Positions 1-64,000 of a stretch of DNA of 64,000 nt are shown here, in pieces. The position numbers were made by a program, and so were the translations under genes. The notes below the pieces were generated by a model. It saw nothing but the letters and a program-made list of their open reading frames with translations, did no database searches and was not told where the DNA came from. How positions within the stretch are numbered: position 1 is the stretch's first letter; every line of letters begins with the position of its first letter. Origin of the DNA: an uncultured Chloroflexia bacterium (GTDB lineage: Bacteria; Chloroflexota; Limnocylindria; Limnocylindrales; CSP1-4); contig CAVZSO010000010.1 in NCBI GenBank assembly GCA_963777975.1, forward strand, positions 118,847-182,846. The letters run 5' to 3'.

Positions 1-446
1 GCCATCGAGCTGTGCGCCCCAGCCGGCGACGGCGCTGAAGAGCTCGTCGCGCATCGGGTCGTAGACCACGCCGACGGTCGGGCGTCCATCGAGCACGAAG
101 CCGATGCTGACGCAGAAGAGGGGCACGCCGTTGGCGTAGTTGACGGTGCCGTCGAGGGGATCGACGACCCAGGCTCGGCCGGCGCCTTCGGATGCATGGG
201 CACCCTGGCCACGTTTGGACCGGTGTTCACCCGACTCCTCGGCCACGATGGCGTCGTCGGGGAAGTGGCTCCGGATGGCACCCAGGATGAGCGCCTCGCA
301 GAGGTGGTCGACTTCGGTCACCACGTCCTTCGGGCCCTTGTGGACGATGCGCTCGAGGCGCTCGTAGCGCTCGAGCTGGATGGCGCCGGCGCCGCGCGCG
401 GCTTCGATGGCCATCGCCAGCTCCGCCGCATGCTCGGTCGTCATCG
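1..446 (-). CDS. inositol monophosphatase (IMPase/SuhB) family protein, N-terminal part; C-terminus lies beyond window start
   Basis: Minus-strand translation gives [20 protein letters not shown]...[45 protein letters not shown], carrying the IMPase WxDPxDGT signature. Start ATG at 444-446. Confidence 0.6.
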
Positions 447-463
447 GCGTCGGGCGTCGCAGT

Positions 464-949
464 TCAACTGCAGTGGACGAGCAGTCGCTCGGCGACCCAG
501 GGCGGATCGTCAGGTCCCGGCGGCGGGACCGTGCGCGCGACCTGGATCGTCCCGCCCGCCTCGATCGAGGACGTCCGGAAGACCGGGTCGGCCGGTGTGC
601 TGACGCCGCCGCGAGTGATCCGGCAGGTTGCGATGTTGGGCGAGCTCCCCGAGTTGGTGACGGCGAAGACGATGTCCGCGCCGCCGTCGGCGAGGCCGAC
701 CGCGCCGAGCACCTCGACCGGGAACGGTCCGATGCTGCCGAGTGCCCAGTTGGCGACGAAGGCCAGGATGAGGAAGCCGATGCCGATGCCGACCACGATC
801 GTGCCGTGGACCTGGGTCGTGCTGGGGCCCTTGAGCGCGGCGGGGTTGTCCTCGTCACAGAGGGCCACGCCGAGGGGCGTCGGCTTGCCGCAGCGGACGC
901 ACGTGTCGTGGGGCTTGGTCAGGTCGATGGTCGGCACGCCCGTCGTCAT
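464..949 (-). CDS. membrane protein with N-terminal zinc-ribbon (CxxC...C) and one TM helix
   Basis: 161-aa ORF with motif [18 protein letters not shown] and hydrophobic segment [21 protein letters not shown]; GC3-rich codon usage. Confidence 0.45.
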
Positions 950-986
950 GGCGCCGGCAGCGTATCGCGGATGGACGGTCGATGTG

Positions 987-1835
987 TCAGTTCAGCGAGG
1001 CGCGCTCCGCGGCCGCCAGGACCTCGCCGATCCGATCGCGTCGGACCCAGTTCAGGATGAGCTCATCGGCGCCGGCCTCGCGCCAACCCTCGGCGGCGCC
1101 GACCATATCCACCAGGAGCGGGTCGGAATCGGCCTCCTCGAGCGGTCGCAGGTCCACCGCCACGATGACCTTCACATCGTGGCGGCTCCGCCCGGCGGCC
1201 GCGAGGGCCTCCTCGAAGGCCGGCAGGTCCTTGGCCAGACGCGCCTCGGTGGTCGCCCACGCGTCGCCGACCCGGGCGGCCAGTCGGGCCCCGGCCGGCG
1301 TCTCGCCGCCGATGACGATGCGCGGCGTGGGATCGGGCACGGGGTTGGCGACGGCTTCGGTCAGTCGCGTCCAGCGACCCTCATACGAGACCGGCCCGCC
1401 GGTCCACAGCGCACGCAGGATGGCGACCGTCTCCTCGAGATGCGCGACCCGTTCGGCCGGCGCCGGGAAGTCGATGCCCAGCATCGCCATCTCGTTCGCG
1501 AAGCCGCCGATGCCGATGCCGACGTCCAGCCGCCCCGGCGCCATGGCCGCGACGTTGGCGGTCATCCGGGCCAGCACGCTCGGGTGACGGTTCATGACGT
1601 TGGTGACGAAGGACCCGATGGTCGCTCGCTGGGTGACCGTTGCCGCGCCGGCCAGGGTCGTCCAGCACTCCAACACGGCCCGATGCGTCTCGCCCCGACT
1701 GAGGAAGTGGTCCCAGATGTAGATGCCATCGAAACCGGCAAGGTCCAGCCAGCCTGCCGTCCGCAGCCACCACAACGGCGACACGCCGATGGACGTCGGA
1801 TTGATGCCGATGCGCGGTCGTTGCCGCTCGCTCAC
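987..1835 (-). CDS. LLM-class (luciferase-like) F420-dependent oxidoreductase
   Basis: 282 aa; motifs [28 protein letters not shown] typical of the LLM flavin/F420 oxidoreductase family. Confidence 0.7.
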
Positions 1836-1916
1836 GGGCTGCCTCGTCTACGCTGTCGCGGTCCACTCACTGCCGCCCCACGAATGCAGCGCAGCGTACC
1901 GCGTGGAGGCCCCTCG

Positions 1917-2718
1917 ATGACCAACGAACGCGCAGAGATCGGCATCTTCGGCGGGTCGGGCTTCTACTCCTTCCTCGACGACGCGCACGAGGTCGAGATC
2001 GAGACGCCCTATGGTGCGCCGTCCGCACCGCTGACCCTGGGCTCGATCGGCGGTCGGTCGGTGGCCTTCCTGCCGCGCCACGGCAGGGCCCACCAGTTCC
2101 CGCCGCACATGATCAACTACCGGGCCAACCTGTGGGCGATGCAGGCCTGTGGCGTGCAGCCGGATCGTGGGACCGTGCGCCGTCGGCTCGCTTCGTGCCG
2201 ATGTCCATCCGGGCGAGTTCCTCATCGCCGACCAGCTGGTCGATCGGACCAACGCCCGCAAGGACACGTTCTACGACGGGCCCAAGACCACGCACGTCTC
2301 CTTCGCCGACCCGTACTGCCCGACGCTCCGCCCGATCGCCGTCCAGACCGCGCGCGACGAGGGCATCAGCGTCCACGACCGGGGCACCATGGTCGTCATC
2401 CAGGGACCGCGCTTCTCGACCCGTGCCGAGTCGCGCTGGTTCTCGTCGGCGGGCTGGTCCGTGGTCGGCATGACGCAGTACCCGGAGGCGTACCTGGCCC
2501 GCGAGCTCGAGATCTGCTTCGTCAACGTCTCGCTGGTGACCGACTACGACGCCGGCCTCGAGGACGACGATGCGCCGGTGACGCACGAGGGCGTGCTCGA
2601 GGTCTTCGACGCCAACGTCGAGAAGGTCCGCCGCCTGCTCTTCGCGCTGGTGCCGCGCATCCCGGTCGAACGAGACTGCCCCTGTGCCACGGCCCTCGGC
2701 AGCGCCAGCAGCGACTAG
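1917..2718 (+). pseudogene. mtnP: S-methyl-5'-thioadenosine phosphorylase (MTAP/MtnP) with an apparent +1 frameshift near 2157-2162
   Basis: N-terminal part [19 protein letters not shown]...[31 protein letters not shown] is in frame 0. It continues in frame +1 as [20 protein letters not shown]...[10 protein letters not shown]. One extra C in CAGCCGG joins two halves of a canonical MTAP. Confidence 0.7.
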
Positions 2719-2733
2719 CAGGTCGTCCGGCTG

Positions 2734-3378
2734 GTGACAGACGACACGAGCCTGCTGGATCTCGCCGACTGGCGTCGACGAGTGGCGGAGATGTGGTCCG
2801 AATGGCGGTCCGGCTGCCAGACGGATCCTGCGGCCGCGACGGCGAAGCTGCGCGCCACCCGCGACGTGCTGTACAGGACCCACCCACAGTCTCCACTGCC
2901 CGAGCAGGATCGGGAGCGGTTCGCCGGAGTCCCGACGTGGCCCTACGATCCGGCGTGGCGCCTGCGCGCGTCCCTCGTGCTCGATGCGGGATCCGAACCG
3001 GGGCTGCTGCCCGTGCCGTGGACGGCGCCGTCCACGGTCGCCATGCGGCTCATCGGCCACGTCGATCTGACCGTGCCGTTGGCCGGCCAGCGGCTGCCGG
3101 TCTTCTGGATCGAGGGTTATACCGGCGGTCTCTTCATCCCGTTTCGCGACCTGACGTCGGGAAACGAGACGTACGGGGCGGGCCGATATCTGATCGATAC
3201 GGCGAAGTCCGCGGACCACGGCCGCGATCCGGTGACGGAGGAGTTGGTCCTGGACTTCAACGTCGTCTACCACCCTTCCTGCGTCTACGACCCGCGATGG
3301 ACATGCCCGCTGGCGCCGCCAGGCAGTCGATTGGACGCAGCGGTCCGTGTCGGCGACCGCCTCCCGGCTCCCGCCTGA
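2734..3378 (+). CDS. DUF1684 family protein
   Basis: 214 aa; C-terminal YGAGRYLID...[19 protein letters not shown] matches the DUF1684 signature. Confidence 0.55.
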
Positions 3379-3489
3379 TCACTCGCCGACGATCACGTCA
3401 TGCCGCCCGGCGGTCCCAGGACGGCCGATGCGACACGTGACCCTCTCTCGCGTACCATCGGCCTACCCTCTCGCCACCCGGAGCCGCCC

Positions 3490-3930
3490 ATGCCCGATGC
3501 CGTTGCCGGATTGACGCCCGCCGTTCGCCGGTACCTCGACGTCCCGCCACGCCACGCCACGCTGGCCACGAGCGGCACCGACGGGACGCCCCATGTGAGC
3601 GTCATCTGGTATCGCCTCGAGGGGGACGACATCCTCGTCAACTCGCGCGTGGGGCGGCGATGGCCGCGTGAGCTGCAGGCTGATCCGCGCTGCGCCCTGA
3701 CGGTCATCCATCCGGACATCGACCACGAGCTGTACGTCGCCATCCAGGCCGAGGCCGAGGTCGTGGCGACCGGGGCCGCGGCGCTGGCCGACATCCAGGC
3801 GCTGGCGCGGCGGTACGGTGGCGATCCGGCCAAGTTCGAGGGCCAGTCGCGCATCAGCTTCCGCCTGCGGCCGACGTCGGTCGTCGTCCACGGTGCGCTC
3901 GAGCCGGCAGCGGCCGAGGTCGGCGCGTGA
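3490..3930 (+). CDS. PPOX-class F420-dependent / pyridoxamine 5'-phosphate oxidase family protein
   Basis: GLTPAVRRYLDVPPRHATLATSGTDGTPHVSVIWYRLEGDDILVNS resembles the Rv1155-like FMN/F420-binding split-barrel fold. GTGA overlap with the downstream fgd. Confidence 0.55.
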   Translation: MPDAVAGLTPAVRRYLDVPPRHATLATSGTDGTPHVSVIWYRLEGDDILVNSRVGRRWPRELQADPRCALTVIHPDIDHELYVAIQAEAEVVATGAAALADIQALARRYGGDPAKFEGQSRISFRLRPTSVVVHGALEPAAAEVGA

Positions 3931-4916
3931 GCCGGCCGAAGATCGGCTACGCGGCGATGCTCGAGCAGTTCCATCCGACCGAGCTGCTCGAGATGTGCAC
4001 GGCCGCGGAAGCGGCCGGCTTCGACGGCATCATGGCGGCCGACCACGTCCAGCCCTGGGTCCCGCAGCAGGGCCAGGCGGCCTATGTCTGGAGCTTCATG
4101 ACGGCGGCCCTGGAGCGCACGCGCGGCGACGTCGGTCCAGGCGTGACCTGTCCCAGCTTCCGCCAGCACCCGGCCATGGTGGCGCAGGCGGCCGCGACCA
4201 TGGCGGCCATGTATCCGGGCCGATTCTGGCTCGGGTTGGGGTCCGGCGAGGCGCTCAACGAGCACATCGTGGCCACGTACTGGCCCGAGGCGCCGGAGCG
4301 GATCGCGCGCATGTTCGAGGCCATCGAGATCATACGCAAGCTCTTCAGCGGCAAGGACGTCAAGCACAAGGGCGAGTACTACCGCATGGAGACGATGCGC
4401 TTGTGGACGATGCCCGCCACGACGCCGCTCATCTATGTCGCCACTGCGGGGCCGATCACGGCCAAGAAGGTGGGCGCCCTGGCGGACGGGATCATCACGG
4501 TCGGCGCTCCCGAGGGCCGGGTCCAGACCCTGATGGAGAAATGCTTCGAGGGCTGCGTCGAGGCGGGCAAGGATCCGGCGAAGTTCAAGTCGATCCTCCA
4601 GCTCCACCTGTCGTGGGCAGCGACGGACGAAGAGGCGATGGCCAACGCGTTGCTCGAGTGGCCGAACGGGGGCATGCGCTTCCCCAAGCAGGACATCCGC
4701 TCGCCGCACGACCTCGAGCAGATGGCCCGACTCGTGCGTCCCGAGGACTTCCAGGGCCGCATGCTCATCAGCTCCGATCTCGAGGCGCACCGACAGGAGA
4801 TCCAGCGCTACCTGGACGTCGGCTTCGACGAGATCTACCTCCACAACGTCGGTCGCAATCAGCTCGAATGGGCGGAGGTCTTCGGCCGTGAGGTCCTGCC
4901 AGGGTTGACCGCGTGA
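3927..4916 (+). CDS. fgd: F420-dependent glucose-6-phosphate dehydrogenase family (LLM class)
   Basis: 329 aa; AAEAAGFDGIMAADHVQPW...LGLGSGEALNEHIV aligns closely with mycobacterial Fgd1 (DHFQPW, LGVGTGEALNE). Confidence 0.7.
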   Translation: MSRPKIGYAAMLEQFHPTELLEMCTAAEAAGFDGIMAADHVQPWVPQQGQAAYVWSFMTAALERTRGDVGPGVTCPSFRQHPAMVAQAAATMAAMYPGRFWLGLGSGEALNEHIVATYWPEAPERIARMFEAIEIIRKLFSGKDVKHKGEYYRMETMRLWTMPATTPLIYVATAGPITAKKVGALADGIITVGAPEGRVQTLMEKCFEGCVEAGKDPAKFKSILQLHLSWAATDEEAMANALLEWPNGGMRFPKQDIRSPHDLEQMARLVRPEDFQGRMLISSDLEAHRQEIQRYLDVGFDEIYLHNVGRNQLEWAEVFGREVLPGLTA

Positions 4917-4959
4917 ACCGGGCCGAGCCCGGCAAACCGACCTGTATCGGCTCCCGGGC

Positions 4960-5916
4960 ATGAGCGCCCTTCGTCGCCCGCCGACGATCGGCATCAACCT
5001 CTGGCCGCAGGACGGAGCCTGGCCGGAGCTGCGCGACGCGGCCGTGGCTGCCGATCGCGCCGGCGTCGACTCGCTCTGGACGTGGGATCACCTGTACGCG
5101 ATCGAAGGCGAGCCGGACCGCCCGATCTTCGAGGCGTGGACGACGCTGGCCGCCTGGGCCGCCCTGACCGAGCGCATCGAGGTCGGGTTGCTCGTCGGGG
5201 CCAATACGTTTCGCAATCCCGGCCTGACCGCCAAGGCTGCCCTGACCATCGACCACATCAGCGGCGGTCGGGCCTGGCTCGGCCTGGGTGGTGCCTGGAA
5301 CGGGGTCGAGCATGAAGCCTTCGGCCTCGACTTCGGCAGCGGCTTCGGCGAGCGGCTGGACCGGCTCGACGAGGCGCTGGCGGCCATCACCGCGCTCTTT
5401 CGTGGAGCGTCTGTGACCTCGCCGGAGGGCGGCGCCTACGGCTTTCATGACCTCGTGGCCCGTCCGCTTCCGGTACGTGGGCCGGGGCGGCTGCCGATCC
5501 TGGTCGGTGGCGGCGGCGAGAAGAAGACGCTGCGCACGACGGCTCGGTACGCCGATGCCTGGCACGGCTTCGGCGGCGTCGAGCGCTTCAAGCGCAAGCT
5601 CGACATCCTCGAGGGCCACTGCGCCGCGGTCGGCCGCGACCTCACGGAGATCGCGTTCTCGTGCGGGCCATACGTCTGCATCCGCGACGAGCCGGCCGAA
5701 GCGCTGCGCGTCCTGAATGCCGCGCTGGCACCGTACGACAGCTCGGCCGAAGACAGCGAGGACACGTGGCTCGGCCCGCCCGAGCGGATCGCCGAGCGCT
5801 GGCGTCCCTTCGCCGACATCGGGGTCACCTTCGCCATCGCCGACCTGCCATCGCCGTACGATCGCGAGACGATCGAGCGCTGGCCAGAGGTACGAGCGCT
5901 CATGGCAGGCGCATGA
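4960..5916 (+). CDS. LLM-class F420-dependent oxidoreductase
   Basis: 318 aa; IGINLWPQDG, VDSLWTWDHL, AWLGLGGAWN; ATGA overlap with cofD start. Confidence 0.65.
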   Translation: MSALRRPPTIGINLWPQDGAWPELRDAAVAADRAGVDSLWTWDHLYAIEGEPDRPIFEAWTTLAAWAALTERIEVGLLVGANTFRNPGLTAKAALTIDHISGGRAWLGLGGAWNGVEHEAFGLDFGSGFGERLDRLDEALAAITALFRGASVTSPEGGAYGFHDLVARPLPVRGPGRLPILVGGGGEKKTLRTTARYADAWHGFGGVERFKRKLDILEGHCAAVGRDLTEIAFSCGPYVCIRDEPAEALRVLNAALAPYDSSAEDSEDTWLGPPERIAERWRPFADIGVTFAIADLPSPYDRETIERWPEVRALMAGA

Positions 5917-6872
5917 CCGATCGGGTCGTGATGCTGGCCGGCGGCTACGGCGGCGCCAAGCTGAGCCACGGCGTGGCCATGCTGGCAGAGGCACCGGGGT
6001 CGGATATCGAGCTCTCGGTCATCGTCAACACCGGCGACGACCTCGAGCTCCACGGCCTGCTCGTCTGCCCGGACCTCGACACCGTCATGTACACATTGGC
6101 CGGCCTGGCCAACGACGCCACCGGCTGGGGGGTGCGCGACGAGACCTGGTCGGCGCGAGCGATGCTCGAGCGCTATGGGCAGGAGACGTGGTTCGGCCTC
6201 GGCGACCGGGACATCGCGACCCACCTCCTGCGCTCGAAGCGGATGCGCGCCGGCGTCCGGCTGACCGAGGTCGAGGCCGAGCTGACACACGCCCTGGGCA
6301 TCCACGCCCAGCTGCTGCCCATGACCGACGACATCGTGCGCACCAAGCTGCGGACCGACGACGGCTGGCTCTCGTTCCAGGACTACTTCGTCCAGCGCCA
6401 TCATGCCGACGACGTCCACGAGGTGCACTTCCACGGCATCGAGCACGCGCAGGCGACGACCGAGGCGCTCGAAGCCATCGCCCACGCCGACCGGATCCTG
6501 ATCGCGCCGTCGAACCCGTTCGTCAGCGTCGGCACCATCCTGGCCGTGCCTGGCCTGCTCGACGCGCTGCTCGACGCCGAGGCGCCGATCATCGCCGTCA
6601 GCCCGCTCATCGGCGGCGCCGCCGTGCGCGGCCCGGCCGACCGGATGTTCGTGACCCTTGGCGGCGAGGCGTCGGCCAGCGGCGTCGCGCGTCACTACGT
6701 GGAGCGCTACCCGGGCCTCCTCGATGCCATCATCATCGACGAGGTCGACGCCCACGAGGCGGACGCCGTCCGTGCCCTCGGCATCGCCGTCGACGTGGCA
6801 CGCACGCTCATGCTCTCGAACGACGACCGACGTGAGGTGGCTCTGGCAGCGCTCGCCCTGGAGACGCGTTGA
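5913..6872 (+). CDS. cofD: 2-phospho-L-lactate transferase (F420 biosynthesis, CofD/FbiA)
   Basis: MTDRVVMLAGGYGGAKLSHG...VIVNTGDDLELHGLLVCPDLDTVMYTLAGL...NPFVSVGTILAVPG are typical CofD motifs. Confidence 0.8.
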   Translation: MTDRVVMLAGGYGGAKLSHGVAMLAEAPGSDIELSVIVNTGDDLELHGLLVCPDLDTVMYTLAGLANDATGWGVRDETWSARAMLERYGQETWFGLGDRDIATHLLRSKRMRAGVRLTEVEAELTHALGIHAQLLPMTDDIVRTKLRTDDGWLSFQDYFVQRHHADDVHEVHFHGIEHAQATTEALEAIAHADRILIAPSNPFVSVGTILAVPGLLDALLDAEAPIIAVSPLIGGAAVRGPADRMFVTLGGEASASGVARHYVERYPGLLDAIIIDEVDAHEADAVRALGIAVDVARTLMLSNDDRREVALAALALETR

Positions 6873-6971
6873 TGGGCTCGGCGGTCTCCTTCGTCCGCCT
6901 CTCGGCTGGAGGGGCCGAGCGGTCGGCTCGTAACCCTCCACGGATCGACGAGGTCGGCGCATCATCCGTCG

Positions 6972-9596
6972 GTGCCGCACCAGCTGCCGACGGGGACCCT
7001 GACCTTTCTGTTCACCGACATCGAGGGGTCCACGCGCCTGCTGCAGCGCCTCGGAGCTCGCTACGCGGACGTGCTCGAACGACACGGCGCCATCGTTCGT
7101 GACGCGCTGACGGCACATGGCGGCGTCGAGGTCGGCACCGAGGGCGATGGCTTCTTCGCCGTCTTCCCGATCGCCTCGCAGGCCGTCGCGGCCGCCGTCA
7201 CCGCTCAACGTGACATGGCCGCGGAGGGCTGGCCGGACGACTCGACGGTGCGAGTCCGGATGGGCCTGCATACCGGCGAGGGACGCCTGGGCGGCGACAG
7301 CTACGCCGGCCTGGACGTCCATCGCGCCGCCCGGATCGCCGGCCTGGCGCAGGGAGGCCAGGTGCTCCTGTCCGCGGCGACGCGGTCGCTCGTCGAGGAC
7401 GTGCTGCCGGACGGGGTGTCCCTGCGCGACCTGGGTGCCCATCAGCTCAAGGACTTCGACCAGCCAGAACGCCTGGTCCAGCTGGTCATCGAGGGCCTTG
7501 CCAACGACTTCCCGGCTCTGGCCTCGCTCGATGTGCGGGTCGCCCTGCCGAGAGAGGCGACAAGCTTCGTCGGGCGCCGCCAGGAGATCGACGAGGCGAC
7601 GATGCTGCTGACGACCAGCCGCCTGTTGACCCTGACCGGCCCAGGAGGCACTGGCAAGACGCGGCTCGCGATCAGGATCGCGGCCGAGGTGCGGGACGGA
7701 TTCCGAGACGGCGTGCAGTTCGTGGACCTGTCGGCTCTTGCCGACGCGACATTGGTGGGCCCGACCATCGCTCGCAGCCTCGGCCTTCGCGAAGACGCCT
7801 CGCGATCGATGACCGAGTCGCTCAAGGACCACCTCAGACCGCGCCACATGCTGCTGGTCCTCGACAACCTCGAGCGACTGCTGCCGGCAGCCGGCCTCAT
7901 CGAAGAGCTGCTGGCGGACTCCGCTGGACTGCGTGTCCTCGCCACCAGCCGCAGCGCCCTGCACGTCTATGGGGAGCAGGAGTTCCCGGTCCCGCCGCTC
8001 GCCCTGCCGGCCGCCGACGAGCGGCTCGACGAGGACGCGTTGGCACGGTTTGCCGCCATCGCGCTGTTCATCGACCGCGCACAGGCGGTGAAGCCCGCAT
8101 TCGTGCTGTCGCCGGAGAACGCGGCAGCCGTGGCCGATATCTGCCTCCGGCTCGACGGTCTGCCGCTCGCAATCGAGCTGGTGGCCAGCCGGGTCCGGAT
8201 GCTCGAACCGGCGGAGATCCTCATCCGGCTCTTGGATCGGCTGCCGGTCATGGGCGCCGGCGGCAGCGGCGTGCCGGCTCGCCAGCGAACCCTGCAGGGT
8301 GCGATCGACTGGAGCTACGACCTGCTGACGGGACAGGAGCAGGCCCTCTTCGCTCGACTGGCCGTGTTCTCGGGCGGTTGCACCCTGGAGTCCGCAGATG
8401 AGGTCTGCAATCCGGACGGCGAGCTGGGGCTCGACACCTTCGACGGGATCGCCTCCCTGGTCGATCGCAGCCTGCTGCGGCAGGCAGCCGACTCCGGCCG
8501 ATCCCGGTTCCAGATGCTCCAGACGATCCGCGACTACGGGCTGGATCGATTGACGATCGAGGATTCGATGACGACCATCGGACGTCGACACTCTGCGCAT
8601 TTCCGAGCTCTCGGCGAGACCGCCGAGGCGCACTTCCTGGGACCGGACCGCGGCGAGTGGCTCGACCGTTTCGAGGCCGAGGCCGACAACGTCCGGGGCA
8701 CGCTGGGACGATCATCGGAGTCCGGCGACTCCGAGACCGGCCTGCGGCTGGCGTCGGCGATCTGGCGCTTCTGGCTGCAGCGCGGGTACCTGCGCGAGGG
8801 TCGTACCTGGCTCGAGACGCTCCTCGCGACGGAGCCAGATTGTTCGCCGGCGATCCTGGCCAAGGCGTACACGGCACTCGGCGGATTGACCTACTGGCTG
8901 TCGGATGCCGAAGCCACCGAGCTCGCCTACGAGGGCGCGGTACGGCTGCGCCGCGGTTCGGGCGACCGCGGCGCCGAGGCAGCGGCGATGTACGACCTGG
9001 CGTTCGTGCCCGTCATGCGCGGTGACCACGACGAAGCGCGCCGGCGGCTCGAGGCGAGCCTTGAGCTGGCCAAGGTGGCGGGGCGTCCCGATGTCGTCGC
9101 GCTGGCCCAGCACTCCTTGGGCCTCGTGATGACGGTGGGCGGCGATCCTCGGTCCGGGCTCGCATACCAGGAGGCCTCGCTGGCCTACTTCCGGGCCTCG
9201 GGCGACCGCTTCCAGACCGCTTGGACGCTGTCCGGCATCGGTCTCGCCTTCGCCTTCCTGGGTCGGCGCGCGGAGGCGCGGGCGAGATACATGGAGAGCC
9301 TGAGGCTGCACGCCGAAGCCAGGAACCTGCCCGGCATCGGAGCCGGCCTGGAGGTGTTGGCGATGCTCGAGTCGACGGGCGGCCACCACGCGCCTGCCGT
9401 CCAGCTGGCGGCGGCGGTCGAGGCGCTGCGTGCGACGACCGGCGCTTCGGCACCCTTGATGTTCACGCACGCGATCGATGTCGTGGGCCCGGCAACGCGC
9501 GCCCTGGGAGCCGCCGCGGTGGAGGCGGCACAGCGGGAGGGCCGGCGGATGACCATCGATGAGGTGATCGAATACGCCGCCGGCCTCCACGATTAG
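6972..9596 (+). CDS. adenylate/guanylate cyclase domain - AAA/NB-ARC ATPase - TPR repeat signalling protein (no C-terminal LuxR HTH)
   Basis: GTG start. N-terminal class III cyclase motif LTFLFTDIEGSTRL...GLHTGE, then Walker A GPGGTGKTRLA, then a TPR-like C-terminal half. 874 aa. Confidence 0.7.
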   Translation: MPHQLPTGTLTFLFTDIEGSTRLLQRLGARYADVLERHGAIVRDALTAHGGVEVGTEGDGFFAVFPIASQAVAAAVTAQRDMAAEGWPDDSTVRVRMGLHTGEGRLGGDSYAGLDVHRAARIAGLAQGGQVLLSAATRSLVEDVLPDGVSLRDLGAHQLKDFDQPERLVQLVIEGLANDFPALASLDVRVALPREATSFVGRRQEIDEATMLLTTSRLLTLTGPGGTGKTRLAIRIAAEVRDGFRDGVQFVDLSALADATLVGPTIARSLGLREDASRSMTESLKDHLRPRHMLLVLDNLERLLPAAGLIEELLADSAGLRVLATSRSALHVYGEQEFPVPPLALPAADERLDEDALARFAAIALFIDRAQAVKPAFVLSPENAAAVADICLRLDGLPLAIELVASRVRMLEPAEILIRLLDRLPVMGAGGSGVPARQRTLQGAIDWSYDLLTGQEQALFARLAVFSGGCTLESADEVCNPDGELGLDTFDGIASLVDRSLLRQAADSGRSRFQMLQTIRDYGLDRLTIEDSMTTIGRRHSAHFRALGETAEAHFLGPDRGEWLDRFEAEADNVRGTLGRSSESGDSETGLRLASAIWRFWLQRGYLREGRTWLETLLATEPDCSPAILAKAYTALGGLTYWLSDAEATELAYEGAVRLRRGSGDRGAEAAAMYDLAFVPVMRGDHDEARRRLEASLELAKVAGRPDVVALAQHSLGLVMTVGGDPRSGLAYQEASLAYFRASGDRFQTAWTLSGIGLAFAFLGRRAEARARYMESLRLHAEARNLPGIGAGLEVLAMLESTGGHHAPAVQLAAAVEALRATTGASAPLMFTHAIDVVGPATRALGAAAVEAAQREGRRMTIDEVIEYAAGLHD

Positions 9597-9659
9597 CCGC
9601 TGCACGAGTCGCGTGAGGGCCGGCGACATCCGACCGCGAGCGTCGCCTACCATCCGTCC

Positions 9660-10349
9660 GTGGCGCCCACCAGACCTGCCGACCTCAGCCAGCTCCACGT
9701 CATCGTGCCGGTCCGCGCGCTCGACGACGGTAAGAAGCGCCTCAGCCCGGTGCTGGGCGAGCAGCAACGAGCGCTGCTCGTAGCCGGCCTCCTCGAACGC
9801 ACGCTTGAGGTCCTTCGGGCGTGGGGCGGGGCGGCGGCGATCCATGTCGTGAGCCCCGACCCTGCCGTCATGCCGCTCGCGCGCTCGGCCGGGGCTCGGC
9901 CGATCCTCCAGGCGGACGAAGGGCTCAACGAGGGCATCGGCGCGGCGCGCGCGATCGCCGTCGGCGGCGGCGCCACGGCCATCCTGATCCTGCCCGCCGA
10001 CCTGCCCGTCCTGGAAGCCGACGCCCTCGACGCGCTCGTCGACGCGGCGGATGCCGCGCTCGCGGCGGGCGGCGGTCGGCCGGTCGTCGTCGTCGCGCCG
10101 GCAGATGCGCGAAGCGGCACGAATGGGCTCCTGCTCTCCCCACCCGACGCGATCGCGCCCGGCTTCGGGCCAGCCAGCCTGGAGCGCCACCTTCGGGCCG
10201 CGGAGGCCGCCGGGGCCTCGACGCAGCTCGTGGTCGATGCCGCTCTTGGCTTCGACCTCGACACGCCCGACGACCTGACGCTGCTGGGGCCAGCACGCCT
10301 GGCGAAGCTGATGCGGCCGACCCCACCACGCGCCTCGACGGTCCCATGA
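9660..10349 (+). CDS. cofC: 2-phospho-L-lactate / phosphoenolpyruvate guanylyltransferase (CofC/FbiD)
   Basis: GTG start; HVIVPVRALDDGKKRL, TNGLLLSPPDAIAPGFGPASLERH typical of CofC. Confidence 0.7.
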   Translation: MAPTRPADLSQLHVIVPVRALDDGKKRLSPVLGEQQRALLVAGLLERTLEVLRAWGGAAAIHVVSPDPAVMPLARSAGARPILQADEGLNEGIGAARAIAVGGGATAILILPADLPVLEADALDALVDAADAALAAGGGRPVVVVAPADARSGTNGLLLSPPDAIAPGFGPASLERHLRAAEAAGASTQLVVDAALGFDLDTPDDLTLLGPARLAKLMRPTPPRASTVP

Positions 10350-10362
10350 GCCGACGGTCGGG

Positions 10363-11157
10363 GTGCCCATAGCACTGATGCATCGCCTGCTCGCTGTCGC
10401 GCTGCCGCCGCTGCCCGAGGTCCGGCCAGGCGACGACCTGCCGGGGCTGGTCGCGGCGGCGTGGCGACTCGCCATCGCCGACGAACCGGAACTGACGCCG
10501 GCCAGCGGTGACGTGCTCGTCGTGACCCAGAAGGTCGTCTCCAAGGCGGAGGGCGCGGTCGTCGATCTGCGCACGGTCACGCCCCGCGCCGAAGCGGTCG
10601 CCTTCGCCGAGCGCTGGGAGCGCGACCCGCGGCAGGTCGAGGTCGTGCTGCGTGAGGCCGCGGCCATCGTGCGCATGGAGCGTGGCGTGATCATCACCCG
10701 CACGCGCCACGGCTTCGTCTGCGCCAACGGTGGCGTCGATGCCTCGAATGTCGCGCCAGACACCGTGACGATCCTGCCCGAGGATCCGGACCGATCGGCC
10801 CGAGCGATCATGGCGCGCCTGGCCGATCTGCTCGATCTGCCGCCGGAGCGCACCCCGGCCATCGTGATCAGCGACTCGTTCGGCCGGCCGTGGCGCTGGG
10901 GCATCGTCGACGTCGCCCTTGGCGTGGCGGGCTTCGGCCCGCTCGACGACCAACGCGGCCGACCGGACACGGCGGGTCGCGTGATGCGCTCGACGGTCGT
11001 GGCGGTCGCCGACGAGATCGCTTCCGCGGCAGAGCTCGCGTCGGGCAAGACCAGCGGGCGACCGGTCGTCCTCGTCCGGGGCGCGGGCCTGCCGGCCGGT
11101 GACGGGTCGATCCAGCGCGAGTTGGTCATGCCCACCGAGAACGACCTCTTTCCCTGA
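10363..11157 (+). CDS. cofE: coenzyme F420-0:L-glutamate ligase (CofE, FbiB N-domain type)
   Basis: VLVVTQKVVSKAEG, RTRHGFVCANGGVDASN are CofE motifs; alternative ATG start at 10378. Confidence 0.7.
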   Translation: MPIALMHRLLAVALPPLPEVRPGDDLPGLVAAAWRLAIADEPELTPASGDVLVVTQKVVSKAEGAVVDLRTVTPRAEAVAFAERWERDPRQVEVVLREAAAIVRMERGVIITRTRHGFVCANGGVDASNVAPDTVTILPEDPDRSARAIMARLADLLDLPPERTPAIVISDSFGRPWRWGIVDVALGVAGFGPLDDQRGRPDTAGRVMRSTVVAVADEIASAAELASGKTSGRPVVLVRGAGLPAGDGSIQRELVMPTENDLFP

Positions 11158-11203
11158 CGACCCCTTCCCCGAGACGACGGCCGCGCCTACGATTTCGCGC
11201 GTG

Positions 11204-11446
11204 ATGCGTGGCACCACCCTGCGCCGCTGGGCCCCCGCATCGGCGTGGGGCATCTGGCTCATCGGCGCCCTGCTCCTGGCGGCCGTCCTGCTGCTCGGGG
11301 CAGCGCCGGGGTCGACCGCCCTGGGCGAGCTCAACCTGTTCGTGGTCGTGCGCATCGTCGCGCCACATCGCCGACCGCATGGCACACTACGCCGCAGGGT
11401 CGCCGCCGCGGAAATACTCCCAGGGAGTATGCAGGTTGCGTGCTAG
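11204..11446 (+). CDS. possible small single-TM membrane protein (hypothetical)
   Basis: 80-aa ORF with GC3-rich codons over the first ~50 codons and TM segment GIWLIGALLLAAVLLLGAAPG. Lies in the largest intergenic gap (cofE-trxB). Weak. Confidence 0.25.
   Translation: MRGTTLRRWAPASAWGIWLIGALLLAAVLLLGAAPGSTALGELNLFVVVRIVAPHRRPHGTLRRRVAAAEILPGSMQVAC
11410..11437 (+). promoter_or_regulatory. candidate ECF SigH/SigR-type promoter (GGAAAT-N19-GTT) upstream of trxB, enclosing a perfect 17-bp palindrome ATACTCCCAGGGAGTAT (11413-11429)
   Basis: Seen directly. trxB is a classic SigR/SigH regulon member in actinobacteria. Confidence 0.3.
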
Positions 11447-11455
11447 GATAGGTGC

Positions 11456-12574
11456 ATGGTCAACGAATCCAAGGGCTTTACCGGCATCCAGATGATCGAC
11501 GCGGGGGCAGCCGATGCGGTCCCGGCGACGAAGCCGGTGAGCGCCTTTCCGACCATCGCGCAGGTCGCCGAGCCCAGCCTCCAGCCGGCCGAGCCGGCGG
11601 CGGTCGAGGCAGGTGAGTTCGGCGGCGGCGTCAGCAAGGTCGTCATCGTCGGCTCCGGCCCCGCCGGCCTGACGGCGGCCATCTACGCGGCGCGCGCCAA
11701 CCTCGAGCCGCTGGTCATCGCCGGCCTCGTGCCCGGCGGTCAGCTGATGATCACCAGCGACGTCGAGAACTACCCAGGCTTCCCGGACGGCATCCAGGGA
11801 CCCGAGCTGATGGACCTCTTTCGGAAACAGGCCGCGCGCTTCGGGACGCGCTTCGTCGACAAGGACCTGGAGCGGGTCGACTTCAGCCAGCGGCCCTTCA
11901 GACTCTGGGCCGGCGGCATCGAGCACCGCGCCGAATCCGTCATCGTCGCCACCGGGGCGTCGGCCATCTGGCTGGGCCTGGAGAGCGAGACGCGGCTGCG
12001 CGGTCGGGGCGTCAGCGCCTGCGCGACCTGTGACGGCTTCTTCTTCCGCGACAAGCACGTCGGCGTCGTCGGAGGCGGCGACTCCGCGCTCGAAGAGGCG
12101 ACCTTCCTGACCAAGTTCGCCAGGCGGGTCACGATGATCCATCGCCGCGATGAGTTTCGTGGCTCCAAGATCATGCGCGACCGCGCACTCAACGACCCCA
12201 AGATCGACGTCCGCTGGAACAGCGAGGTCGCCGAGGTCATCGGCGACGACGTGGTCAGCGGCCTGCGCCTGCGCGACACCGCGACCGGCCAGGAGCACGA
12301 GGAGCCGATGGACGGGCTCTTCGTCGCCATCGGGCATCAGCCCAATACCGACGTCTTCCGCGACTGGCTCGAGGTCGACCCGAAGGGCTACCTCGTCGTG
12401 CACGACCAGACCGGCACCAAGGTCGAGGGGGTCTTCGTCGCCGGCGACGTCCACGATCATCGCTACCGGCAGGCCGTCACCGCCGCGGGAGACGGCTGTC
12501 GGGCGGCCATCGATGCCGAGCGCTGGCTCGAATCGGTCGGCCTGGCCGAGGCGGCGACCTCGACCGCCTGGTGA
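11456..12574 (+). CDS. trxB: thioredoxin-disulfide reductase with ~55-aa N-terminal extension
   Basis: VIVGSGPAGLTAAIYAARANLEP, CATCDGFFFRDK (redox-active CxxC), GGGDSALEEATFL, HRRDEFR. Alternative ATG at 11492. Confidence 0.8.
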   Translation: MVNESKGFTGIQMIDAGAADAVPATKPVSAFPTIAQVAEPSLQPAEPAAVEAGEFGGGVSKVVIVGSGPAGLTAAIYAARANLEPLVIAGLVPGGQLMITSDVENYPGFPDGIQGPELMDLFRKQAARFGTRFVDKDLERVDFSQRPFRLWAGGIEHRAESVIVATGASAIWLGLESETRLRGRGVSACATCDGFFFRDKHVGVVGGGDSALEEATFLTKFARRVTMIHRRDEFRGSKIMRDRALNDPKIDVRWNSEVAEVIGDDVVSGLRLRDTATGQEHEEPMDGLFVAIGHQPNTDVFRDWLEVDPKGYLVVHDQTGTKVEGVFVAGDVHDHRYRQAVTAAGDGCRAAIDAERWLESVGLAEAATSTAW

Positions 12575-14725
12575 CGGCGCCCTCGATCGGCGCCCTGCCG
12601 AGCCCGCGCCAGGTCATCTTCCGGGTCGAGGCGCTGGCCGACCCACGCATCCGACTCTTCCTGACCAGCGCGACGCTGCTCTTCGTCGAGCTGCTGCTCA
12701 TCCGCTGGATCCCGGCCAACGTCCGTTACGTCGGCTTCTTCAGCAACTTCCTGCTGATGGCCAGCTTCCTGGGCATCGGCCTCGGCATCCTCCTGGGGCG
12801 GAAGGGCTGGCGGCTGCCGTTCTCGCCGTTCACCCTGCTCCTCTTCGTCGTCGTGGCCCTCGTCGTCACGGCCGAGCTCAACGTCCAGATCAACTCCCAG
12901 GACGAGCTCTTCTTCGGCCTCGCCGAGAACACCGCCGCGGACGCCAACTTCATCGTCCTGCCCCTCGTCGTCGGCCTGGTGGCGGCCGTCATGGCGTCAC
13001 TCGCGTTGCCACTCGGGCCGCTCTTCCGGGCGATGCCGCCCCTGCGACGCCTACGCCATCGACATCGTCGGCTCGATGGTCGGCATCATCGGCTTCACGG
13101 CACTCTCGGCGGCCGGCACGAACCCGGTCGTCTGGTTCAGCGTGCTCGCCGTCCTCGTCCTGCTGATCGCGCTGGGCGGGGGCATCACGCCCTGGTCGTT
13201 CGTGGCCGGCGCGGCCGATGCTGGGCGTCATCTACGCCGTCGTCATCCAGGCCGGCAGCGGGGACATCTGGTCGCCCTACTATCGGATCACGACCTACCC
13301 GCTCGCGGATGGCACGCTGAACGTCAACGTCAACGGCATCCCGCACCAGGCCCTCCATCCGGTCGATCGAGCCGAAGGAACCGTTCTACGACCAGGTCTA
13401 CGAGTGGTTCCCGGGTCGCACGTACGACGACGTGCTCATCGTCGGCGCCGGCAGCGGCTCGGACGTGGCCATCGCGCTCGATCGCGGCGCCAAGCACGTG
13501 GATGCGGTCGAGATCGACCCCGCCATCCAGCGCATCGGCGTCGAGCATCACCCCGATCACCCCTACGACGACCCGCGGGTGACGCGGATCGTCAACGACG
13601 GCCGGGCGTTCCTGCGCGACGACGGACAAGCAGTACGACCTGGTCGTCTTCGCGCTGCCCGACTCGCTGACCCTGGTCAGCACCGCAGCCAACATCCGGC
13701 TGGAGTCGTTCCTGTTCACCGAGGAGGCCTTCGCGAGCGTGCGCGACCACCTCAAGCCAGGCGGCATCTTCGTGCTCTACAACTACTACCGCGAGCCATG
13801 GCTGGTGGCCAAGCTGCAGGGGATGCTGACGGACGCCTTCGGCTCGCCTCCGCTCGTGCGCACCTATTCCAACGTCCAGGCGGCCCTCGCCGCGGGACCG
13901 GGCGTGGCGGCTGTCGGCGGCGTGCCACCGGGCGACGGCGTCAGCGAGGTGCCCGACCCGGGCCAGCCGGAGCCCCGGCCGGCGACCGATGACTGGCCGT
14001 TCCTGTACCTGCGCACGGGCTTCATCGCGCCCTACTACCTCGTCGCCCTGGCCATCATCCTCGGCTTCGCGCTGGTCGCGGTGCTCGGGGCGGCGCGCGT
14101 GACGGGGACCCCCATCCGACGCTTCAGCCCGCACTTCTTCGTCCTCGGCACGGCCTTCCTGCTGCTCGAGACCCGCAGCCTGGTCAGCTTCAGCCTGCTC
14201 TTCGGCACGACCTGGATCGTCAACGCGCTGGCCTTCTTCGCCATCCTGGCCAGCGTCCTGGTGGCCATCCTCATCAACGCCCGCTTCCCCATCCGCCACC
14301 CGAACGTCTTCTACATCGGGCTCTTCGTGGCCCTCGGGGTCGCCTTCCTGCTGCCGCCCGAGCAGCTGCTCATCGACCCGCCCTGGCTGCGCTACGTCGT
14401 GGCCGCCGCGCTCGCCTTCACGCCCGTCTTCTTCGCCAACCTCGTCTTCAGCCACTCGTTCCGCGACACGACCACGGCCGACATGGCCTTCGCCAGCAAC
14501 CTGCTGGGGGCGATGGTCGGCGGCGCCCTGGAGTACCTGGCGCTGCTGACCGGCTACCGCGCCCTGCTGCCGCTGGTCGCCGTCCTGTACCTGCTGGCCT
14601 GGCTCTTCGCCACCCGCTGGCGTCGCCTGGCCGACCGCGACCTGGAGGCGGGCACGGCCGACCAGGCCGGCATCGACCACGCCGGCACGACCGAGCCGGG
14701 CACCGTGCTGGAGGGGGCGACCTGA
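12571..14725 (+). pseudogene. spermidine-synthase-like membrane protein (N-terminal polytopic domain + SpeE methyltransferase-fold + C-terminal TM domain) broken by four +1 frameshifts
   Basis: Five successive ORFs (12571, 13076, 13218, 13432, 13739) each step +1 in frame. Concatenated they read ...LGPLFRAMPP|CDAYAIDIVGSMVGIIGF...FVAGAA|MLGVIYAVVIQAGSGDIW...HPVD|IEPKEPFYDQVYEWFPGRTYDDVLIVGAGSGSDVAIALDRGAKHVDAVEIDP...AFLRD|TDKQYDLVVFALPDS...VLYNYYREPW... Junctions are near 13041, 13217, 13366 and 13625. Confidence 0.65.
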
Positions 14726-16860
14726 TGGGCTTCGGGCCGCGAGGCGGCGGGCGAAGCGCGGCCTACAGCGCGGGCGACGATCCCGCCGCGCGGGTGCCGA
14801 AAGAGCGGCGCGGCGCGACCATGCGCCGCATCGCGGCTTTCTTCCGACCCTACCGCTGGCAGGTGCTGGTCGTCCTTGGCGCCATCCTGCTGACGAGCAT
14901 GCTGGGGCTGATCAATCCGCTCCTGCTCAAGGCGCTCATCGACAGCGCCATCCCGTCGGGCAGTTGGCCGCAGCTCAACCTCTTCGTGGCGCTGATGATC
15001 ATCGTGCCCATCGTCAGCGGCCTGATCGGCGTCGGTCAGTCGTACTGGAACAACGTCGTCGGGCAGCATGTCATGCAGGACCTGCGCAACGCGCTCTACG
15101 CACATCTCCAGAAGATGCCGCTGCGCTTCTTCGCCGAGACGCGCACCGGGGAGATCCAGAGCCGCCTGGCCAACGATGTCGGTGGCGTCCAGAGCGTGGT
15201 CACGGACACGGCCAGCTCCGTCGTCAGCAACATGGTCATCGCGGTGACGACGATCATCGTCATGCTCTTCATCTCCTGGCAGCTGACGCTGTTGTCGCTG
15301 ATCGTGCTGCCATTCTTCATGTGGCTGACCTACCGCGTGGGCAAGATCCGGCGGAGCATCAGCACCGAGACGCAGGAGACGATGGCGGACGTGAGCGCCA
15401 TCACCCAGGAGACGCTCAGCGTGAGCGGCATCCTGCTCTCCAAGACCTTCGGTCAGCAGACCGCCTCGGTCGAGCGTTTCCGGCTCGCCAACGCCAAGCT
15501 GGCCGCGCTGCAGATCCGCCAGAGCATGGTCGGACGCTGGTTCTTCATGATCGTGGGCACCATCTTCAGCATCATGCCGGCCTTCGTGTACTGGCTGGCC
15601 GGCGCGCTCATCTTCGCCGGCGTCTCGAACGCGCCGACGATCGGCGACATCGTGGCCTTCACGACGCTCCAGAGCCGCCTCTTCTTCCCTCTCGGCCAGC
15701 TGCTCAACGTCCATGTCGAGGTCCAGGGCGCGCTGGCGCTCTTCGACCGCATCTTCGCCTACCTCGACCTGGAGCCCGAGATCAAGGACGCGGCCGACGC
15801 CCTCGAGCTCGACCCGTCGAGCGTCCGCGGCGACGTACGCTATCGAGGCGTCAGCTTCCGATATCGGACGACCGCACCGGCGGCCATCCAGCCCGAGGCC
15901 GAGGCGGCAGACCAGACCATGGAGGCCGACGAGGACGTCGAGGAGGCGGTGGCAGCGGCAGAAGCCGGCGCCGGTGCCGCCGTCGAGGCCGAGGCGGAGT
16001 CGGCACGAGCGACCGGGGTGGCCCTGGCGGTCGCGCTCGAGGACCCGATCTCGCCCGAAGACGAGGCCGCCGCCGCCGACGTCGAGCCCATCGCGCCCTT
16101 CGGCATCGAAGGCGTCGATTTCGAGGCCCGTGCAGGACAGCTGGTGGCGCTGGTCGGCCCATCGGGGGCGGGCAAGACGACGACGACCTACTTGCTGCCG
16201 CGCCTCTATGAGGTCGACGCCGGCGCCATCGAGCTTGACGGGCACGACATCCGGACGCTGACGCTCGAGTCGCTCGGCCGGGTCATCGGCTTCGTGACCC
16301 AGGAGACATACCTCTTCCACGCTTCGGTCCGCGACAACCTCCTCTATGCCCGGCCCGATGCCAGCCAGGCCGAGCTGGAGGCCGCCGGGCGGGCGGCAGC
16401 CATCCACGATCGGATCATGGAGTTGCCCGAGGGCTACGACACCATCGTCGGCGAGCGCGGTTACAAGCTCTCCGGCGGGGAGAAACAGCGCGTCGCTATC
16501 GCTCGGGTGCTGCTCAAGGATCCACGGGTGCTCATCCTCGACGAGGCGACGTCGGCACTCGACACCGTCAGCGAGCGCCTCATCCAGGCGGCTCTCGAGC
16601 GGGCCGAAGCCGGACGCACGACCCTGGCCATCGCCCACCGGCTGTCGACCATCCTGCGCGCCGACCTGATCCTGGTCTTCGAAGGCGGCCACATCGTCGA
16701 GCGCGGCACGCACCACGAGCTGCTCGGCCTGGACGGCCTCTATGCACGGCTGTATCACGAGCAATTCCTGACCGCGGCGGCGGTCGCAGCCGAGGCTGAT
16801 CCGGCTGGCGAGGCGCCCGATATCGGACGCCAGGCGTCGCTGCCTCTCGGACAAGGTTGA
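14725..16860 (+). CDS. ABC exporter, fused permease/ATP-binding (MsbA/ABCB type) with acidic low-complexity insertion in the NBD
   Basis: 6-TM exporter domain then Walker A GPSGAGKTT, signature LSGGEKQR, Walker B LILDEAT. The likely true start is ATG 14821 (MRRIAAFFRPYRW). A ~75-aa Ala/Glu/Asp-rich insert lies between VSFRY and GIEGVDFEA. Confidence 0.8.
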   Translation: MGFGPRGGGRSAAYSAGDDPAARVPKERRGATMRRIAAFFRPYRWQVLVVLGAILLTSMLGLINPLLLKALIDSAIPSGSWPQLNLFVALMIIVPIVSGLIGVGQSYWNNVVGQHVMQDLRNALYAHLQKMPLRFFAETRTGEIQSRLANDVGGVQSVVTDTASSVVSNMVIAVTTIIVMLFISWQLTLLSLIVLPFFMWLTYRVGKIRRSISTETQETMADVSAITQETLSVSGILLSKTFGQQTASVERFRLANAKLAALQIRQSMVGRWFFMIVGTIFSIMPAFVYWLAGALIFAGVSNAPTIGDIVAFTTLQSRLFFPLGQLLNVHVEVQGALALFDRIFAYLDLEPEIKDAADALELDPSSVRGDVRYRGVSFRYRTTAPAAIQPEAEAADQTMEADEDVEEAVAAAEAGAGAAVEAEAESARATGVALAVALEDPISPEDEAAAADVEPIAPFGIEGVDFEARAGQLVALVGPSGAGKTTTTYLLPRLYEVDAGAIELDGHDIRTLTLESLGRVIGFVTQETYLFHASVRDNLLYARPDASQAELEAAGRAAAIHDRIMELPEGYDTIVGERGYKLSGGEKQRVAIARVLLKDPRVLILDEATSALDTVSERLIQAALERAEAGRTTLAIAHRLSTILRADLILVFEGGHIVERGTHHELLGLDGLYARLYHEQFLTAAAVAAEADPAGEAPDIGRQASLPLGQG

Positions 16861-16923
16861 CGATCCTTTACCAGCCCATGGCAGTCCCTGAACCGACCTG
16901 ACCTACGATCCGCCGCGGTCGAC

Positions 16924-18117
16924 GTGATCCATGATCCCGATGAGGAGGTAGCCACGGTGCCGCGACCAGCTTCCCTGCTGCGATCCCTTGGCCTGGCCGT
17001 CCTGGCGGTCGCGCTGCCGGTCGGCCTCGCAGCCCAGGCAGCCGATGCCGTGACGGTGACCACCCCGTACCCGGCTGTCGTCGCCGATCCGGGCGGCACC
17101 GCACGATTCCCGCTGACGATCGACGCCAGAAGCGCGGGCACGGTGGCCCTCGAGGCCACCGGCGTGCCGACCGGCTGGACGGCGAGCTTCCGTGGCGGTG
17201 GCTCGATCGTCTCGGCGGTCTACGTCACGGGCGGCAAGGCGTCATCGGTCGATCTGGAGGTCAAGGTCCCTTCAGATGCCGCCCCGGGCAGCCATCGCAT
17301 CGGCGTCCGAGCCAACGACGGCAGCGGAGGCAGCGGCAACCTGGCGGTCGAGATCCGTGTCTCCGACGCATCCGCCGGCGGAGTCAAGCTCGAAGCCACC
17401 TATCCCACGCTCAAGGGTCCCGCCAGCGCGACCTACCGATTCGATCTGACGCTCAGCAACGACACCAGCCAGCAGCAGACCTTCACCCTGCAGGCCTCGG
17501 GACCGACCGGCTGGACGGTCGACGCGCGGCCATCGAGCTCGAACCAGGCAGCCACGGCCGTCGTCGACGCCGGCAGTTCGACACAGATCCAGGTGACGGC
17601 CCAGCCCCCGGTCGACGCGACGGCGGGCTCCTATCCCATCGCCGTGGAGGCCGTCGGCGGACCGACCGTCGCCCATGCCGACCTCGCCGTCGAGATCGTG
17701 GGCAGCTACACGATGAACGTGACCACGCCGGACGGCCGCCTCAACGCGGATGTCACCGCCGGCACGGCATCGCCGATGACCGTCGAGGTCCATAACACCG
17801 GTTCCGCGCCCCTGGCCGGCGTGGCCATGAGCGCGACGCCGCCGCAGGGCTGGAAGGTGACCTTCGATCCAGCTGTCATCGAGGCCATCGCGGCGGGGGA
17901 CTCGGCGACGGTGACAGCGTCGATCACAGCCGCCGACAGCGCCATCGCCGGCGACTACGTCCTGACGGTGGCTGCCAAGAGCGATCAGGCGAGCGGCTCC
18001 ATGGATGTCCGGACCACCGTCCAGACCTCACCCATCTGGGGATTCGTGGGCCTGGCCGCGATCGGCCTGGTGTTCGTGATCCTCTTCCTGGTCTTCCAGC
18101 GGTTCGGCCGCCGCTAG
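16924..18117 (+). CDS. secreted and C-terminally anchored NEW3-like repeat-domain protein (COG1470-like), partner of the downstream ABC-2 transporter
   Basis: Signal peptide [25 protein letters not shown]. Repeated ~90-aa beta-sandwich-like modules ([25 protein letters not shown]) with the [20 protein letters not shown] pattern. C-terminal [23 protein letters not shown] plus basic tail. Confidence 0.55.
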
Positions 18118-18140
18118 CCCAGCCCTCGGAGGTCGCTCGA

Positions 18141-19149
18141 ATGGATACCAGGGGCGCGGCGACGCCAGCCGACTCGGGTCCGGGATCGGTCGCCATCCGG
18201 ACCCAGGATCTGACCAAGTCATATGGCGAGGTGACGGCCGTCGACGGCCTCGACCTCGAGGTCCGCTTCGGCGAGGTGTTCGGTCTCCTGGGCCCCAACG
18301 GAGCGGGCAAGACGACGACCATCCTGATGCTCCTGGGATTGACCGAGCGCGACGAGGGCACGGCCGAGGTCCTGGGCCTCGACCCTGCCCGCCACCCGCT
18401 CGAGGTCAAGCGCCGCGTCGGCTACCTGCCGGACGACGTCGGCTTCTACTCGGGCATGACCGGCCGCGAGAACCTGCGCTACACCGCGCGACTCAATCGG
18501 ATGTCGTCGGCGTCGACCGAGCAGCGCATCGATGCGCTTGCTCGAGCGAGTCGGGCTGGTCGAGGCGGCGGACCGGGCGGTCGAGACCTACTCGCGCGGT
18601 ATGCGACAGCGACTCGGCCTCGCGGACGTCCTGCTGCCCGAGCCTCGCATCGCGATCCTCGACGAGCCGACGGCCGCCATCGACCCGGTCGGTGCCAACG
18701 AGCTGCTCGGGCTCATCCGCAACCTGGCCGACGAGGAGGGTGTGGCGGTCCTGCTCTCGAGCCACCTCCTCCTTCAGGTCGAGCGCGTCTGCAGCCGGGT
18801 CGGCATCTTCGTGCGCGGCCGCATGGTCGAGCAGGGCACGGTCGCCGAGCTGGCCGGGCGGATGCCGACCGAGCAGATCCGGATCGAGGTCGGCTGTGAC
18901 GGCGACCCGGCGGCAACACGTCGGGCGCTGTCGGAGATGGACGGCCTCCACGTCCTCGAGCAGGACCGCGCTGATCCGCGCATCTGGGTCGTCGCCAGCG
19001 ACGGCGATCGCCGGCGTGAGCTTGCCGCCGGGCTGTCCGATCGCGGCCTCGCCATCTTCCACCTTCGCAGCACCGGCGTCGGCCTCGAGGAGGTCTATCG
19101 GCGCTACTTCCATCAGGCCGAGGAGGACGCCGATGACTCCGCAGCCTGA
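18141..19149 (+). pseudogene. ABC transporter ATP-binding protein (ABC-2/CcmA type) with an apparent +1 frameshift near 18537
   Basis: Frame 0: [41 protein letters not shown]...STEQRIDA. Frame +1 continues [29 protein letters not shown]...[10 protein letters not shown]. The junction gcgCttgctc carries one extra base. Confidence 0.7.
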
Positions 19150-20197
19150 GCCGATCGTGGCGCCGCTGGCGCCAGCGGCGCCACCCGAGACCACCGAGGT
19201 CCAGCAGCGGGACGCCGGCGCCGACGAGCGTCGTTTCAGCGGCGGCTGGCGGATCATCGCCCGGAAGGAGCTCGCCGACCACCTCCATAGCCTTCGGTTC
19301 CTGCTCCTGACGCTCGGCCTTGGCCTGGCGGCGGTCGCCTCCGTCGTCGCGACCAGTGGCGGGATCCGCGATGTCGCTCCCCTGGCCAGCGGATCGCCGG
19401 CCGTCTTCCTGAAGCTCTTCACGATCGGCTCGTCGAACCTGCCGCCCCTGGTGACCTGGATCGCCTTCCTGGGTCCGTTGCTCGGGATCGCGTTCGGCTT
19501 CGACGCCATCAACAACGAACGTGCCGAGCGGACGCTGCCTCGCCTGCTGTCGCAGCCCATCTGGCGCGACGACGTCATCAATGGCAAGTTCGCCGGCGCG
19601 CTGGCAGCCATCGCGCTCATCCTGGCCGCCATCGTCATCGTCATCGCCGGCGTGGGCATCGTGCGTCTGGGCGTCGTGCCCAAGCCCGAGGACATCCTGC
19701 GCCTGGCCGTCTGGTACATCGTCGCCATCGTCTACGTCGGCTTCTGGCTGGCGCTGGCGACGCTCTTCTCGGTCGTTCTTCGGCGCGCCGCGGCATCGGC
19801 CCTGGCGGCACTCTCGGTCTGGCTCATCGCCTCGGCCTTCGCGACGGTCCTGGTCGGCGTCATCGCCGATGCGCTGGCGCCGATCCCAGCGAGCCCCACC
19901 TTCGATGAACAGCTCGCCAACGCGACGATGCACCAGGATCTGGCGCGGCTCTTTCCCGGCGAGATCTTCACGGAGAGCACCCGGGCCATCCTCGACCCGG
20001 GTGTCCAGGCCATCGGGGTCGGCGACCAGGTCCAGCTGGCGATCTCGAACCAGGCGGGCGAGGCCATCCCGTCCGTCCTCTCGTTCGGCCAGAGCCTCCT
20101 CGTCGTCTCGCCGCTGGTCGTCGTCCTCGTCGCCCTGACGGTCACATGCTTCGCGCTCGCCTACGTGGCCTTCATGCGCCAGGAGGTCCGCGCCTGA
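19133..20197 (+). CDS. ABC-2 family transporter permease
   Basis: 354 aa, six hydrophobic segments; ATG overlaps the ATPase stop. Glycine-rich ABC-2 permease-like loops. Confidence 0.65.
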   Translation: MTPQPEPIVAPLAPAAPPETTEVQQRDAGADERRFSGGWRIIARKELADHLHSLRFLLLTLGLGLAAVASVVATSGGIRDVAPLASGSPAVFLKLFTIGSSNLPPLVTWIAFLGPLLGIAFGFDAINNERAERTLPRLLSQPIWRDDVINGKFAGALAAIALILAAIVIVIAGVGIVRLGVVPKPEDILRLAVWYIVAIVYVGFWLALATLFSVVLRRAAASALAALSVWLIASAFATVLVGVIADALAPIPASPTFDEQLANATMHQDLARLFPGEIFTESTRAILDPGVQAIGVGDQVQLAISNQAGEAIPSVLSFGQSLLVVSPLVVVLVALTVTCFALAYVAFMRQEVRA

Positions 20198-20235
20198 GAT
20201 CGGCGCGCCCGAGTCCCGCGCCTATACTCGGGCGC

Positions 20236-20709
20236 ATGGTGAGCACGGCGCAGTCCCCTCTGCCGTCCCCGGCGGCGACCGGTTGGGACGGCGTTCGCGA
20301 CGCCCTCCATGCGCGCGGCCTGCGCTGGACCCCGCAGCGGCGCACGCTCATCGAGGTGCTCTCGCGGACCGACGGACATGTCACCGGCGCTGAGCTCGTG
20401 GAGCGCTGCCGGGAGCTCGACCCGACGACCATCCCCTCGACCGTCTACCGGACGCTCGACGTGCTCGAGGACCTGGGGCTCGTCAGGCACAACCATGGCG
20501 CCGACGGCCGCGAGGAGTTCCATGTCCAGCCGCTGGCCGACCACGGGCACCTCCACTGTCGCAACTGCGGCGGCCGCTGGGAGATCGACGCCGTCGAGGC
20601 GGCGACCCTGGTCGAGGCGCTGCGAACGGGGCGCGGCTTCGCGGTCGACCTCTCGCATCTGACGGTCACCGGCCGCTGCGCGGCCTGCCTCGCGGCCGAC
20701 CAGGACTGA
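20236..20709 (+). CDS. Fur family transcriptional regulator (PerR/FurA-like candidate)
   Basis: WTPQRRTLIEVLSRTDGHVTGAELVERC (winged helix), HGHLHCRNCGG...CAAC (two CxxC pairs forming the structural Zn site). Upstream of osmC. Confidence 0.7.
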   Translation: MVSTAQSPLPSPAATGWDGVRDALHARGLRWTPQRRTLIEVLSRTDGHVTGAELVERCRELDPTTIPSTVYRTLDVLEDLGLVRHNHGADGREEFHVQPLADHGHLHCRNCGGRWEIDAVEAATLVEALRTGRGFAVDLSHLTVTGRCAACLAADQD

Positions 20710-20724
20710 CGGCCCGAGCACCCG

Positions 20725-21222
20725 ATGGCCGACAAGTCCGTCCGCGTCGAGTGGCGGGGTGACCTGAGCTTCGAGGCGACGAGCGGCCTCGGGGGCACGG
20801 CCCGGCTGGCCATGGACGATGACGTCGCCGGCCTCCGCCCGAGCGAGGGCGTGCTGGTCGCGCTGGGCGCCTGCGCCGGCGCCGACGTCGTCTCGATCCT
20901 GCGCAAGAAGCGCCAGCCGATGAGCGCCTACCACGTCGAGGTCCGTGGCGATCAACGGGCCGAGCATCCGCGCTCGTTCGTGCGCATCGACGTGCTCCAC
21001 GAGATCGCCGGCGAGTGGGTCGACGCCGAGGCCGTGCGCCGCTCCATCGAGCTCTCGGTCACGCGCTACTGCGCGGTCACCGCACAGCTCGCGTCGGGCG
21101 ATGTGACCATCAGCCACCGCTACCGCCTCGGCGACGCCGAGCCCGTTACGGTCGCCGAGACGGGTCCGCATGGCCACCTCGTGGTCTTCGCCGAGCAGCA
21201 AGCCGGAGAGGTTCGGGGGTAG
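20725..21222 (+). CDS. OsmC/Ohr family peroxiredoxin
   Basis: 165 aa; ALGACAGADVVSILRKKRQ and VTRYCAVTAQL carry the two conserved OsmC cysteines. Confidence 0.7.
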   Translation: MADKSVRVEWRGDLSFEATSGLGGTARLAMDDDVAGLRPSEGVLVALGACAGADVVSILRKKRQPMSAYHVEVRGDQRAEHPRSFVRIDVLHEIAGEWVDAEAVRRSIELSVTRYCAVTAQLASGDVTISHRYRLGDAEPVTVAETGPHGHLVVFAEQQAGEVRG

Positions 21223-21237
21223 ACGACGCCGTTCGAC

Positions 21238-21275
21238 CGTGCATGATTATTCATGGCGATGTATGCTCATGCACC
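21238..21275. promoter_or_regulatory. AT-rich imperfect 34-bp palindrome TGCATGATTATTCATGG|CGATGTATGCTCATGCA (13/17 arm matches) spanning the argC start codon; candidate tandem ARG boxes (ArgR operator)
   Basis: Seen directly. It is the only AT-rich stretch in the osmC-argC spacer. TGCAT/ATGCA half-sites resemble actinobacterial ARG boxes. Confidence 0.45.
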
Positions 21276-22428
21276 CATGACGATCGCCGGATCCGACCCC
21301 ATCAGCCGATCCGCACCGACCGCGAGCAGGACGCGCGATGGGACGGTCGATTCGCGTCTGCGAGTCGCCATCCTCGGGGCCACGGGCTACGTCGGCGCGG
21401 AGCTCGTCCGCATCCTGGAGCGGCATCCCGGCGTCCGGATCGTCGCGCTCGCGGCCCGCAACCGGGATGGCCTGCCGGTCGGCGATGCGTTCGCCCATCT
21501 CGCCGAGACCGGCCACCGCATCGACGCCGAGCTGCCCGACGCGAGCTCCCTCGACGCGGTCTTCCTGGCCCTCCCCCACGGCCAGTCGGCGGCCGTGGTG
21601 CCGGCCCTGCTCGAGCAGGGACCGTTGGTCGTCGATCTCGGCTCCGACTTCCGATTGAGCGACCCGGCCGACTACCCGACCTGGTACGGCTTCGAGCATC
21701 CGACCCCGGCCCTGCTGCCAGGCGGCGCGGGGCTGGCGGCGACCGGCGATCGTGACGCCATCCCGGCGGCCGTCTACGGTCTGCCGGAGCTCCATCGCTC
21801 CGAGCTCGCTGGCGCGCGCCTGATCGCTTCACCGGGCTGCTATCCGACCGCCACCCTGCTCGCGCTCGCGCCCCTGGCCCGCGCCGGGCTGATCGGCGAC
21901 GTCGTCGTCGATGCCAAGAGCGGCGTCAGCGGCGCCGGACGCGAGCCCAAGCTCGAGACCCACTTCAGCGAGGTCGACGAGTCGCTGCGCGCCTACGGGA
22001 TCGGCGGTCATCGGCATTTCGCCGAGATCCACCAGGAGCTGGCATCGTTGGGCGTGGAGCCCGCTGCCCTGGCGTCGCTCGTCTTCACGCCGCACCTCGT
22101 GCCCATGACGCGTGGGCTGCTGGCGACGTGCTACGTGCGCACCACGCGTCCGACCGCCCAGTCCACGATCGATGCGCTCTACGACGCGGCATACGGCGAC
22201 GAGCCCTGCGTGGCGATAACGGCGTCACCGCCGGCGACGAAGACGACGACCGGCGCCAACGTCGCTCGCGTCTTCGTCGACCTCGACGAGCGGAGCGGCC
22301 GGATCATCGCGATGGGCGCCATCGACAACCTGGTCAAGGGTGCCGCCGGCCAGGCTGTCCAGGCGTTCAACGTGGCCACCGGCCAGCCCGAGACGGCCGG
22401 CCTCGAGCAGCTGCCCATCTACCCATGA
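21253..22428 (+). CDS. argC: N-acetyl-gamma-glutamyl-phosphate reductase
   Basis: RVAILGATGYVGAELVRIL, SPGCYPTATLLALAPL, AKSGVSGAGR, AIDNLVKGAAGQAVQAFN. N-terminal extension means the start may be internal. Confidence 0.85.
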   Translation: MAMYAHAPMTIAGSDPISRSAPTASRTRDGTVDSRLRVAILGATGYVGAELVRILERHPGVRIVALAARNRDGLPVGDAFAHLAETGHRIDAELPDASSLDAVFLALPHGQSAAVVPALLEQGPLVVDLGSDFRLSDPADYPTWYGFEHPTPALLPGGAGLAATGDRDAIPAAVYGLPELHRSELAGARLIASPGCYPTATLLALAPLARAGLIGDVVVDAKSGVSGAGREPKLETHFSEVDESLRAYGIGGHRHFAEIHQELASLGVEPAALASLVFTPHLVPMTRGLLATCYVRTTRPTAQSTIDALYDAAYGDEPCVAITASPPATKTTTGANVARVFVDLDERSGRIIAMGAIDNLVKGAAGQAVQAFNVATGQPETAGLEQLPIYP

Positions 22429-22438
22429 CCGGGTCGTC

Positions 22439-23698
22439 GTGAGCGCACCGAGGGTCGAGGAGCGGGCGGAGCTGCCGGTCGGCTTCCGGGCCGGCGGCCT
22501 GAGCGCGGGCATCAAGGCCAGCGGCCGGCCGGACCTCGGGGTCGTCATGGTGGCCGGTCCGGAACCGGCCAGCGCCGCGGCGGTCTTCACGGCCAACCTG
22601 GTCCAGGCGGCGCCGGTCCGGATGAGCCGGCGCCACCTCGAGCAGACCACCGGACGGGTGCGCGCCCTGATCGTCACCAGCGGCTGTGCCAATGCGGCTA
22701 CGGGACCTGCCGGCGACGATGATCAAGCGGCCATCGCCGAGGCGCTGGCGACCACCTTCGGCATCGAGGCGGTGGAGACGGTAGCGGCCTCGACCGGGCT
22801 CATCGGCACGCGCCTGCCGGTCGACCGCGTGCGTGATGGGCTGACGTTGCTGGCGGCCGAGGGGCTGCGCACGGATGCCGGCGGCTGGGAGGCGTTCGGG
22901 ACCGCGATCATGACCACCGACTCGCGGCGCAAGGCGGCGACGACGACCATCGCCCTGCCGACCGACGACCTCTCGCTCCGCCTGGTGCGCGTCTCCGGGG
23001 TCGCCAAGGGCGTGGGCATGATCCATCCCCGGATGGCGACCATGATCGCCGTCGTCCTGACCGACGCGGCGGCCAGTCCGGAGCTGCTGGCGACGCTCTT
23101 GCGCGAGGCGTCCGCGGCGACATTCGAGCAGACGAGCATCGATGGCGACACCTCGACCAACGACACCGTCTTCGTGCTCGCGTCGGGCGCCTCGGATGCG
23201 GAGTCGCCGCGACCCGGCAGCCCCGAGGCCGCGCAGCTCGGTGCGGCGCTGACCGCGGTCTGCCGATCGCTGGCCCGGCAGCAGGCGGCCGACGGCGAGG
23301 GAGCCACGACGCTCATCACCTGTCTCGTGACCGGTGCCGCCGACGTGACCGACGCGCGCGCGGTGTCGCGGGCGGTCGTGCGCAGCAACCTGCTCAAGGC
23401 CGCCGTCCATGGCCGCGACCCGAACTGGGGTCGCGTCGCGGCGGCGGCCGGTGCCGCGCTCCGTCCGGATGGCTCGGCGGTCGACCTCGACCCCGCGACG
23501 TTGACCATCGGGCTGGCCGGCTCGGCCGTCTTCTCCGGCCTGCCGCTGCCCTTCGACGCGGCCGCCGTCTCGGCGGCCATGGACGCGCCGGAGCTGGTCA
23601 TCGAGGTCGACCTGGCGCGGGGCACCGCCAGCGCGGAGGCCTTCGGATGCGACCTGACCGAGGCCTACGTCCTCGAGAACAGCGCGTACTCGACATGA
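22439..23698 (+). CDS. argJ: bifunctional glutamate N-acetyltransferase / amino-acid acetyltransferase
   Basis: GTG start just after the argC stop. GFRAGGLSAGIK, ATMIAVVLTDAA, TLITCLVTGA and the self-cleavage region ATML-like TDAAAS. Confidence 0.85.
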   Translation: MSAPRVEERAELPVGFRAGGLSAGIKASGRPDLGVVMVAGPEPASAAAVFTANLVQAAPVRMSRRHLEQTTGRVRALIVTSGCANAATGPAGDDDQAAIAEALATTFGIEAVETVAASTGLIGTRLPVDRVRDGLTLLAAEGLRTDAGGWEAFGTAIMTTDSRRKAATTTIALPTDDLSLRLVRVSGVAKGVGMIHPRMATMIAVVLTDAAASPELLATLLREASAATFEQTSIDGDTSTNDTVFVLASGASDAESPRPGSPEAAQLGAALTAVCRSLARQQAADGEGATTLITCLVTGAADVTDARAVSRAVVRSNLLKAAVHGRDPNWGRVAAAAGAALRPDGSAVDLDPATLTIGLAGSAVFSGLPLPFDAAAVSAAMDAPELVIEVDLARGTASAEAFGCDLTEAYVLENSAYST

Positions 23699-24483
23699 GC
23701 ACGATGGTCGTCGTCAAGCTCGGCGGCACGACCGTGGCCGGACAGGAGGCGGTCCTCTCGGAGATCGCCGCCACCGCCCGCCAGCGGCCGGTGGTCGTGG
23801 TCCATGGCGGCGGCGTCCAGGTCACCGAGTGGCTGACACGGATGGGCGTGCCGACCCGTTTCGAGGATGGCCTGCGCATCACCGACGAGGCGGCCATCGA
23901 GGTCGTCGCCGCGGTGTTGCGCGGCGCCATCAATACGGCGCTCGTGGCCGCCCTGCGCGCTCGCGGGGCCGATGCGGTCGGGTTGTCCGGGGTCGATGGC
24001 GGCCTGCTGGTCGCCGAACGGACGCCGGACAAGGGCCTGGTCGCGACCGTCGTCGACGTTCGCCGATCGCTCATCGACGCGCTGCTCGTCGACGGCCGGG
24101 TGCCGGTCGTGGCCCCGCTCGCACTCGATGAGATGGGCGTGGTGTGCAACGTCAACGCCGACGACGTGGCCGCCGGTCTGGCCCGCGGGCTTGGCGCGCA
24201 GCGCTTGGTCCTGCTGACGGACACGGACGGGGTGCTGGGCAGCGACGGCCAGCGCATCGCCACCCTCGGCGCGGCCGAGCTCGAGGCCCTCATCACCGAC
24301 GGCACCATCGGCCAGGGCATGGTGCCCAAGGTGCGATCCGCTGCTGGTGCCCTGGCCGGGGCCGGGCAGGTCGTCATCGCCGATGCAGCCTCGCCACACG
24401 CCCTGTCGCGCGCTCTCGCCGACGAGGACGTCGGCACGCGCATCGTGGCCACCACCGGGCCCGCCGCGACCGGAGCCCGCTGA
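23695..24483 (+). CDS. argB: acetylglutamate kinase
   Basis: MSTMVVVKLGG, VVVHGGG, VCNVNADDVAAGLA; ATGA overlap with argJ stop. Confidence 0.85.
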   Translation: MSTMVVVKLGGTTVAGQEAVLSEIAATARQRPVVVVHGGGVQVTEWLTRMGVPTRFEDGLRITDEAAIEVVAAVLRGAINTALVAALRARGADAVGLSGVDGGLLVAERTPDKGLVATVVDVRRSLIDALLVDGRVPVVAPLALDEMGVVCNVNADDVAAGLARGLGAQRLVLLTDTDGVLGSDGQRIATLGAAELEALITDGTIGQGMVPKVRSAAGALAGAGQVVIADAASPHALSRALADEDVGTRIVATTGPAATGAR

Positions 24484-24996
24484 TGGTCGTTTCGGCCAGC
24501 CCGACCACCAAACGTGCCCGCCAGCGGGCCATCATCGAGATCGTGGCGCGCACGCCCATCGCCAGCCAGGAAGAGCTCGTCGAGCAGCTCGCTGTCGCGC
24601 GGCTTCGCGGTCACCCAGGCGACCGTCTCGCGCGACGTGGCCGAGCTGCGCCTGGTCAAGCTCCTGCGTGGCGACCGCCACGTCTACGTCAGCCCGGACG
24701 ACCTCGCCAACACGCCCGATCCGGATGCCGACGGTCGGCTGGTCCGGCTCCTCGACGAGACGCCGCTGACGGTCGGGCGGAGCGGCCTGATCCTCGTCGT
24801 CCGTGGCCCGGTCGGCAGCGCGCAGGCCCTGGCGCGAGCCATCGACCAGTCCGGCATGCGCGAGCAGGAAGGCACCCTGGCCGGTGACGACACCGTCCTC
24901 GTCCTCTTCGCCGACGAAGAGCGCCTGGTGGCATGGCATCGACGTTTCCGAGCCCTTCAGGGCCTGCCCAGCGAACCACAGGGAGCACGACCATGA
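24483..24996 (+). pseudogene. argR: arginine repressor ArgR with an apparent +1 frameshift near 24595
   Basis: Frame 0: MVVSASPTTKRARQRAIIEIVARTPIASQEELVEQLA. Frame +1 continues SRGFAVTQATVSRDVAELRLVKL...DDTVLVLFADE (ArgR C-domain). ATGA overlap with argB. Confidence 0.7.
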
Positions 24997-26267
24997 AGAA
25001 GGTCATCCTCGCCTACTCCGGAGGCCTCGACACCTCGGTCGCCGTCTCGTGGATGAAGGAGACGCTGGAGGTCGAGGTCGTGACCCTGACCGTCGACGTC
25101 GGCGGCGGCTCCCTCCGCGACGGCGTCGAACGACGAGCCATCAGCGCCGGCGCTGCACGGGCCTACGTCATCGATGCCCGCCAGCGCTTCGTGACCGACT
25201 TCTGCTGGCCCAACCTGCAGGCCAACGCCCTCTATCAGGGCGTCTACCCGCTGGCGACGGCCCTGGCGCGGCCCCTCATCGCCCAGCTCCTGGTCGAGGT
25301 CGCCCAGCGGGAAGGAGCCGACGCGGTCGCCCACGGCTGTACCGGCAAGGGCAACGACCAGGTCCGCTTCGATGTCGCCGTCCACGCCCTCGACCCATCG
25401 CTCGAGGTCATCGCCCCGATGCGCGTCGGGATGGGCCTCTCACGCGACCAGGAGATCGAGTACGCCGATGCGCGCGGCATCGAGATCCCCATCACCCGAG
25501 CCTCGCCGTACTCCATCGATGCCAACCTCTGGGGACGGTCGATCGAGACCGGCGTGCTCGAGGACCCCTGGACCGCGCCGCCGGCCGACGTGTACCAATG
25601 GACGGTCGATCCGGCCGCGACGCCGGCCGTGCCCGCCGAGGTCACCATCACCTTCGCGGGCGGCGTGCCGGTCGCCCTGGACGGCATCCCGACCGATCCG
25701 GTCGGCATCGTCGACGGCCTCTCCGAGCTTGGTGGCAAGCATGGGGTCGGGCGCATCGACCACGTCGAGGATCGCCTGGTCGGCATCAAGAGCCGCGAGA
25801 TCTACGAGGCGCCGGCGGCGGTCATCCTCCACGTCGCACATCGGGCGCTCGAGGGGCTGACGCTGTCCAAGGAGCAGCTCCGCTTCGATCGCCTGGTGGC
25901 CGACGAGCTGGCCCAGGCGACCTATGACGGCCTCTGGTTCAGCGCCCTGCACCGCGACCTGCGCGAGTACGTCCGCTCGACGCAGCGTGTCGTGAGCGGC
26001 GAGGTCCGGCTCCGTCTGGATCGCGGATCGCTGGCCGTGGTCGGCCGGCGCAGCGACCTGTCGCTCTACGACCGAGCCCTGGCGACCTATGAGGCGGAGG
26101 ATCGCTTCGACCACGCCAGCGCGGTCGGATTCATCAAGATCTTCGGCCTGCCGCTGGTCACCGAGGCCGCCCGTCAGGGCTCCGCCTGGGCGTGGACCGA
26201 GCCGCTCGTCGACCAGCTGCCGCTGAAGGTCGCCGACGCGAGCGACATCGAGGCGCCGGTCAGCTGA
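24993..26267 (+). CDS. argG: argininosuccinate synthase
   Basis: MKKVILAYSGGLDTSV, AHGCTGKGNDQVRF, RIDHVEDRLVGIKSREIYE. Confidence 0.85.
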   Translation: MKKVILAYSGGLDTSVAVSWMKETLEVEVVTLTVDVGGGSLRDGVERRAISAGAARAYVIDARQRFVTDFCWPNLQANALYQGVYPLATALARPLIAQLLVEVAQREGADAVAHGCTGKGNDQVRFDVAVHALDPSLEVIAPMRVGMGLSRDQEIEYADARGIEIPITRASPYSIDANLWGRSIETGVLEDPWTAPPADVYQWTVDPAATPAVPAEVTITFAGGVPVALDGIPTDPVGIVDGLSELGGKHGVGRIDHVEDRLVGIKSREIYEAPAAVILHVAHRALEGLTLSKEQLRFDRLVADELAQATYDGLWFSALHRDLREYVRSTQRVVSGEVRLRLDRGSLAVVGRRSDLSLYDRALATYEAEDRFDHASAVGFIKIFGLPLVTEAARQGSAWAWTEPLVDQLPLKVADASDIEAPVS

Positions 26268-26272
26268 CGGGG

Positions 26273-27433
26273 CTAGCCGACGGGCAGCGGTCGCTCCTGG
26301 GGGCCGGTGTAGATGACGTCCGGCCGGATGAGCCGACTGTCGGCGGCGTACTCGATGCAATGGGCCGTCCAGCCTGCGTGGCGAGCGATGGCGAAGGTGG
26401 CCGGGAAGAGGTCCGGTGGCAGGCCGACGCCCTGCAGGACGGCCGCAGCGTAGTACTCGACATTGGTCTTGAGGATGCGGTCTGGCTTCATCTCCGCCAG
26501 GACGCGCAACGCGACATCCTCGACCGCGACGGCCAGGTCGAGCCAGTCGGCCATGCCGCTCATCCCCTCGGCCACCTTGCGCAGCGCGGCGGCGCGCGGG
26601 TCGTAGGCCTTGTAGACGCGATGACCGAAGCCCATCAATCGCTCGCCACGAGTGACCGCGTCGCGGAGCCAGGCCTCGGCATGCTCGGGCGTGCCGATCT
26701 GGTTGAGCTGGTCGACGACCTCCGATGGCGCACCGCCGTGGAGCGGGCCCTTGAGGGCGCCGATGGCGCCGCAGATGCCGCTCACCAGGTCGCTCTTGGT
26801 CGAGGTGATGACCAGGGCGGCGAACGTCGAGGCGTTGAAGCCGTGCTCGGCGCCGACGATGAAGTAGGCATCCAGCGCGCGGGCCGAGGCGACGGCCGGC
26901 CGGACCCCGTCGAGCTGATACAGGAACCCCGCCGCGAGGCCGAGCACGGGGTCGGGGGAGATCGGATCGAGGCCCTGGCGCAGGCGCCCGAAGGCGGCCA
27001 GGACGGTCGGCGCGATGGCCGTCACGGCGCGCGCCTGATCGACCGTCGGCGGCCAGGCCATGTGCTGCCGGGCGCCCCAGGCGCTGATGCCGGTACGCAG
27101 CGCATCCATGGGGTGAGCATCCCGCGGCAGCAACCGAAGCGCAGCCTCGACGTCGTCGGGCAACGGCGCGCATGGCAGATGCGCATGCGCCGGCCACTCG
27201 CCGGTCCACAGCAGCTCCGCGACCTGCGCATAGGTGCCGTGCTCGACCAGGTCGCCGATGGCATAGCCACGGTAGAGCAGACGGCCGGCAGCCCCGTCGA
27301 CGAGCGCGATGGCGGTCTCGCCTGCCAGAACGCCCTCGAGGCCGGGTGAATATGGCGGGGCGTCCGGTCCCGGCGTCGCAGGGACGTCAGCCATCGGTGG
27401 GTCCGCCTTCACCGTCTCGGTCACGGTCGGCAT
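26273..27433 (-). CDS. citrate synthase family protein (type-II / 2-methylcitrate-synthase-like size)
   Basis: 386 aa; GLEGVLAGETAIALVDG, GFGHRVYKAYDPRA (catalytic His), EYYAAAVLQGVGLP. Confidence 0.75.
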   Translation of the reverse strand: MPTVTETVKADPPMADVPATPGPDAPPYSPGLEGVLAGETAIALVDGAAGRLLYRGYAIGDLVEHGTYAQVAELLWTGEWPAHAHLPCAPLPDDVEAALRLLPRDAHPMDALRTGISAWGARQHMAWPPTVDQARAVTAIAPTVLAAFGRLRQGLDPISPDPVLGLAAGFLYQLDGVRPAVASARALDAYFIVGAEHGFNASTFAALVITSTKSDLVSGICGAIGALKGPLHGGAPSEVVDQLNQIGTPEHAEAWLRDAVTRGERLMGFGHRVYKAYDPRAAALRKVAEGMSGMADWLDLAVAVEDVALRVLAEMKPDRILKTNVEYYAAAVLQGVGLPPDLFPATFAIARHAGWTAHCIEYAADSRLIRPDVIYTGPQERPLPVG

Positions 27434-27545
27434 TCTAGCCCTGAGGCTCCGGAGCGGTCGTGCCGGACGTCCCGATCTGGGCGGGCGCTACGGCTGGATG
27501 GGCGATCCGCGAGGGTTCGGGTCGCAGGATTGGTATCGTGGCCAC

Positions 27546-28106
27546 ATGTCGGAGGTCGAGCTGCTCGCGTACCTCATGGACGACGCCTTCTCTGGCGCTG
27601 GGAGCGGGGCCACGGACGAGTCCCAGGCCCTGGTGCCCAACCTGGAGTCGGTCGAACCCGTCATGTGGCAGACACGGCTGCCGGGCTCGGTCCGCACGAT
27701 CGGCTCGATCGCGGTCCATGTCGCCAGCTGCAAGGTCATGTACGCGAACTACGCCTTCGAGGACGGACGGCTGACCTGGGAGAGCCCCGAGGTCGCGCCA
27801 TGGCCGGAGTTCGAGGCGCCGATGGTCGAGACCCTCGACTGGCTCCGGACGTCGCACGCGGCGCTCATGGCCCACGTCCGCGGACTGACCGACGACGACC
27901 TGCTCGTCGCGCGGCCCGCGAACTGGGGCGAGCTCCGCGAGACCCGCTGGCTGCTGTCGGTGCTCCTCGAGCACGACGTCTACCACGCCGGCGAGATCAA
28001 TCGGACGCGCGCCTTGCTGGCCGGTGAAGACCGCTGGAACTGGCAGATCTTCGAGGGCATCGACCCGCTCGCCACGGCCGACGGGCCACCCGGGGCCGCA
28101 CCATGA
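27546..28106 (+). CDS. DinB family (DinB_2-like) protein
   Basis: 186 aa with HVASCKVMYANYAFE and LLEHDVYHAGEINRTRAL (metal-binding His triad pattern). Confidence 0.55.
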   Translation: MSEVELLAYLMDDAFSGAGSGATDESQALVPNLESVEPVMWQTRLPGSVRTIGSIAVHVASCKVMYANYAFEDGRLTWESPEVAPWPEFEAPMVETLDWLRTSHAALMAHVRGLTDDDLLVARPANWGELRETRWLLSVLLEHDVYHAGEINRTRALLAGEDRWNWQIFEGIDPLATADGPPGAAP

Positions 28107-28708
28107 TCCGACGCGCCAAGGCCGAGGACGCGCCCGCCATCCACGCCCTCATCCATCGCTATGCCGGGCAGGATCTGCTCCTGCCGCGCCCGCTGGCCGA
28201 CATCTACGACCGTATCCGCGACTTCTGGGTCGCCACCGACCGGCAGGGCAGCGTCGTGGGCTGTGTCGCGATGCGCATCTGGTGGCACGACCTGGCGGAG
28301 GTCCGCTCGCTGGCCGTCGATAGCGACGCTGGCGGCCATGGTTACGGCGGCCGCCTGGTCGAGGCCGTCGCCCACGAGGCGCAACGCTACGGGGTCAAGG
28401 TCCTTTTCGCGCTGACGCGCGTCGAGCCCTGGTTCGTGGGCCACGGCTTCACCGCCGTCGACCGCGGCGTCCTGTACCAGAAGGTGTGGGGCGACTGTGC
28501 GCGCTGCCCGTTCCGCAACGCCTGCGACGAGGTCGCCGTCGTCCGCGCCCTGGAGCCCGGAGCCATCGACCACCTGCTGGCGCCCGACCCAGCTGCGCTG
28601 GCCCGGGTCGCCCACGTCGTGCCGCCTCGTGCGCCGGGCATGCCCGAGCATCTCGAGGTCGTGGCCGCTGGTCGCCGCCTGCCGATCATCGAGCCCGAGG
28701 CCCGCTGA
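28103..28708 (+). CDS. argA: GNAT N-acetyltransferase resembling single-domain N-acetylglutamate synthase (Rv2747/ArgA-like)
   Basis: MIRRAKAEDAPAIHALIHRYAGQDLLLPRPLADIYDRIRDFWVA...VVGCVAMRIWWHDLAEVRSLAVD...GHGYG follows the short mycobacterial ArgA pattern. ATGA overlap with dinB. Confidence 0.5.
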   Translation: MIRRAKAEDAPAIHALIHRYAGQDLLLPRPLADIYDRIRDFWVATDRQGSVVGCVAMRIWWHDLAEVRSLAVDSDAGGHGYGGRLVEAVAHEAQRYGVKVLFALTRVEPWFVGHGFTAVDRGVLYQKVWGDCARCPFRNACDEVAVVRALEPGAIDHLLAPDPAALARVAHVVPPRAPGMPEHLEVVAAGRRLPIIEPEAR

Positions 28709-28715
28709 TCGGAGC

Positions 28716-30101
28716 TCAGCCCTCGGCGTCGAGCCGTGCGCGAGCGGCGCTCAGCGCCTCGCGAACGCGTTCGAGGGCCGTGCCGCCGATGACCCGAGGA
28801 CGCGCGAGGGCGGCCTCCAGCGTGGCCGCCGCACGCAGCTCATCGGGGCTGGCAGGCAGGTCGAGCAGGGTCGAGAAGGCGTCGTCGGGCAGCTCGTCGA
28901 GCCGACAGCCGCGGGACTCCGCCTCGGCCACCAGGGCGCCCACGACGCCATGCGCATCGCGGAACGGCAGGCCCCGTTCGACGAGCGTGTCGGCGACCGA
29001 GGTCGCGGTCACGTAGCCCTCGAGAGCCGCCGCGCGCATCCGTTCCGGTCGAACGGCAAGCGTGGCGATGAGGCCGGCCATGACCCGCAACGAGGACTCC
29101 AGCACCGCCATGCCATCGAGCAACGGGGCGACCGACTCCTGGAGGTCGCGCTGGTAGGCCAGCGGCAGGCCCTTGAGCGTCGCCAACAACCCCGTCAGCT
29201 GCCCGATGACGCGCCCTGCCCGACCGCGGATGAGCTCGGCCGGATCGGGGTTCTTCTTGTTCGGCATCATCGACGAGCCCGTGCTCCAGGCGTCGGCGAC
29301 CACGATCCAGCCATAGGCCGGGCTGGACCACCAGACGAGCTCCTCGGCCAGCCGGCTGAGGTGCGCCATGCACAGCGCGGCTGCGGCAAGGGCCTCGACC
29401 ACGAAGTCACGGTCGCTCACGGCATCGAGCGAGTTGGCGGTCACGCCACCGAACCCGAGCTCCGCCGCGACCGCCTCGCGATCGAGCGGGAAGCCGGCCC
29501 CGGCCAGGGCGCCCGCACCGAGCGGCGATCGGTCGGCGCGCGCCCAGGCATCCCGGAAGCGGCCCCGATCGCGCTCGAGCATCTCGACGTAGGCCAGCAG
29601 ATGGTGGGCCAGTAGGACCGGCTGAGCCGGCTGGACATGAGTCATGCCGGGCATGACCGCCTCGCCATCTCGCTCGGCACGCTCGACGAGCACCCGTTCG
29701 AGATCGAGCACGGCCCCGTCGATGACCGCCAGCGATCGTCGCAGCCAGAGCCGGAGGTCGAGGGCGACCTGGTCGTTGCGGGATCGGCCGGTATGCAGCT
29801 TGCTCGCGACCGGCCCGATACGCGCCGCGAGGGCCGCCTCGAGGTTGAGGTGGACGTCCTCGAGGCTCACATCCCAGGCGAAGGCACCCGTGGCCACCTC
29901 ATCGGCCAGACCCTCGAGCCCGGCGACGAGGGCGGCTTCCTCCTCGGGTGTCACGAGGTCGGCGCGCGCCAGTCCATGGACGTGCGCGACCGAGCCGGCC
30001 AGGTCGTCGAGCGCCAGCGCGCGGTCGACCTCGATCGAGCGCGTGAAGTCGGCGGCCAGCGGGTCGGTCTCGGCGGCAAAACGGCCGCCCCACATGCGCA
30101 T
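28716..30101 (-). CDS. argH: argininosuccinate lyase
   Basis: MRMWGGRFAAETDPL, HTGRSRNDQVALDLRLWLRR, GSSMMPNKKNPDPAEL (fumarate lyase signature). Confidence 0.85.
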   Translation of the reverse strand: MRMWGGRFAAETDPLAADFTRSIEVDRALALDDLAGSVAHVHGLARADLVTPEEEAALVAGLEGLADEVATGAFAWDVSLEDVHLNLEAALAARIGPVASKLHTGRSRNDQVALDLRLWLRRSLAVIDGAVLDLERVLVERAERDGEAVMPGMTHVQPAQPVLLAHHLLAYVEMLERDRGRFRDAWARADRSPLGAGALAGAGFPLDREAVAAELGFGGVTANSLDAVSDRDFVVEALAAAALCMAHLSRLAEELVWWSSPAYGWIVVADAWSTGSSMMPNKKNPDPAELIRGRAGRVIGQLTGLLATLKGLPLAYQRDLQESVAPLLDGMAVLESSLRVMAGLIATLAVRPERMRAAALEGYVTATSVADTLVERGLPFRDAHGVVGALVAEAESRGCRLDELPDDAFSTLLDLPASPDELRAAATLEAALARPRVIGGTALERVREALSAARARLDAEG

Positions 30102-30163
30102 CGAGTCGCGGGTCCTCCTGCTGTGGAGTGTAGGCGAGCAGTCGGGCGCCTATCCTTCGAGGC

Positions 30164-30823
30164 GTGCCCCATCTCGCGGTCATCCTTCACGACATGGGCG
30201 GACAGCTGCCCACGACCCACGACCTGGCGACGCTGGCGATCGTCGTCGTCATCGTCGCGGTCATCGCCGCCGAGGTCGTGCTGACCATCGTGCGCCGTCG
30301 GCGCGGTGGGCCAAGCGGGCCGGTCGCCGCGGCGACCTGGGGGGGCTGGGTGGCGGCGGCCTGTTCGATCGCGGCCGCCATCATCCACCTGGCGGTCATC
30401 GAGGAGCACCTCGCGGAGTACGTGCCGTTCGGCATCGCCTTCGCCCTGCTGGCCATCTTCCAGCTGGTCTGGCCGCTGGCCTACCTGCGTCGCCCGACGC
30501 GCTCGCTGGCCCTCCTGGCCGTGGCCATCAACCTCGGCGCCGTCGTCGTCTGGGTCTGGTCGCGCGGCTGGGGCCTCCCCATCGGACCGGAGCCCGGGGT
30601 CCCGGAGGCGGTCGGCCCAGCCGACGTGATCTCGTCGCTGCTCGAGATCGGCCTGGCGCTGGCCCTGGTGCCCACGATCACGGGGCGGCGGATCAAGAGC
30701 GGGGCCGCATCGGAGGCGACCGGGCTGCAACCGGCGATGGCGGTGCTGGTCATCGGTGCCGTGGCCGGTCTGGCGGCATTCGGCACGCTCGTGGCGCTCT
30801 TCAGCCTCAGTCAGCCGGCCTGA
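30164..30823 (+). CDS. hypothetical integral membrane protein (5-6 TM)
   Basis: 219 aa, strongly hydrophobic; start could be 30194. Confidence 0.4.
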   Translation: MPHLAVILHDMGGQLPTTHDLATLAIVVVIVAVIAAEVVLTIVRRRRGGPSGPVAAATWGGWVAAACSIAAAIIHLAVIEEHLAEYVPFGIAFALLAIFQLVWPLAYLRRPTRSLALLAVAINLGAVVVWVWSRGWGLPIGPEPGVPEAVGPADVISSLLEIGLALALVPTITGRRIKSGAASEATGLQPAMAVLVIGAVAGLAAFGTLVALFSLSQPA

Positions 30824-30892
30824 GCCAGCGGTCGGTTCGGCGGCGCCACTGCGGCACGTCATCAGCGACCCCCGAGCGAAGCCAAGATCCCC

Positions 30893-30914
30893 TTATTGCG
30901 ACATGCTGCAATAA
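30893..30914. promoter_or_regulatory. palindrome TTATTGC-N8-GCAATAA in AT-rich spacer 31 bp upstream of the NiCoT transporter gene; candidate metalloregulator (Nur/NikR/ArsR-type) operator
   Basis: Seen directly (ccTTATTGCgacatgctGCAATAAtgg). Confidence 0.35.
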
Positions 30915-30944
30915 TGGCCATCCGCCGAGGATCCCCGACGACCC

Positions 30945-31922
30945 ATGGCCTTCGAGCACCTGGCCGCTGAAGCCACTGCCGCCACGAGCGGCGTCGCGCT
31001 CCTGGCGACGGCGCTCGCGCTCGGGCTTCGCCACGGCATCGACTGGGATCACATCGCGGCCATCGCCGACATCACGAGCACGACCGCGGCGACGGAGGCA
31101 GCCGAGGAAGTCCATGAGTCGGTGCACGAGGTCAGCGATCCAGCCCACGAGCACACGCATGGCGGCGATCGCGAACAGGACGTCCACGTCAGCTCGCCGA
31201 CCGATCCGACCGCGACCGGCCTCCCGACCGCGATGCCGATCACGCGCCAGCGCTTCCTGGAGGATCAGCGCCGATCGATCGGCCTCGGCTCGCTGTATGC
31301 GTTCGGTCATGCTGCCGTGGTCATCGCCCTGGGACTGGCCGCGCTGACCTTCGGCGCCCTGCTGCCCTCATGGATCGATCCGATCATGGGTCGGATCGTC
31401 GGCGTGACCCTCGTCCTGCTCGGCCTCTGGGTCCTCTACTCCGCATATCGCTATGTCCGCCATGGGGCGTCGTTCCGCCTTCGCAGTCGATGGATGCTGG
31501 CCTTCGACAGCGTGCGCTACGGCTGGCGCTGGTTCGGAGCCAAGGTCCACGGCCATCGCCACGTCGAGCCCCTCGAGGCGAGCGCCTACGGAGCCAAGAC
31601 CGCGTTCACCGTCGGCGCCATCCACGGCATCGGGGCGGAGACCGGGACCCAGGTCCTGCTCATCGCGGCGCTCGGGGGCGCATCAGGGTCCGGTCTCGGC
31701 GTGCCGATGCTCTTCGCCTTCGTCCTCGGCCTGCTCATCTCCAACACCGTCATCGTCATCATCTCCGCGACGGGGTTCGTCGCCAGCCAGACCCGTCAGC
31801 GCCTGTACGTCGCGGTCGGGGTCGTGGCGGGTGTCTTCAGCCTCGTCGTCGGCGTCATCTTCCTGGCCGGCGCGGACGCCATCCTGCCGGCACTCGCCGT
31901 TCGCGCGTTTTCGGGTTCTTGA
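30945..31922 (+). CDS. NiCoT (HoxN/NixA, Pfam NicO) family nickel/cobalt transporter-like protein with His-rich loop
   Basis: LGLRHGIDWDHIAAIADIT matches the NiCoT TM2 signature HxxDxDHI. His/Glu-rich loop EEVHESVHEVSDPAHEHTHGGD. About 8 TM helices. Confidence 0.55.
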   Translation: MAFEHLAAEATAATSGVALLATALALGLRHGIDWDHIAAIADITSTTAATEAAEEVHESVHEVSDPAHEHTHGGDREQDVHVSSPTDPTATGLPTAMPITRQRFLEDQRRSIGLGSLYAFGHAAVVIALGLAALTFGALLPSWIDPIMGRIVGVTLVLLGLWVLYSAYRYVRHGASFRLRSRWMLAFDSVRYGWRWFGAKVHGHRHVEPLEASAYGAKTAFTVGAIHGIGAETGTQVLLIAALGGASGSGLGVPMLFAFVLGLLISNTVIVIISATGFVASQTRQRLYVAVGVVAGVFSLVVGVIFLAGADAILPALAVRAFSGS

Positions 31923-31968
31923 TCAACGCCCGATCCCGGCGGGCCGGCCGGACCGACCCGACCGCCAT

Positions 31969-32559
31969 CTACGCGATCCGTGCCCCGGCTTCCGCCATCG
32001 TGGCCAGCGCCCGCTCGCCATCGCCGGGCTGCAGATCGACGGCGGCGATCGCGCCGCTCAGGACGGTCGTCTCGAAGCCGAGAGTCACCGCGTCGAGGAC
32101 GGTCGCCAGGATGCAGTAGTCGGTGGCCAATCCGCCGACCACCACGCGTTCGATCCGGTGCTCCTGGAGGATGACCTCCAGATCGGTCGGTGATGTCAGC
32201 CCGGTGCGCGGGTCGCGGCAGGTGAAGCCCGAGTAGCCGTCTTCTCCGCTGATGCCCTTGTGAACGACTGGCCCAACGACCTTGAGGCGGGGGTGCAGGG
32301 CGGCCCCCCAGGTGTCGGCCACGCAATGGACTGGCCAGATGCCGCCGTCCTTGGCGAAGTGGGGTGTCGATGGCGGATGCCAGTCCTGCGTGTAGACCAC
32401 CAGCGCGCCGGCTGAAACCGCCTCGTCGATGTGCGTGTTGAGGACAGTGACTGCCGCCTCTCCACCGGCCACCGACAGGGAGCCAGCGGGATCGGCGAAG
32501 TCGTTCTGGACGTCGACGACGACGAGCGCCGTCAGGGGGTGGTAAGCCATCGTGACCAT
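31969..32559 (-). CDS. pncA: nicotinamidase/pyrazinamidase (isochorismatase family)
   Basis: ALVVVDVQNDFADPAGSLSV, YTQDWHPP, GGLATDYCILATVLDA. Start chosen at MVTMAY. Confidence 0.65.
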   Translation of the reverse strand: MVTMAYHPLTALVVVDVQNDFADPAGSLSVAGGEAAVTVLNTHIDEAVSAGALVVYTQDWHPPSTPHFAKDGGIWPVHCVADTWGAALHPRLKVVGPVVHKGISGEDGYSGFTCRDPRTGLTSPTDLEVILQEHRIERVVVGGLATDYCILATVLDAVTLGFETTVLSGAIAAVDLQPGDGERALATMAEAGARIA

Positions 32560-32669
32560 CCTACTCGACGTCCGCTGAAGTAACCGGTATGGACATCTAC
32601 ACCGGTTTCGTCTACGATGCCTCGACGATCGAGTCCGTCCCATCTCGACCGCACACGGAGCCCAGCGTG

Positions 32670-33716
32670 ATGCCTGCCAGATCCTCCTCGCCAGCCCTCC
32701 TGTGGATCGTCTTCATCGCCCTCGCCTTCGCCTGGGGCAGCTCGTACTTCTTCATCAAGGTCGGCATCGACAGCGGCCTCCAGCCGCTCACGCTCGTGGC
32801 CTGGCGACTGACCATCGGCATCCTCGGGTTGCTCGTGCTGCTGCGTCCGACGCGTTCGCGCGTTTCGCGCGAATGGCGCGTGCTGGCGCGGATCGCCGTC
32901 ATGGGCATCTTCTACGTCGCCGTCCCGTTCATGCTCATCACCTGGGCCGAACAGTCGATCGGCTCCGCCCTGGCGACCATCCTCCAGGCCCTGACGCCGC
33001 TCTTCGCCCTCGTCATCGCTGCACTCGTCCTGGAGGAGGAGCCGGTCACCATCAACAAGCTCGGCGGCCTCGTCCTCGGGTTCGGTGGTGCCGTCGTCAT
33101 CCTGGCACGACACCTGGCACCCGTGACCGGCGCTGATCCGACATCGGGGCTGACCGGGGAGCTGGCCCTCATCCTGTCCTGCGTCTCCTACGCCGGTGCG
33201 GCCGTCTTCCAGCGGCGCGCGATCGGCTCGCGGCCGCTCATCGATGACCCACTCGTCGGCCGGCGAGCGCTGCGGCCGCTGGAGATCGCGCTGCCCCAGA
33301 ACGTCGTCGCGCTGGCCATCGTCCTGCCGCTGGCCCTGATCTTCGAAACGGGCGCCGGCCTGCCGGTCCCGCCCGACGCCACCGCCTGGCTCAGCGTCGT
33401 CTGGCTGGGCTTGGTCGGTTCGGCCATCGCCTACCTGCTCTACTACCGCTTGCTCAACGCCTGGGGCGCCTACCGTGCCTCGCTCATCACCTACGCCATG
33501 CCGGTCGTCGGCATCCTGCTCGGCGTCCTGGTCCTCAACGAGATCATCGACCTGCAGACCCTCGTCGGCACGGCCATGGTCATCGGCGGCATCGCGCTGG
33601 CCAACGCACCGTTCGGTCGCCGCGTCATCTACCGCCGCGGACGGCGGCCGCCGGCGACCATCCTGCCCGCGCCGACGAGCGACGCGATCGCCAGGCAGGT
33701 GCCGGCCATCGACTGA
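32670..33716 (+). CDS. DMT superfamily (EamA-like) transporter
   Basis: 348 aa, two EamA-like halves (FAWGSSYFFIKVG...; AIAYLLYYRLLNAWGAY). Confidence 0.65.
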   Translation: MPARSSSPALLWIVFIALAFAWGSSYFFIKVGIDSGLQPLTLVAWRLTIGILGLLVLLRPTRSRVSREWRVLARIAVMGIFYVAVPFMLITWAEQSIGSALATILQALTPLFALVIAALVLEEEPVTINKLGGLVLGFGGAVVILARHLAPVTGADPTSGLTGELALILSCVSYAGAAVFQRRAIGSRPLIDDPLVGRRALRPLEIALPQNVVALAIVLPLALIFETGAGLPVPPDATAWLSVVWLGLVGSAIAYLLYYRLLNAWGAYRASLITYAMPVVGILLGVLVLNEIIDLQTLVGTAMVIGGIALANAPFGRRVIYRRGRRPPATILPAPTSDAIARQVPAID

Positions 33717-33835
33717 CCGGGGGACCGGGCCGGCTCGGCGACGGAATGATCGACCCGGCGGAACGATCGACTCGGCCCGTCGCCATCGATGCGGGAGTCC
33801 GGCCGACGCTGCTGGCTGTGATTGACGCTGTGAAC

Positions 33836-33850
33836 TGATACTCAGTATCA
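33836..33850. promoter_or_regulatory. perfect 15-bp palindrome TGATACTCAGTATCA (7-1-7) overlapping a -10 TATCAT, with -35 TTGACG at 33822-33827; candidate Zur/Fur box for the leaderless zur-zupT operon
   Basis: Seen directly. AT-rich island 9 bp upstream of the zur ATG at 33859, with 18-bp spacing between the -35 and -10. Confidence 0.45.
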
Positions 33851-33858
33851 TCGCCGAC

Positions 33859-34341
33859 ATGACACGGGCCGCGACCATCGCCCGCAGGTCGCGGACCGCA
33901 GCGACCGAGCCCGTGACCGCGCGGCTCGTGCGCGCGCTCGATGACGCCGATGTCCGGGTGACCGAGCCTCGACGCGTCGTCCTGGAGCTCGTCGCGGCGC
34001 GCGGCGGCGGCCACTTCGCCGCGGCCGACCTGGTCAGCGATGCCCGGATCCGGGGCATCCACATCGGCCGGGCGACCGTCTTCCGGACGCTCGATCTGTT
34101 CCTGGCCAGCGGCATCATCGAGCGCCTCGACCTGCCCGACGGTGAGCACGCCTATGTGGCCTGCGGCCCGAGCCACCATCACCACGTCATCTGTACCGTC
34201 TGTGGGCGGTCGACGGACGTCGACGATGGCGACCTGCGGGCCGTCACGGCCGCCGTCGAGCGGGCGACGGGCTACGCCATCGACGGTCACCGACTCGAGC
34301 TCTACGGTCGCTGCCCGATCTGCCGGGGCGGCAGGGCGTGA
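33859..34341 (+). CDS. zur: Fur family regulator, probable zinc uptake regulator
   Basis: Winged helix, HHHHVICTVCG...CPICRG zinc sites. GTGA-coupled to the downstream ZIP transporter. Confidence 0.6.
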   Translation: MTRAATIARRSRTAATEPVTARLVRALDDADVRVTEPRRVVLELVAARGGGHFAAADLVSDARIRGIHIGRATVFRTLDLFLASGIIERLDLPDGEHAYVACGPSHHHHVICTVCGRSTDVDDGDLRAVTAAVERATGYAIDGHRLELYGRCPICRGGRA

Positions 34342-35111
34342 GCCCGCTCGTCGTCCTCTTCGCGCTCCTGCCGGTCGTCAGCACGTTCCTCGGCGGCCTG
34401 GCGGTCTTCCGCCTGCGCCACCGATTGCACCCGGTGATGGCGTTCTCGGCCGGCATCCTGGTGGCCACCGCGCTGGTCGACCTGATGCCGGAAGCCCTCG
34501 AGCTGGTCGAAGCCGCAGAGCCGGCGCTGATCGTCGGCGTGGCGGCGCTGGTGGGCTTCCTGCTCTTCTCGGCGGTCGAGTCGTTCGTTCACCGCTCGAG
34601 CTACGAGCACGAGCACGAGCCTGGCGTCGACCCGCACCTGCCCCATGACCACGCCCACCGCCAACCGACCACCCGCATGGGCATCATCGGACCGCTCGGG
34701 CTGGTCGTCCACTCGGCCCTCGATGGCGTCGCCATCGGCCTCGGGTTCGCGGCCAGCGCCGAGGTCGGCATCGTCGTCGGGCTGGCGGTCATGGCCCACG
34801 ACTTCGCCGACGGCATCAACATCACGACGCTCGCCCTGGAGGGCGGCGGCAGCCGGCGGACGGCACTGACCCTGCTGGCCATCGATGCCGTGGCGGCACC
34901 CGTCGGCGCGTTCATCGGCATCACCTTGGGCGTGTCGACAGCTGTGCTGGGCATCCTGCTGGCGGTCTTCGCCGGCGTGTTCGTGGCCATCGGGGCCGGG
35001 CACCTGCTGCCCGAGGCGCAGCATCAGCGGCCGCTCCAGGCGCCGCCGCTCGTCGTCCTGGCCGCTCTTGGCGCACTCCTGGTCGTGACCATCAGGCTCC
35101 TCGCGGCCTAG
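34338..35111 (+). CDS. zupT: ZIP family metal (zinc) transporter
   Basis: HSALDGVAIGLGF, HDFADGINITT, His-rich loop HEHEPGVDPHLPHDHAH. Confidence 0.75.
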   Translation: MSPLVVLFALLPVVSTFLGGLAVFRLRHRLHPVMAFSAGILVATALVDLMPEALELVEAAEPALIVGVAALVGFLLFSAVESFVHRSSYEHEHEPGVDPHLPHDHAHRQPTTRMGIIGPLGLVVHSALDGVAIGLGFAASAEVGIVVGLAVMAHDFADGINITTLALEGGGSRRTALTLLAIDAVAAPVGAFIGITLGVSTAVLGILLAVFAGVFVAIGAGHLLPEAQHQRPLQAPPLVVLAALGALLVVTIRLLAA

Positions 35112-35119
35112 CGGGTACC

Positions 35120-36094
35120 ATGCGCGCGCCGATGATCGAGACCGACAAGGCAGCCGTGGATCCGGCCGCGCCGGGCGCCGAGACCGTCATCCGCGTCGAG
35201 GACGTGCGCAAGGCGTACGGCGACGTGCAGGCCGTCGACGGCGTCAGCTTCGAGGTCCGGCGCGGCGAGATCTTCGGGCTGCTGGGTCCCAACGGTGCGG
35301 GCAAGACCACGACGGTGGAGATGCTCGAGGGTCTGCGACGGCCGGACTCTGGCACCCTGCACGTCCTGGGCGTCGACGCCGCCCGGCACCCGGAGCGGAT
35401 CAAGCCACGCATCGGCGTCCAGCTCCAGACCGCCGCGCTCTTCCCGAACTTGACCGTCGAGGAGCTCATCGAGCTCTTCGCCAGCTTCTATCCGCGCGCG
35501 CTGCCGACGTCACAGCTGGTCGAGGCGCTCGACCTGGCCGAGAAGCGCGCGGCCCGCGTCAAGACCCTGTCGGGCGGGCAGCAGCAGCGGTTGTCCGTGG
35601 CGCTGGCGCTGGTCAACGATCCGGAGATCGTCTTCCTCGACGAGCCCAGCACGGGCATGGACCCCGCTGCCCGACGTGCGCTCTGGACCCTGATCGCCGG
35701 CCTCCGGAACGACGGCAAGACGATCCTGCTCACGACGCACTACATGGAGGAGGCGGAGGTCCTCTGCGATCGGCTGGCGATCATGGACCACGGCAAGGTC
35801 ATGGAGGAGGGCACGGTCGCCGAGCTGGTCGGTCGACGGTTCAAGGACCGCGCCGTCAGCGTCGGCGGGCTGGCCACCGTGGGACGCGAGCGGATGGCGG
35901 CCTTCCCGGGCGTCACTCGGGTGGCCGATGAGGAGGGTGAGACGATCCTCTACACGCGCGACGTGCCGGCCACGATCGGGGCGCTCCTGGCCGCCGCCGA
36001 GGAGTTCGGCGTCGAGACGGAGAACCTGCTCGTCCGGCGGCCGACGCTGGAGGACGTCTTCCTCGACCTGACCGGCCGAGCGCTGCGCGACTGA
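35120..36094 (+). CDS. ABC transporter ATP-binding protein (ABC-2/DrrA-like)
   Basis: [35 protein letters not shown]. Confidence 0.8.
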   Translation: MRAPMIETDKAAVDPAAPGAETVIRVEDVRKAYGDVQAVDGVSFEVRRGEIFGLLGPNGAGKTTTVEMLEGLRRPDSGTLHVLGVDAARHPERIKPRIGVQLQTAALFPNLTVEELIELFASFYPRALPTSQLVEALDLAEKRAARVKTLSGGQQQRLSVALALVNDPEIVFLDEPSTGMDPAARRALWTLIAGLRNDGKTILLTTHYMEEAEVLCDRLAIMDHGKVMEEGTVAELVGRRFKDRAVSVGGLATVGRERMAAFPGVTRVADEEGETILYTRDVPATIGALLAAAEEFGVETENLLVRRPTLEDVFLDLTGRALRD

Positions 36095-36102
36095 GGCCGA
36101 CG

Positions 36103-37206
36103 ATGCGCGCGCTCTGGATGCTCTCCGTCGCCAACCTCAAGAGCTTCGTGCGCGATCGCGCCGCACTCTTCTGGACGCTCGCCTTCCCGGTCATCTTCGT
36201 CGTCCTCTTCGGGACCATCTTCTCGGGTGGTCAGGCACCCTCCTACAAGGTCGGCTGGGTGGACCTCGACGGCACGCCAGCCATCGGCCAGCTCCGCTCG
36301 GCCGTCGGCCAGACGACGATCCTGGTCCCGACTGACGAGCCGGATCAGGCCGGCGCCGAGGCCGCCATGCGAGCTGGGGACATCGACGCCGTCGTCGTCG
36401 TGCCAAAGGGGCTCGGAGCCGCCATCGCCGCTGGGCAGTCGGGTCAGCCGGTCGCGCGGGTGGACCTGGTCGTCTTCACCGATCCGAGCAGTCCGAACGC
36501 GTCGGCGGCCATCACCCAGACCATGGCCGGCGTCGCCGGCGCCATGAACCTGCAGCTCACGGGGCGGACGGCGGTGCTGGGCATCCAGGCCGAGACGATC
36601 CAGGCCGAGACGCTCAACGGCGCCAGCTATTTCGTGCCCAGCATCCTGGCCATGGCGCTCATGCAGCTCGGCGTCTTCGCAGCCGTGCCGCTGGTGGCGC
36701 TGCGTGAGAAGCTCGTCCTCAAGCGCCTCTCGGCGACGCCGCTCACGCGACGGACGCTGGTCGGCGGCAACGTCTCGGTGCGCCTCGTCATCGGAGCGGT
36801 CCAAACGGCCATCATCGTCGGCATCGGGGTCACGCTGCTGAACGTGACCATCATCGGCGGACCGCTGGCGGTCGCCGGGCTCGTCGTCCTGGGCGCCCTG
36901 ACCTTCATCGCGCTCGGCTATGTCATCGCATCGTTCACCAAGACGGAAGAGGCGGCGAACGGGGTCACCCAGCTCGTCCAGGTGCCGATGATGTTCCTGT
37001 CGGGGATCTTCTTCCCGCTCGAGATCCTGCCCGAGTGGCTGCGCGGCGTGGCCATCCTGATGCCGCTGACGTACCTCGGGGATGCCCTCCGCCAGGTCAT
37101 GGTCGGCGGCATCCCGTTCGCGCCGCTACCGGTGGACGTTGCCGTGCTGGCGATCTGGATGCTCGCCTGCACCTACGTGTCCGGCCGCTTCTTCCGCTGG
37201 CAATAG
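36103..37206 (+). CDS. ABC-2 family transporter permease
   Basis: 367 aa, 6 TM; immediately follows the ATPase. Confidence 0.7.
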   Translation: MRALWMLSVANLKSFVRDRAALFWTLAFPVIFVVLFGTIFSGGQAPSYKVGWVDLDGTPAIGQLRSAVGQTTILVPTDEPDQAGAEAAMRAGDIDAVVVVPKGLGAAIAAGQSGQPVARVDLVVFTDPSSPNASAAITQTMAGVAGAMNLQLTGRTAVLGIQAETIQAETLNGASYFVPSILAMALMQLGVFAAVPLVALREKLVLKRLSATPLTRRTLVGGNVSVRLVIGAVQTAIIVGIGVTLLNVTIIGGPLAVAGLVVLGALTFIALGYVIASFTKTEEAANGVTQLVQVPMMFLSGIFFPLEILPEWLRGVAILMPLTYLGDALRQVMVGGIPFAPLPVDVAVLAIWMLACTYVSGRFFRWQ

Positions 37207-37213
37207 CACGACG

Positions 37214-37273
37214 GCGCGATGACCGGGCGCGGAACGCGATGACGGGGCGCGCGAGGCGATGACCGGGCGCCTC
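37214..37273. repeat. three tandem copies of a 20-bp unit (cgcgATGACCGGGCGCGgaa / cgcgATGACGGGGCGCGcga / ggcgATGACCGGGCGCCtct) giving three ATGs exactly 20 nt apart (37219, 37239, 37259); only the third opens the DUF72 ORF
   Basis: Seen directly in the 37206-37259 intergenic spacer. The first two ATGs open 7-codon peptides (MTGRGTR*, MTGRARR*). Confidence 0.6.
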
Positions 37274-37987
37274 TACGTGGGCACCAGTGGCTTCGGCTAC
37301 CCGGCCTGGGTGCCGCGCTTCTATCCCCCGGGCACCCGCGCCGCGGATCTGCTGCCCGCCTACGCCGCTCGGCTGGCGGCCGTCGAGCTGAACGGCACGT
37401 TCTACCGGTCGCCGACGCCAGCGACCATCGCGGGCTGGCTGGCGACCACCCCGCCCGAGTTCCGGTTCGTGGTCAAGGCCCTGCGCAGCGGCTCGCTGCG
37501 AGCCTGGGCCAGCGATCCCATCGGTGCCCTGCCCTGGCTCCTGGAGCCAGCCCGTGGCTTCGGCGAGCGGCTGGGGGCCGTGCTCTTCCGCGTCGGCGCC
37601 GAGCAGCCTCGCAACGACGAGCGCCTCGATCGGCTGCTGGCTGCCTGGCCCCGAGAGGTGCCCCTCGTGCTCGAGTTCCAGGATCCGTCCTGGGTCGACG
37701 ATGAGGTCCACGCCCGACTGCGGGCTGCCGGGACGATGCTCTGCGCGACCGACCTGCCCGAGGCCAGCGAACCGCCCACGCTGCGCCTGACGGGCCCCGC
37801 GATCTACGCGCGGCTGCGGCGCGACGACTACGAGCCGGTCGAGCTCGATGCCTGGGCCGCGCGGTTCGAGCCATTCCTGGCGACAGGCACCGATGCCTAC
37901 GTCTTCTTCAAACACGACCCGGTCGGGCGCGGCGGCGAGCTGGCCCTGGCGCTGGCTCGGCGCCTGCCGGCCTACGCTCCGAGCTGA
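37259..37987 (+). CDS. DUF72 family protein
   Basis: LYVGTSGFGYPAWVPRFYPPG...LAAVELNGTFY, the typical DUF72 N-terminus. Confidence 0.65.
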   Translation: MTGRLYVGTSGFGYPAWVPRFYPPGTRAADLLPAYAARLAAVELNGTFYRSPTPATIAGWLATTPPEFRFVVKALRSGSLRAWASDPIGALPWLLEPARGFGERLGAVLFRVGAEQPRNDERLDRLLAAWPREVPLVLEFQDPSWVDDEVHARLRAAGTMLCATDLPEASEPPTLRLTGPAIYARLRRDDYEPVELDAWAARFEPFLATGTDAYVFFKHDPVGRGGELALALARRLPAYAPS

Positions 37988-37990
37988 GGC

Positions 37991-39174
37991 TCAGCCGGCG
38001 AGCACCTTCTGGAGGGGCGTCGGGAAGCGCGGCGAGACGCGGACCCCGCCGAGCCAGGTGGTGAGCGCCGCGGCCGCCGTCTCACAGGCATCGGCAGCCT
38101 CGCGGCCGACGTCCTCGACCAGACGCTGGACGACCGTTCCGTCGGGTCGCTGGCCCCAGGCGCCGACGATCCGCCCCGCCCACCAGACGGTCGGCCCGAC
38201 GTTGCCGTTGGTGTCGAAGATGGCCGCTCCGTGCGGCCCCAGGAACCAGTCCCGGACCTTCCAGCCCATCGGCGTCGAGTCGAGGCCGGGCAGCAGGAAT
38301 GCGGTCGGACCCGACGCCGGCGTCGACTCGAGGTCCGTGGCCAGGGCGAGCCCTTCGCCTTCGTCGAGCCGCACGGTGACCACGTCGAGCGATGCCAGCG
38401 CGGCACGCAGCTGGCCGAGCGTCAGGCCGCTCCACCAGGCCAGGTCGCGCTCGGTCGCCGGCCCGAAGGTCGCCAGCCAGCGCTCGACGAGCATCCGACG
38501 CGCGGCGGCCGGTGCGGGAGGCGGTGGCAGCTCGGGAGCCCAGGACTCGAGGCGCGACCAGCGGTATTGGCCGCTGACCCAGCTGCCACGTGGCCGGGCT
38601 CGGACGATGGTCCACTCGGCGGCCATCAGGAAGAGCAAGCGTGTCGAGAGGCCGACCGTGCCCTCCCAGCGCTTGCCGACGCCGACGTGGAACTGCTCGG
38701 TCAGCGCCGGCACCGCCCGGGTCAGCTCGGCCGCGGCAGCGGTGCCGAGTCGGTCGAGGGCTGCCAGCGTGTCCGCCTCGACGCCGGCCAGCCAGGCGAC
38801 CGCGTCGCGCTCGGGCATCGAGGCCTCGAGGAAGCCGATCAGGCGGCGACGCTCGGCGCTGGCGATCGGTTCGCCACAGGCTGCGCGGACGACGACGGCC
38901 AGGTCCGGCGGCACCACGAACAACGTGCGACGCATGCCGAGGATGCGCAGCACGGACCGCGTCTCGTAGAGCTCGCGTTCGACGTCCGCCACCGTGGCAC
39001 TCGGGATCCGCGCTCGCGCCGACAGGAAGACGGTCGCCGGATCGCTGCTGTGGAGCCCGACCATGGCGCTGGCGGCCTCGGCCAGTGAGCTCGCCGCGGC
39101 GCTCGGCTCGAGCCGATGTCGCTGGACGAGGCGTCGCCGCCGCTCGGCCGTGTCGAGGTGGATGCGGGTCACGC
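37991..39174 (-). CDS. winged-helix DNA-binding domain protein (DUF1006; AlkZ/YcaQ-like DNA glycosylase family)
   Basis: VTRIHLDTAERRRRLVQRHRLEPSA...AMVGLHSSDP...ELYETRSVLRILGMRRTLFVVP follows the DUF1006 pattern. GTG start chosen at 39172-39174; the upstream in-frame ORF extension overlaps the neighbouring gene. Confidence 0.5.
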
Positions 39175-39212
39175 GTGGCGCCGGCGATGGTCGCGCCGCG
39201 ACACGGACCGGC

Positions 39213-40117
39213 TCAGAGCCCGATCGGGTGCCAGACGGTCTTGAGCTCGAGGAAGGCGGCGATCCACTCCGGTCGCTGCGCCGCGCGGTCGTCGAGCCAG
39301 TCGATCCGCTCGGCGCTGCCGGCCGGCGCTCGGGCGACCCGCTTGACGTTCTCGATGGCGGCCTCGTCGACCGCCGTCCGGAGGTCGTTGGGCACGCCCC
39401 AGGCGTCGATGGCGTTGACGTCCATGTGGCTGGCGAGGGTCGGCACGAGCTCGCGTCGGTGGCCGGTGATGAGGTTGACGACGCCACCCGGGACGTCGCT
39501 CGTGGCCAGCACCTCGGCGAGCGTCACGGCCGGCAACGGTCGTCGCTCGGAGGCCAGCACGACGGCGGTGTTGCCGCCCACCAGGACGGGCGCCAGCCGT
39601 GAGACGAGCCCGAGCAAGGAAGAGCTCTCCGGTGCGACGACGCCGACGACACCGGTCGCCTCCGGGATGGTGAAGTCGAAGTAGCTGGCGCCGACCGGGT
39701 TGACCGTGCCAAGGACCTGGCTGATCTTGTCGGCCCAGCCGGCGTACCAGACCCAGCGATCGACGGCCCGATCGACCTGCTCCCGCGCGCCTTGCGCGTC
39801 GAGACCCTCGGCTGCCGCGACCTCCGCCTCGAACTGGTCACGCCGACCCTCGAGCAGCTCGGCCACGCGGTACAGGATCTGGCCACGGTTCATGGCCGTC
39901 TTCGCCTCCCAGCCGGCGAACGCCCCGCGCGCCGCTCGGACGGCGTCGCGCACGTCCTTGCGCGAGCCACGGACCGCGTTCGCCAGCGGCGCTCCGTCCG
40001 CGGCGCGAACGACGTATGCGCGCCCGGATTCGGAACGCGGGAACCCGCCGCCGATGTACAGCTTGTACGTCTTGCGCACGGCGATACGGTCGCTCCCCGA
40101 CGCGATCGTGGTCACCG
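39213..40117 (-). CDS. short aldehyde-dehydrogenase-family protein containing only the N-terminal NAD(P)-binding half (no catalytic Cys/Glu region)
   Basis: TYKLYIGGGFPRSESGRAYVV...WVWYAGWADKI...VVLASERRPLPAVTLAEVL...GGVVNLITGH aligns to the first ~300 aa of the upstream full-length ALDH, then terminates. Only 39 nt remain before the next gene. Start (GTG ~40115) uncertain. Confidence 0.5.
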
Positions 40118-40176
40118 CCTGGCCGCCTGCCGCGACGGCCCTGGCGGCAGGCTTGGCGAGGGCTTCGGACGAGCCA

Positions 40177-41721
40177 TCAGCGATCCTCGAGTCGGACGTA
40201 GGCGAGCAGGCCCGGCAGCCCGCCCTCCCGGCCGAAGCCCGACTCCTTGTAGCCACCGAAGGGGCTGGTAGGGTCGAAGCGATTGAAGGTGTTGGCCCAG
40301 ACGACGCCCGCCCGGAGCTGCTTGACCATCTTCAGGATGCGGCTGCCCTTCTCCGTCCAGACGCCGGCGGACAGACCGTAGGGCGTGTTGTTGGCCTTCT
40401 CGACGGCTTCATCCGGGGTCCGGAAGGTGAGCACCGAGAGGACCGGCCCGAAGATCTCCTCCTGCGCGATGCGATGACTCTGGGCGACGTTCGTGAAGAG
40501 GGTCGGGCGCACGAAGTAGCCGCGCGAGGGCAGCTCGCAGGCCGGCTGATAGAGCTCGGCGCCCTCGGCGACGCCGACCTCGATGAGCTCCTCGATCTTG
40601 GCCAGCTGAGCAGCGTTGTTGATGGCGCCGACGTCGGTGTTCTTGTCGAGCGGGTCGCCCACGCGCAACGTCGCCAGCCGATCCTTGAGCTTCTCGATGA
40701 GCGGCTCGGCGATCGACTCCTGGACCAGCAGACGACTGCCGGCGCAGCAGACCTCGCCCTGGTTGAAGAAGATGCCGTTGACGATGCCCTCGACGGCCTG
40801 ATCGAGCGGGGCGTCGTCGAAGACGATGTTGGCGGCCTTGCCGCCCAGCTCGAGCGTCAGCGCCTTGTCGGAGCCGGCGATGGCACGCCCGATCTCCTTG
40901 CCGACAGCCGTCGAGCCCGTGAAGGCGACCTTGTCGATATCAGGGTGCTTGACCAGCCCGAGGCCGATCTCGCCCGGCCCGGTCACGATGTTGACGACGC
41001 CTGGCGGCAGATCCGCCTGGCGGCAGACGTCGGCGAAGAGCAGGGCGCTGAGGGGCGTCGACGAGGCCGGCTTGAGGACGACCGTGTTGCCTGCGGCCAG
41101 CGCGGGCGCGATCTTCCAGGCAAGCATCAGGAGCGGGAAGTTCCAGGGGATGATCTGCGCGGCCACGCCGAGCGGCCGGGCGATCCGGCCGGGGAATGCG
41201 TAGTCGAGCTTGTCCGCCCAGCCGGCGTAGTACCAGAAGTGCGCGGCCACGAGCGGGATGTCCACGTCGCGGGATTCCTTGATCGGCTTGCCGGTATCGA
41301 GCGTCTCGAGGACCGCGAACTCTCGGCTGCGCTCCTGAAGGATGCGCGCGATCCGGAAGAGGTACTTGGCCCGCTCACGACCGGGCAGCTCGCCCCACGA
41401 TCGACGGAACGCCCGCCTGGCGGTCCCGACCGCCTGATCGACATCCTCCATGCCGGCGCGAGCGACCTCGGCCAGCGGCTCCTCGGTCGCCGGATCGATG
41501 GTCGTGAACCATTGGCCGCTGCGCGGAGCGACCTCCTTGCCACCGATGAAGAGCCCATACCGCGCCTGGAGCTTGACCACGTCGCGCGCTTCTGGCGCGG
41601 GTGCGTACTCCCAGGGCACAGCCTGGCCGTCGCCGAAGCCCCAGGTCGACGGGGACGCGGTGTCTCGGCCGACGGCATCCGATGTCGCGCGTTTGGTGAC
41701 CGAACGGTCACTCGTTGTCAT
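40177..41721 (-). CDS. aldehyde dehydrogenase (NAD(P)+) family protein
   Basis: 514 aa; FWYYAGWADKL, IIPWNFPLLM, TLELGGKAANIVF, EVCCAGSRLLV (catalytic Cys), EEIFGPV. Confidence 0.8.
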   Translation of the reverse strand: MTTSDRSVTKRATSDAVGRDTASPSTWGFGDGQAVPWEYAPAPEARDVVKLQARYGLFIGGKEVAPRSGQWFTTIDPATEEPLAEVARAGMEDVDQAVGTARRAFRRSWGELPGRERAKYLFRIARILQERSREFAVLETLDTGKPIKESRDVDIPLVAAHFWYYAGWADKLDYAFPGRIARPLGVAAQIIPWNFPLLMLAWKIAPALAAGNTVVLKPASSTPLSALLFADVCRQADLPPGVVNIVTGPGEIGLGLVKHPDIDKVAFTGSTAVGKEIGRAIAGSDKALTLELGGKAANIVFDDAPLDQAVEGIVNGIFFNQGEVCCAGSRLLVQESIAEPLIEKLKDRLATLRVGDPLDKNTDVGAINNAAQLAKIEELIEVGVAEGAELYQPACELPSRGYFVRPTLFTNVAQSHRIAQEEIFGPVLSVLTFRTPDEAVEKANNTPYGLSAGVWTEKGSRILKMVKQLRAGVVWANTFNRFDPTSPFGGYKESGFGREGGLPGLLAYVRLEDR

Positions 41722-41730
41722 GGTGTCGCC

Positions 41731-42717
41731 TCAGTCGAGCGTGAAGTAGTCGCCACCGGAGTAGCGGCCATCTCGCTCCTTGCGGAGCTGCATGAGCACA
41801 TCGTTGAGCAGCGTGCTGGCGCCGAAGCGGAAGCGATCGGGCGTCATCCAGCGCGGACCGAGGGTCTCGTACAGGACCGTCAGGTAGGCGATGGCCTCCT
41901 TCGATGTTCGGATGCCGCCAGCGGGCTTCATGCCAACGGCTCGACCGGTGCGCCGTTCGAAGTCACGGATGGCTTCCAGCATCACGAGCGTGACCGGCAG
42001 CGTGGCCGCCGGGGTCACCTTGCCGGTCGAGGTCTTGATGAAGTCGGCACCGGCCGCCATGGCCAGGATGCTGGCTCGACGGACGTCGTCATACGAGCCC
42101 AGCTCACCGGTCTCGAGGATGACCTTGAGATGGGCTTCCCCGGCAGCCGCCTTGACGGCCACGATCTCATCGAAGACCGCAGCGTAGTCCCCGGCCAGGA
42201 ACGCACCGCGATCGATGACCATGTCGATCTCATCGGCGCCAGCGTCGACCGCTTGTCGCGTCTCGAGCACCTTCAGCTCCAGGAAGGTCTGTCCCGACGG
42301 GAAGCCGGTGGCGACGCTGGCGACATGGATGCTGCTGCCGGCCAGCGCCTCACGGGCGTCCGCGACACGGGCCGGATAGACGCACACGGCGGCCACGGAG
42401 GGGATCGTCGGGTCTGACGGATCCGGTCGTCGAGCCTTCTGGCAGAGCGCGTGGACCTTGCCGCTGGTGTCCTTGCCCTCGAGGGTCGTCAGATCGATCA
42501 TGCGGATGATGAGGTCGAGCGCCCAACGCTTCGACTCGCGCTTGATGGATCGCTTGGCCAGGGCCGCCGCCCGTTCCTCGACGCCGACCTGGTCGACGCC
42601 GCCGATGCGGCCCAGCAGACCGCCCAGGCCGACGGCCCGTCCATCCCAGGCGCGGACCAGCTCGTGGGCGCGGGTCTCGGCCTGCTCGTGAGCACTGCCC
42701 TCGACGGTCGACGTCAT
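41731..42717 (-). CDS. deoC: deoxyribose-phosphate aldolase (long actinobacterial form)
   Basis: DLTTLEG...KVILETGELGS...GADFIKTSTGK (Schiff-base Lys), GGIRTSKEAIAYL. Confidence 0.7.
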   Translation of the reverse strand: MTSTVEGSAHEQAETRAHELVRAWDGRAVGLGGLLGRIGGVDQVGVEERAAALAKRSIKRESKRWALDLIIRMIDLTTLEGKDTSGKVHALCQKARRPDPSDPTIPSVAAVCVYPARVADAREALAGSSIHVASVATGFPSGQTFLELKVLETRQAVDAGADEIDMVIDRGAFLAGDYAAVFDEIVAVKAAAGEAHLKVILETGELGSYDDVRRASILAMAAGADFIKTSTGKVTPAATLPVTLVMLEAIRDFERRTGRAVGMKPAGGIRTSKEAIAYLTVLYETLGPRWMTPDRFRFGASTLLNDVLMQLRKERDGRYSGGDYFTLD

Positions 42718-42767
42718 GAGCCCATCCTACACCCGTCGCCAACCGCACCCCGATCAGTCGACGATCC

Positions 42768-43061
42768 ATGTTACTCTACGGTCACATGATCGGCACCGTC
42801 GACACCCGTCTGGACGTACTGGCGCATGCGGTCTCCGATGCCACCCGCCGACGGATCATCGAGCGCTTGCGCGTCGATCCCGGGGTGACCACGGCAGATC
42901 TGGCGGCGCTGGCCCCGAGCATGACGCGCTTCGCGGTCATGAAGCACCTCGACGTGCTCAGGCGGTCGGGGCTGGTGCGCTCCATGGACGAGGGGCGCCG
43001 GCGGCGGCATTACCTCGAACCCGCCGCCCTCGAGCCGTTGCGCGACTGGCTCGGCGCCTGA
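42768..43061 (+). CDS. ArsR/SmtB family transcriptional regulator (no metal-binding Cys motif)
   Basis: LAHAVSDATRRRIIERL...TADLAALAPSMTRFAVMKHLDVLRRSGLV HTH pattern. Confidence 0.5.
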   Translation: MLLYGHMIGTVDTRLDVLAHAVSDATRRRIIERLRVDPGVTTADLAALAPSMTRFAVMKHLDVLRRSGLVRSMDEGRRRRHYLEPAALEPLRDWLGA

Positions 43062-43071
43062 TCGGGAGCGA

Positions 43072-45192
43072 TCAGCCCCGGCGCGGCGGTCGGGCCGGCG
43101 GCAACCGCGTGGCCCCGTCGACGAGGTAGTGGCGGAACCAGTCGCGGATGAGGATGAGGTTGTCGACGCGCCGGAATGGCGTGCCCGAGCGCGTCAGCTC
43201 GTGGGTCTCGTCGGGCACGCGCATCAGGCGCACCGGCCGCTTGAGCGAGCGGAGGACCGTGAACAGCTGCTCGGCCTGACCCATCGGCGTCCGGAGGTCC
43301 TTCTCCGCATGCTGGATGAGCAGCGGCGTGTGGATGGCCGGGGCATAGGTCAGGGGCGACTCACGGTGGTACATGTCCGGGTCCTGCCACGGATTGGCGC
43401 CGTACTCGAGGTTGCCGAACTGGGGACCGGCGATGTCTCCGGTCTCCATCTGCGAGGTCATGTCGTTGACCGAACGGCAGGTCACGGCGGCTCGGAAGCG
43501 ATCGGTGTGGCCGATGATCCAGCTGGTCAGGTAGCCGCCGTACGAGCCACCCGTGACGCCGAGCCGATCGGGATCGGCCAAGCCGTCGGCGATGAGGCCA
43601 TCGATGCCGGCCATCACGTCGGCCATCGGGCCAGTGCCCCAATCACCGAAGTTGGCGGCCGCGAAGTCCTGGCCGTAACCCTGCGAGCCACGCGGGTTGC
43701 TGGCGTAGACGCTGATGCCCTGTGCGACGAGGCACTGCCACTCCCACATGAGCGACCAGCCGTAGAGCGTCTGCGGGCCACCGTGGATCTCGAGCACGAG
43801 CGGTTTGGGGCTGCCCGGTGCCGTCCCCGCGGCGGGCAGGAACCAGCCCTGGATCCGTCGTTCGTCGGCTTCGTGCCAGCGAGACTGCGGCTCGACCAGC
43901 TCGATGTCGGCCCAGGCCTCGCCCATCAGGTCGGTCAATCGGTGGCCGACGATGCGCGCGCCATCCATGAGTGGTTCCGCAGGCAGGTCGTGGACCACGA
44001 TGTCTGCGGCACGCGTGGCGGTCACGCATGCCGATGCCACCCGGGCGCCGCCGGCGACGACGGCCTGATCGGCGCCATAGAGGAAGTGCCGGTCCTCGGT
44101 CAGACGCTCGATGCGGCGCGTCTCGACCTCCACCCGCCAGAGCTCGTAGGTGCCCTCGATGGGGGCAGCGAAGGTGATCCAGCGGCCATCGCCGCTCCAG
44201 TGGATGGCACTGCCCCCGGCGCCCAGCAGATCGGAATTCATGCCGGCATCGGCGAAGAGATCCGCGTCGGCGGTCAGGTCCTCGCCACGATCCTGCGGCG
44301 TCGCCCGGAAGCGCCAGACATCGCCGCGCGAGCCGGCCTTGGCCGGGTGCCGATGACCGACGACCGCGATCCAGCCACCGTCGGGGCTCCAGGCCGGGGC
44401 ATCGAAGAGCTGCTCACCGCGACCGGCCGTGATGCGCTCGACGCGTCCGCCATCCGAGGGCACGACATAGACGTCCTGCTGAAAGGTCAGGTCGGCATCC
44501 CGATGACGACTGGAGATGAAGGCGATGCGTAAGCCATCGGGGCTCCAGCGGGGCTGGCCATCATCGGCCGGACCGGACGTCAAGCGGCGCGCTGCGCCCG
44601 ACTCGAGATCGATCCGCCACAGCTGACCCGGGCGATCGTAGGTGAAGCCGGCGCCGTTGAGCTCGTAGAAGAGCCGGTCGATCTGGCGGATGTCCGGGTC
44701 GGGGACGGCCTCTGGTGCTTTGCGCGGCTCCGGCACCTCGGTCAAGGCGGCGCTCACGACGCACAACGAGCGGCCATCGGGGCTCCAGGCGATGTCGGAG
44801 ACATCGCGCGGCAGCCGCGTGACCTGGCGTGCTTCACCGCCGTCCATGGGCAGCAGCCAGACCTGCGTGCCGCCTTCCTTGGGTGCCTCGACAGCGGCCG
44901 GACGATCGGCGGCACCAGCTGCCTGGAAGACGGCGGCGCGGTCGCTCAGGAAGGCCAGGCTGCGTCCATCGGGGCTCCAGCGTGGCGCGGTGTCGCTGCG
45001 TCGGCCGAGGGTCAACGGACGCGCCGGGGTCGAACCGTCGGCGGCCACGATCCACAGCGCGTACCGATAGCCGTCGAGCTTCGGTGCGCTGGAGCGGACC
45101 GTGAAGACGACCTGCGACCCGTCCGGCGACAGACGGACCTGGGTCGGGACGCGCAGGTCGAACAGATCATCCGGGCGCGGCGCGCGCGTCAT
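43072..45192 (-). CDS. S9 family peptidase (beta-propeller + prolyl oligopeptidase / acylaminoacyl-peptidase catalytic domain)
   Basis: 706 aa; TolB-like repeats (WSPDG x several) then GGSYGGYLTSWIIGHTDRF (GxSxGG nucleophile) and catalytic D/H region. Confidence 0.75.
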   Translation of the reverse strand: MTRAPRPDDLFDLRVPTQVRLSPDGSQVVFTVRSSAPKLDGYRYALWIVAADGSTPARPLTLGRRSDTAPRWSPDGRSLAFLSDRAAVFQAAGAADRPAAVEAPKEGGTQVWLLPMDGGEARQVTRLPRDVSDIAWSPDGRSLCVVSAALTEVPEPRKAPEAVPDPDIRQIDRLFYELNGAGFTYDRPGQLWRIDLESGAARRLTSGPADDGQPRWSPDGLRIAFISSRHRDADLTFQQDVYVVPSDGGRVERITAGRGEQLFDAPAWSPDGGWIAVVGHRHPAKAGSRGDVWRFRATPQDRGEDLTADADLFADAGMNSDLLGAGGSAIHWSGDGRWITFAAPIEGTYELWRVEVETRRIERLTEDRHFLYGADQAVVAGGARVASACVTATRAADIVVHDLPAEPLMDGARIVGHRLTDLMGEAWADIELVEPQSRWHEADERRIQGWFLPAAGTAPGSPKPLVLEIHGGPQTLYGWSLMWEWQCLVAQGISVYASNPRGSQGYGQDFAAANFGDWGTGPMADVMAGIDGLIADGLADPDRLGVTGGSYGGYLTSWIIGHTDRFRAAVTCRSVNDMTSQMETGDIAGPQFGNLEYGANPWQDPDMYHRESPLTYAPAIHTPLLIQHAEKDLRTPMGQAEQLFTVLRSLKRPVRLMRVPDETHELTRSGTPFRRVDNLILIRDWFRHYLVDGATRLPPARPPRRG

Positions 45193-45339
45193 AGGGTCAC
45201 CTCGAGCGGAAAGGGCTGTGGTGGTCCAGTCTACCGGCGCGATGGTGGGCCCGGCAGGCTGGCTACGGCGGTCGGTCCGGATGTCGGATGGGACCGGCTG
45301 CGAGGGTCACACGCGACCGGCTGGTCGTATCCTGCGGCG

Positions 45340-46074
45340 GTGCCAACGCCCGCGGGCCAGCGATCGCTCGAGCTCGACGCCCGCCTGCCGCTGCCGCCCG
45401 ACGACCTGCGTCCGATGCTCTCGAGATCGGCCCGCCAGCTGACCATCGATGACGACCGGGTCGTCGACCCGACCTGGGGCGGGCTGCGCATCCTCGCCTC
45501 GGCCCAGCGCGGGCACGTCCGACTGTCCGTCGGTGCCGACGACGTCGCCCATCGATTCCCCGACGTCGTCGCCTCCCTGCGTTCCCTCGATCTGCCCGGC
45601 GCGGTCCTCGACGGTGAGATCGTGGTGCCTGGGATGGTCGGCCGCGCCACCGCCGATGCCGTCCGTCGTCGCGGAGCCGTCCGTCCAGCCACGCTCGTGG
45701 TCAGCGACCTGCCCTGGCTGGCCGGCCGGCTCCTGCTGGCCGAGGCACTCGAGCGGCGTCGGGAGCGGCTGGCCGAGCTGGCCATCGCGGCGCCTTCGGT
45801 CGTCGTCCTGGAGCCCGCCCGTGGCGCCGCCGCCGTCCTCCAGCTCATCGCCCTGCACGGCCTCGTCGGTGTGGTCGCCAAGCGCGCCGACTCTCCCTAC
45901 CTGCCCGGCATGCGCAGTCGTCTCTGGACACTCATCCGGGTCGCAGACGTCATGGCCGACGGCGCGGCTGGATCGGGCGTCGTCCTCGAAGGCGCGGCGC
46001 CGGACGGGGTTCATGTCCCGTCTCGCCCGGACATCGCGCTCCTCCGGACGTTGCCGTTCGACGAAGACGCCTGA
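45340..46074 (+). CDS. ATP-dependent DNA ligase adenylation-domain-like protein, apparently lacking the KxDG catalytic lysine and most of the OB fold
   Basis: DPTWGGLRILAS occupies the position of EPKWDGYR (motif I), while RFPDV, LDGEIVV and VVAKRADSPYLPGMRSRLW (motifs III-V) are conserved. Only 244 aa. Confidence 0.4.
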   Translation: MPTPAGQRSLELDARLPLPPDDLRPMLSRSARQLTIDDDRVVDPTWGGLRILASAQRGHVRLSVGADDVAHRFPDVVASLRSLDLPGAVLDGEIVVPGMVGRATADAVRRRGAVRPATLVVSDLPWLAGRLLLAEALERRRERLAELAIAAPSVVVLEPARGAAAVLQLIALHGLVGVVAKRADSPYLPGMRSRLWTLIRVADVMADGAAGSGVVLEGAAPDGVHVPSRPDIALLRTLPFDEDA

Positions 46075-46093
46075 AGGCGCCTAGCATCGCGTC

Positions 46094-46471
46094 GTGAGCT
46101 CCTACGTCACAGGCGGCGAATACCTCTCCCCGCTGCGTATCCACGCCGACCGGGCCGAAGGCCGTCTGGAGATCGACTGGTCGGACGGCCACCGGACGGT
46201 CTACGACGGTCTCACGCTGCGCTGGCTCTGCCCCTGCGCCTATTGTCGCGGCGAGGCCGGGCTGCCCGGCTGGCTCGACTCCGCACCGACCCTCAGCGCT
46301 GACCAGACCCGGCTCGTCGACATCCAGCTGGTCGGTCAGTATGCGGTCTGCCCGACCTGGGGCGACGGACATCACACCGGCTACTACACCTTCGAACGCC
46401 TGCGGGCCGACTGTCCGTGCGAGGAGGACACGGCGCTGCGCGCGGCGGCGCCGCACGCCGACCATCGCTGA
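46094..46471 (+). CDS. DUF971 family protein
   Basis: LEIDWSDGHRTVYDGLTLRWLCPCAYCRGE matches DUF971. Confidence 0.55.
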   Translation: MSSYVTGGEYLSPLRIHADRAEGRLEIDWSDGHRTVYDGLTLRWLCPCAYCRGEAGLPGWLDSAPTLSADQTRLVDIQLVGQYAVCPTWGDGHHTGYYTFERLRADCPCEEDTALRAAAPHADHR

Positions 46472-46558
46472 GACCGGTTCGGGCGCAGCCGCGCAGCAGG
46501 TCCCACGTTGCGGACTGACCGAAGGGTCATGGACGACGTCGGACGCGAGCGCGGTACG

Positions 46559-48716
46559 ATGAAGCCAAGCAGCCCCGTCCACGAGGCCCGACACCGACCC
46601 CTGATGACCGCCATCCGCCCGCCTGCGACTCGACGTCGACCGCGTCCGATCGACCCGCCGGCCATCCCCTACATCAACCGCGAGCTCTCGTTGCTCGACC
46701 TGAACGCGCGCGTCCTGCACGAGGCGACCGATGAGCGCAACCCGCTGCTGGAGCGGGTTCGCTTCCTGTCGATCGTCTCGGGCATCCTCGACGAGTTCTT
46801 CCAGATCCGCGTGGCGGGCCTCAAGCAGCAGGTCGAGGCAGGACATTCGAAGCTCGGGCCGGACGGACGCAGCGCTGCCGAGACGCTGTCCGAGGCACGA
46901 CGCAAGGTGCTCGACCTGATCGTCGAGCACACGCTGGCCTTCAACAAGGTTCGCGAGGCGATGGCCGAGCAGGGCATCACCATCGTGCGCTACGACGAAC
47001 GACCCGAGCGCCACCTCGAGCTGCGACGGATGTTCATCGACCAGATCTTCCCGGTCCTGACGCCGCTGGCCGTCGACCCTGGCCATCCCTTTCCGTACAT
47101 CAGCGATCTGTCACTCTCCCTCGCGGTGACCGTGCGCGATCCCGAGACGGGCGAGCGAGACTTCGCCCGCATCAAGGTCCCCGAGGTCCTGCCGCGCATG
47201 GTCGAGGTCGGCGTTCGGACCTACATGCTCCTGGAGCAGATCATCGCGGCCAACCTCGATGCGCTCTTCCCGGGCATGGAGATCGTCGAGCACCATCTCT
47301 TCCGAGTGACCAGGAATGCCGACCTGGCGATCGAGGAGGACGAGGCGGATGACCTCCTGCTGGCCATCGAGGAGGAGCTCCGGCGGCGACGGTTCGGCGA
47401 GGCGGTGCGCCTCGAGGTCGAGCGCTCGATGCCGACCGAGACGCGGTCGATCCTGCGGCGTGGCCTGGGCGTCGGCCCCGAGGATGTCTACGAGATCTCG
47501 GGCATGCTCGATCTGCGGGCGCTGGAGACGATCGCCGACCTCGAGATCCCCGAGCTGCAGCGCGAGCCCTGGCACCCGGTCGTCCCCGCGCGGCTGCTGC
47601 CGCACGACGAGGACGAGGAGGCAGACGTCTTCGCCGCCATCCGCACCGGCGACCTGCTCGTCCACCACCCGTATGAGTCGTTCGTCGGCTCCGTCCAGCG
47701 CTTCATCGAGCAGGCGGCCAGCGATCCAGACGTGCTGACCATCAAGATGACCCTCTACCGGACGACGGGCGACTCACCGATCCTCAAGGCGCTCATCCGG
47801 GCCGCCGAGAACGGCAAGCAGGTCGTCGTCCTGGTCGAGATCAAGGCCCGTTTCGACGAGCAGGCGAACATCGTCTGGGGCCGCACGCTGGAGCGCGCCG
47901 GCGCCCACGTCGTCTACGGCCTGGTCGGCCTCAAGACCCACTCCAAGACGGCGCTCGTCGTGCGCCGCGAGGGCGGCGGCCTGCGTCGCTACGTCCACAT
48001 CGGGACCGGCAACTACAACCACAGGACCGCACAGGCTCTACGTCGACTTGGGCATGCTGACCTGCGACGACGAGATCGGCGCCGATGTGACCGACCTCTT
48101 CAACTTCCTGACCGGACTCTCCCGCCAGCGCCGCTTCCGCCGGCTGCTGATCGCACCGGTCAGCCTGCGGCCGCGCATCGAGGAGCTCATCGAAGGTGAG
48201 ATCGAGCGCCAGGCGTCGGATGCTGATGGCGCCATCACCATGAAGCTCAACGCGCTCGTCGATCCGGGCATCATCGCTGCCCTCTGCCGTGCCAGTCAGG
48301 CGGGCGTGCCAGTGGATCTCATCGTGCGGGGTGCCTGCGCCCTCCGGCCGGGCGTCAAGGACGTCAGCGAGGGGATCCGCGTCCGTTCCATCATCGGCCC
48401 CTTGCTCGAGCACTCTCGGATCCTGCGCTTCGGACAGGGCGAGCGGACGACGCACTGGATCGGCTCGGCCGACATGATGGATCGCAACCTCGACCGCCGC
48501 GTCGAGGCCGTGGCGCCGGTCCTCGACCCCGTCAGCAAGGGCCGCCTCGATCACATCCTCGAGGTCATGCTGGCCGACGACCGACGAGCCTGGGAGCTTG
48601 GTCCCGACGAGCGCTGGCAACGGGTCGAGTGGCGACTCGAGAACCCCACGGGCCTCGACACGTTCGAGGTCTTCAAGCAGGAAGCCCTCTCCGCGGGCGC
48701 GACGGAGGTGGCATGA
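46559..48716 (+). pseudogene. ppk: polyphosphate kinase 1 with an apparent +1 frameshift near 48030
   Basis: YINRELSLLDLNARVLHEA...YVHIGTGNYNHRTAQ in one frame. The +1 frame continues LYVDLGMLTCDDEIGADVTDLFNFLTG...HSRILRF (PLD-like HxK region). One extra G at cagGctc. Confidence 0.75.
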
Positions 48717-50776
48717 CGGGGAGCCCGGTCGAGATCGAGCTCAAGTACGGGGTGCGCGATCCGGAGGCCGTCGAGCGCCTGCTCGAAGGCGATCGCCTGG
48801 GCGACCTGGTGGTCGGACCGTGGGGCACGGTCGAGGTCGTCGATCGCTACATCGACACCGCCGACCTGCGTCTCGAGACGGAGGGCTGGAACGCCCGGCT
48901 GCGGACGACCGAGGCGGGCACCAGCCTGGACCTCAAGTCGCTCGATGACGTGGCCGTCGAGCCCGAGGCCGGCCGACGACCCCAGGGCGCGTCCCTGCGC
49001 CGTCGGATCGAATGGAGTGGCCCAGCGACGGAGCACCTCGATCCGAGCGAATGGCCGGAATCGGGAGCTCGCGCGAGGCTCGCCGCGCTGGCGGCCGATG
49101 CTCCGCTCGAAGAGCGATTCACGCTCCGTCAGACCCGTCGCGAGCGTGAGCTGAGGGGCACCAGCGGGTGGGCGATCCTGAGCCTCGACGACGTCAAGGT
49201 GGAACACGATGGGCGGCCGATCGGTCGTTTCGGCGCCCTGGAGATCGAGATGAAGGGCGGCGACGACAAGCTGCTCGACAGCGTGGCCGAGCTGCTGGAG
49301 TCGAGCGGCGTGGTCGAGGATGCGCCGGCCTCGAAGCTGGAGGCCGCCTTGACGATGCTGGCTCGCGCCGGCATCGACGTCCCATCGGCCTACACGCCGG
49401 CGCTCGTCGAGCCGACCCCGGCCGAGATCGATGATGAGGTCGCGGCGTCCGATGTCGAGGACCTCTCGGACGCGAGCGCCGGCGATGGCATCTCCGATAG
49501 CCTGATCGGCGTCGACGCTGGTCGCCGTCGCGATGGGGAGCGCGATGATGTTCCGACGATCGACCCTGCCTCGACGATGGAGGATCTGGCGAGCCCGGAG
49601 ATCGGAGGCGTGGACCTCGAGGCAGCGCTCGAGCGCAGCGCCGGCGCCGACCGCGAGGACGCTGCGGTCGATCGGCTGTTGACAGCCGAGCTGTCGACCC
49701 TGGGCACGGCCCACAGCGACGATGACCTGCCGGTCGTCGACGAACGTTCGCCCGACGAATCGGAACAGACGGACACGGGCGACAGTGTCGACGCGGGCGA
49801 GGAAGCAGCCGCCCCAGCGGCCAAACCAGAGCCGCGCCTGGTCACCGGCCGGACACCTGGGGTCGTCGGCGGCGACCCCTTGGCTGAGGCCGGCCGGAAG
49901 ATCCTGCGCTTCCATTTCGCGCGCATGCTCGAGCGCGAAGCCGGCACCCTCAGCGGCGAGGACATCGAGGACCTGCATCGGATGCGTGTCGCGACACGCC
50001 GGATGCGGGCGGCCTGGCGGCTCTTCGGCGACGCGTACAAGCCAAAGGCCGAGCGCCGCTACGTCCGCGAGCTGCGAACGGTGGCCAACAGCCTGGGCGC
50101 GGTGCGCGACCTCGACGTCCTGCTGGAGAACCTGGCCGCCTACGTCGCGCTGCATCCCGCCGAGGAGGGTGCCGCACTCGAGCCGCTGGCCAGCGCCTGG
50201 CAGGAGCAACGCGAGACGGCTCGCCGGAACATGGCGGCGATGCTCGACTCCGGCACATACCGGCACTTCGTGGACGACTACCTCGCCTTCGTCGAGACCG
50301 ACGCCGCGGCCGCTCGGGCCGTCGAGGCCACCCAGCCCAGCCGCGTTCGCGACACGGCCACCAGCCGTATCTGGGGCGCCTACGAGCAGGTCCGAGCCTA
50401 TGACGCGACGCTGGCCTGGGCGGACGTGGCGACGATCCATCAGCTGCGCATCGCCTCGAAGCGGTTGCGCTACTCGCTCGAGTTCTTCCGCGAGGTGCTC
50501 GGGCCGGACGCCGGTCCGCTGATCGAGCGTGTGACGCGACTCCAGGATCATCTCGGCCTGCTCAACGATGCCGACGTCGCGGCCCGACTCGCCCGTGAGT
50601 TCCTCGTCGCCTCCGCGGCCAGGCTGGCACCGCCGACGATCGAGGCGGTCGGACGCTATCTCGGTGCCCGCGACCGCGACGTGGCCCGGCTCCGACGTTC
50701 GCTGCCCGCCGCCTGGCGCCCGCTGGCGGCCGAGAGCTTCCGGCGCGCGCTCGGACGGGCCGTCAGCGCGCTCTAG
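48713..50776 (+). CDS. CYTH domain (triphosphate tunnel) - acidic linker - CHAD domain protein
   Basis: N-terminal VEIELKYGV...EIEMKGG CYTH pattern. ~160-aa Asp/Glu-rich linker. C-terminal CHAD with HRMRVATRRMRAAWRLF and IHQLRIASKRLRYSLEFF. ATGA-coupled to ppk. Confidence 0.7.
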   Translation: MTGSPVEIELKYGVRDPEAVERLLEGDRLGDLVVGPWGTVEVVDRYIDTADLRLETEGWNARLRTTEAGTSLDLKSLDDVAVEPEAGRRPQGASLRRRIEWSGPATEHLDPSEWPESGARARLAALAADAPLEERFTLRQTRRERELRGTSGWAILSLDDVKVEHDGRPIGRFGALEIEMKGGDDKLLDSVAELLESSGVVEDAPASKLEAALTMLARAGIDVPSAYTPALVEPTPAEIDDEVAASDVEDLSDASAGDGISDSLIGVDAGRRRDGERDDVPTIDPASTMEDLASPEIGGVDLEAALERSAGADREDAAVDRLLTAELSTLGTAHSDDDLPVVDERSPDESEQTDTGDSVDAGEEAAAPAAKPEPRLVTGRTPGVVGGDPLAEAGRKILRFHFARMLEREAGTLSGEDIEDLHRMRVATRRMRAAWRLFGDAYKPKAERRYVRELRTVANSLGAVRDLDVLLENLAAYVALHPAEEGAALEPLASAWQEQRETARRNMAAMLDSGTYRHFVDDYLAFVETDAAAARAVEATQPSRVRDTATSRIWGAYEQVRAYDATLAWADVATIHQLRIASKRLRYSLEFFREVLGPDAGPLIERVTRLQDHLGLLNDADVAARLAREFLVASAARLAPPTIEAVGRYLGARDRDVARLRRSLPAAWRPLAAESFRRALGRAVSAL

Positions 50777-50804
50777 GCAGGCGCGGCACCCGCGGCGAGG
50801 CGAG

Positions 50805-51773
50805 TCAGCCCGCGTCCGGCCAGCCGGCGGTCAATGCGGTCAGCTGTGAGCGCCAACCCGGGCCCGCGTGCCGCAGGGCCAGGACCGCACCTTCACGCAG
50901 GCTCGCTTCGCTGACCTCGACGGTCTCGAGCTCGTAGCGCTCCATGAACGCCAGCACCAGCGCCGCGCCGGCCGGCAGCAGGCGGGCCCGAGTCGGGGTC
51001 AGGCGATAGCGCTCGGCCAGCACGGCGCTTGGCGTTCGGTCGATCTCGTGGATCGCCTGTTCGACGCCGACCCGCGGCACGGCCGTGTCCGGCGCCGCCG
51101 GGTCACCGCCCCTGACCCCGGCCACCACCCGAGCGACGTTCGTGGCGCTGCCACCGACGAAGACCGCGCGCGACGGATGGCCACGCGGCGCGGCGGCCAG
51201 GAGCTCGCGGGCCCGTATCGCGAGCTGCTCTCGATCGGCCGGCATCGGCGGGTCGGCCGGCTCGCAGGCCTGGGTCAGTCGGCTGGAGCCGGTCGCGATG
51301 ATGAACGTCCGAGGCGGGACGCCCGGACCCTGGACGATGGCTTCCGTCGAGCCGCCGCCGATATCGACGACCAGGAGCGGCGCCTCGACCGGCGCCCCGC
51401 CGGTCACGCCGAGCAGGGTCAGCTCGGCCTCGTCGGCATGATCGAGGACCACGATGGGCACGCCGATCCGGCCCAGGACCATCTCGGAGACCTCGTCGGC
51501 ATCCGTCGCCCGACGGAACGGTTCCGCCCCCAGCAGGAGCAGCTCGTTGGCATGCCATCGGCGGGCCGTGGTAGCGAAGCCCTCGAGCGTCTCGACGAGT
51601 GCGGTGCGCGCCGCGAAGGGCAGCCGCCCATCGCGATCGACGATGCCGCCCAGGCCGAGCAGGGCGCTCTCGTCGGCCAGAGGCGTGACCGTGTGGTCGC
51701 CAACCAGCGCCACCAGCAGGTGAGCCGTGTTGCTTCCGATGTCGACGGCCGCGATGACCTCAGGCGCCTGCAC
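50805..51773 (-). CDS. ppx: Ppx/GppA family exopolyphosphatase
   Basis: IAAVDIGSNTAHLLV, LLVVDIGGGSTE. Confidence 0.75.
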   Translation of the reverse strand: MQAPEVIAAVDIGSNTAHLLVALVGDHTVTPLADESALLGLGGIVDRDGRLPFAARTALVETLEGFATTARRWHANELLLLGAEPFRRATDADEVSEMVLGRIGVPIVVLDHADEAELTLLGVTGGAPVEAPLLVVDIGGGSTEAIVQGPGVPPRTFIIATGSSRLTQACEPADPPMPADREQLAIRARELLAAAPRGHPSRAVFVGGSATNVARVVAGVRGGDPAAPDTAVPRVGVEQAIHEIDRTPSAVLAERYRLTPTRARLLPAGAALVLAFMERYELETVEVSEASLREGAVLALRHAGPGWRSQLTALTAGWPDAG

Positions 51774-52422
51774 ACCTCAAGGATGACAGGGCCCGCGACG
51801 GATGCGGGGGCCAGGTCGAGGCCGGCCGCCGCTGGCGAAGCCGGGCGCCGAACCTGGCGCCGTTCAGCCGGCCGCCTTGCCTCGCGCTCCGCGGCGTGGT
51901 CGCGGCCGACCTCGGGCTGCGCGCGACCGGCGCCGGCTCGGCTGAGGTACCGGACGTGGACTCCACCGCTGTCGCTTGCGCCGGGGCGCGACGCCCCGTC
52001 GTTCGGCGGCGCACGGCTGGCTTCTTCGCCGCGGTGGTCGTGGCGCGAGGTCGCGACGGCGTCCCCGCCCTTCGGGCTGCGGCGAGATCCGACCGGATCG
52101 CGGCCACGAGCGCGTTGACGGCGGCCTGGAGCTCTTTGGCGGTGACCAGCTGCTCCTCGAGCTCGGCGACCTTCTTGAGGCGCTTCTTCTCGGCCTTGGC
52201 GGCCTTGGCGGCCGCCTTCTTGGTCGCCTCGGCGGCGGCCCTGGCCGCGGCCCGCTCGGCCTTGGAGGGCTTTGGAGCGGGCGCGTCGGCCGCCCCGGCA
52301 GCGGCTTCGCCGCCTGACTTGTGCTTGGCCATCTCGAGGAGCTCCTTGTCGGTGGGCACCGTGCCGGACCCTTGCTCGTCCGGGACGCGCAGTATCCCAC
52401 CCTCCGACGCGTACCAAGCCAT
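51760..52422 (-). CDS. hypothetical Lys/Ala-rich coiled-coil protein with basic low-complexity tail
   Basis: ATG 52422. KAERAAARAAAEATKKAAAKAAKAEKKRLKKVAELEEQL. The C-terminal 80 aa is low-complexity R/S/T/P-rich and could conceal a frameshift. Overlaps the ppx start by 14 nt. Confidence 0.3.
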   Translation of the reverse strand: MAWYASEGGILRVPDEQGSGTVPTDKELLEMAKHKSGGEAAAGAADAPAPKPSKAERAAARAAAEATKKAAAKAAKAEKKRLKKVAELEEQLVTAKELQAAVNALVAAIRSDLAAARRAGTPSRPRATTTAAKKPAVRRRTTGRRAPAQATAVESTSGTSAEPAPVARSPRSAATTPRSARQGGRLNGARFGARLRQRRPASTWPPHPSRALSSLRCAGA

Positions 52423-52492
52423 GGCGCATCGTTAACACGCCGAACACGACAAGAAAATGGTGCGTTGACGCACGCAGCCGAGACTGCGGGCC

Positions 52493-53572
52493 ATGAACCA
52501 CACGATTCGCACCACGACCCTGCCCCGCCGCGCCCGTCTCGCTGGCCTTGCGGCAGCCAGTCTCATGCTGGTCAGCGCCTGCGCCACCGGGGGGAGCTCG
52601 CCAGCCGCGAGCACGGGGACATCATCCGAGCCAACCCCGACGACGGCAGCGTCCGGGGCCGCGGGCCTCGAGGGCACCATCGCCATCTCGGGCTCATCGA
52701 CGGTCCAGCCCATCACGTCGGCCATCGCGGAGGCCTTCAACGGCACCAATCCTGACGTTGCGATCTCGGTCGACGGACCGGGCACCGGTGACGGCTTCAA
52801 GCTCTTCTGCGCCGGGTCGATCGACATCAGCGACGCCTCGCGCACGATCAAGGACGAGGAGGCCGCGCTGTGCAAGACGGCCGGCATCGACTACATCGAG
52901 CTCAAGATCGCCATCGATGGCATCTCCGTGCTGACGTCGACGGACAACACCGCGGTCGCCTGCCTGTCGTTCGCCGACTTGTACGCGCTCATCGGCGAGC
53001 AGTCCAAGGGCTTCAAGACCTGGGCCGACGCGCAGCCACTGGCCAAGGAACTCGGCTCGAACACGACGTTCCCGAGTGGCTCCCTCGACATCTTCGGTCC
53101 CGGCGAGGAATCGGGCACCTACGACAGCTTCATCGAACTGGCCCTCAAGACGATCGCCGTCGCCCGAGGTCAAACGGGCACGGCCACCCGCCCCGACTAC
53201 ACCTCGTCGGCCAACGACAACGCGATCATCGATGGCATCGCCAATTCGGCGACCTCGCTGGGCTGGGTGGGCTTCGCCTATGCCGAGGAGAACAAGGACA
53301 AGGTCGGCGAGATCGCCGTCTCCAAGGACCCCAACGGCACGTGCGTGTCGCCGAATGCCGAGACGATCGCGAGCGGCGAGTATCCGCTGTCGCGTGCCCT
53401 GTACATCTACGTCAACAAGGCCAAGCTCGCCGACAACGCCGCCCTGGCGCCGTTCGTCGACTACTACCTGGCTGATGGCACCATCTCGACGGCACTCGAG
53501 ACGGTCCCCTACATCAACCTCGCGCCAGAAGAGCTAGCCAAGACCGTGGCGACCTGGACCGGCAGCCACTGA
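52493..53572 (+). CDS. pstS: phosphate ABC transporter substrate-binding protein
   Basis: Lipoprotein-like signal LAGLAAASLMLVSACA; GSSTVQP, DGPGTGDGF. Confidence 0.85.
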   Translation: MNHTIRTTTLPRRARLAGLAAASLMLVSACATGGSSPAASTGTSSEPTPTTAASGAAGLEGTIAISGSSTVQPITSAIAEAFNGTNPDVAISVDGPGTGDGFKLFCAGSIDISDASRTIKDEEAALCKTAGIDYIELKIAIDGISVLTSTDNTAVACLSFADLYALIGEQSKGFKTWADAQPLAKELGSNTTFPSGSLDIFGPGEESGTYDSFIELALKTIAVARGQTGTATRPDYTSSANDNAIIDGIANSATSLGWVGFAYAEENKDKVGEIAVSKDPNGTCVSPNAETIASGEYPLSRALYIYVNKAKLADNAALAPFVDYYLADGTISTALETVPYINLAPEELAKTVATWTGSH

Positions 53573-53600
53573 TCGTCGTCTTGGATACGTCCTCTTCCCT

Positions 53601-53634
53601 CCGAGGCCGGACTCCCATCCTGGGTCTCGGCCTC
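53601..53634 (+). terminator. GC-rich hairpin (CGAGGCCG...CGGCCTCG, extendable) between pstS and pstC; candidate intra-operon attenuator/processing stem-loop (no U-tract)
   Basis: Seen directly: 8-bp perfect arms with additional flanking pairs and an 18-nt loop. Confidence 0.4.
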
Positions 53635-53669
53635 GCCCTCCTGCCGGTGACGCGAGGCCAAGCTGACCG

Positions 53670-54611
53670 ATGACCGCGAGCTCAGGCGCGATACCCGTCG
53701 CGCCACGGCCGCACCTGACGGGGTCGCCCACGCGACGCCGCAACGAGCGGATCGTGCGTTCCGTCTTGTTCCTTGCGGCGCTCGTATCGATCCTCATCTC
53801 CGCGTTCATCGTCCTGAGCATCATCGGTCAGGCGTTCAGCTTCCTGGCCCAGATCGACCTGTCCCAGCTGACCGCCGAGGGGTGGTTCCCACGTCGCGGC
53901 CTGTTCGGGATCTCGACGCTCATCGTCGGATCGCTCCTGGTGACCGGCATCGCCATCGTCATCGCAGCACCGGTCGGCATCGCGTCCGCGATCTACCTCG
54001 CGGAGTACTCCGGTCCGCGGACACGCGGCATCGTCAAGCCCATCCTGGAGATCCTGGCAGGCATCCCGAGCGTCGTGCTCGGTTTCTTCGCGCTCACGGT
54101 CATCACGCCAAAGGTCATCCAGGTCTTCTTCCCGACTGCCAACGGCTTCAACCTGCTGGCGGCCGGCATCGGCGTCGGCATCCTGACCATCCCGCTCATC
54201 GCGACCATCTCGGAGGACGCCATGCGCGCCGTGCCTCACTCGCTCCGGGAGGGGGCCTACGGCCTGGGCGCACGGCGCGCCACCGTCAGCCTGCGCATCG
54301 TGGTACCGGCGGCCATCTCGGGCATCGTGGCCGCGCTCATCCTCGGCATCTCGCGCAGCATCGGCGAGACGATGGTCGTGGCGCTCGCGGCGGGCGCGTC
54401 CGGTGGCACGCTGTTCACGACGAACGTCCTGGGACCCGGCCAGACGGTGACCGCCGCGATGGCGGCCCTGGCCACGGGCTCCGACCAGGTGACTGGCAAC
54501 ACGGCGGCCTTCCAGAGCCTCTTCTTCCTGGGCCTGATGCTCTTCCTGGCGACCCTCGGCCTGAACGTCCTCGGCGACGCCTTCGTGCGTCGGACGCGGC
54601 AGCGCTACTGA
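53670..54611 (+). CDS. pstC: phosphate ABC transporter permease PstC
   Basis: 313 aa; EAA-like loop and typical PstC TM pattern. Confidence 0.85.
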   Translation: MTASSGAIPVAPRPHLTGSPTRRRNERIVRSVLFLAALVSILISAFIVLSIIGQAFSFLAQIDLSQLTAEGWFPRRGLFGISTLIVGSLLVTGIAIVIAAPVGIASAIYLAEYSGPRTRGIVKPILEILAGIPSVVLGFFALTVITPKVIQVFFPTANGFNLLAAGIGVGILTIPLIATISEDAMRAVPHSLREGAYGLGARRATVSLRIVVPAAISGIVAALILGISRSIGETMVVALAAGASGGTLFTTNVLGPGQTVTAAMAALATGSDQVTGNTAAFQSLFFLGLMLFLATLGLNVLGDAFVRRTRQRY

Positions 54612-54619
54612 GCCGCGCG

Positions 54620-55552
54620 ATGACCACCGTCGCACCGCCCGTATCAGCCCAGGCGGCCACCTCGATCCCACTTGGTGAGCACCGCCGGAACGTGGGCGGC
54701 CTGACGTTTCACGTGCTGCTGCTCATCGCACTGCTCTTCTCGCTGGGCGTGCTCGCGACGCTCGTGATCAGCGTCCTGATCGGCGGTCTGCCGGTCCTCA
54801 TGGAGCGCGGGCTCGACTTTCTGACCAGCCCGACGTCGGCCAACCCGAACAAGGCCGGCGTCGTGCAAGGCATCATCGGCTCGCTCATCATGACCGCGAT
54901 CGTGGCCCTGGTCGCCATCCCGCTGGGCATCATGACCGCCATCTACCTCGAGGAGTACGCGCCCGCGAGCCGGCTCTCGCGCTTCATCGACATCAACATC
55001 CGCAACCTGGCCGGCGTGCCCTCGATCGTCTACGGCCTCCTCGGCTTCACGGTCTTCGTGACGGTCCTGGCACCAGTGACTGGCGGCACGACCATGCTGT
55101 CGGCAGGGCTGACGCTTGCCGCACTCGTGCTGCCCATCGTCATCATCGCCTCGGCCGAGGCTATCCGGTCGGTGCCGCACGAGCTTCGCGAAGGTGGCTA
55201 CGGGATCGGCGCCTCGCGCTGGCAGGTGACCCGAGAGCTCGTCCTGCCGGCGGCCATGCCGGGGATCCTGACGGGTACCATCCTGGCCCTCGCGCGGGCG
55301 ATCGGCGAGACGGCTCCCCTGCTGCTCGTGGGCGCGGTGCTGGGCTACTTCTCGAGTGGTAGCCAGGGGCCCCTCGAGCAGCTGTTCGGCAAGTTCACGG
55401 CCTTGCCGACCCTCATCTACGACTGGGCTCGGCGCCCCCAGAGCGAGTTCAGGGACCTGACCTCGGCCGCTATCATCGTGTTGCTGGTGATCACGCTCTT
55501 TGCCACCGCGGTCTCCATCTACCTCCGCAACAGGTACCAGAAGAGATGGTGA
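54620..55552 (+). CDS. pstA: phosphate ABC transporter permease PstA
   Basis: 310 aa; follows pstC. Confidence 0.85.
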
Positions 55553-56442
55553 TGCAAGAGGACCTGACGGTGACGCACGACGACCCGATGGTCGCGCCCA
55601 GCGAGGCGCCAGGGCACGGTTCCGCGACGATGACATCACCGCGACTCTCGCCCGAGGTCTTCGGGGCGGCTGTGGCCGTCGAGCCCATCATCAGACTCGT
55701 GGACGTCTCCATCTGGTACGGGCTCTTCCGGGCCGTGCGCGGCTTCTCGGCGGAGATCCCGGCCAATCGGGTGACGTCCCTCATCGGTCCGTCGGGCAGC
55801 GGGAAGTCCACGTTGCTCCGGTCGATCAACCGCATGAACGACCTGATCCCTGGCGCCCGATTGGAGGGTGGCGTCCTCTATCACGGACAAGACCTCTACG
55901 GCGCCGGCATCGATGCGGTCGAGGTTCGTCGGCGCATCGGCATGGTCTTCCAGAAGCCCAACCCATTCCCCAAGTCCATCTACGACAACGTCGCCTTCGG
56001 CCCGCGGCTGAGCGGCTTCAAGGGAGACCTCGACGGGCTCGTCGAGACCAGCCTCCGCCGCGCCGCGCTGTGGGACGAGGTCAAGGACAAGCTCAAGTCG
56101 TCCGGCCTCGCACTCTCGGGCGGCCAGCAGCAGCGCCTGTGTATCGCCCGCGCCATCGCCACCGAGCCAGAGGTCATCCTGATGGACGAGCCGTGCTCGG
56201 CGCTGGACCCGCGGGCCACGCTCCAGATCGAGGAGCTGATGCGGGATCTCAAGGAGCGCTACACGATCGTCATCGTGACCCACAACATGCAGCAAGCGGC
56301 ACGCGCATCGGACCGCACCATCTTCATGACTATGGGCGAGGATCGGGCCGGCTACGTCGTCGAGGCCGACGAGACGAACCGCATCTTCACGCAGCCGGCC
56401 AACCAGCTGACCGAGGACTACGTGTCGGGACGCTTCGGATGA
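55546..56442 (+). CDS. pstB: phosphate ABC transporter ATP-binding protein
   Basis: [35 protein letters not shown]. Confidence 0.85.
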
Positions 56443-57182
56443 GCGAGCTCGAACGGGGCTCCGGCGCCGTGCCCGTCGAGGCCAGCAACGAAGGGCCCAG
56501 CCACGAGCCCTCGCCGCGGGCCGACATCGCGCGCTCGCCGCTCGACCGGGAGATGCGCGAAGCCAAGGATGGCGTGCTGCGCATGGGCTCGATGGTCGAG
56601 ATCCAGATTCGCAAGGCCCTCGAGGCACTCGTCGCGCACGACGAGGCGGCGGCCACGGCGGTCATCATCGGCGACCGGCGCATCAACGAGGTCCAGGTCG
56701 AGGTCTCCAACGTCATCACCACGGCCATCGCGACCCAGGGTCCGGTCGCGCGCGACCTGCGCTTCCTGCTGACGCTCGACCACGTGACCTACGAGCTGGA
56801 GCGGATGGGCGACCACGCATCGTCGGTCGCCAAGCAGGCCCGCAAGCTGGCGCCCTTCCCTCCGCTCAAAGGCTATGTCGACCTGCCCCGCCTGGCCTCC
56901 CTGGTCGCCGATCAGGTCAGAGGCATCCTCCATGCGCTGGTCGACATCGACGTCGAGCGCGCTCGAACGGTGGCAGCCGTCGATGACGAGATCGACACCC
57001 TCTATCACCACATCTTCGATCAGGTCGTCGAGCTCATGCGCGCGAACCCCGACAACGTCGATCGTGGCACGCGCATCCTCTTCGCCGCGCATTACCTCGA
57101 GCGCATCGGCGACCGGGTCACGAACATCGCCGAGGACATCGTCTTCCTGGCCTCAGGGCAGATCGAGGACCTCAACCCCTGA
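56439..57182 (+). CDS. phoU: phosphate signalling complex protein PhoU
   Basis: Two PhoU repeats with conserved ExxxD motifs ([22 protein letters not shown]). ATGA overlap with pstB. Confidence 0.8.
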
Positions 57183-57614
57183 CGACGACCGCTCGACCCG
57201 CTCGTGTCCTGTTCGCCTGCGTGGCGAACTCGGCACGGAGCCAGATGGCCGAGGCCCTGCTGGCCGCTCGGGGCGGCGCCAGCTTCACGCCGGCCAGCGC
57301 GGGTGTCGTGGCCAGCCGCGTCCACCCGCTCACGATCGCGGTCCTGGCGGAGCTGGGGATCGACTGGTCAAGGGCCACCTCGAAGGCGCTGGCGCCGATG
57401 CTCGAGCACGACTGGGACCTGGTGGTGACGGTCTGCGATGAGGCGGTCGAGGCCTGCCCCTACATCCCGCCACCGACCCGCGTCCTGCACTGGTCGTTCG
57501 ACGACCCGGCTGCCGCGACCGGCAGGCGACGCGCAACGGCTGACGACCTTTCGACGCGTTCGCGACGAGATCGCCACGCACATCGATGCCCTCGTCGAAA
57601 CGGAGACGCGATGA
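57179..57614 (+). pseudogene. arsC: LMW-PTP-type (thioredoxin-coupled) arsenate reductase with an apparent +1 frameshift near 57520-57545 and a non-canonical CTG start overlapping the phoU stop
   Basis: RVLFACVANSARSQMAEALL (CX5R P-loop), VVTVCDEAVEACPYIP (Cys pair). After DPAAATG the +1 frame continues TFRRVRDEIATHIDALVETETR*. The first in-frame ATG/GTG would delete the catalytic Cys. Confidence 0.55.
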
Positions 57615-58088
57615 CCGAGCTGCTCATGCTGCGCCACGCCCACGCCGGCGATCCGATGGCCTGGACCAAGTCCGACGACATCCGACCGCTGTCCAAGAAG
57701 GGCCGCGACCAGGCGGCCCGCATGGCCACCTTCCTGGCTGCGAGCCGGGGTCCGGCCCGACGTCATCGTCTCCAGCCCGAAGGCCCGAGCGATGCAGACG
57801 GCCACGCCAGTCGCCGACGAGCTGGGCCTGAAGGTGCGAGTCGACGAGCGCCTGGCCGAACCCTTCGGCCTGGCCGAGATCGAGGCGTTGCTCGTCGACC
57901 TGGGCGACCCGGAACGCCCGATGCTCGTGGGCCACGATCCTGACTTCACGTCGCTCGTTGCCGTCCTCTGCCACGCGCCATCGGTGCCCATGCGCAAGGG
58001 AGCCCTGGTGCGCATCGACGCGCCACGGCCACTGTGTCCCGGGTGCGGCACGCTGCGCTGGTTGGTGCCGCCGGAGCTGCTGCCCTAG
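57611..58088 (+). pseudogene. sixA: SixA-like phosphohistidine phosphatase (histidine phosphatase superfamily) with an apparent +1 frameshift near 57748
   Basis: MTELLMLRHAHAG (RHG motif)...ATFLAAS in one frame. The +1 frame continues VRPDVIVSSPKARAMQTATPVADELGL...LVGHDPDFTSL. ATGA overlap with arsC. Confidence 0.55.
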
Positions 58089-58091
58089 CGA

Positions 58092-58447
58092 CTAGGCGGG
58101 CAGGACCGGCAGCCGCCGTCCCGCCAACGCCTCGCCACGAGCGCGGTCGAGCGCCGTGCCCGGGCTGGCCGGGGTCAGCTCGCGTGCCAACCGAGCCAGC
58201 CGCTCGACAGCGGCGGGCTCGAGGGCGTAGTAGATCCAGGTGCCCCGCCGCTCTGCGGTCACGACACCCGCCTCTCGCAGGACGCGCAGGTGGTGGGAGA
58301 CCGTCGGCTGCGATCGGTCGATCCCGACGGTCAAGTCGCAGGCACACGTCTCCAGTTCGACGGCCAGCTGGCGCACGATGGCCAGGCGCATCGGATCGGC
58401 CAGCGCGTGGAGCAGCCGCGCATCTGGATCGGCCTCTCGTGTCACCC
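58092..58447 (-). CDS. arsR: arsenite-responsive ArsR family repressor
   Basis: GTG start. LLHALADPMRLAIVRQLAVELETCACDLTVGIDRSQPTVSHHLRVLREAG carries the ELCVCDL-type As(III)-binding Cys pair (ETCACDL). Confidence 0.65.
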
Positions 58448-58471
58448 CGCTATAATATCCATCATCGTCTA

Positions 58472-58489
58472 TATTGACAACTATCAATA
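58472..58489. promoter_or_regulatory. inverted repeat TATTGA-CAACTA-TCAATA in the AT-rich divergent arsR / lysE-arsM promoter region; candidate ArsR operator
   Basis: Seen directly. Overlaps a minus-strand -35 TTGTCA (17 nt from -10 TATTAT), consistent with leaderless arsR. A plus-strand TATAAT sits at 58451-58456. Confidence 0.4.
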
Positions 58490-58509
58490 CAGCCAGTAGG
58501 GTCACCGGC

Positions 58510-59127
58510 ATGACGAATGTCATCATCGCCGGGATCGTGGCCGGCCTCGGTGTCGCCATCCCGGTCGGCGCCATCGCCGTCCTGATCATCGAGACCACGG
58601 TTCGCCATGGCTTTCGTGTCGGCTGGGCCGGTGGCGCGGGGGCCGCCACGGTCGATGGCGGCTACGCGCTGCTGGCCGCGTTCTTCGGCACCGCTGTCGC
58701 CGCCGTCCTTGCGCCCTGGACGGTGCCTCTGCAGCTCATCTCCGTCGGGCTCCTGGTTGCCATCGCGATGCGTGGGCTGTTGGCATTGCGCCGGCCGCCC
58801 GAGGCGGACATCGGGCAAGACCCGCCGACGATGCGCCGCGCCTACCTGCTGATCCTCGGCTTGACCGCCATCAACCCGCTCACCGTCACCTACTTCGTGG
58901 CGCTCATCCTGGGATTGCCGTCGCTTGCCCAGGACCCCGGCTCCCGCGTCGTCTTCGCGGCCTCGGCGTTCGCCGCCTCGCTGGCCTGGCAAACGTTCAT
59001 CGCCGGTGTCGGGGCCGTCGTCCATCACACAGCGTCGACGCGGATCCGGACCCTGACCTCGATCCTCGGCAGCCTGATCATCCTGGGCCTGGCCGGGCTG
59101 ATCCTCGTCGACCTCGTCCAGTCATAG
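58510..59127 (+). CDS. LysE/RhtB family exporter
   Basis: 206 aa, 6 TM; IIAGIVAGLGVAIPVGAIAVLIIETTVRHGFRVGWAGGAGAATVDGGYALLAAF is the typical LysE N-terminus. The upstream TTG-initiated ORF start at 58474 was rejected. Confidence 0.55.
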   Translation: MTNVIIAGIVAGLGVAIPVGAIAVLIIETTVRHGFRVGWAGGAGAATVDGGYALLAAFFGTAVAAVLAPWTVPLQLISVGLLVAIAMRGLLALRRPPEADIGQDPPTMRRAYLLILGLTAINPLTVTYFVALILGLPSLAQDPGSRVVFAASAFAASLAWQTFIAGVGAVVHHTASTRIRTLTSILGSLIILGLAGLILVDLVQS

Positions 59128-59186
59128 CCATGTCAGCCAACGCCCTGCCATCAAGGCGCGGGCGAGGAGCAGAAGGAGCACCGACC

Positions 59187-59954
59187 ATGACCACCATCCC
59201 GACCGCCGCCGACGAGCTGACCGAGTCCGTCCGAAGTCACTACGCCCGCACCGCCTTGAGCGTGCTCGAGTCGAGCGACGCGACGGCAGCTTGCTGTGAC
59301 GATGGCTGCTGTGGCGGCACGGACGCTCGATGGGGCGCCACCCTCTACGACCTCAGGGATCGCACGTCGCTGCCCGATGCCGCGGTGCTGGCCAGCCTCG
59401 GCTGCGGGAACCCGACCGCGATCGCCGACCTGCAGGAAGGCGATCGCGTCCTCGACCTGGGTTCCGGAGGCGGCATCGATGTCCTGCTCTCGGCCCAGCG
59501 TGTCGGCTCGGCCGGGCGTGCCTTCGGCCTCGACATGACGGACGAGATGCTCGCACTCGCCCAGCGCAATGCCGCCGACGCCGGAGCCACGAACGTCGAG
59601 TTCCTGAAGGGGCGCATCGAGGCCATCCCACTGCCCGCGGGATCGATCGACGTCGTCATCAGCAACTGCGTCATCAACCTCTCCGCCGACAAGCCGGCGG
59701 TCCTGGCCGAGATGGCGCGCGTCCTGCGGCCCGGTGGACGGATCGGCATCAGCGACGTCGTCGCCGACGACGCGCTCGAGCCCGAGGAGCGCGCGCGGCG
59801 CGGCAGCTTCGTCGGCTGCATCGCCGGCGCACTCTCGTTCCACGAGTATCGGCACGGCCTCGAGGCCGTCGGCTTCGCCGACATCGCGGTGACGGCGACG
59901 CACGCCGTGGCCGACGGGATGTGGTCGGCCATCATCACCGCCGTTCGGGCCTGA
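59187..59954 (+). CDS. arsM: arsenite S-adenosylmethionine methyltransferase (ArsM/AS3MT family)
   Basis: SLGCGNPTAIADL, VLDLGSGGGIDVLLSAQRVG, GLDMTDEMLALAQRNA, NVEFLKGRIEAIPLP, DVVISNCVINLSADK, VGCIAGAL. Near-identical motif order to characterised ArsM; the N-terminal Cys pair CCDDGCC is present. Confidence 0.8.
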   Translation: MTTIPTAADELTESVRSHYARTALSVLESSDATAACCDDGCCGGTDARWGATLYDLRDRTSLPDAAVLASLGCGNPTAIADLQEGDRVLDLGSGGGIDVLLSAQRVGSAGRAFGLDMTDEMLALAQRNAADAGATNVEFLKGRIEAIPLPAGSIDVVISNCVINLSADKPAVLAEMARVLRPGGRIGISDVVADDALEPEERARRGSFVGCIAGALSFHEYRHGLEAVGFADIAVTATHAVADGMWSAIITAVRA

Positions 59955-59995
59955 TCCCTCGGACCTCTGTGGCGGATCCCCGGGGCCCCGCCTGG

Positions 59996-60661
59996 CTAAG
60001 GGGCTCCATCCAGCGGGCGACCCTCGACGCAGACCACCTGGACGCCGAGCCGCTCCAGGCGTCGAACGGTCACCTCGCGACGGACCGTGAAGGCGGCCAG
60101 CTCGAGCCCGGCCTCGCGGACGATCCGCACCGAGCTCGGGCTGATGGACCGCCACTGAGCGGCGATCCCGCGGCACCCGAGCGACCGGGCGCGCTCGACG
60201 ACGCCGGCGTCGAGCCAGTCGCTGTTCAGCCAACGCGGCCACCGGGGGAGGCGTCGCGCGACCGCGACCAGGGCATCGGGCAGGTAGGACGACACCACGG
60301 CATCGGCAGGCTGAGGTCCTCGTGCCGCCTCGAGCAGGCGCGCGACCGTCGCGTTTGGCGTGACCTTCAGCTCGACGTCGAGGAACGCCGTCGACGGCAG
60401 GGCGGCGAGCACATCGGCCAGCGTGGGCACCCCGTAGCTCGCGAGGACGCCCGTTTCGGCCCCGACGACCGGGCCGTCGACGCCCTGGACACGCGTCAGC
60501 GACGGATCATGGATGACGACCGGCGTTCCGTCGGCGGCCAGGTGGACGTCGAACTCGAGCCCGTCGGAGCGAGCGGCCCGCGTGCCCGCGATCAGCGCCG
60601 CGAGGCTGTTCTCGGGCGCCGATCGCCAGTCGCCACGATGCGCCAGCCGCAGGATGCGCAT
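59996..60661 (-). CDS. ugpQ: glycerophosphodiester phosphodiesterase
   Basis: RLAHRGDWRSAPENSLAA, LEFDVHLAADGTPVVIHD. Confidence 0.7.
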   Translation of the reverse strand: MRILRLAHRGDWRSAPENSLAALIAGTRAARSDGLEFDVHLAADGTPVVIHDPSLTRVQGVDGPVVGAETGVLASYGVPTLADVLAALPSTAFLDVELKVTPNATVARLLEAARGPQPADAVVSSYLPDALVAVARRLPRWPRWLNSDWLDAGVVERARSLGCRGIAAQWRSISPSSVRIVREAGLELAAFTVRREVTVRRLERLGVQVVCVEGRPLDGAP

Positions 60662-60699
60662 CGGCGGCGTGCCCGATGACGTACCGGGCTCGACCGCCA

Positions 60700-61473
60700 T
60701 CAGGCGCCGATCTCGAGCTCGGCCAGGATGCCTCGGTGGTCGGAGGGGAAGAGGGTCGGGTCATCGACATCCGGCCGATCGAAGGCCAGGCGGGCCGAGC
60801 GCACCCTGACCAGGGCGCTGACCCAGACATAGTCGAGGCAGCGAGGCTGGCCATCGGTGTCCATGGCCGGCGCCTGGAGCCCGGACGGCCAGGTCACGTC
60901 GGGCTCGGCGCCATTCGCCTCTCGATAGGCGGACCGGAATCCGCCGTCGATCATGCGGCCATAGGTCGGTTCGAGCGGATCGGCATTGAAGTCGCCGGTC
61001 ACGATCGTGGCATCGGCAGCGGGCAGCCCCGACAGCCAGGTCAGCAGCGCATCGGCCTGCGCGGCCCGGATCTGGTCGTGCTCGTCACCGATCATGTGAT
61101 GGAGGTGCGTGTTGACGAGGCGCACGTGCAGCCCGTTCCCGAGCTGCAGCTCGGCCCGGCCGGCGCTCCGTTCAAAGCCCAGTGCCAGGCGATCGGCGTC
61201 GTCCGCCGGCGCCAGCCCGTCGGCCATCGGACGGCGGACCAGGATGCTGTTGCCGGCCTCATCGGGCCGGTAGGCCCAGGCGCGCCGGATGGCATAGTGG
61301 CCTTCGCCCGAGGCTGCCAGCAGCCGGTCCTGCTGCATGACGTAGACCGCCTCCTGGAGCCCTGCGACGTCCGGCTGGAGCGCCGCGAACTCGGCCAGCA
61401 GCAGCGGCAGGCGCTCCGGCCAGCGGTCCGCCATGTTGAGGATGTTGAGGGTCAGGACTCGGAGCGTCGGCAT
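60700..61473 (-). CDS. endonuclease/exonuclease/phosphatase (EEP) family protein
   Basis: LRVLTLNILN, GLQEAV, VNTHLHH, VTGDFNADP, PSDHRGILAEL. Confidence 0.65.
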   Translation of the reverse strand: MPTLRVLTLNILNMADRWPERLPLLLAEFAALQPDVAGLQEAVYVMQQDRLLAASGEGHYAIRRAWAYRPDEAGNSILVRRPMADGLAPADDADRLALGFERSAGRAELQLGNGLHVRLVNTHLHHMIGDEHDQIRAAQADALLTWLSGLPAADATIVTGDFNADPLEPTYGRMIDGGFRSAYREANGAEPDVTWPSGLQAPAMDTDGQPRCLDYVWVSALVRVRSARLAFDRPDVDDPTLFPSDHRGILAELEIGA

Positions 61474-61490
61474 CGTCGGACTCCCATGCG

Positions 61491-63077
61491 TCAGGCAGGC
61501 ACGAGTCGGCGCTCGAGGTTCTCGACCTCGAACCTGGCCAGCTCTCGAGCGACGCGTTCGGCATCCCAGCCCAGGCGCTCGACCGCGATGGCGGCGACCG
61601 CCTCGGCAGCCTCGCGACCGAGGTCGGGCCCGAAGCCCAGCATCAGACGACGGAGCACGATGTCGCCGAGCGTCTGCGCCCACTCGACGCCGATGGCGTG
61701 GGCGACCTCGGCGCGCAGCGCATCGCCGACCGGCAGCAGCGGCAACGACCACCAGCCGTCGGCGTCGGCGATGGCGCTGACCTCGGCAGCGCGAGCGCCG
61801 TAGATCCGCCACAGGCGGTGGGCGTACGGGCCGGCGGCGGCCGTCGGCTCGGGCGGCAAGGCCAGCGAGCCGACATCGGTGTCCGCGAGCGCGTGTCGAT
61901 CGCGTCGGTCGAGCAGCTCGTCGACGACTTCGGCGGCGATGGAACGCCAGGCGGTCAGCTTGCCACCGGCGACCGTCGTCAGGCCCGGTGCACCGTCGCG
62001 CGCGTGGTCCACCAGGAGATGCCGCCGCGAGACGCGGTTGGCGAGGCCCGACTCACGGACGAGCGATCGAACGCCGACGCTGCCCCAGAGCGGCTCCATG
62101 GCGTTCGACGCCGGCAGCACGCGGTTCGCGCCGCGCACGAGGTAGGCCACTTCTTCGGGCGTCACGCTGGCATCGTCCGGTCCACCGGGCACGTCGCGCT
62201 CGGTGGTGCCGATCATCGTCATGCCTTGCCAGGGGACCGCGAAACAGAGGCGCCGATCATCGGGATGCTCGAAGGCCACGGCATGCTCGGCCAGCCGCGG
62301 ATAGACGATGTGGATGCCCTGGACGAGGCGCAGCAGCGGTCGAGCCTCGAGGCCCATGCCGGCCAGGGTCGCGTCCGCCCACGGGCCGGTGGCGTTGATG
62401 GTCCGCCCGGCCATGACCGTCGCCGAGACCCCATCCAGCGTGCCGCTGAGCTCGACACCGACGACCCGCCCGCCGCCGTCACGGCGCAGGCCCGTCGCGG
62501 CCGTGTGGTTGCGCACCTCGGTGCCGGCCTCCTGCGCGGCGCGCAGGGCGTCGAGCACGAGGCGCTCGGGCAGCTCGACCTGGGCGTCCCAGTAGAGCGC
62601 GGCCTCGCTCAGTCGATCCGTCGAGAGGCCCGGCTCGATGGCCGCCGCGGCGGTGCGGCTCATGAACCGGTGTCGCGGCATCGAGCGGCGTGGGGACAGC
62701 AGGTCGTAGAGCGTCAGGCCGGCCCGGAGGCGCAGTCGGTGCCAGAGCGGCTCGTGGTAGAAGGGCAGGATGAAGGGCAGCGGCGTGACCAGGTTGGGCA
62801 TCCGTCGAAGCTGCCAGGCGCGCTCTCGCAGCCCCTCGCGAACGACGCCGATGTCGTAGTTGGCGAGGTACCGGAGGCCGCCGTGGATGAGCCGCGTGGA
62901 GCGGGCCGTGGTGCCCCAGGCGAAGTCTCGGCGCTCCACGAGCAGGGTCGACAGGCCGCGCCGCGAGAGCTCCTTGGCCACGCCTGCGCCGAGGATGCCG
63001 CCACCGATGACGACCGCGTCGACCCTGGACCCGTCGAGCCCGGCCACGCCCGAGGTCGTGACCCGGTCGACGCTCAC
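61491..63077 (-). CDS. glpD: FAD-dependent glycerol-3-phosphate dehydrogenase
   Basis: DAVVIGGGILGAGVAKELSRRG (FAD Rossmann), LIHGGLRYL. Proposed GTG start overlapping the glpK stop (GTGA). Confidence 0.75.
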   Translation of the reverse strand: MSVDRVTTSGVAGLDGSRVDAVVIGGGILGAGVAKELSRRGLSTLLVERRDFAWGTTARSTRLIHGGLRYLANYDIGVVREGLRERAWQLRRMPNLVTPLPFILPFYHEPLWHRLRLRAGLTLYDLLSPRRSMPRHRFMSRTAAAAIEPGLSTDRLSEAALYWDAQVELPERLVLDALRAAQEAGTEVRNHTAATGLRRDGGGRVVGVELSGTLDGVSATVMAGRTINATGPWADATLAGMGLEARPLLRLVQGIHIVYPRLAEHAVAFEHPDDRRLCFAVPWQGMTMIGTTERDVPGGPDDASVTPEEVAYLVRGANRVLPASNAMEPLWGSVGVRSLVRESGLANRVSRRHLLVDHARDGAPGLTTVAGGKLTAWRSIAAEVVDELLDRRDRHALADTDVGSLALPPEPTAAAGPYAHRLWRIYGARAAEVSAIADADGWWSLPLLPVGDALRAEVAHAIGVEWAQTLGDIVLRRLMLGFGPDLGREAAEAVAAIAVERLGWDAERVARELARFEVENLERRLVPA

Positions 63078-64000
63078 CGCGGCCGGCTCCGTGTCCGCTC
63101 CACGGCGTCGGCCCAACGGGCACGCTCAGCGGCTCGACGGGCCGCCGGCATCGCTGGCTCGAACCGAGCTGGGGTACCGACCAGGGCCGACAGCTCGGCA
63201 TCGTCCGCCCAGAGGCCGACGGCTCGACCGGCCAGCAGGGCGGCGCCGAGGGCCGTCGTCTCGGGGATGGCGGCTCGCTCGACGGGCCGGCCGAGCAAGT
63301 CCGCCTGGATCTGGAGCAGCAGGTCGTTGGTCGAGGCGCCGCCGTCGGCCCGCAACGTGGCAAGGTGCGGGGCGCCGCCGTTCTCCAGCGCCTCGACCAG
63401 ATCGACGACCTGGTGAGCGATGGCGTCGAGGGTCGCACGAGCGAGATGGGCGCGGGTCGTGCCTGCAGTCATGCCCGTGATGGTGCCACGCGCCTCGGCA
63501 TCCCAGTGCGGAGCTCCGAGACCGGCGAATGCCGGCACGAAGACGACGCCGGCGCTGTCGGGCACGGAGCCCGCCAACACCTCCACGTCGCCGGCGGCCT
63601 CGATGATGCCCAGGCCGTCTCGCAGCCAGCGGACGGCCGACCCTGCCACGAAGACGCTGCCCTCGATGGCATAGGCGACGTCGGCGTTGCCAGCGCCTGC
63701 GATGCGGCGCTGCCAGGCGACCGTGGCCAGCAGGCCGGCGGGCGGCTCGGGCACCATGGCGCCCGTCGTTTCGAGCAGGAAGCAGCCGGTGCCGTAGGTG
63801 TTCTTGGCCTCGCCGGGGCCCAGGCACAGCTGGCCGAAGAGCGCCGCCTGCTGGTCCCCGACCGCGGCTGCGATCGGGATCGGCGCGCCGAAGTGGGTCG
63901 GCTCGGTCATCCCGAAGCCGGCGTCGGTGGCTCGAACCTCGGGCAGCGCGGCCACCGGGATACCGAAGAGCTCGAGCTGCTCCGCCGACCAGGTCCTTGA
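63074..64000 (-). CDS. glpK: glycerol kinase, C-terminal portion (N-terminus beyond window end)
   Basis: NTYGTGCFLL, GSVFVAGSAVRWLRD, GGASTNDLLLQIQADLLGRPV; the upstream reading continues past 64000. Confidence 0.8.
   Translation of the reverse strand, partial: SRTWSAEQLELFGIPVAALPEVRATDAGFGMTEPTHFGAPIPIAAAVGDQQAALFGQLCLGPGEAKNTYGTGCFLLETTGAMVPEPPAGLLATVAWQRRIAGAGNADVAYAIEGSVFVAGSAVRWLRDGLGIIEAAGDVEVLAGSVPDSAGVVFVPAFAGLGAPHWDAEARGTITGMTAGTTRAHLARATLDAIAHQVVDLVEALENGGAPHLATLRADGGASTNDLLLQIQADLLGRPVERAAIPETTALGAALLAGRAVGLWADDAELSALVGTPARFEPAMPAARRAAERARWADAVERTRSRPR

Follow-up and report, generated by a model that had tools for sequence, protein, structure and literature searches.

Single-base indels that split intact conserved genes are familiar from Nanopore and other long-read consensus sequences, being the problem with which the IDEEL test is concerned, and gene calls broken by frameshifts are known to result from indels left in Nanopore consensus sequence (PMC9262707). 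Conserved genes that read as consecutive ORFs in different frames are also a feature of pseudogenes of the Mycobacterium leprae type, and shifts in the +1 direction are found in programmed frameshifting of the prfB/RF2 type. The window studied here, this being the whole 64,000-nucleotide stretch of DNA analysed, has nearest relatives among Limnocylindrales MAGs and shares something with each of these systems. With pseudogenes of the M. leprae type it shares the consecutive ORFs, with prfB/RF2 the +1 direction, and with long-read consensus errors both a lesion rate that follows platform and pipeline and the intact state of orthologues and of short-read assemblies of relatives.

Comparison of the window with these relatives identified ten +1 frameshifts, each caused by the insertion of a single base, which are distributed over seven genes:

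1917..2718, + strand, mtnP (5'-methylthioadenosine phosphorylase), extra G at 2156, GGCGT[G]CAGCC
12571..14725, + strand, speE-like membrane protein with a spermidine-synthase domain, four extra bases giving four successive +1 switches, at 13046 (C[G]A), 13217 (C[G]A), 13367 (T[C]G) and 13621 (C[G]A)
18141..19149, + strand, ABC transporter ATPase, extra base at 18540, CTT[G]CTC
24483..24996, + strand, argR, extra C at 24596, GCTGT[C]GCGCGG
46604..48716, + strand, ppk1 (polyphosphate kinase 1), extra A at 48031, ACCGC[A]CAGG
57245..57614, + strand, arsC-like low-molecular-weight phosphatase, extra G at 57525, GGCA[G]GCGAC
57611..58088, + strand, sixA-like histidine phosphatase, extra G at 57742, GCTGC[G]AGCC

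The called positions lie within 2–6 bp of those of an earlier note on this DNA, which had counted eleven such frameshifts. The ten sites that it listed were confirmed by the relatives; the eleventh does not exist. No further frame-changing indel within a gene was found in the ~43 kb that could be aligned to relatives (~90% nucleotide identity), and Pfam coverage revealed no additional frameshift in the 20 genes lying outside these alignments. Three kinds of candidate were considered and rejected. The arsC N-terminal truncation is a start-codon issue and no frameshift, because L081, one of the relatives, is arranged identically; the 1-bp difference seen at 3418 lies outside any gene, with the true start at the ATG of 3490; and the remaining 1-bp differences to L002 and L081 all lie between genes.

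Among the genes compared with relatives, 10 insertions were counted against 0 deletions, and premature stops were absent, in keeping with the insertion-only pattern that had been claimed. Nine of the ten sites were recovered independently by a codon-usage HMM as stop-less frame switches, every one of them +1; with this detector the window has a rate of 0.095 per kb, exclusively of the insertion type. The insertions are not evenly spread, since four of the ten sites are clustered within 576 bp of the speE-like gene. The description of the affected genes as essential was borne out only in that they are conserved, and not in the strict sense. All ten sites lie in genes of the + strand, which has 72.5% of the coding bases, but this bias (p ~0.04 by site) is not significant when sites are grouped by gene (p ~0.1) and was not taken to be a real effect.

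When a single base is taken out at each site, the seven genes encode, in the order listed, proteins of 266, 716, 335, 170, 703, 122 and 158 aa with 0 internal stops. In all seven genes the repaired protein matches orthologue length exactly and the Pfam domains are contiguous across every junction. In mtnP, the frame switches from 2 to 0 and is shifted at codon 80; the extra base is not present in a JGI contig (L083, 92.7% nucleotide identity), and the repaired protein is 97% identical to P0121/P0252 and covers positions 1–232 of the 233 of the PNP_UDP_1 profile. The ABC transporter ATPase likewise switches from frame 2 to 0 at a base that L002 lacks, and once repaired has 95.5% identity to the L002 orthologue over the same 335 aa length, with positions 2–137 of the 137 of the ABC_tran profile covered. 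At the argR site, the surrounding ~80 nt match L002 exactly with the extra C as the sole difference, and the repaired protein equals its L001 and L003 counterparts in length, with both Arg_repressor domains whole.

The ppk1 insertion falls within the conserved GTGNYN-TARLY stretch and is not present in L081, while an intact ppk1 of 703 aa is found on L082, a contig of short-read style. The repaired protein has four contiguous PPK domains; the top matches listed for it are of ~670–740 aa, many being exactly 703, and the matches listed for both mtnP and ppk1 are near full length. The two phosphatase genes also lack their extra bases in L081, where the gene calls are of the repaired lengths; the arsC-like protein matches the LMWPc domain, and in the sixA-like protein His_Phos_1 spans the junction.

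The speE-like gene, relatives of whose protein are encoded at 528 genome loci, is aligned with single-column gaps in L001, L003 and both copies in L002 at each of the four sites, and its repaired product possesses the Spermine_synth domain. The stretch holding the four sites is mosaic and hypervariable, with 74–82% identity to the L002 copies against at least 90% in the flanks. L002 has two tandem copies of the gene and the window has one; it is possible that collapse of tandem paralogues could account for the cluster of four sites.

The earlier note had proposed a comparison with orthologous loci in close relatives, and in this comparison the extra bases were absent from all six relatives fetched (L001, L002, L003, L081, L082 and L083), none of which is interrupted at any of the ten sites. 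Two of the intact loci, L083 for mtnP and L082 for ppk1, are on contigs with the names of a short-read assembler. No same-species contig is on record by exact match of two intact window proteins, and exact-DNA scans of JGI metagenome contigs over the mtnP and argR sites, with the extra base present or absent, gave 0 matches.

Programmed +1 ribosomal frameshifting or transcriptional slippage could in principle restore full-length proteins from such genes, as the shifts are all +1 and the joined frames give complete proteins. However, each of the ten sites is read in one frame in the orthologues, and there is therefore no conserved shift site. Unlike prfB/RF2, the window sites also have no in-frame stop, no stimulatory Shine-Dalgarno sequence and no common slippery motif; where 0-frame stops are present, these follow only after tens to hundreds of nucleotides, and there are no homopolymer runs that would support transcriptional slippage. 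Such recoding has next to no probability here and is effectively refuted by the in-frame orthologues.

Purifying selection persists downstream of the shifts. Values of dN/dS there are 0.05–0.20 in six of the seven genes, as upstream, with dS of ~0.25–0.45, although a test of this kind is blind to very recent inactivation; the arsC tail gives 0.5, a noisy value from only 29 codons. These results bear on the reading that the lesions are real and mark a very recent pseudogenisation, in which a burst of single-base insertions, such as might be produced by an insertion-biased mutator, has led to the loss of MtnP, ArgR, PPK1 and others. The extra bases do stand in the deposited sequence, and every product would be truncated or scrambled by them. 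Bacterial pseudogenes, however, show a deletion bias, and the window in contrast has insertions exclusively, without premature stops or larger lesions. Further differences to pseudogenes of the M. leprae type are that selection is not relaxed, that no interruption is common to any relative, and that one base removed per lesion regains the orthologue length. Real gene decay is considered very unlikely, the more so as the same signature occurs in other genes of Nanopore-only MAGs and at a far lower rate in other related loci.

This last point comes from a census of 73 related loci, made up of 17 from the Nanopore-only MFD MAGs and 56 others whose short-read status was taken from contig names. 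The MFD-LR MAGs were sequenced by Nanopore only, assembled with Flye (metaFlye) and given a single round of Medaka polishing (PMC12313526). Stop-less switches of the insertion type were found at 0.108 per coding kb in the 17 MFD loci versus 0.014 in the 56 others, an eightfold difference, whereas the gap was much smaller for switches of the deletion type (0.024 versus 0.014). The counts of insertion to deletion switches were 36:8 in the MFD loci and 11:11 in the others (Fisher p=0.01), and those confirmed by homology were 20:3 and 3:2, respectively. Insertion-type lesions thus track the sequencing platform in related MAGs. The sister Nanopore MAG MFD02242.bin.2.300 has lesions of the same kind in other genes, with one further insertion in copy 1 of its speE-like gene and 16 insertion events, 15 of a single base and one of 2 bp, in its peptidase S9 gene, which is intact at 706 aa both in the window and in the short-read-style contig L082.

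The base-level context was analysed for 36 placed insertions, including the ten of the window. Just five of the 36 extend a homopolymer, against a null expectation of 51% (p=4e-6), while 20 create a CpG (null 14%, p=7e-9) and 11 are of the form C[G]A or T[C]G (null 3.6%, p=4e-8). In the window by itself, C[G]A or T[C]G is found at six of the ten sites (p=4e-7), and only one insertion, that at 57525 in the arsC-like gene, can be read as the extension of an identical neighbour, for which the null is again 51%. The insertions outside the window carry the same homopolymer-avoiding, CpG and C[G]A/T[C]G biases, and those of the window and of the Nanopore MAGs have a common base-level signature.

With respect to classical long-read errors, there are clear differences. 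Nanopore consensus indels are described in the literature as lying mostly in homopolymers (PMC9262707), and the classical errors as mostly deletions, while those seen here are insertion-only, seldom extend homopolymers and favour CpG creation, often by a change of CA->CGA. They can also occur in dense clusters, such as the four that the window has within 576 bp and the 16 events packed into ~1.2 kb of the peptidase gene of L081. As at least nine of the ten window sites are outside homopolymers, this is not the classical Nanopore error mode, and the classical homopolymer indel of Nanopore R9, 454 or Ion Torrent was rejected as the explanation on the counts of identical-neighbour extension given above (one of ten in the window, five of 36 in total). 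A literature search for an insertion-only, non-homopolymer Nanopore error mode gave just general statements about homopolymer indels.

The same contexts bear on the idea that the extra bases arose by random insertion, either in silico or in the handling of the data, as in a corrupted or deliberately perturbed sequence. Isolated single-base insertions in clean genes would look alike in either case, but random insertion should extend an identical neighbour at ~51% of sites, where one in ten was observed, and should give C[G]A or T[C]G at ~3.6%, where six in ten were observed (p as above). The window pattern, moreover, matches that of independent public Nanopore MAGs. Such an origin is extremely improbable.

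A merged-allele artefact, which is one specific mechanism within the artefact view, deserves more weight, though it too is rather unlikely. According to this explanation, the polisher would write both alleles of a SNP consecutively in a strain-mixed population, leaving a one-base insertion. The inserted base is unlike both its neighbours at nine of the ten sites, and at seven it could stand in for the third-codon base beside it without changing the amino acid; at 13046, 13217 and 13367 both 'alleles' can be seen among L001, L002 and L003, and the four-site cluster lies in the mosaic, hypervariable part of the speE-like gene. The seven synonymous-neighbour sites are suggestive but not significant, however, because the chance expectation is ~45% (p ~0.09, an estimate). 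In L081, the 16 peptidase insertions are evenly spread over codon phases in a region of ordinary divergence, and the merging of alleles does not predict so strong a bias towards C[G]A and CpG.

The ten frameshifts are thus very probably consensus errors in a long-read metagenome contig from a soil bacterium of the Limnocylindria (Chloroflexota), most likely of the Nanopore-only, metaFlye plus Medaka type. That they are almost certainly artefacts follows from their odd signature, which is the same as that of the errors in related Nanopore-only MAGs; that the window itself comes from a Nanopore-only type of assembly is judged purely from its resemblance to these relatives. Uncorrected long-read insertion errors had been preferred over gene decay in the earlier note, and this view is supported by the intact relatives, the continuing selection, the platform-tracking lesions and the matching base context. 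In such a scheme, a basecalling, assembly or polishing step would introduce one spurious base per site, usually a G after a C that creates a CpG, often turning CA into CGA, after which gene callers would split what is an intact gene into at least two ORFs. As to the physical cause of the bias towards CpG, it is a more tentative suggestion, and less likely than not, that the signature is no random noise and reflects a systematic fault of basecalling or polishing in high-GC Limnocylindria, one that may depend on DNA modification. Such a fault would recur at ~0.1 per coding kb in Nanopore-only soil MAG catalogues and silently fragment on the order of 1 in 10 genes.

At face value, the window would suggest that arginine regulation, polyphosphate synthesis and methylthioadenosine salvage have been lost together, and this inference would be wrong; MtnP, ArgR, PPK1, the ABC transporter ATPase, the speE-like protein and the two phosphatase genes are presumably intact in the organism. 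With a spurious base about once in every 6 kb of coding sequence, a MAG of 3–4 Mb would have hundreds of split genes, which would distort pangenome, pseudogene and metabolic reconstructions. An insertion-only, non-homopolymer, CpG-creating C[G]A signature would be missed by homopolymer-aware filters, and it could itself serve to flag or correct error sites in Nanopore-only MAG catalogues. The biological interest of the frameshifts is low; the signature is of some value for quality control.

Raw ORF lists were of no use at the window's G+C content of 70%, and the window was segmented by Viterbi decoding with a codon-usage model trained on long ORFs. This gave nine same-strand frame switches without a stop codon at the junction, all nine being +1, near 2176, 13043, 13215, 13363, 13621, 18529, 24589, 48033, and 57735. 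A tenth, near 57525 in an arsC-like gene, is evident in three-frame translation and was missed by the model because the remaining tail is too short for it. The junctions of the − strand genes are all normal stop/start boundaries.

In a one-genome-per-species collection, the nearest relatives of the window are all metagenome-assembled genomes (MAGs), most of them carrying the label Limnocylindrales, Limnocylindria or Chloroflexota. Among long contigs the closest is contig_47174 of MFD02242.bin.2.300, the source of loci L002 and L081, with ~90% nucleotide identity to window positions 3384-24695 and 36634-58809, and for mtnP there is also a JGI contig (L083) of 92.7% nucleotide identity. No same-species sequence was found by exact-protein look-ups or by exact-DNA scans of JGI metagenome contigs across the mtnP and argR sites. 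Alignment of the window's DNA to relatives placed one extra window base at each site:

2156, + strand, mtnP, against L083
13046, 13217, 13367 and 13621, + strand, speE-like gene, against relatives' loci L001 and L003 and both gene copies in L002
18540, + strand, ABC ATPase, against L002
24596, + strand, argR, against L002
48031, + strand, ppk1, against L081
57525, + strand, arsC-like gene, against L081
57742, + strand, sixA-like gene, against L081

At argR, ~80 nt are identical in the window and L002 save for one extra C. No in-gene single-base deletions or premature stops were found in the genes compared between the window and its relatives. The remaining 1-bp differences from L002 or L081 are all intergenic and Pfam coverage is full in the 20 genes beyond the aligned regions; there are therefore ten sites and not the eleven counted in the earlier note, whose description of them as exclusively +1 single-base insertions was borne out. 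The ten all lie within + strand genes, and the inserted base is G on that strand in seven. The − strand genes (~17 kb coding) have none, a marginal result (p ~0.04 by site, ~0.1 by gene) which could reflect a strand-specific error context.

When one base is deleted at each site, the seven reading frames are free of internal stops and encode proteins of 266, 716, 335, 170, 703, 122, and 158 aa. Uninterrupted Pfam matches extend across all seven (PNP_UDP_1, Spermine_synth, ABC_tran, both ArgR domains, four PPK domains, LMWPc, and His_Phos_1), and six match the length of the aligned orthologue, with the speE-like protein near to it (708 vs. 717 aligned codons). Against the nearest orthologues dS is 0.2-0.5, and dN/dS 3′ of the shifts is 0.05-0.20, equal to the upstream value, the 29-codon arsC tail giving the sole noisy estimate. 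If real, all ten lesions would have to be extremely recent. The orthologous loci fetched (L001, L002, L003, L081, L082, and L083) are uninterrupted at all ten sites; ppk1 and mtnP relatives are near full length among the matches listed, and relatives of the speE-like protein are encoded at 528 genome loci. The genes differ from genuine pseudogenes on every point tested: the spectrum of lesions, the selection acting on them, and whether relatives share the lesions. Programmed +1 frameshifting does not account for the window's sites because the orthologues are in frame, with no conserved site and no in-frame stop.

Lesions of the same kind occur in the sister MAG MFD02242.bin.2.300, affecting other genes. 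Its peptidase S9 gene (L081 6431-7661) carries 16 insertion events in ~1.2 kb, 15 single-base and one of 2 bp, and its gene call covers a fragment of 364 aa; the full 706 aa are encoded intact by the window orthologue (43072-45192) and by that of the short-read-style contig L082. The speE-like gene of this MAG is present in two tandem copies, one of which also has a +1 insertion of its own. The MFD long-read MAGs are Nanopore-only, assembled with Flye and given one round of Medaka polishing (PMC12313526). The detector used for the window was applied to all 73 related loci fetched of at least 5 kb. The comparison loci count as short-read by their MEGAHIT- or SPAdes-style contig names; one or more of them may come from a hybrid assembly.

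Frame-switch events by assembly type (homology-confirmed: a single-frame orthologue spans the junction)
MFD Nanopore-only: 17 loci, 332 coding kb; 36 insertion-type, 8 deletion-type; 0.108 insertion-type/kb; homology-confirmed insertions to deletions 20:3
Other, short-read-style names: 56 loci, 811 coding kb; 11 insertion-type, 11 deletion-type; 0.014 insertion-type/kb; homology-confirmed 3:2

The insertion/deletion split differs between the two groups (Fisher p=0.01) and, in the MFD loci, from 1:1 (binomial p=2.5e-5); one seeming deletion-type event is actually two single-base insertions. The window gives 0.095/kb, insertion-type only.

Insertions placed to the base numbered 36 (10 in the window, 16 in the L081 peptidase gene and 10 in six other MFD MAGs). 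Only 5 extend an identical neighbour (random expectation 51%, p=4e-6), 20 make a new CpG (14%, p=7e-9) and 11 are C[G]A or the complementary T[C]G (3.6%, p=4e-8), a context found in 6 of 10 window sites (p=4e-7). The non-window insertions independently show the same biases. Such a shared non-random context counts against random biological mutation and random in-silico corruption, and links the window with the error mode seen in the MFD Nanopore-only assemblies. The window's insertions belong with long-read consensus indel artefacts, although their signature differs from the homopolymer indels published for Nanopore consensus (PMC9262707).

The four-site cluster lies within a mosaic, hypervariable speE-like stretch, where the consensus may have suffered locally from mixed alleles or from the collapse of paralogues. 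The window has a single speE-like copy (12571-14725) and MFD02242.bin.2.300 two in tandem (L002 7826-9974 and 10001-12103), the 3′ ~700 bp of which are 100% identical to one another; window positions 12765-13400 have 74-82% identity to either copy and 88% to L001. The pattern may stem from gene conversion, from the collapse of a repeat or from a duplication made in assembly. For the window it is attractive to regard each insertion as two SNP alleles written serially, but neither the L081 peptidase cluster nor the CpG bias supports this. DNA modification is one conceivable source of the C[G]A preference.

Given the Nanopore-linked insertion rate, common signature, low downstream dN/dS and intact relatives, the frameshifts are very probably an artefact and not a biological feature, as the earlier note had proposed in ascribing them to a technology-specific error. 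A basecaller or polisher would add the spurious base, which may reach the consensus through limited or heterogeneous coverage of a complex soil metagenome; gene callers then split the affected gene, as is seen here.

Three of the ten errors fall inside a compact phosphate-metabolism cluster (46604-58088), in the order ppk1, CYTH-CHAD protein, ppx (− strand), a small unannotated gene, pstS, pstC, pstA, pstB, phoU, arsC-like gene and sixA-like phosphatase, which is kept in L081 and L082. In the arsC-like phosphatase the catalytic CX5R loop (RVLFACVANSARS, with its Cys encoded near 57215) lies 5′ of the first canonical in-frame start, those in the region 57179-57245 being GTG 57221 and ATG 57245. 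The one plausible start is a CTG overlapping the phoU stop (CCCCTGA, 57179). The arrangement is kept in the sister MAG (L081 20484-20550), where the 122-aa gene call omits the active site. There are also two mtnP fragments, P0247 (132 aa) and P0250 (107 aa), in the protein cluster of the mtnP relative P0121, each on a 4083-bp JGI contig from a related population. This is probably one and the same contig, in which case mtnP would be split in another public assembly as well. The losses of ArgR, PPK1 and MTAP that could be read from the window are not to be believed.

Follow-up and report, generated by a model that had tools for sequence, protein, structure and literature searches.

Single-base indels break genes in unpolished long-read assemblies, and accounts of Nanopore consensus errors emphasise indels in homopolymers (PMC9262707). 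In the collapsed PacBio assembly of T. brucei Lister 427, indels likewise arose where nearby allelic variants disturbed the read alignment; these errors appeared as truncated ORFs or apparent frameshifts, and the ORFs were full-length after the alleles had been separated (PMC8445201). Bacterial frameshift pseudogenes are a further known case of ORFs interrupted by 1-nt indels. For the MFD metagenome-assembled genomes, which are metaFlye assemblies with one Medaka round and without short-read polishing, the authors of the catalogue tie Nanopore-associated errors to lower coverage (PMC12313526).

The locus described here lies in a 64-kb stretch of DNA (the window), in which a gene for a membrane protein with a spermidine synthase (SpeE)-like domain is interrupted by four frameshifts. 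Homopolymer indels sit in base runs, whereas the window, from a 70% GC genome, holds insertions only, and they avoid runs. Compared with bacterial frameshift pseudogenes, the gene is under unrelaxed selection and carries insertions only, none of them in a run, and its type of lesion follows the sequencing technology. The T. brucei errors come from PacBio sequencing of a diploid eukaryote, while the present case would involve a mixed population of bacteria, or the cross-mapping of paralogues, in a presumed Nanopore-only metagenome. The pattern of two alleles in tandem proposed below is our own reading and is not stated in the T. brucei paper (PMC8445201).

Results

The SpeE-like gene begins with a GTG at 12571 that overlaps the trxB stop codon and ends with a TGA at 14723-14725 that overlaps the ATG of the ABC transporter gene (Table 1), both as proposed by the sequence-only reading. 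A relative of this transporter gene lies directly downstream of the SpeE-like gene in 27 of 63 related loci. In the ORF list and three-frame translation, the gene appears as five pieces whose frames (position mod 3) are 1, 2, 0, 1, and 2. The GC3 frame plot switches in step with these frames, and GC3 stays at 0.85-1.0 in all five pieces. Deletion of the four extra bases yielded 2151 nt (716 codons plus stop) free of internal stops. The tblastn search of the 64-kb window with the repaired protein returned five collinear pieces in frames 1, 2, 3, 1, and 2, and no second copy of the gene.

Table 1. Coordinates of the SpeE-like gene, its pieces, its extra bases, and the flanking genes in the 64-kb window.
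Feature	Position	Strand	Basis or content
SpeE-like membrane gene, whole	12571..14725	+	ORF list, three-frame translation, tblastn, homologues; 716 codons after repair
Piece 1, frame 1, aa 1-158	12571..13045	+	Opening part of N-terminal membrane domain
Piece 2, frame 2, aa 159-215	13047..13216	+	Membrane helices
Piece 3, frame 0, aa 216-265	13218..13366	+	Final N-terminal helix and beta-hairpin subdomain of the SpeE-like fold
Piece 4, frame 1, aa 266-348	13369..13617	+	Rossmann part with VLIVGAGSGSD and AVEIDP
Piece 5, frame 2, aa 349-716	13619..14725	+	TDKQYDLVVFALPDS; remaining SpeE-like domain (to ~13912), linker, C-terminal bundle
Extra base 1	13046	+	ctgc[G]acgcc; relatives CAC (L081, L082, L001), CGC (L003), CGA (L002 copy 1); parses c{g,a}c
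Extra base 2	13217	+	gcggcc[G]atg; relatives GCC (L081, L082, L003), GCG (L001, L002 copy 1); parses gc{c,g}, both Ala
Extra base 3	13367..13368, either base	+	gtcga[T/C]gag; relatives GAT (L081, L003), GAC (L082, both L002 copies); parses ga{t,c}, both Asp
Extra base 4	13618	+	ctgcgc[G]acg; relatives CGC (L081, L082, L003, L002 copy 2), CGG (L001, L002 copy 1); parses cg{c,g}, both Arg
trxB, thioredoxin-reductase-type gene, upstream	11456..12574	+	Intact; Pfam Pyr_redox_2 on the L081 orthologue; selection control
ABC transporter gene, downstream	14725..16860	+	Intact

The window contains nine frameshifts, all of which (9/9) are +1 insertions, with no -1 event. Four of them fall in the SpeE-like gene at successive distances of 171, 151, and 250 nt (572 nt in total), and every other gene in the window has one at most. 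The remaining five interrupt an MTA-phosphorylase-like gene (PNP_UDP_1), an ABC ATPase gene (ABC_tran), argR (ArgR), ppk1 (PPK1), and a histidine phosphatase gene (His_Phos_1); each of the five repaired proteins gave a Pfam match spanning the break. Close to the 5' end of argR, a frame-HMM with stiff penalties missed the shift, which alignment and a laxer model with a stop-codon filter recovered; the detector may still miss shifts very near gene ends. Outside the SpeE-like gene, five frameshifts in 58 kb of coding sequence correspond to 1 per 11.6 kb, about half of the background of roughly 1 per 6 kb given by the sequence-only reading. With a uniform rate, the probability of at least four shifts in the SpeE-like gene is 4e-5 at 1 per 11.6 kb and 5e-4 at 1 per 6 kb. 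A simulation of eight events, in which the argR shift was not yet included, gave a probability of 3e-4 for any four of them falling within 572 nt. The clustering in this gene exceeds chance at a uniform rate, and the earlier claim to that effect stands.

The repaired protein matched more than 6,500 unbroken homologues of ~700 aa each, with best identities of 95%, 93%, and 89%. The match is single and contiguous over ~715 aa, as anticipated from the sequence, and 46 of 46 aligned homologues run continuously through all four insertion sites, so none is naturally split there. The dN/dS of the gene is 0.131 between the window and its closest relative (L081), 0.125 between the window and L082, and 0.117 between the two relatives, with values of 0.10-0.15 for the trxB control. 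Within codons 140-360, it amounts to 0.155-0.165 for every pair. The substitutions private to the window are 15 synonymous and 3 non-synonymous. A search for signs of decay in the gene (stop codons after repair, deletions, loss of GC3) found none. The gene is under unrelaxed selection, and its interpretation as a relic is not supported.

These data bear on the possibility of a very recent true pseudogene, in which the four insertions would be present in the DNA of the cell, perhaps after the gain or loss of a tandem paralogue. The frameshifts are present in the given sequence, and their cluster stands above the background rate of the window. The gene is tandemly duplicated in three related loci (L002, L058, and L075), which could make one copy dispensable, and copy 1 of L002 is likewise frameshifted. 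On the other hand, the window is without a second copy, four insertions with zero deletions or stops lie on a branch of 18 substitutions, and the same kind of lesion occurs in the five other genes of the window, ppk1 and argR among them. Real slippage mutations usually occur in base runs, where none of these insertions lies. We regard this reading as improbable.

For comparison, an identical frameshift detector was applied to 82 related loci, 16 of them from Nanopore-only MFD assemblies and 66 with short-read-style contig names. Over the 300.5 kb of the MFD loci, it called 38 +1 events (1 per 7.9 kb), whereas the 797 kb of the short-read loci gave 2 (1 per 399 kb), a rate ratio of 50 (P = 2e-19). 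The rate in the window is 1 per 6.7 kb. For -1 calls, the rates of 1 per 30 kb and 1 per 57 kb, respectively, did not differ significantly (P = 0.09). Within the clade, the excess of +1 events is a feature of Nanopore-only assemblies alone, and a lesion type about 50 times commoner in these than in their short-read counterparts argues further against a pseudogene. The +1 counts per MFD locus were over-dispersed (dispersion index 2.8), with ten events in L075 and six in L048. Clusters of +1 events are normal for the process behind the Nanopore-only shifts; the cluster in the window is tighter than those in the control loci.

DNA alignment to the intact relatives L081, L082, L001, and L003 and to both L002 copies revealed that all four breaks are single-base insertions in the window. 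The closest relatives, at most 93.7% identical to the window at the nucleotide level (L081 93.7%, L082 91%), are without any of the four. A strain-specific DNA pattern across site 1, tried both in its original form and with the extra base removed, had no match in metagenome_contigs, and look-up of the exact trxB and ABC transporter proteins returned neither the contig of the window nor a sequence of the same strain. Repeats, IS ends, and slippery sequences were sought around the four shifts, and nothing beyond weak codon-bias repeats was found.

The four shifts share one direction, which would suit programmed recoding, i.e., ribosomal +1 frameshifting or transcriptional slippage restoring the full-length protein. 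The four sites, however, have four different contexts without a slippery run, homologues are encoded in a single frame, and the examined relatives are without these shifts. Four events per mRNA would moreover give a negligible yield, and we consider recoding the most far-fetched of the explanations.

The inserted bases avoid runs and fit a two-allele pattern. By chance, 45-51% of insertions would be expected to extend a run, yet none of the eight placeable ones in the window does (P = 0.004-0.009). Seven of the eight parse as two synonymous alleles in tandem (34-39% expected at random, P = 0.003-0.008), and all four doublets in the SpeE-like gene use bases found in relatives at the same column (21-25% expected, P = 0.002-0.004). 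The 12 insertions located in the MFD control loci behaved similarly, with 11 outside runs (P = 0.003) and 9 forming allele doublets (P = 4e-4); one of them is a +1 event in the L002 copy of the SpeE-like gene (ggc{t,a}cg). The idea of allele doublets is post hoc, its P values, from 1e-2 to 4e-4, are modest, and the placement of an insertion between two adjacent bases is partly ambiguous. Codon position alone is uninformative, as ~2/3 of random insertions also adjoin a third codon position; this test was replaced by two others, on synonymous doublets and on the alleles of relatives, both evaluated against simulated nulls.

Generic low-coverage errors of long reads would be random insertions in a thinly covered stretch, unrelated to polymorphism. 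The +1 excess of Nanopore-only assemblies, the spread over the window, and the over-dispersion between loci fit this explanation equally well, and so does the link to lower coverage drawn by the MFD authors (PMC12313526). Run extension is then expected in 45-51% of cases, however, and is seen in 0/8 in the window and 1/12 in the controls. Neither does generic error predict that the inserted bases match alleles of relatives, mostly as synonymous alternatives. We hold it to be a possible but rather unlikely cause.

The errors are specific to Nanopore assemblies, and several insertions create C-G-A or C-G (13046, 13217, and 13618, as well as sites in L041, L042, and L075), which would suit a methylation motif of the organism at which basecalling fails systematically, with the error passed into the consensus. 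A search for a common motif, such as a methylation site, around the ~20 located insertion contexts found none, and the match to alleles of relatives would be left unexplained. Methylation artefacts are mainly substitutions. This origin appears highly improbable.

The part of the gene that holds the insertions is variable. The identity of the window to L002 copy 1 is 75-82% over 12718-13366, as opposed to 96-98% in the 3' third, and the short-read contigs L081 and L082 both terminate inside the SpeE-like gene. At 12996-13032, the window has alleles seen elsewhere only in L002 copy 2. We considered whether the gene is a mosaic of the L002 tandem copies with shifts at the joints. Sliding identity was uniformly L081-like, and alleles specific to copy 2 are shared only in that short segment, so the mosaic was rejected as a general explanation.

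The architecture proposed from the sequence, a polytopic domain at the N terminus, then a SpeE fold, and a domain of several helices at the C terminus, was borne out by an AlphaFold model and Foldseek. In the model of a homologue (P0002; pLDDT 78.7, pTM 0.83), a Rossmann domain comes after strands at 237-260. The top 50 Foldseek matches in the PDB were all aminopropyltransferases; SpeE (1uir, 3anx, 3o4f, 6o65, and 1inl) is the sole fold match, with a target TM-score of 0.5-0.6. For the SpeE aminopropyltransferase family (PF01564 / TIGR00417), the central domain matched PF01564 with 34.9 bits (gathering score 22.9), whereas the NCBIfam SpeE equivalogs gave 47, 38, and 33 bits where 260, 250, and 472, respectively, are required. 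The window protein retains the beta-hairpin and Rossmann layout of SpeE, the ribose-binding E-I-D, and the N-D-G motif. Unlike SpeE, it has ~7 helices before the domain and ~7 after it, the latter at ~14027-14614 in piece 5. The central domain probably binds SAM or dcSAM.

Canonical SpeE catalysis relies on the acidic residue of GGG(D/E)G and on the first Asp of D-(S/L)-(T/S)-D-P, as in the T. maritima and human structures. In the alignment to 1uir, GGGEG stands opposite GAGSG, and IIDLTDP opposite VFALPDS. In 46 of 46 homologues, GGG(D/E)G is replaced by GAGSG and D-x-x-D-P by A-L-P-D-S, with residues A291, S293, A359, and D362 fully or almost fully invariant. Since both catalytic acidic residues are replaced family-wide, the protein is unlikely to be a canonical spermidine synthase. 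The fused MFS/spermidine synthases (NF037959), whose name some homologue entries bear, also join a membrane domain to a SpeE-like domain; the score for this family is 24.1 bits, below the cut-off of 40, and the window family adds a second, C-terminal membrane domain. A literature search on the membrane SpeE-like family returned nothing relevant. The sequence-only reading had assigned the family to actinobacteria, but every named close homologue and locus belongs to Chloroflexota / Candidatus Limnocylindria, and the organism itself is a member of Chloroflexota (Limnocylindria) rather than of the actinobacteria.

Discussion

With a probability of about 0.65, the SpeE-like gene is intact in the organism, and the four +1 shifts are consensus errors of a long-read metagenome assembly unpolished by accurate reads. 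The sequence-only reading had offered either a relic overlaid with errors or a low-quality stretch. A low-quality stretch is favored by our results; a dN/dS of 0.13 and the predominance of synonymous changes among the private substitutions speak against the relic.

As to the mechanism, the sampled population would have two alleles at certain positions, contributed by co-occurring strains or by a diverged tandem paralogue. The consensus step may write both alleles consecutively rather than picking one, which would add one base and shift the frame. We infer both that the window derives from an assembly of the Nanopore-only type and how exactly the polisher fails. The clustering of the four errors would reflect where they lie: no other part of the gene is as variable, and the gene itself tends to be duplicated and to break assemblies.

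That the insertions are real, i.e., that a conserved gene was very recently knocked out by four independent non-run insertions within 572 nt in one Limnocylindria population, seems to us very improbable. If they were, one would suspect a localised process of insertional mutation; alternatively, one copy would be decaying following the gain or loss of a tandem duplication.

As the frameshifts most likely come from extra bases of an unpolished assembly, the finding is an ordinary one. A single-base insertion disrupts a gene roughly every 7-8 kb, both in the window and in 16 public loci from Nanopore-only MAGs of this high-GC clade. Such errors would inflate pseudogene counts and split gene calls. 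The insertions lie outside homopolymers and resemble two alleles in tandem; they could escape filters aimed at homopolymers, and they are likely densest in the most polymorphic genes.

The frameshifts have little biological import, and annotation should regard the gene as intact and use its repaired 716-aa product. For the family, which has more than 6,500 members in Chloroflexota, the common label "spermidine synthase" is doubtful because the two catalytic acidic residues are absent.

A single reading frame broken by four extra bases

The SpeE-like gene encodes one protein in five pieces, which occupy frames 1, 2, 0, 1, and 2 (position mod 3). The GC3 frame plot switched at approximately 13040, 13200, 13340, and 13620, and GC3 was 0.85–1.0 inside each piece. 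To place the breaks, the DNA was aligned with intact relatives from public MAGs (loci L081, L082, L001, and L003, and both gene copies of L002), the identity of the window gene being 93.7% to L081 and 91% to L082. Each frame switch corresponded to one extra base in the window, as judged against relatives that are at most 93.7% identical at the nucleotide level, none of them from the same strain. Deletion of the four bases gave 716 codons with no internal stop. A tblastn search of the window with the repaired protein located the gene once only, in five collinear pieces. The sequence-only reading had proposed four +1 shifts in one gene, and the frames, GC3 switches, alignment, repaired ORF, and tblastn pieces bear this out. 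Its expected contiguous match of ~715 residues was also found: more than 6,500 homologues of the repaired protein are each a single ORF of ~700–720 residues, the best showing 95%, 93%, and 89% identity.

Coordinates of the SpeE-like gene, the +1 insertions, and neighboring features (window positions unless a locus is named)
Feature	Position	Strand	Detail
SpeE-like gene	12571–14725	+	frame broken four times
Extra base 1	13046	+	ctgc[G]acgcc, alignment to relatives
Extra base 2	13217	+	gcggcc[G]atg, alignment to relatives
Extra base 3	13367/8	+	gtcga[T/C]gag, alignment to relatives
Extra base 4	13618	+	ctgcgc[G]acg, alignment to relatives
+1 insertion	2156		PNP_UDP_1 (MTA-phosphorylase-like) gene
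+1 insertion	18536–18540		ABC ATPase
+1 insertion	24593–24596		argR, near 5' end
+1 insertion	48031/2		ppk1
+1 insertion	~57740		His_Phos_1 phosphatase
L002 tandem copies	L002:7826–9989 and 10001–12106		SpeE-like gene
F420-related cluster	~970–11150		synteny with L081:21–7509
874-aa ORF	6972–9596	+	between cofD-like and cofC-like genes
Single-base length differences	11159, 3418, 10373		intergenic

Selection on the repaired gene

A true relic was one of the explanations first proposed for the breaks. The dN/dS values of the window gene were 0.131 against L081 and 0.125 against L082, compared with 0.117 between these two intact orthologues and 0.10–0.15 for the adjoining trxB. Codons 140–360, which contain all four breaks, gave 0.155–0.165 in all three pairs. 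The window branch is short, with 18 private substitutions, 15 of them synonymous, and the repaired gene showed no stop codons, no deletions, and undiminished codon bias. These results argue against a relic. In a real pseudogene, four independent insertions on a branch still under purifying selection would be very unlikely, and we consider a real, very recent fourfold inactivation improbable.

Frameshifts elsewhere and the assembly control

Frameshifts were detected with a frame-tracking HMM and a stop-codon filter, and were checked by alignments to relatives. The 60 kb of coding sequence in the window contained nine, all of them +1; neither the HMM nor the alignments revealed a −1 shift there. 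Five other genes are broken by one insertion each, in keeping with the initial count of at most one shift in any other gene, and after removal of one base each gave a full-length Pfam match spanning the break. The rate outside the SpeE-like gene was 1 per 11.6 kb, about half of the ~1 per 6 kb estimated earlier, and four events in one gene are therefore still less compatible with uniformity. At a uniform rate, their probability was 4e-5 for the SpeE-like gene and ~2e-3 for any gene, and a simulation with eight events gave P = 3e-4 for any four of the eight falling within 572 nt; the shifts are indeed too many for uniform error. Single-base length differences from the relatives were also seen in intergenic DNA, such as ctgac[G]acccc, which immediately follows the cofE-like stop codon; for these, we could not tell errors from real variation.

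A technology control gave the strongest evidence for an origin of the extra bases in the assembly method, and not in the cells. It comprised 82 related loci, 16 from "MFD" MAGs and 66 taken as short-read assemblies on the basis of their short-read-assembler-type contig names. The MFD MAGs are Nanopore-only metaFlye assemblies with one Medaka polish and no short-read polishing (PMC12313526). With the detector used on the window, the MFD loci had 38 +1 events in 300.5 kb of coding sequence (1 per 7.9 kb) versus two in 797 kb (1 per 399 kb) for the short-read-named loci, a 50-fold difference (P = 2e-19). The −1 calls, 1 per 30 kb versus 1 per 57 kb, did not differ significantly (P = 0.09), and are probably mostly detector noise. 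The window rate of 1 per 6.7 kb was in line with the Nanopore-only group; the window's own sequencing technology is what we infer here. The MFD loci with +1 frameshifts were L002, L036, L041, L042, L048, L053, L058, L059, L069, L070, L072, L075, and L077. The events in the Nanopore-only group were clumped (dispersion index 2.8): L075 had ten and L048 six. A local cluster is thus typical of this process.

Apparent allele-pair signature of the insertions

Nanopore errors are commonly discussed as homopolymer indels (PMC9262707), but the window insertions are not of that type. None of the eight placeable insertions extended a base run (45–51% expected at random, P = 0.004–0.009). Seven of the eight can be parsed as two synonymous alternatives in tandem (34–39% expected, P = 0.003–0.008), namely gt{g,c}, gc{c,g}, ga{t,c}, cg{c,g}, ct{t,g}, gt{c,g}, and {c,a}gg or gc{a,c}. 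In the eighth, c{g,a}c, the alternatives are His and Arg, each of which is found in relatives. For all four pairs in the SpeE-like gene, both bases occur at the same column among the six relatives, one being the L081 allele and the other that of L002 copy 1 (21–25% expected by chance, P = 0.002–0.004). The ppk1 site conforms to this pattern among nine metagenome relatives. Among the 12 locatable insertions in the Nanopore-only loci, 11 were outside runs (P = 0.003) and nine were allele pairs (P = 4e-4). The allele-pair model, whose P values are modest, was devised post hoc, after inspection of the data. Since the inserted bases resemble selection-filtered variants, population polymorphism is indicated as their source. 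A precedent is the collapsed long-read assembly of T. brucei, in which neighboring allelic variants led to misaligned reads and indel errors appearing as frameshifts (PMC8445201).

Position of the cluster and gene neighborhood

The most variable part of the gene among the relatives surrounds the first three insertions and extends upstream of them; L002 copy 1 was 75–82% identical to the window over 12718–13366 versus 96–98% in the 3' third. The SpeE-like gene is duplicated in tandem in L002, L058, and L075. The two copies of L002 share 88% identity overall, and in the 3' ~600 nt each is equally near the window (97–98%). Copy 1 is itself interrupted by a +1 insertion, at the equivalent of window 13460, and this is also an allele pair (ggc{t,a}cg). 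Just 5' of the first insertion, at 12996–13032, the window contains several alleles otherwise present only in L002 copy 2, e.g., catggcgtcactcgc, which could reflect gene conversion or a mixed consensus. The short-read contigs of L081 (DATBSC010000212.1) and L082 (DATKIL010000055.1) terminate within the 3' part of the gene, L081 being divergent in its final ~140 nt; these ends suggest a repeat or strain branch in the assembly graphs. From the variable stretch, the tandem duplication, the contig ends, and the copy-2 alleles, we infer why the cluster lies here. A heterogeneous population at the locus, or paralogue reads mapped onto it, would create many two-allele sites, and more such sites would offer more chances of consensus error.

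The immediate upstream neighbor is a thioredoxin-reductase-type gene in 10 of 67 related loci, and the immediate downstream neighbor is an ABC exporter in 27 of 63. The L081 orthologues of the upstream F420-related cluster encode luciferase-like oxidoreductases, PNPOx, CofD, CofC, and F420 ligase. The 874-aa ORF within this region is missing from L081 and L002, whose corresponding gap measures <100 nt. Its N-terminus (FLFTDIEGST...) may resemble a class III nucleotide cyclase, and putative ATPase and repeat regions come after it.

Architecture and motifs of the protein family

PF01564 was the sole Pfam match (residues 286–413, 34.9 bits, cut-off 22.9); the SpeE equivalogs in NCBIfam scored far under their cut-offs, as did NF037959 ("fused MFS/spermidine synthase"). 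An AlphaFold model of P0002, an intact homologue with 89% identity (pLDDT 78.7, pTM 0.83), showed N-terminal helices (residues 19–226), a beta-hairpin and Rossmann domain (237–446), a disordered linker, and seven C-terminal helices (485–680). The hydropathy scan was consistent with this layout, and Foldseek against the PDB retrieved aminopropyltransferases only, matching the central domain. The polytopic N-domain, SpeE fold, and C-terminal 7-TM domain read from the sequence are thus backed by the model. The family had been called actinobacterial; instead, all named matches and nearly all related loci belong to Chloroflexota, mostly Candidatus Limnocylindria.

SpeE structures point to two residues as central to aminopropyl transfer: the acidic one in GGG(D/E)G and the first Asp in D-x-x-D-P. 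GGGEG and IIDLTDP of Thermus SpeE (1uir) align to GAGSG and VFALPDS in the window protein, replacements that are invariant or almost so among 46 homologues. The protein family alignment (window 13432–13470 and 13648–13668) has GAGSGSD for GGG(D/E)G and ALPDS for D-x-x-D-P family-wide. Judging from sequence and model, the protein has a SpeE-like fold with predicted SAM or dcSAM binding, and is probably not a canonical spermidine synthase, because the acidic residue and the first Asp are replaced. The family is often labelled "spermidine synthase", and these replacements make an aminopropyltransferase annotation doubtful.

The proposal of a low-quality stretch is supported in substance. The breaks are most aptly classed as an assembly artefact, and the gene, which encodes a membrane-anchored SpeE-like protein of Limnocylindria, as intact. 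The biological interest is low, and the technical pattern may interest users of Nanopore-only MAGs.

Follow-up and report, generated by a model that had tools for sequence, protein, structure and literature searches.

We describe a three-gene module, encoding an Ig-like repeat protein with NEW3 domains, an ABC ATPase and an ABC-2 (type V) permease, which is genuine and is widespread in bacteria and some archaea. Its products may form a single tripartite type V machine resembling NosDFY, in which a bitopic Ig-repeat subunit would replace NosD and which would act in envelope or proteotoxic stress; we regard this reading as having about an even chance of being correct. The copy in the window – the whole stretch of 64,000 nucleotides that was analysed – is a typical member of the family, probably belonging to a Limnocylindria (Chloroflexota) MAG, modest in itself and with a broken ATPase frame. 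The features of the locus are listed in Table 1.

Table 1. Features of the NEW3–ATPase–permease locus and its 3′ flank, in window coordinates
Feature	Position	Strand	Basis or remark
Shine-Dalgarno GAGGAGG of the NEW3 gene	16943..16949	+	Sequence inspection; 7 nt 5′ of GTG 16957
NEW3/Ig-repeat accessory protein, 386 aa, type I bitopic	16957..18117	+	PF10633; database twin P0001; AF2 model
Predicted Sec-type signal peptide, aa 1-28, cut after AQA	16957..17040	+	Basic n-region, hydrophobic core, AXA site
Beta-sandwich domain 1, aa 32-135	17050..17361	+	All-beta in AF2 model; conserved RGGG
Beta-sandwich domain 2, aa 143-247	17383..17697	+	AF2 model; conserved LKGPASATY, GPxGW
Beta-sandwich domain 3, aa 253-356, membrane-proximal	17713..18024	+	AF2 model; best PF10633 stretch, aa 278-352
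Juxtamembrane R-x-T-V-x-T-S-x-x-W-G-x-x-G, TM helix and FGRR tail, then stop	18010..18114	+	AF2 helix aa 359-383
ABC ATPase, DrrA/NosF/CcmA type, C-terminal domain of ~95 aa, frame interrupted	18141..19149	+	ABC_tran in two frames
Single extra G frameshifting the ATPase	18540..18540	+	Comparison with L005
ABC-2 (type V) permease, NosY-like, 354 aa, ending ...RQEVRA	19133..20197	+	PF12679; Shine-Dalgarno GAGGAGG 19120-19126
Perfect 10-nt inverted repeat GCGCCCGAGT-N11-ACTCGGGCGC	20205..20235	+	Repeat search; between permease stop and Fur start
Fur-family regulator, neighbour outside the conserved module	20236..20709	+	PF01475, 3e-20
OsmC-family protein, neighbour outside the conserved module	20725..21222	+	PF02566, 5e-11

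The order NEW3, ATPase, permease, all on one strand, has a single exception among the approximately 65 loci with enough downstream DNA, and these loci span Chloroflexota, Acidimicrobiia, Alphaproteobacteria and Bacteroidota. That exception (L036) has just ~950 nt of DNA downstream, and a search begun from the permease recovered the linkage in both of the two cases. Annotated plasmids from rhizobia, Bacteroides and Chondrinema also carry the triad; an archaeal plasmid has the same three components in a rearranged order. At one locus (L077) the ATPase and permease are fused, and across 63 loci the identities of the three proteins co-vary (Spearman 0.74 and 0.79). An earlier note on this DNA had the NEW3 gene directly preceding an ATPase and permease, and described such triads as conserved and functionally uncharacterised. 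This description stands: the three genes are adjacent on the + strand, the gene-neighbourhood check that it proposed finds near absolute linkage to the ABC-2 genes, no paper on the triad was found in the literature, the names given by PGAP are generic, and no NCBIfam model is at or above its cut-off for the triad proteins.

We propose a family in which ABC_tran and ABC2_membrane_2 genes adjoin the gene of a protein with a signal peptide, at least two NEW3 domains, a TM helix and [YF]GRR at its very end; the window protein has every one of these features. The family comprises 821 cluster representatives (50% identity) matching at E<=1e-30, and includes longer variants of 505-857 aa with more Ig repeats.

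The longest open reading frame of the first gene (16924-18117) encodes 397 aa, which is the length given in the earlier note. Judged from the sequence, translation most likely begins instead at the GTG at 16957, yielding a product of 386 aa, and the database protein P0001 has this same length and sequence. The protein is predicted to be secreted, as had been suggested, by a signal peptide (site AQA|A) that has neither a lipobox Cys nor a twin-arginine motif, and that the AF2 model leaves unstructured. The predicted C-terminal anchor is likewise present as a TM helix, but it does not confer surface anchoring: the protein is held in the cytoplasmic membrane with type I topology, and is neither wall- nor surface-anchored.

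PF10633 (NPCBM_assoc/NEW3) matches three stretches of the protein (E 6e-29, 100.5 bits versus a gathering cut-off of 24.4). The AF2 model contains three all-beta domains with pLDDT mostly >88 (mean 87.8) and a pTM of 0.51, such that the geometry between domains is uncertain; the repeated beta-sandwich modules recognised in the earlier note are thus present both as profile matches and as folds. Foldseek matches of the model are generic tandem Ig, ASH or MG arrays only, and the Pfam search revealed no catalytic domain and no NosD or beta-helix match. The protein consists of a signal peptide, three domains and a TM helix, which excludes the possibility, raised in the earlier note against its own interpretation, that the repeats are a glycosidase accessory domain on an unrelated enzyme.

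Conservation is highest in domain 3, with 15 near-invariant positions as compared to nine in domain 1 and seven in domain 2; domain 3 contains the conserved motifs TPDGRLN, NTGSAPL, PPxGW and AGDY, and G80 and G82 are invariant in domain 1. There are no His, Cys or Met residues among the ~40 near-invariant positions of the protein. The most constrained part is the TM helix together with the tail, and the C-terminus has a three-part layout of R-x-T-V-x-T-S-x-x-W-G, the helix, and [YF]GRR, which is the family's hallmark. This [YF]GRR end is found in 66/66 full-length locus homologues and 120/120 word-search matches, a [YFLV]GRR end is found in 133 of 150 cluster representatives (50% identity), and the [YF]GRR end is retained in homologues from Bacteroides, Chondrinema, Rhizobium and the archaeal Methanomethylovorans.

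The ATPase gene was recognised in the earlier note, but the frameshift within it at 18540 was missed. Positions 2-85 of the ABC_tran profile (PF00005) match in frame 0 (18141 to ~18537) and positions 88-137 in frame +1 (18532-19149), with Walker A, signature and Walker B (ILDEP) motifs all present. The frame is broken in the window and unbroken in L005, a locus with 96% identity whose intact ATPase gene lacks the extra base; the two read GAT GCG CTT G CTC GAG in the window versus GAC GCA CTC CTG GAG in L005. Deleting the base in silico restores ...RIDALLERVGL... and gives a repaired ATPase of 335 aa. Because the upstream gene is broken too, the insertion is probably an assembly error; if real, the copy in this genome would be inactive. 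The best prokaryotic match of the repaired ATPase is NosF (3e-52), and it also matches Rv1218c (2.5e-45) over residues 16-328, the C-terminal domain included. Among NCBIfam models it scores below cut-off with TIGR01188 drrA (1.4e-68, 231.4 bits versus 312.45) and below the curated cut-off with the lantibiotic-protection ATPase family (9e-47), and LptB is a distant match (~1e-33).

The permease matches PF12679 (ABC2_membrane_2) over profile positions 2-282 of 283 (1.8e-31, 109.9 bits versus a gathering cut-off of 27.2), and its sole PDB sequence match is NosY (E 0.0017). The 11 best Foldseek matches of its AF2 model (pTM 0.77) are all NosY, with 21-25% identity and TM scores of 0.70-0.77, and these are followed by ABCG5/8, ABCG25, ABCG2, TarG, PmtD and KpsM. 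The model has the type V pattern, in which six TM helices follow an amphipathic helix at the N-terminus, and additional helices lie on the extracytoplasmic side between TM5 and TM6. Both termini are invariant, with a cytoplasmic KE-x-x-D at the N-terminus and R-Q-E-[VI]-R-A at the C-terminus.

The start/stop overlaps described in the earlier note hold for the ATPase and permease genes, which overlap by 17 nt, but this is the sole overlapping junction; NEW3 and ATPase are separated by a 23-nt gap, with GGAGG 5′ of the ATPase ATG. Co-transcription is plausible from this spacing, and the inverted repeat 3′ of the permease may be a candidate transcript boundary or operator. The Fur-family/OsmC pair reported to follow is indeed present, although NCBIfam does not separate Fur, PerR and Zur for the first product. 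The Fur neighbour is found only in the close relatives L001, L005, L006 and L007, and the OsmC neighbour only in L001, L005, L006 and L008; because they are conserved in the closest relatives only, we place both outside the system.

Stress genes adjoin the triad in a minority of loci. On rhizobial plasmids the order is Hsp20, groES, groEL, DegQ, the triad, and then CbpA/CbpM, although the large alphaproteobacterial group may count as a single mobile island. The triad adjoins groESL in three Chloroflexota loci (L017, L024 and L025) and in Beijerinckiaceae (L068), adjoins DegP in Anaerolineae (L047), and has Hsp20 close by in L032 and L074. In the window the Fur and OsmC genes follow it. In L002 and L085 its neighbour is an ECF sigma/anti-sigma pair or a two-component system, and cation/proton antiporter genes adjoin it on Rhizobium pAt (L082), in Chondrinema (L084) and in Chloroflexota (L078). 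Most Chloroflexota loci have ordinary synteny only (DUF3090, peptidase M17, aminotransferase), and a search of L088 for an RpoH-type promoter gave no match to a simple consensus. Collectively, the Hsp20, GroESL, DegQ, CbpA/CbpM and antiporter neighbours point to envelope or proteotoxic stress.

In the machine that we envisage, the core would consist of the NosY-like permease and the DrrA/NosF-like ATPase, each as a dimer, and the NEW3 protein – Sec-exported and kept in the cytoplasmic membrane by its C-terminal helix – would be a dedicated third subunit. The TM helix, the juxtamembrane R-T-V-x-T-S-x-x-W-G and the five-residue cytoplasmic [YF]GRR tail would dock onto the permease, with domain 3 seated on its outer loops and domains 2 and 1 pointing outward. 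ATP binding and hydrolysis in the cytoplasm would shift the permease, and the motion would be relayed either to the Ig array itself or to some hydrophobic ligand that the array receives. Parallels would be NosFY driving NosD, and LptB2FG with its bitopic LptC. With NosDFY as the closest solved relative, the analogy suggests that mechanotransmission to an extracytoplasmic partner is at least as likely as classical export. The role would most probably lie in withstanding envelope or proteotoxic stress (heat, oxidants, ions), and not in nutrient uptake or glycan breakdown.

A more specific proposal, which we consider improbable, is that the triad is an ATP-powered device for extracytoplasmic protein quality control or stress protection. 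Force from a NosFY-like motor would be conveyed through the membrane to a stalk of PapD/ASH-like Ig domains, and the stalk would hold or unfold damaged proteins of the envelope or pass them on, for example to DegP/DegQ. Such a device would account for the presence of the triad in the Hsp20, GroESL, DegQ and CbpA/CbpM islands of rhizobial plasmids, and beside groESL, Hsp20 or DegP in several Chloroflexota; if true, it would bring energy to a compartment without ATP.

Other explanations concern the state of the window copy and the function of the module. The module in this genome could be a decaying pseudogene cluster that is currently functionless, a reading we find less likely than not by a good measure but worth keeping in mind, with one 1-nt insertion splitting the ATPase and four more breaking the upstream gene (12571-14725). 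However, the NEW3 and permease genes are unbroken, with 96% and 92% identity to their L005 counterparts, and between 14.7 and 21.2 kb the indels relative to L005 are all in-frame or intergenic except that at 18540. The relatives come from 'contig_N' metagenome assemblies, taken as long-read, and several genes of the related contig L001 are split likewise; moreover, the four upstream indels fall in a gene of which L005 has a tandem duplicate, and this duplication together with the clustering of the indels suggests a collapsed repeat at 12571-14725. Ion or metal handling, as in NatAB-like Na+ extrusion or NosDFY-like metal delivery under the adjacent Fur-family regulator, is very unlikely. It would fit the antiporter genes adjoining the triad in three unrelated lineages, the Fur-family gene 3′ of the permease in the window, and NosFY as nearest solved relative, but the near-invariant NEW3 positions offer no His, Cys or Met, only the closest relatives share the Fur/OsmC adjacency, a NosD-type beta-helix protein is absent, and neither nosZ nor nosL was noticed in the annotations of the examined flanks.

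It is also conceivable, if doubtful, that the NEW3 protein is a cargo or client whose C-terminus is a sorting signal, and that the transporter releases, processes or displays the Ig array as an S-layer-like protein or adhesin. The TS-x-x-WG motif, hydrophobic helix and RR end do resemble sortase, exosortase or archaeosortase signals, there is a weak NCBIfam match to a PACE-CTERM putative S-layer model (24 bits versus a cut-off of 110), NEW3 and CARDB domains are frequent in surface proteins, and the variants of 505-857 aa carry extra Ig repeats. Yet the protein carries a Sec signal peptide of its own, and therefore does not depend on an ABC exporter for its translocation; in the flanks of the triad loci no sorting enzyme recurs, and neither sortase-like nor protease genes show consistent linkage. 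Sorting-signal tails are usually just loosely basic, whereas the [YF]GRR tail is fixed and is paired with equally fixed permease termini, and the one-to-one gene pairing and narrow length range resemble those of a subunit. We give similarly little credence to a conventional ABC-2 pump, of the DrrAB or LanFEG type, that would serve in efflux of, or immunity to, a drug, lantibiotic or antimicrobial peptide, with the Ig-repeat protein as a LanI-type partner for immunity or sequestration. DrrA is the best NCBIfam subfamily of the ATPase and the lantibiotic-protection family also matches, both below their cut-offs; the multidrug efflux ATPase Rv1218c matches over the full length; and in Bacteroides finegoldii and an Acidimicrobiia MAG the triad has two-component systems as neighbours, reminiscent of BceRS-BceAB and LanRK-LanFEG. 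The permease, in contrast, is closest to NosY in both sequence and fold rather than to DrrB or LanE/G-type proteins, no biosynthetic cluster lies near the triad among the examined loci, the family occurs in free-living soil Chloroflexota, rhizobia, gut Bacteroides and a methanogen, and the genes that recur beside the triad encode chaperones and proteases rather than antibiotic functions.

The tripartite, NosDFY-like machine is the reading we prefer. The family reaches genetically tractable hosts, such as Sinorhizobium, Mesorhizobium and Bacteroides finegoldii, and is still without a functional name, and the invariant [YF]GRR end, the invariant permease termini and the recurrent placement in heat-shock clusters provide experimental handles. 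If the link to stress is true, a membrane-spanning, ATP-driven component would be added to envelope stress tolerance.

Several known systems share parts of this architecture. PF10633 is common to the triad protein and glycoside hydrolases, but unlike the NEW3/NPCBM-associated domains of those enzymes, or CARDB and S-layer Ig-like repeats, the triad protein has no glycosidase or NPCBM domain, and has instead a family-specific TM helix and GRR tail and obligatory ABC-2 neighbours. The gliding-motility transporter GldAFG also combines an ABC-2 ATPase and permease with a large extracytoplasmic auxiliary membrane protein (GldG). The GldA model matches the triad ATPase (1.1e-56) with 192.6 bits versus an equivalog cut-off of 402.6, the GldF model matches the permease weakly (22.6 bits versus 288.5), and there is no GldG-type (ABC_transp_aux) protein at the triad; with both scores far under their cut-offs and no GldG, membership was rejected. 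DrrAB and Rv1217c-Rv1218c share with the triad a DrrA-type ATPase architecture with a C-terminal domain, but these pumps have no Ig-repeat partner, and membership in DrrAB-type efflux was rejected with the ATPase below the TIGR01188 cut-off and the permease nearest to NosY.

Few type V systems act through an extracytoplasmic partner, among them NosDFY, capsule KpsMT-KpsE and teichoic-acid TarGH, and every one of these has brought to light a mechanism of its own; LptB2FGC is a partner-dependent system of another ABC fold class. LptB2FG-LptC appears analogous in placing a single-pass, all-beta extracytoplasmic partner with a TM helix on ABC transmembrane domains, but LptF and LptG have the type VI fold and the LptC helix is N-terminal, unlike in the triad. 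No Lpt genes are linked to the triad, which is also present in Chloroflexota – probably monoderm – and in an archaeon.

The nosDFY genes are arranged in the order extracytoplasmic accessory, ATPase, permease, and the triad has this same order. Among the annotated genes of the examined flanks, nosZ, nosL and nosR were not noticed. The triad includes a NosF/NosY-like pair but not the beta-helix NosD, and full membership in NosDFY was rejected; because NosD is unrelated to Ig domains, the analogy is limited to architecture. Relative to NosDFY (PDB 7O0Y, 7ZNQ and 7QBA), which functions in nitrous oxide reductase maturation, the permease shares the Pfam family and fold of NosY, but exceeds it in length by ~80 aa and has an extension at the N-terminus and a bigger TM5-TM6 loop. 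The accessory proteins differ too: NosD is a soluble beta-helix, whereas that of the triad lacks conserved metal ligands and is bitopic, its three Ig-like domains being followed by a TM helix and the GRR tail.

The earlier note had described a NEW3-repeat protein gene followed by an ABC ATPase and an ABC-2 permease gene, and this triad stands in substance, although three corrections are required: to a start codon, to the number of overlapping junctions (one), and to the ATPase, which is frameshifted. Its claim that such triads are conserved is borne out by gene neighbourhoods. Scanning a single genome from each species with a 9-sequence alignment as query identified 69 loci, and the NEW3, ATPase and permease genes keep a constant order and strand wherever there is sufficient downstream DNA (tblastn). 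The sole locus lacking ATPase and permease (L036) has a flank of only ~950 nt. Using permease matches as the starting point recovered the triad in two of two cases, and percent identity varies in parallel among the three proteins (Spearman 0.74 and 0.79).

The scanned loci include Chloroflexota as well as numerous Alphaproteobacteria (Mesorhizobium, Aquamicrobium, Nitratireductor, Falsochrobactrum, Devosia and Beijerinckiaceae). Called-gene tables confirm the three-gene set in further Chloroflexota, in a MAG from the Acidimicrobiia and in a contig that bears the label Candidatus Binatia, and a plasmid collection adds Sinorhizobium, Neorhizobium, Rhizobium, Bacteroides finegoldii and Chondrinema. 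There are several local variations. In one Chloroflexota contig (L077) the ATPase and permease form a single ORF, which may be a genuine fusion or may result from misassembly, and the Methanomethylovorans hollandica plasmid pMETHO01 (L083) has two different permease genes, suggesting a heterodimer. One Chloroflexota lineage encodes a ~122-aa protein with no Pfam match just downstream of the permease, which may be a fourth component there.

The layout of the NEW3 protein (Table) was derived from an alignment of 34 homologues and an AF2 model (mean pLDDT 87.8), and Pfam matches three NEW3 (PF10633) stretches in it (E 6e-29). Pfam reports no enzyme, catalytic or NPCBM domain, ruling out a glycosidase accessory role, an alternative that the earlier note had itself raised; by Pfam, AF2 model and Foldseek alike, the repeats have no attached enzyme. 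When the model was compared with PDB structures in Foldseek, every match was a generic tandem array of Ig, ASH or MG domains, as in ciliary central-pair proteins, integrin legs, alpha-2-macroglobulin and titin, and none of them offers a functional lead. The strongest conservation lies near the membrane: domain 3 is the most conserved of the three, and [YF]GRR followed by the stop codon is the exact C-terminus in each of the 66 full-length homologues taken from genome loci (31-96% identity), preceded by R-x-[TS]-[VI]-x-T-S-x-x-W-[GA]-x-x-G and then the helix. All 120 word-search matches end in the same way, as do 133 of 150 cluster representatives at 50% identity if [YFLV]GRR is allowed, and the ending is also terminal in B. 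finegoldii, Chondrinema, Rhizobium and the archaeon M. hollandica (KFGRR; 24.9% identity). A profile run against 1.84 billion representatives retrieves 821 clusters at E<=1e-30, the majority 380-410 aa long and aligned through the last residue, and a few longer with extra repeats. Five of the database homologues (P0323, P0347, P0348, P0378 and P0388; 668-857 aa) have added Ig-like repeats on the N-terminal side and an unchanged C-terminal helix and tail, and stalk length thus varies across the family.

The permease matches PF12679 in Pfam, and a sequence search of the PDB gives NosY alone (E 0.0017). NosY chains provide the 11 best structural matches (TM 0.70-0.77) to the permease AF2 model (pLDDT 79, pTM 0.77), with the type V exporters ABCG5/8, ABCG25, ABCG2, TarG, PmtD and KpsM ranking below. 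Its termini are conserved too, with QE[VI]RA ending 120 of 120 homologues, and an N-terminal KE-x-x-D-[HN] and C-terminal R-[QRK]-[ED]-I retained in Bacteroides and the archaeon. The ATPase, once repaired, is DrrA/NosF-like with the C-terminal domain present, scoring 1.4e-68 with TIGR01188 (below cut-off), 3e-52 with NosF and 2.5e-45 with Rv1218c. Neither the NEW3 protein nor the permease scores above the cut-off of any NCBIfam model, and PADLOC makes no defence-system assignment, giving generic ATPase matches only.

We propose that the triad would form a tripartite, NosDFY-like type V ABC machine, of which the Ig-repeat protein would be the dedicated extracytoplasmic subunit. The three proteins would form a complex in which the conserved helix and tail and domain 3 hold the Ig-repeat protein on the permease, and ATP-dependent permease movements would be transmitted mechanically to drive or load it. 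Alternatively, the Ig protein could be a sorted cargo. The triad could also be a pump for efflux or immunity, with the Ig protein as a LanI-like partner. A further alternative is ion or metal handling. Cation/proton antiporter genes adjoin the triad at three loci (L078, L082 and L084), which favours this alternative, whereas the absence of His, Cys and Met from the ~40 near-invariant positions of the NEW3 protein speaks against it.

The ATPase gene in the window occupies two frames, with ABC_tran profile positions 2-85 in frame 0 from 18141, and positions 88-137 in frame +1, to 19149. Its counterpart in the 96%-identical relative L005 – a MAG contig whose three triad proteins are 92-96% identical to those of the window – is intact, and alignment of the two reveals a single extra G at 18540, removal of which yields a normal 335-aa ATPase. 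This is the sole uncompensated coding indel relative to L005 within 14.7-21.2 kb. Local pseudogenisation of the window copy is one explanation, and an assembly error is likelier than a true (recent) pseudogene. The relatives' sequences are 'contig_N' metagenome assemblies, which we assumed to be long-read, and in one of these (L001) several genes are split in similar fashion. Further upstream, a large membrane protein gene is also broken; its product looks, by eye, spermidine-synthase-like, and Pfam returns nothing for its last fragment. L005 has two tandem copies of this gene, both aligning to the single copy in the window, which may thus be a collapsed repeat.

The window is ~70% GC, and around the triad the gene order on its + strand is ABCB-type exporter, NEW3, ABC ATPase, ABC-2 permease, Fur-family, OsmC, argC, argJ and argB. 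The NEW3 protein had been given as 397 aa, and the most likely start is a downstream GTG, from which the 386-aa product is identical to a database protein of exactly that length. The reported start/stop overlaps hold for the ATPase/permease junction but not for NEW3 and ATPase, which are 23 nt apart. The thioredoxin-reductase-like, argC, argJ and argB identities were read from ORF translations and from Pfam tables of the related locus L001. L005 retains the ABCB-type exporter (96%), and only close relatives have it upstream of the triad. Upstream of the NEW3 gene, where sequence conservation is limited to close relatives, a repeat search gave neither an inverted repeat nor an obvious operator. 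The perfect inverted repeat after the permease gene is a candidate operator or T-less terminator hairpin. A promoter/terminator scan of the window was uninformative at 70% GC, and Rfam finds no RNA family in 14000-22000.

Features of the triad and its surroundings (window positions unless a residue range or another locus is named)
Feature	Position	Strand	Remarks
Thioredoxin-reductase-like gene (as read)	11456-12574		upstream; CATC motif
Large membrane protein gene	12571-14725		about five frames; four single-base insertions vs L005 (13045, 13217, 13367, 13621)
ABCB-type exporter	14725-16860	+	fused transmembrane and nucleotide-binding domains; Ala/Glu/Asp-rich low-complexity insert of ~90 aa between them
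NEW3 gene	ORF listed from 16924; GTG start 16957	+	GAGGAGG 7 nt before GTG
NEW3 protein, signal peptide	aa 1-28		cleavage after AQA
NEW3 protein, three all-beta domains	aa 32-135, 143-247, 253-356
NEW3 protein, TM helix	aa 359-383		then five-residue tail
Permease	ATG 19133, stop 20197	+	GAGGAGG precedes ATG; 17-nt overlap with ATPase stop
Inverted repeat, perfect 10-nt	20205-20235		GCGCCCGAGT-N11-ACTCGGGCGC; exactly between permease stop (20197) and probable Fur start (ATG, 20236)
argC, argJ, argB (as read)	21253-24483		downstream
ATPase-permease single ORF	L077 8183-10252		689 aa
Archaeal plasmid locus	L083 2594-7045		two ABC2_membrane_2 permeases, 102-aa ORF, NEW3-like gene, ATPase last
~122-aa protein	L078 10390-10755; L079 7034-7402; L080 6121-6489; L009 9578-9913

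No gene outside the triad is universal beside it in the flanks of the loci examined. The Fur-family/OsmC pair does directly follow the permease in the window, as noted earlier, but it is not a conserved partner: both genes follow the triad in L001, L005 and L006, Fur alone in L007 and OsmC alone in L008, and because they are restricted to the closest relatives they are ruled out as part of the system. Many Chloroflexota loci have ordinary synteny only (DUF3090, peptidase M17, aminotransferase). On rhizobial plasmids the order is one or two Hsp20 genes, groES, groEL, DegQ, NEW3, ATPase, permease, DUF982, CbpM, a DnaJ-C protein and an SPW-repeat protein, and the groES-groEL-degP-triad arrangement is also present in chromosomal Phyllobacteriaceae-type loci. 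The Hsp20-groESL-DegQ-triad-CbpM block looks like a mobile heat-shock island, on which we found no literature; loci bearing it are L088 (1-10600), L086 (1-9550), L081, L087, L045, L051 and L059-L064. In L086 the island adjoins Tn7-like TniQ, TniB and Mu-transposase genes. The S. fredii copy of the island (L088) contains nothing that fits a simple RpoH promoter consensus for Alphaproteobacteria. Elsewhere, groESL lies beside the triad in other orientations in Chloroflexota (L017, L024, L025) and Beijerinckiaceae (L068), DegP follows the permease in Anaerolineae (L047), and Hsp20 is nearby in L032 and L074. An ECF sigma/anti-sigma pair and a two-component system flank the triad in L002, and a two-component system flanks that of Bacteroides. 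From these we infer a role for the triad in stress. Unlike the plasmid-borne rhizobial copies, that in the window has ordinary genes on either side and is in a core chromosomal context, and its nearest loci are in MAGs labelled uncultured Chloroflexia, Candidatus Limnocylindria or Candidatus Limnocylindrales.

The description of such triads as functionally uncharacterised agrees with the NCBI PGAP names of their proteins, which are generic only, and with a literature search that found nothing relevant on the NEW3 domain (PF10633/NPCBM_assoc, COG1470) with an ABC transporter. The NEW3-ABC family is thus present in databases and undescribed, and the window copy is an ordinary member. The family belongs to a known general class, that of ABC-2 transporters having an accessory subunit outside the cytoplasm. 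NosDFY works as a mechanotransducer, loading copper by way of NosD, and LptC has an intercalating helix; both serve here as analogies for the triad and not as claims of membership.

Follow-up and report, generated by a model that had tools for sequence, protein, structure and literature searches.

A probable Pho-regulated pstSCAB-phoU-arsC-sixA operon with an apparent CTG start of arsC in Limnocylindria

The DNA analyzed here (the window) is a 64-kb stretch of a soil Chloroflexota (Limnocylindria) genome. Gene identities were assigned by Pfam and NCBIfam profiles, and all seven genes of the initial annotation were found in the order that it had given, on the forward strand. The phosphate-binding protein gene pstS (52493..53572) matched PBP_like_2 (9.9e-28) and slightly missed the cut-off of TIGR02136 (203.6 bits, cut-off 206.6), while the permease genes pstC (53670..54611; TIGR02138, 227 bits) and pstA (54620..55552; TIGR00974, 260 bits) both scored above theirs. 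They are followed by the ATPase gene pstB (55546..56442; TIGR00972, 377 bits) and by phoU (56439..57182; TIGR02135, 182 bits, above cut-off). Next come an LMWPc/ArsC-type gene, arsC (57179..57614; PF01451; TIGR02691, 112.6 bits), and a His_Phos_1/SixA-type histidine phosphatase gene, sixA (57611..58088; PF00300; TIGR00249, 67.2 bits, cut-off 74.5), both scoring below the NCBIfam equivalog cut-offs. A further cluster begins just past sixA. It consists of a reverse-strand arsR-family regulator gene (58092..58649; HTH_5 and NF033788), convergent with sixA, and, on the forward strand, genes for a LysE-family translocator (58474..59127; PF01810, 1.1e-12) and the arsenite methyltransferase ArsM (59130..59954; NF008823, 285 bits, above cut-off). 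The true start of arsR probably lies further in, since the calls in relatives are 139 to 142 aa long. The annotated genes from 46.6 to 64 kb include neither aio genes nor arsB/acr3.

Directly upstream of pstS, we found a putative Pho-box promoter (52431..52492, forward strand) made of four 11-nt-phased units, GTTAACACGCC GAACACGACAA GAAAATGGTGC GTTGACGCACG. The box is followed by a -10-like GAGACT, 7 nt away from the pstS ATG, a spacing that points to a leaderless or nearly leaderless mRNA. Among relatives, CGTTAAC occurred in 23 of 30 pstS upstream regions, with an identical repeat layout, and apart from the box 5' of pstS, the 64-kb window contained no good match to the repeat pattern. The box presumably functions as a Pho promoter, and transcription of the operon would most likely start there.

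We then considered the junctions between the cistrons. The pstS-pstC and pstC-pstA pairs do not overlap, being separated by 97 and 8 nt, respectively. From pstA on, all cistrons share overlapping stop/start codons: 7, 4 or 1 nt at pstA/pstB, depending on the start chosen from the sequence, ATGA at pstB/phoU (56439-56442), cTGA at phoU/arsC (57179-57182) and ATGA at arsC/sixA (57611-57614, with the arsC stop TGA at 57612-57614). The initial annotation had described the last three as joined by overlaps; the first two stand as read, and the third holds only with a frameshift in arsC corrected. A Shine-Dalgarno-like GAGGA lies 8 nt 5' of the arsC start, within the codons of the PhoU C terminus (..IEDLNP*), and a GGAG lies 5 nt 5' of the sixA ATG. 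Operons often have four-base overlaps, which by themselves carry little meaning, but those found here are more than chance, because they are conserved across relatives. Ribosomes terminating on phoU would thus restart on arsC, and those terminating on arsC would restart on sixA.

To describe this conservation, we used 75 species-representative loci with room 3' of phoU. The order phoU-arsC-sixA was found in 43 of them, phoU-sixA in 21, phoU-arsC in 5 and neither gene in 6. The layout is thus conserved in the class Limnocylindria and common to most relatives, and sixA is tied to phoU more tightly than arsC is. In the clade, arsC is dispensable, as three loci (L002, L006 and L067) carry only remnants of it between phoU and sixA. 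The arsC/sixA overlap of 4 nt was seen in 18 of 42 loci, the others mostly having gaps of 4 to 32 nt, and phoU and sixA overlap by 4 nt in 8 of 23. In about half of the relatives, sixA lies 4 to 130 nt from its upstream gene. Many of these gaps contain a conserved TAnnnT -10-like hexamer, which raises the possibility of an additional promoter for sixA in the gapped genomes.

The start of arsC is unusual. Between the upstream stop at 56984 and the catalytic Cys codon, its frame contains no ATG, GTG or TTG, and the first canonical start, GTG 57221, falls within the CVANSARS P-loop. Since only CTG 57179 and CTG 57209 are available, the CTG start implied by the initial annotation was correct as an observation. 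Among 51 loci of relatives, not counting the window, the phoU/arsC junction reads GTGA in 27, ATGA in 14, TTGA in 2 and CTGA in 3, the NTGA overlap being made of the last Pro codon of PhoU and its TGA stop. In most relatives, the ATG, GTG or TTG of arsC is thus formed by the third base of that Pro codon and the TG of the stop; in the lineage of the window this base is a C, and arsC would therefore start at CTG. CTGA was present in all six sequences that are 82 to 92% identical in arsC. Within this lineage, 9 of arsC codons 6 to 22, a stretch that includes the CVANSARS loop, are variable, and all changes are synonymous. As variation in this stretch, 5' of the first canonical start, is purely synonymous, the 17 codons are translated, most simply from the CTG. 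Selection on the sequence thus shows the arsC N terminus to be translated, and we infer that CTG is the initiating codon, which also fits its orthology with the ATG, GTG and TTG starts of relatives.

Codon usage at the end of phoU indicates that the NTGA start is under selection. Against a background Pro codon usage of 59% CCG, 31% CCC, 6% CCA and 4% CCT, the last Pro codon before TGA was CCG in 23 loci, CCA in 14, CCC in 3 and CCT in 2 when arsC came next, so that CCC was depleted (p=3e-4) and CCA enriched (p=8e-8). In loci without arsC, by contrast, the last codon was CCC in 13 of 22 (Fisher p=1e-5). The CTG start is probably weak and dependent on coupling. In model bacteria, CTG initiates poorly, and the output of ArsC may hence be very low. 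Alternatively, the CTG lineage could make a PhoU-ArsC fusion without CTG initiation, by a -1 slip on C-CCC-UGA at the phoU stop. Indeed, arsC is read in the -1 frame with respect to phoU and has no canonical start, and AAC CCC TGA would let tRNA-Pro re-pair on CCC one base back, beside a slow stop. However, 43 of the 51 relatives have a canonical start exactly here, under selection, which makes separate initiation of arsC the ancestral mode, and codons 4 and 5 after the CTG vary freely, as in an N-terminal tail. We thus regard a fusion as highly improbable and retain initiation at CTG.

As written, the sequence gives truncated ArsC and SixA proteins, and neither gene is a continuous open reading frame. 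The initial annotation, right as to the presence of both genes, had overlooked one frame-breaking extra base in each. ArsC is encoded in one frame as far as ..FDDPAAATG and thereafter in the +1 frame (GDAQRLTTFRRVRDEI..ETETR*), with the extra base at 57524/57525. SixA is likewise encoded in one frame as far as ..MATFLA and thereafter in the +1 frame (GVRPDVIVSSP...), with the extra base within 57740-57743 (around 57741). Both extra bases were absent from the DNA of three relatives (94%, 95% and 89% identity), and they are the sole coding-region indels over 5 kb in comparison with L081 (95% identical) and L001. At the sites where they sit, close strains differ (GGC-GGC versus GGC-AGC, and GGA versus GCG). 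Furthermore, a 1,510-nt Logan contig encodes an intact ArsC (P0001) and an intact 158-aa SixA (P0241), identical to the frame-corrected proteins of the window (SixA, 158 aa), together with the 4-nt overlap and arsR. In unrelated genes of the window, no fewer than three frameshifts are confirmed and three more are probable: ppk1 is split inside its PP_kinase_C_1 domain, an ABC ATPase gene is split inside ABC_tran, and a spermidine-synthase-like gene has four frame changes, one junction being bridged by a domain match. Because of the relatives lacking the bases, the intact contig and these other frameshifts, the most likely origin of those in arsC and sixA is an erroneous assembly consensus rather than biology.

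That both are genuine pseudogenes in this strain, decaying by a weakening of the start to CTG that was followed by frameshifts, appears rather unlikely to us. The frameshifts are present in the given sequence, CTG is the disfavoured state, and the next relative, L002, has lost most of arsC, while L006 and L067 retain remnants only. This is nevertheless difficult to reconcile with the independent contig, with the frameshifts seen in ppk1 and other unrelated genes, with the position of sixA as the most conserved partner of phoU (64 of 75 loci), or with low dN/dS values, a sign of purifying selection. Indeed, dN/dS between the window and L001 was 0.19 for arsC, 0.085 for sixA and 0.11 for phoU, and still 0.13 for the part of sixA 3' of its frameshift.

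A crude promoter scan, based on a sigma-70 consensus that may not suit this phylum, gave no promoter-like site inside phoU or from there to the 3' end of sixA. This stretch also contained no terminator-like site, and no Rfam families were found across the region. There is no intergenic space, Shine-Dalgarno-like sequences lie within the upstream genes, and most relatives have the 4-nt overlaps as well, in line with the proposed co-expression of arsC and sixA with Pst. Given the conserved junctions and the Pho-box-like repeat 5' of pstS, production of ArsC and SixA from the pst-phoU transcript is well supported by inference. A different possibility would be that arsC and sixA belong to the arsR/LysE/arsM cluster and are mainly driven by an arsenic-responsive promoter inside phoU, their closeness to pst being incidental. 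This is compatible with arsR and arsM lying directly 3', with the presence of arsM at most 8 kb from phoU, to one side or the other of the pst operon, in 14 of 52 long loci and with the -10-like motif before sixA in some relatives. It is unlikely, however, as arsR is convergent with sixA and not divergent, the arsC start at the phoU stop is under selection, the arrangement is kept in many loci with no arsR or arsM nearby, and phoU lacked promoter-like sites in the scan. We thus propose that pstS-pstC-pstA-pstB-phoU-arsC-sixA is probably one Pho-regulated, seven-cistron operon typical of the class Limnocylindria.

We next asked what the two appended proteins could do. Among 48 ArsC orthologues, C-x2-N-S-x-R-S, TVCD..CP and HW..DP are conserved, and the Cys-X6-Cys pair is at least 95% conserved. 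The closest solved structure is 8P5N, ArsC2 of Deinococcus indicus (E=8e-36, full length). The three conserved cysteines and this nearest structure (PMC10483234) agree with the proposal of a thioredoxin-type ArsC. Such an enzyme would reduce arsenate entering with phosphate scavenging, and the adjoining arsM could provide a route or sink for the As(III) formed. Pre-arming of the cell against arsenate entering during phosphate uptake, as initially suggested, is plausible, in agreement with the induction of arsenate detoxification genes by Pi limitation (PMC11665274). The protein, which has an LMW-PTP fold, might instead be a tyrosine/arginine protein phosphatase acting with SixA in phosphate signalling. 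It matches Pfam LMWPc and stays below the ArsC equivalog cut-off, its partner SixA also has a phosphatase fold, and L009, L030, L055 and L077 have extra arsC copies beside arsR-arsM. However, the conserved Cys-X6-Cys pair is needed only for a redox relay, and every one of the best solved relatives is an arsenate reductase, arsenate-bound 8P5N being the top one, whereas the arginine phosphatase YwlE reaches only 1e-5. We therefore consider a phosphatase quite improbable and favor arsenate reduction.

SixA is a small histidine-phosphatase-fold enzyme. RHAhAG and VGHDPDF are conserved in 64 orthologues, and the best solved relative is Escherichia coli SixA 1UJB (36.5 bits, E=5.6e-8). The HPt domain of ArcB is a known substrate of SixA. 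The suggested action of SixA on a PhoR-type relay gained no support, as we detected no histidine-kinase H-box in the 64-kb window, whichever frame was read, and published studies name NPr and Ndk as substrates (PMC7948535, PMC12934123). Neither NPr nor Ndk nor the HPt domain of ArcB represents a sensor-kinase DHp histidine.

Overall, we consider it likely that the locus is a Pho-type operon of seven cistrons, with coupling from pstA on, whose frameshifts are errors of the assembly. Like the pstSCAB-phoU operon of the E. coli type, it has the five genes in the same order, with phoU as the last phosphate gene, and a phased direct-repeat box replacing the -35 element 5' of pstS; unlike it, arsC and sixA are appended to phoU by 4-nt overlaps. 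In our view, the GTTAAC-type repeats of the putative box resemble the TTAACA-type PhoP boxes of Firmicutes more than the E. coli box. The SixA protein resembles that of E. coli (1UJB) in its size of about 160 aa, its RH(G/A) catalytic motif and its second catalytic His, but similarity is low, the score is slightly below the TIGR00249 cut-off, and the gene lies beside phoU, unlike in E. coli. Similarly, ArsC shares with the pI258/Bacillus subtilis family and D. indicus ArsC2 (8P5N/8P6M; PMC10483234) the LMW-PTP fold, the CX5R P-loop, the Cys-X6-Cys relay pair and the DP acid loop. In contrast to pI258-type genes, however, this arsC lies outside an arsRBC operon, would be translationally coupled to phoU, has an apparent CTG start and encodes a protein below the TIGR02691 cut-off. 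Physical linkage of arsenic-resistance and phosphate-acquisition genes is also seen in Proteobacteria, whose arsenic islands carry pst/pho genes (PMC3834237), and SixA occurs with ppk, ppx and pstSCAB in phosphate-related genomic islands of marine HIMB59 (PMC10734472). Whereas those islands are loose neighbourhoods that are often horizontally acquired, the locus described here would be a single coupled operon inherited throughout the class.

Seven genes on the + strand of the window, which has a G+C content of about 70%, were recognized by Pfam and NCBIfam between 52.5 and 58.1 kb. These are pstS (52493-53572), pstC (53670-54611), pstA (54620-55552), pstB (55546-56442), phoU (56439-57182), arsC, encoding an arsenate reductase with the low-molecular-weight-phosphatase fold (57179-57614), and sixA, encoding a small histidine-phosphatase-fold protein for which SixA is the best model (57611-58088). 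As the initial annotation had claimed, the last four genes are joined by overlapping stop and start codons, read from the sequence as ATGA at pstB/phoU, cTGA at phoU/arsC and ATGA at arsC/sixA. Genes pstA and pstB overlap too, while pstS and pstC are separated by 97 nt and pstC and pstA by 8 nt. There is no gap before sixA in the window, and a GGAG lies 5 nt upstream of its ATG.

The relatives recovered with PhoU (one genome per species) all belonged to the Chloroflexota, class Candidatus Limnocylindria, and were soil and freshwater metagenome-assembled genomes (MAGs). Among the 75 loci with enough sequence 3' of phoU, the order was phoU-arsC-sixA in 43, phoU-sixA in 21 and phoU-arsC in 5, and neither gene was present in 6; sixA thus follows phoU in 85% of the loci and arsC in 64%. 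Several of the phoU-sixA "gaps" hold recognizable remnants of arsC. In the next-closest relative (L002), the remnant between phoU and sixA reads ..RVLFPGVADSARSQ.., and the piece of the deleted arsC at L002:8745-8831, LTTPTDQQTRVLFPGVADSARSQSVEETT, has its catalytic Cys replaced and is in frame with the GTG of sixA. Short remnants of a deleted arsC lie between phoU and sixA in two further relatives (L006 and L067) as well. These remnants indicate that arsC was lost repeatedly while sixA was kept. Where relatives carry phoU next to sixA, the two are often coupled by a 4-nt overlap. CHAD and ppx are found near the operon in about two thirds of the long loci, and arsM in 14 of 52.

In a three-frame translation of the window, neither arsC nor sixA is continuous, each shifting to the +1 frame part-way. 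Alignment with the DNA of the closest relative (L001, 94% identity) revealed one single-base insertion in the window's arsC and one in its sixA, and no others. They are the only coding-region indels in the 5 kb that reach from the 3' end of pstS to sixA, both against L001 and against L081, a short-read metagenome contig that is 95% identical to the window. Furthermore, both genes are intact in a 1510-nt Logan contig from an independent sequencing run. Compared at the protein level, the arsC product of this contig (P0001) has 122 called residues, every one of them identical to the corrected window protein; it is followed, with a 4-nt overlap, by a 158-aa SixA that exactly matches the window sequence minus one base, and arsR comes next. 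Between the window and L001, dN/dS was 0.19 for arsC, 0.085 for sixA and 0.11 for phoU, and it was 0.13 for the portion of sixA after its frameshift, so that by this measure neither arsC nor sixA appears to be decaying. Both extra bases fall where close strains vary: strains carry GGC-GGC or GGC-AGC at the arsC site, where the window has GGC-A-GGC, and GGA or GCG at the sixA site, where the window has GCGA. This is the pattern one would expect of a mixed-strain consensus.

A GC3-based frame analysis across the 64 kb identified other broken genes. ppk1 (46649-48710, +) is frameshifted near 48025, within PP_kinase_C_1, in the conserved GTGNYN..TA|RLY motif, and an ABC-transporter ATPase gene (18189-19137, +) near 18530, within ABC_tran at profile position 88. 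A membrane-bound spermidine-synthase-like gene (12556-14713, +) is broken near 13045, 13210, 13360 and 13624 and falls into five frame segments; its separate fragments had no Pfam match, and aminopropyltransferase models were matched only by the concatenated fragments, the match bridging one junction, the last. The density of frameshifts in the window is about 1 per 8 kb, housekeeping genes included, which is typical of an unpolished long-read assembly. A long-read MAG series is the source of many related genomes, and their matches are similarly split. Apparent pseudogenes in this assembly window are not to be taken at face value. Given the intact independent contig, the low dN/dS, the strain-variable sites and the other broken genes, the frameshifts in arsC and sixA are probably not real and are best treated as assembly artefacts. 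Programmed frameshifting was also considered as the origin of the two breaks and was rejected, since the extra bases are absent from L001, L081 and the other contigs whose arsC begins with CTG, and neither site is slippery.

The CTG start that the initial annotation had inferred for arsC is consistent with the sequence: from the upstream stop to the catalytic cysteine, the arsC frame contains no ATG, GTG or TTG. The first canonical start, a GTG at 57221, lies inside the CVANSARS P-loop, and the only start options in the window are CTG 57179 and CTG 57209. The start codon of arsC is composed of the third base of the last proline codon of PhoU and the TG of the TGA stop. In 51 loci, the phoU/arsC junction reads GTGA in 27, ATGA in 14, TTGA in 2 and CTGA in 3 plus the window. 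When arsC follows, the final proline of PhoU is encoded by CCG in 23 loci, CCA in 14, CCC in 3 and CCT in 2, against a background in these genomes of 59% CCG, 31% CCC, 6% CCA and 4% CCT. CCC is depleted at this position (p=3e-4) and CCA enriched (p=8e-8), and in loci without arsC, CCC is the last phoU codon in 13 of 22 (Fisher p=1e-5). This codon bias indicates that the position is selected as the arsC start codon, with CTG as the disfavoured state.

The window, L001 and contigs L081-L086 make up the lineage with CTG, and their arsC sequences are 82-92% identical to one another. In codons 6-22, which lie between the CTG and the first canonical start and include the catalytic loop, 9 codons vary and all changes are synonymous; amino acid changes upstream of the first canonical start are restricted to codons 4-5. 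This synonymous-only variation shows that the N terminus of arsC is translated, and the gene does not seem to be decaying in this lineage. The simplest route to the N terminus is initiation at the CTG, or re-initiation there after termination of phoU, and a GAGGA encoded by the ..IEDLNP end of PhoU is located 8 nt upstream of this codon. A -1 slip on C-CCC-UGA would instead yield a PhoU-ArsC fusion in the CTG lineage, but we consider it highly improbable, and the ordinary start that most relatives have there makes it unnecessary. The CTG start offers gene callers no canonical codon, and public calls from this lineage consequently cut arsC to 122 aa, beginning at Met23 and without the catalytic cysteine loop (protein clusters P0001, P0007, P0009, P0010, P0011, P0015, P0016, P0019, P0024 and P0026). 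These calls are a systematic annotation artefact.

The assignment of ArsC to the thioredoxin type was upheld by its mechanistic features but not by the curated model. The protein has the LMW-PTP fold (PF01451, 8e-15, residues 10-138). Its CX5R(S/T) P-loop, C14-VANSA-R-S in the window, is conserved in 48 orthologues, and C14 is aligned to Cys15 of DiArsC2 and to Cys10 of B. subtilis ArsC. The segment TVCDEAVEACP provides the C-X6-C pair on which the thioredoxin relay relies; it is equivalent to Cys82/Cys89 and matches the pair of 8P5N and 1JL3 in the alignment. The P-loop Cys and the Cys-X6-Cys pair are at least 95% conserved in the 48 orthologues. The closest solved structure is the arsenate-bound ArsC2 of Deinococcus indicus (8P5N, E=8e-36; PMC10483234), followed by the ArsC proteins of B. 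subtilis and S. aureus pI258. TIGR02691 is still the best-scoring NCBIfam model, although its 112.6 bits are below the cut-off of 174.3. Because of this score, we file the protein as a predicted thioredoxin-type ArsC by mechanism features and not as a curated equivalog.

SixA is a single-domain protein of 158 aa from branch 1 of the histidine phosphatase superfamily (PF00300, 2e-14). It was aligned over its full length to 1UJB (161 aa) and 3F2I; among solved structures, E. coli SixA (1UJB, E=5.6e-8) is its best relative. The catalytic motifs LRHAHAG and VGHDPDF, conserved in 64 orthologues, correspond to the RHG and SHLP regions in the alignment with this E. coli protein. TIGR00249 is the best-scoring model, with a near miss at 67.2 bits (cut-off 74.5). 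In E. coli, NPr and Ndk are reported as substrates of SixA (PMC7948535, PMC12934123). The initial annotation had suggested that SixA could act on a PhoR-type phosphorelay, but a regular-expression search of the six frames of the 64-kb window, a crude test, found no histidine-kinase H-box and thus no PhoR candidate there. No gene for another candidate substrate (HPt, NPr or Ndk) was identified in the window either, the motif search having covered the kinase. It is conceivable, though in our judgment unlikely, that SixA is a dedicated, class-wide partner of Pst-PhoU phosphate sensing. As a phosphohistidine phosphatase produced at a constant ratio to PhoU, it would then reset a phospho-histidine involved in phosphate economy whenever the high-affinity importer is expressed. 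What allows this reading is that sixA follows phoU in 64 of the 75 loci, is kept when arsC is lost and is often coupled by 4 nt. Candidate targets would be a Pho sensor kinase or HPt, nucleoside diphosphate kinase and the PPK1 phospho-enzyme; the PPK1 gene is located 4 kb upstream. Most of the interest of this operon lies in the strong phoU-sixA linkage. For PhoU signalling and the role of SixA-type proteins outside E. coli, a class-wide phoU-sixA pair with probable translational coupling, in most cases with arsC inserted, represents a concrete hypothesis that is testable in a heterologous host.

Upstream of pstS, four 11-nt-phased units (GTTAAC.. / (C)TTAAC.. / GCACAC.. / GTTGAC...) are followed by a -10-like (G/A)AGACT about 7 nt before the pstS ATG of the window. 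CGTTAAC is present upstream of pstS in the same layout in 23 of 30 relatives, and nothing else in the 64-kb window matches the repeat pattern well. Judged by its sequence, it looks like a Pho box. It is contained in a 70-nt intergenic region that pstS shares with a divergent 220-aa Lys/Ala-rich ORF (51760-52422, -), which has no Pfam match and is conserved at 68-70% in L001 and L002. In a scan of 51.7-60.1 kb for sigma-70 promoters and intrinsic terminators, we found neither from phoU to the end of sixA, in agreement with the proposed co-expression of arsC with phoU; the few terminator-like hits lay inside or upstream of pstS and pstC, without context. No Rfam family was detected in 51.5-60.2 kb (E<=0.1). 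A palindrome located between the stop codons of the convergent genes sixA and arsR was dropped as a terminator candidate, since its folding is no better than that of shuffled sequences (z = -0.38). In relatives with short gaps, a TA(C/G)NCT hexamer is conserved 6-11 nt before the sixA start, both in arsC-sixA gaps (L009, L015, L018, L026, L028, L030, L032, L033, L035, L036 and L076) and in phoU-sixA gaps (L024, L053, L054 and L069). The hexamer looks like a -10 element positioned to give a transcript with no leader or a very short one, and sixA may thus have its own additional promoter in those genomes.

The operon is embedded in a phosphorus-metabolism neighbourhood (46649-64000). On its upstream side, ppk1 is followed by genes for a CYTH-CHAD protein (48629-50776) and ppx/gppA (50805-51773, -). 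Beyond the arsR-LysE-arsM cluster lie genes for an endonuclease/exonuclease/phosphatase-family protein, glycerol-3-phosphate dehydrogenase and glycerol kinase, and a glycerophosphodiester-phosphodiesterase-like ORF (59996-60700, -) recognized by eye only. A LysE-family translocator gene (58474-59127, +) is found between arsR and arsM in the window and in L001, and such a translocator recurs near the pst operon (L001, L003, L012, L042, L044, L051 and L058). Since no ArsB or Acr3 was found among the genes annotated in 46.6-64 kb, the translocator is a candidate arsenical exporter. Four relatives (L009, L030, L055 and L077) carry extra arsC copies adjoining arsR-arsM, either in addition to the phoU-linked copy or in its place, which suggests separate phosphate-linked and arsenic-linked paralogues.

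We propose that phosphate limitation would activate the pstS promoter and give rise to a single mRNA from pstS through sixA, whose coupled translation would deliver ArsC and SixA in proportion to PhoU. ArsC output would probably be low in the CTG lineage because of the start codon. Arsenate entering during phosphate scavenging would then be reduced by ArsC, as the initial annotation had envisaged, and methylation by the adjacent arsR-LysE-arsM cluster could serve as an arsenite sink. In this way the operon would hard-wire a solution to a recognized ecological problem, the entry of arsenate when cells scavenge phosphate, in a class that abounds in soils and freshwater habitats and is represented here by metagenome-assembled genomes only.

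The components and the arsenate-phosphate logic are already known. The proposed mechanism is consistent with published physiology showing a response of arsenate detoxification genes to Pi limitation (PMC11665274), and it also fits the known linkage of ars to pst/pho genes (PMC3834237) and a single report that places SixA with phosphate-island genes (PMC10734472). The literature searched (SixA-PhoU/pstS, arsC-phoU/pstB and Limnocylindria arsenate reductase) described neither a class-wide pstSCAB-phoU-arsC-sixA operon with coupled junctions nor a maintained CTG start of arsC. The window ArsC shares the LMW-PTP fold, the P-loop Cys and the C-X6-C pair with the pI258 ArsC family, although it misses the TIGR02691 threshold. 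The gene arrangement differs from arsR-controlled operons of the arsRBC type, in which arsC lies downstream of a co-oriented arsR and an arsenite efflux gene accompanies them; in the window, arsR is convergent with sixA and arsC is placed behind phoU with a 4-nt overlap.
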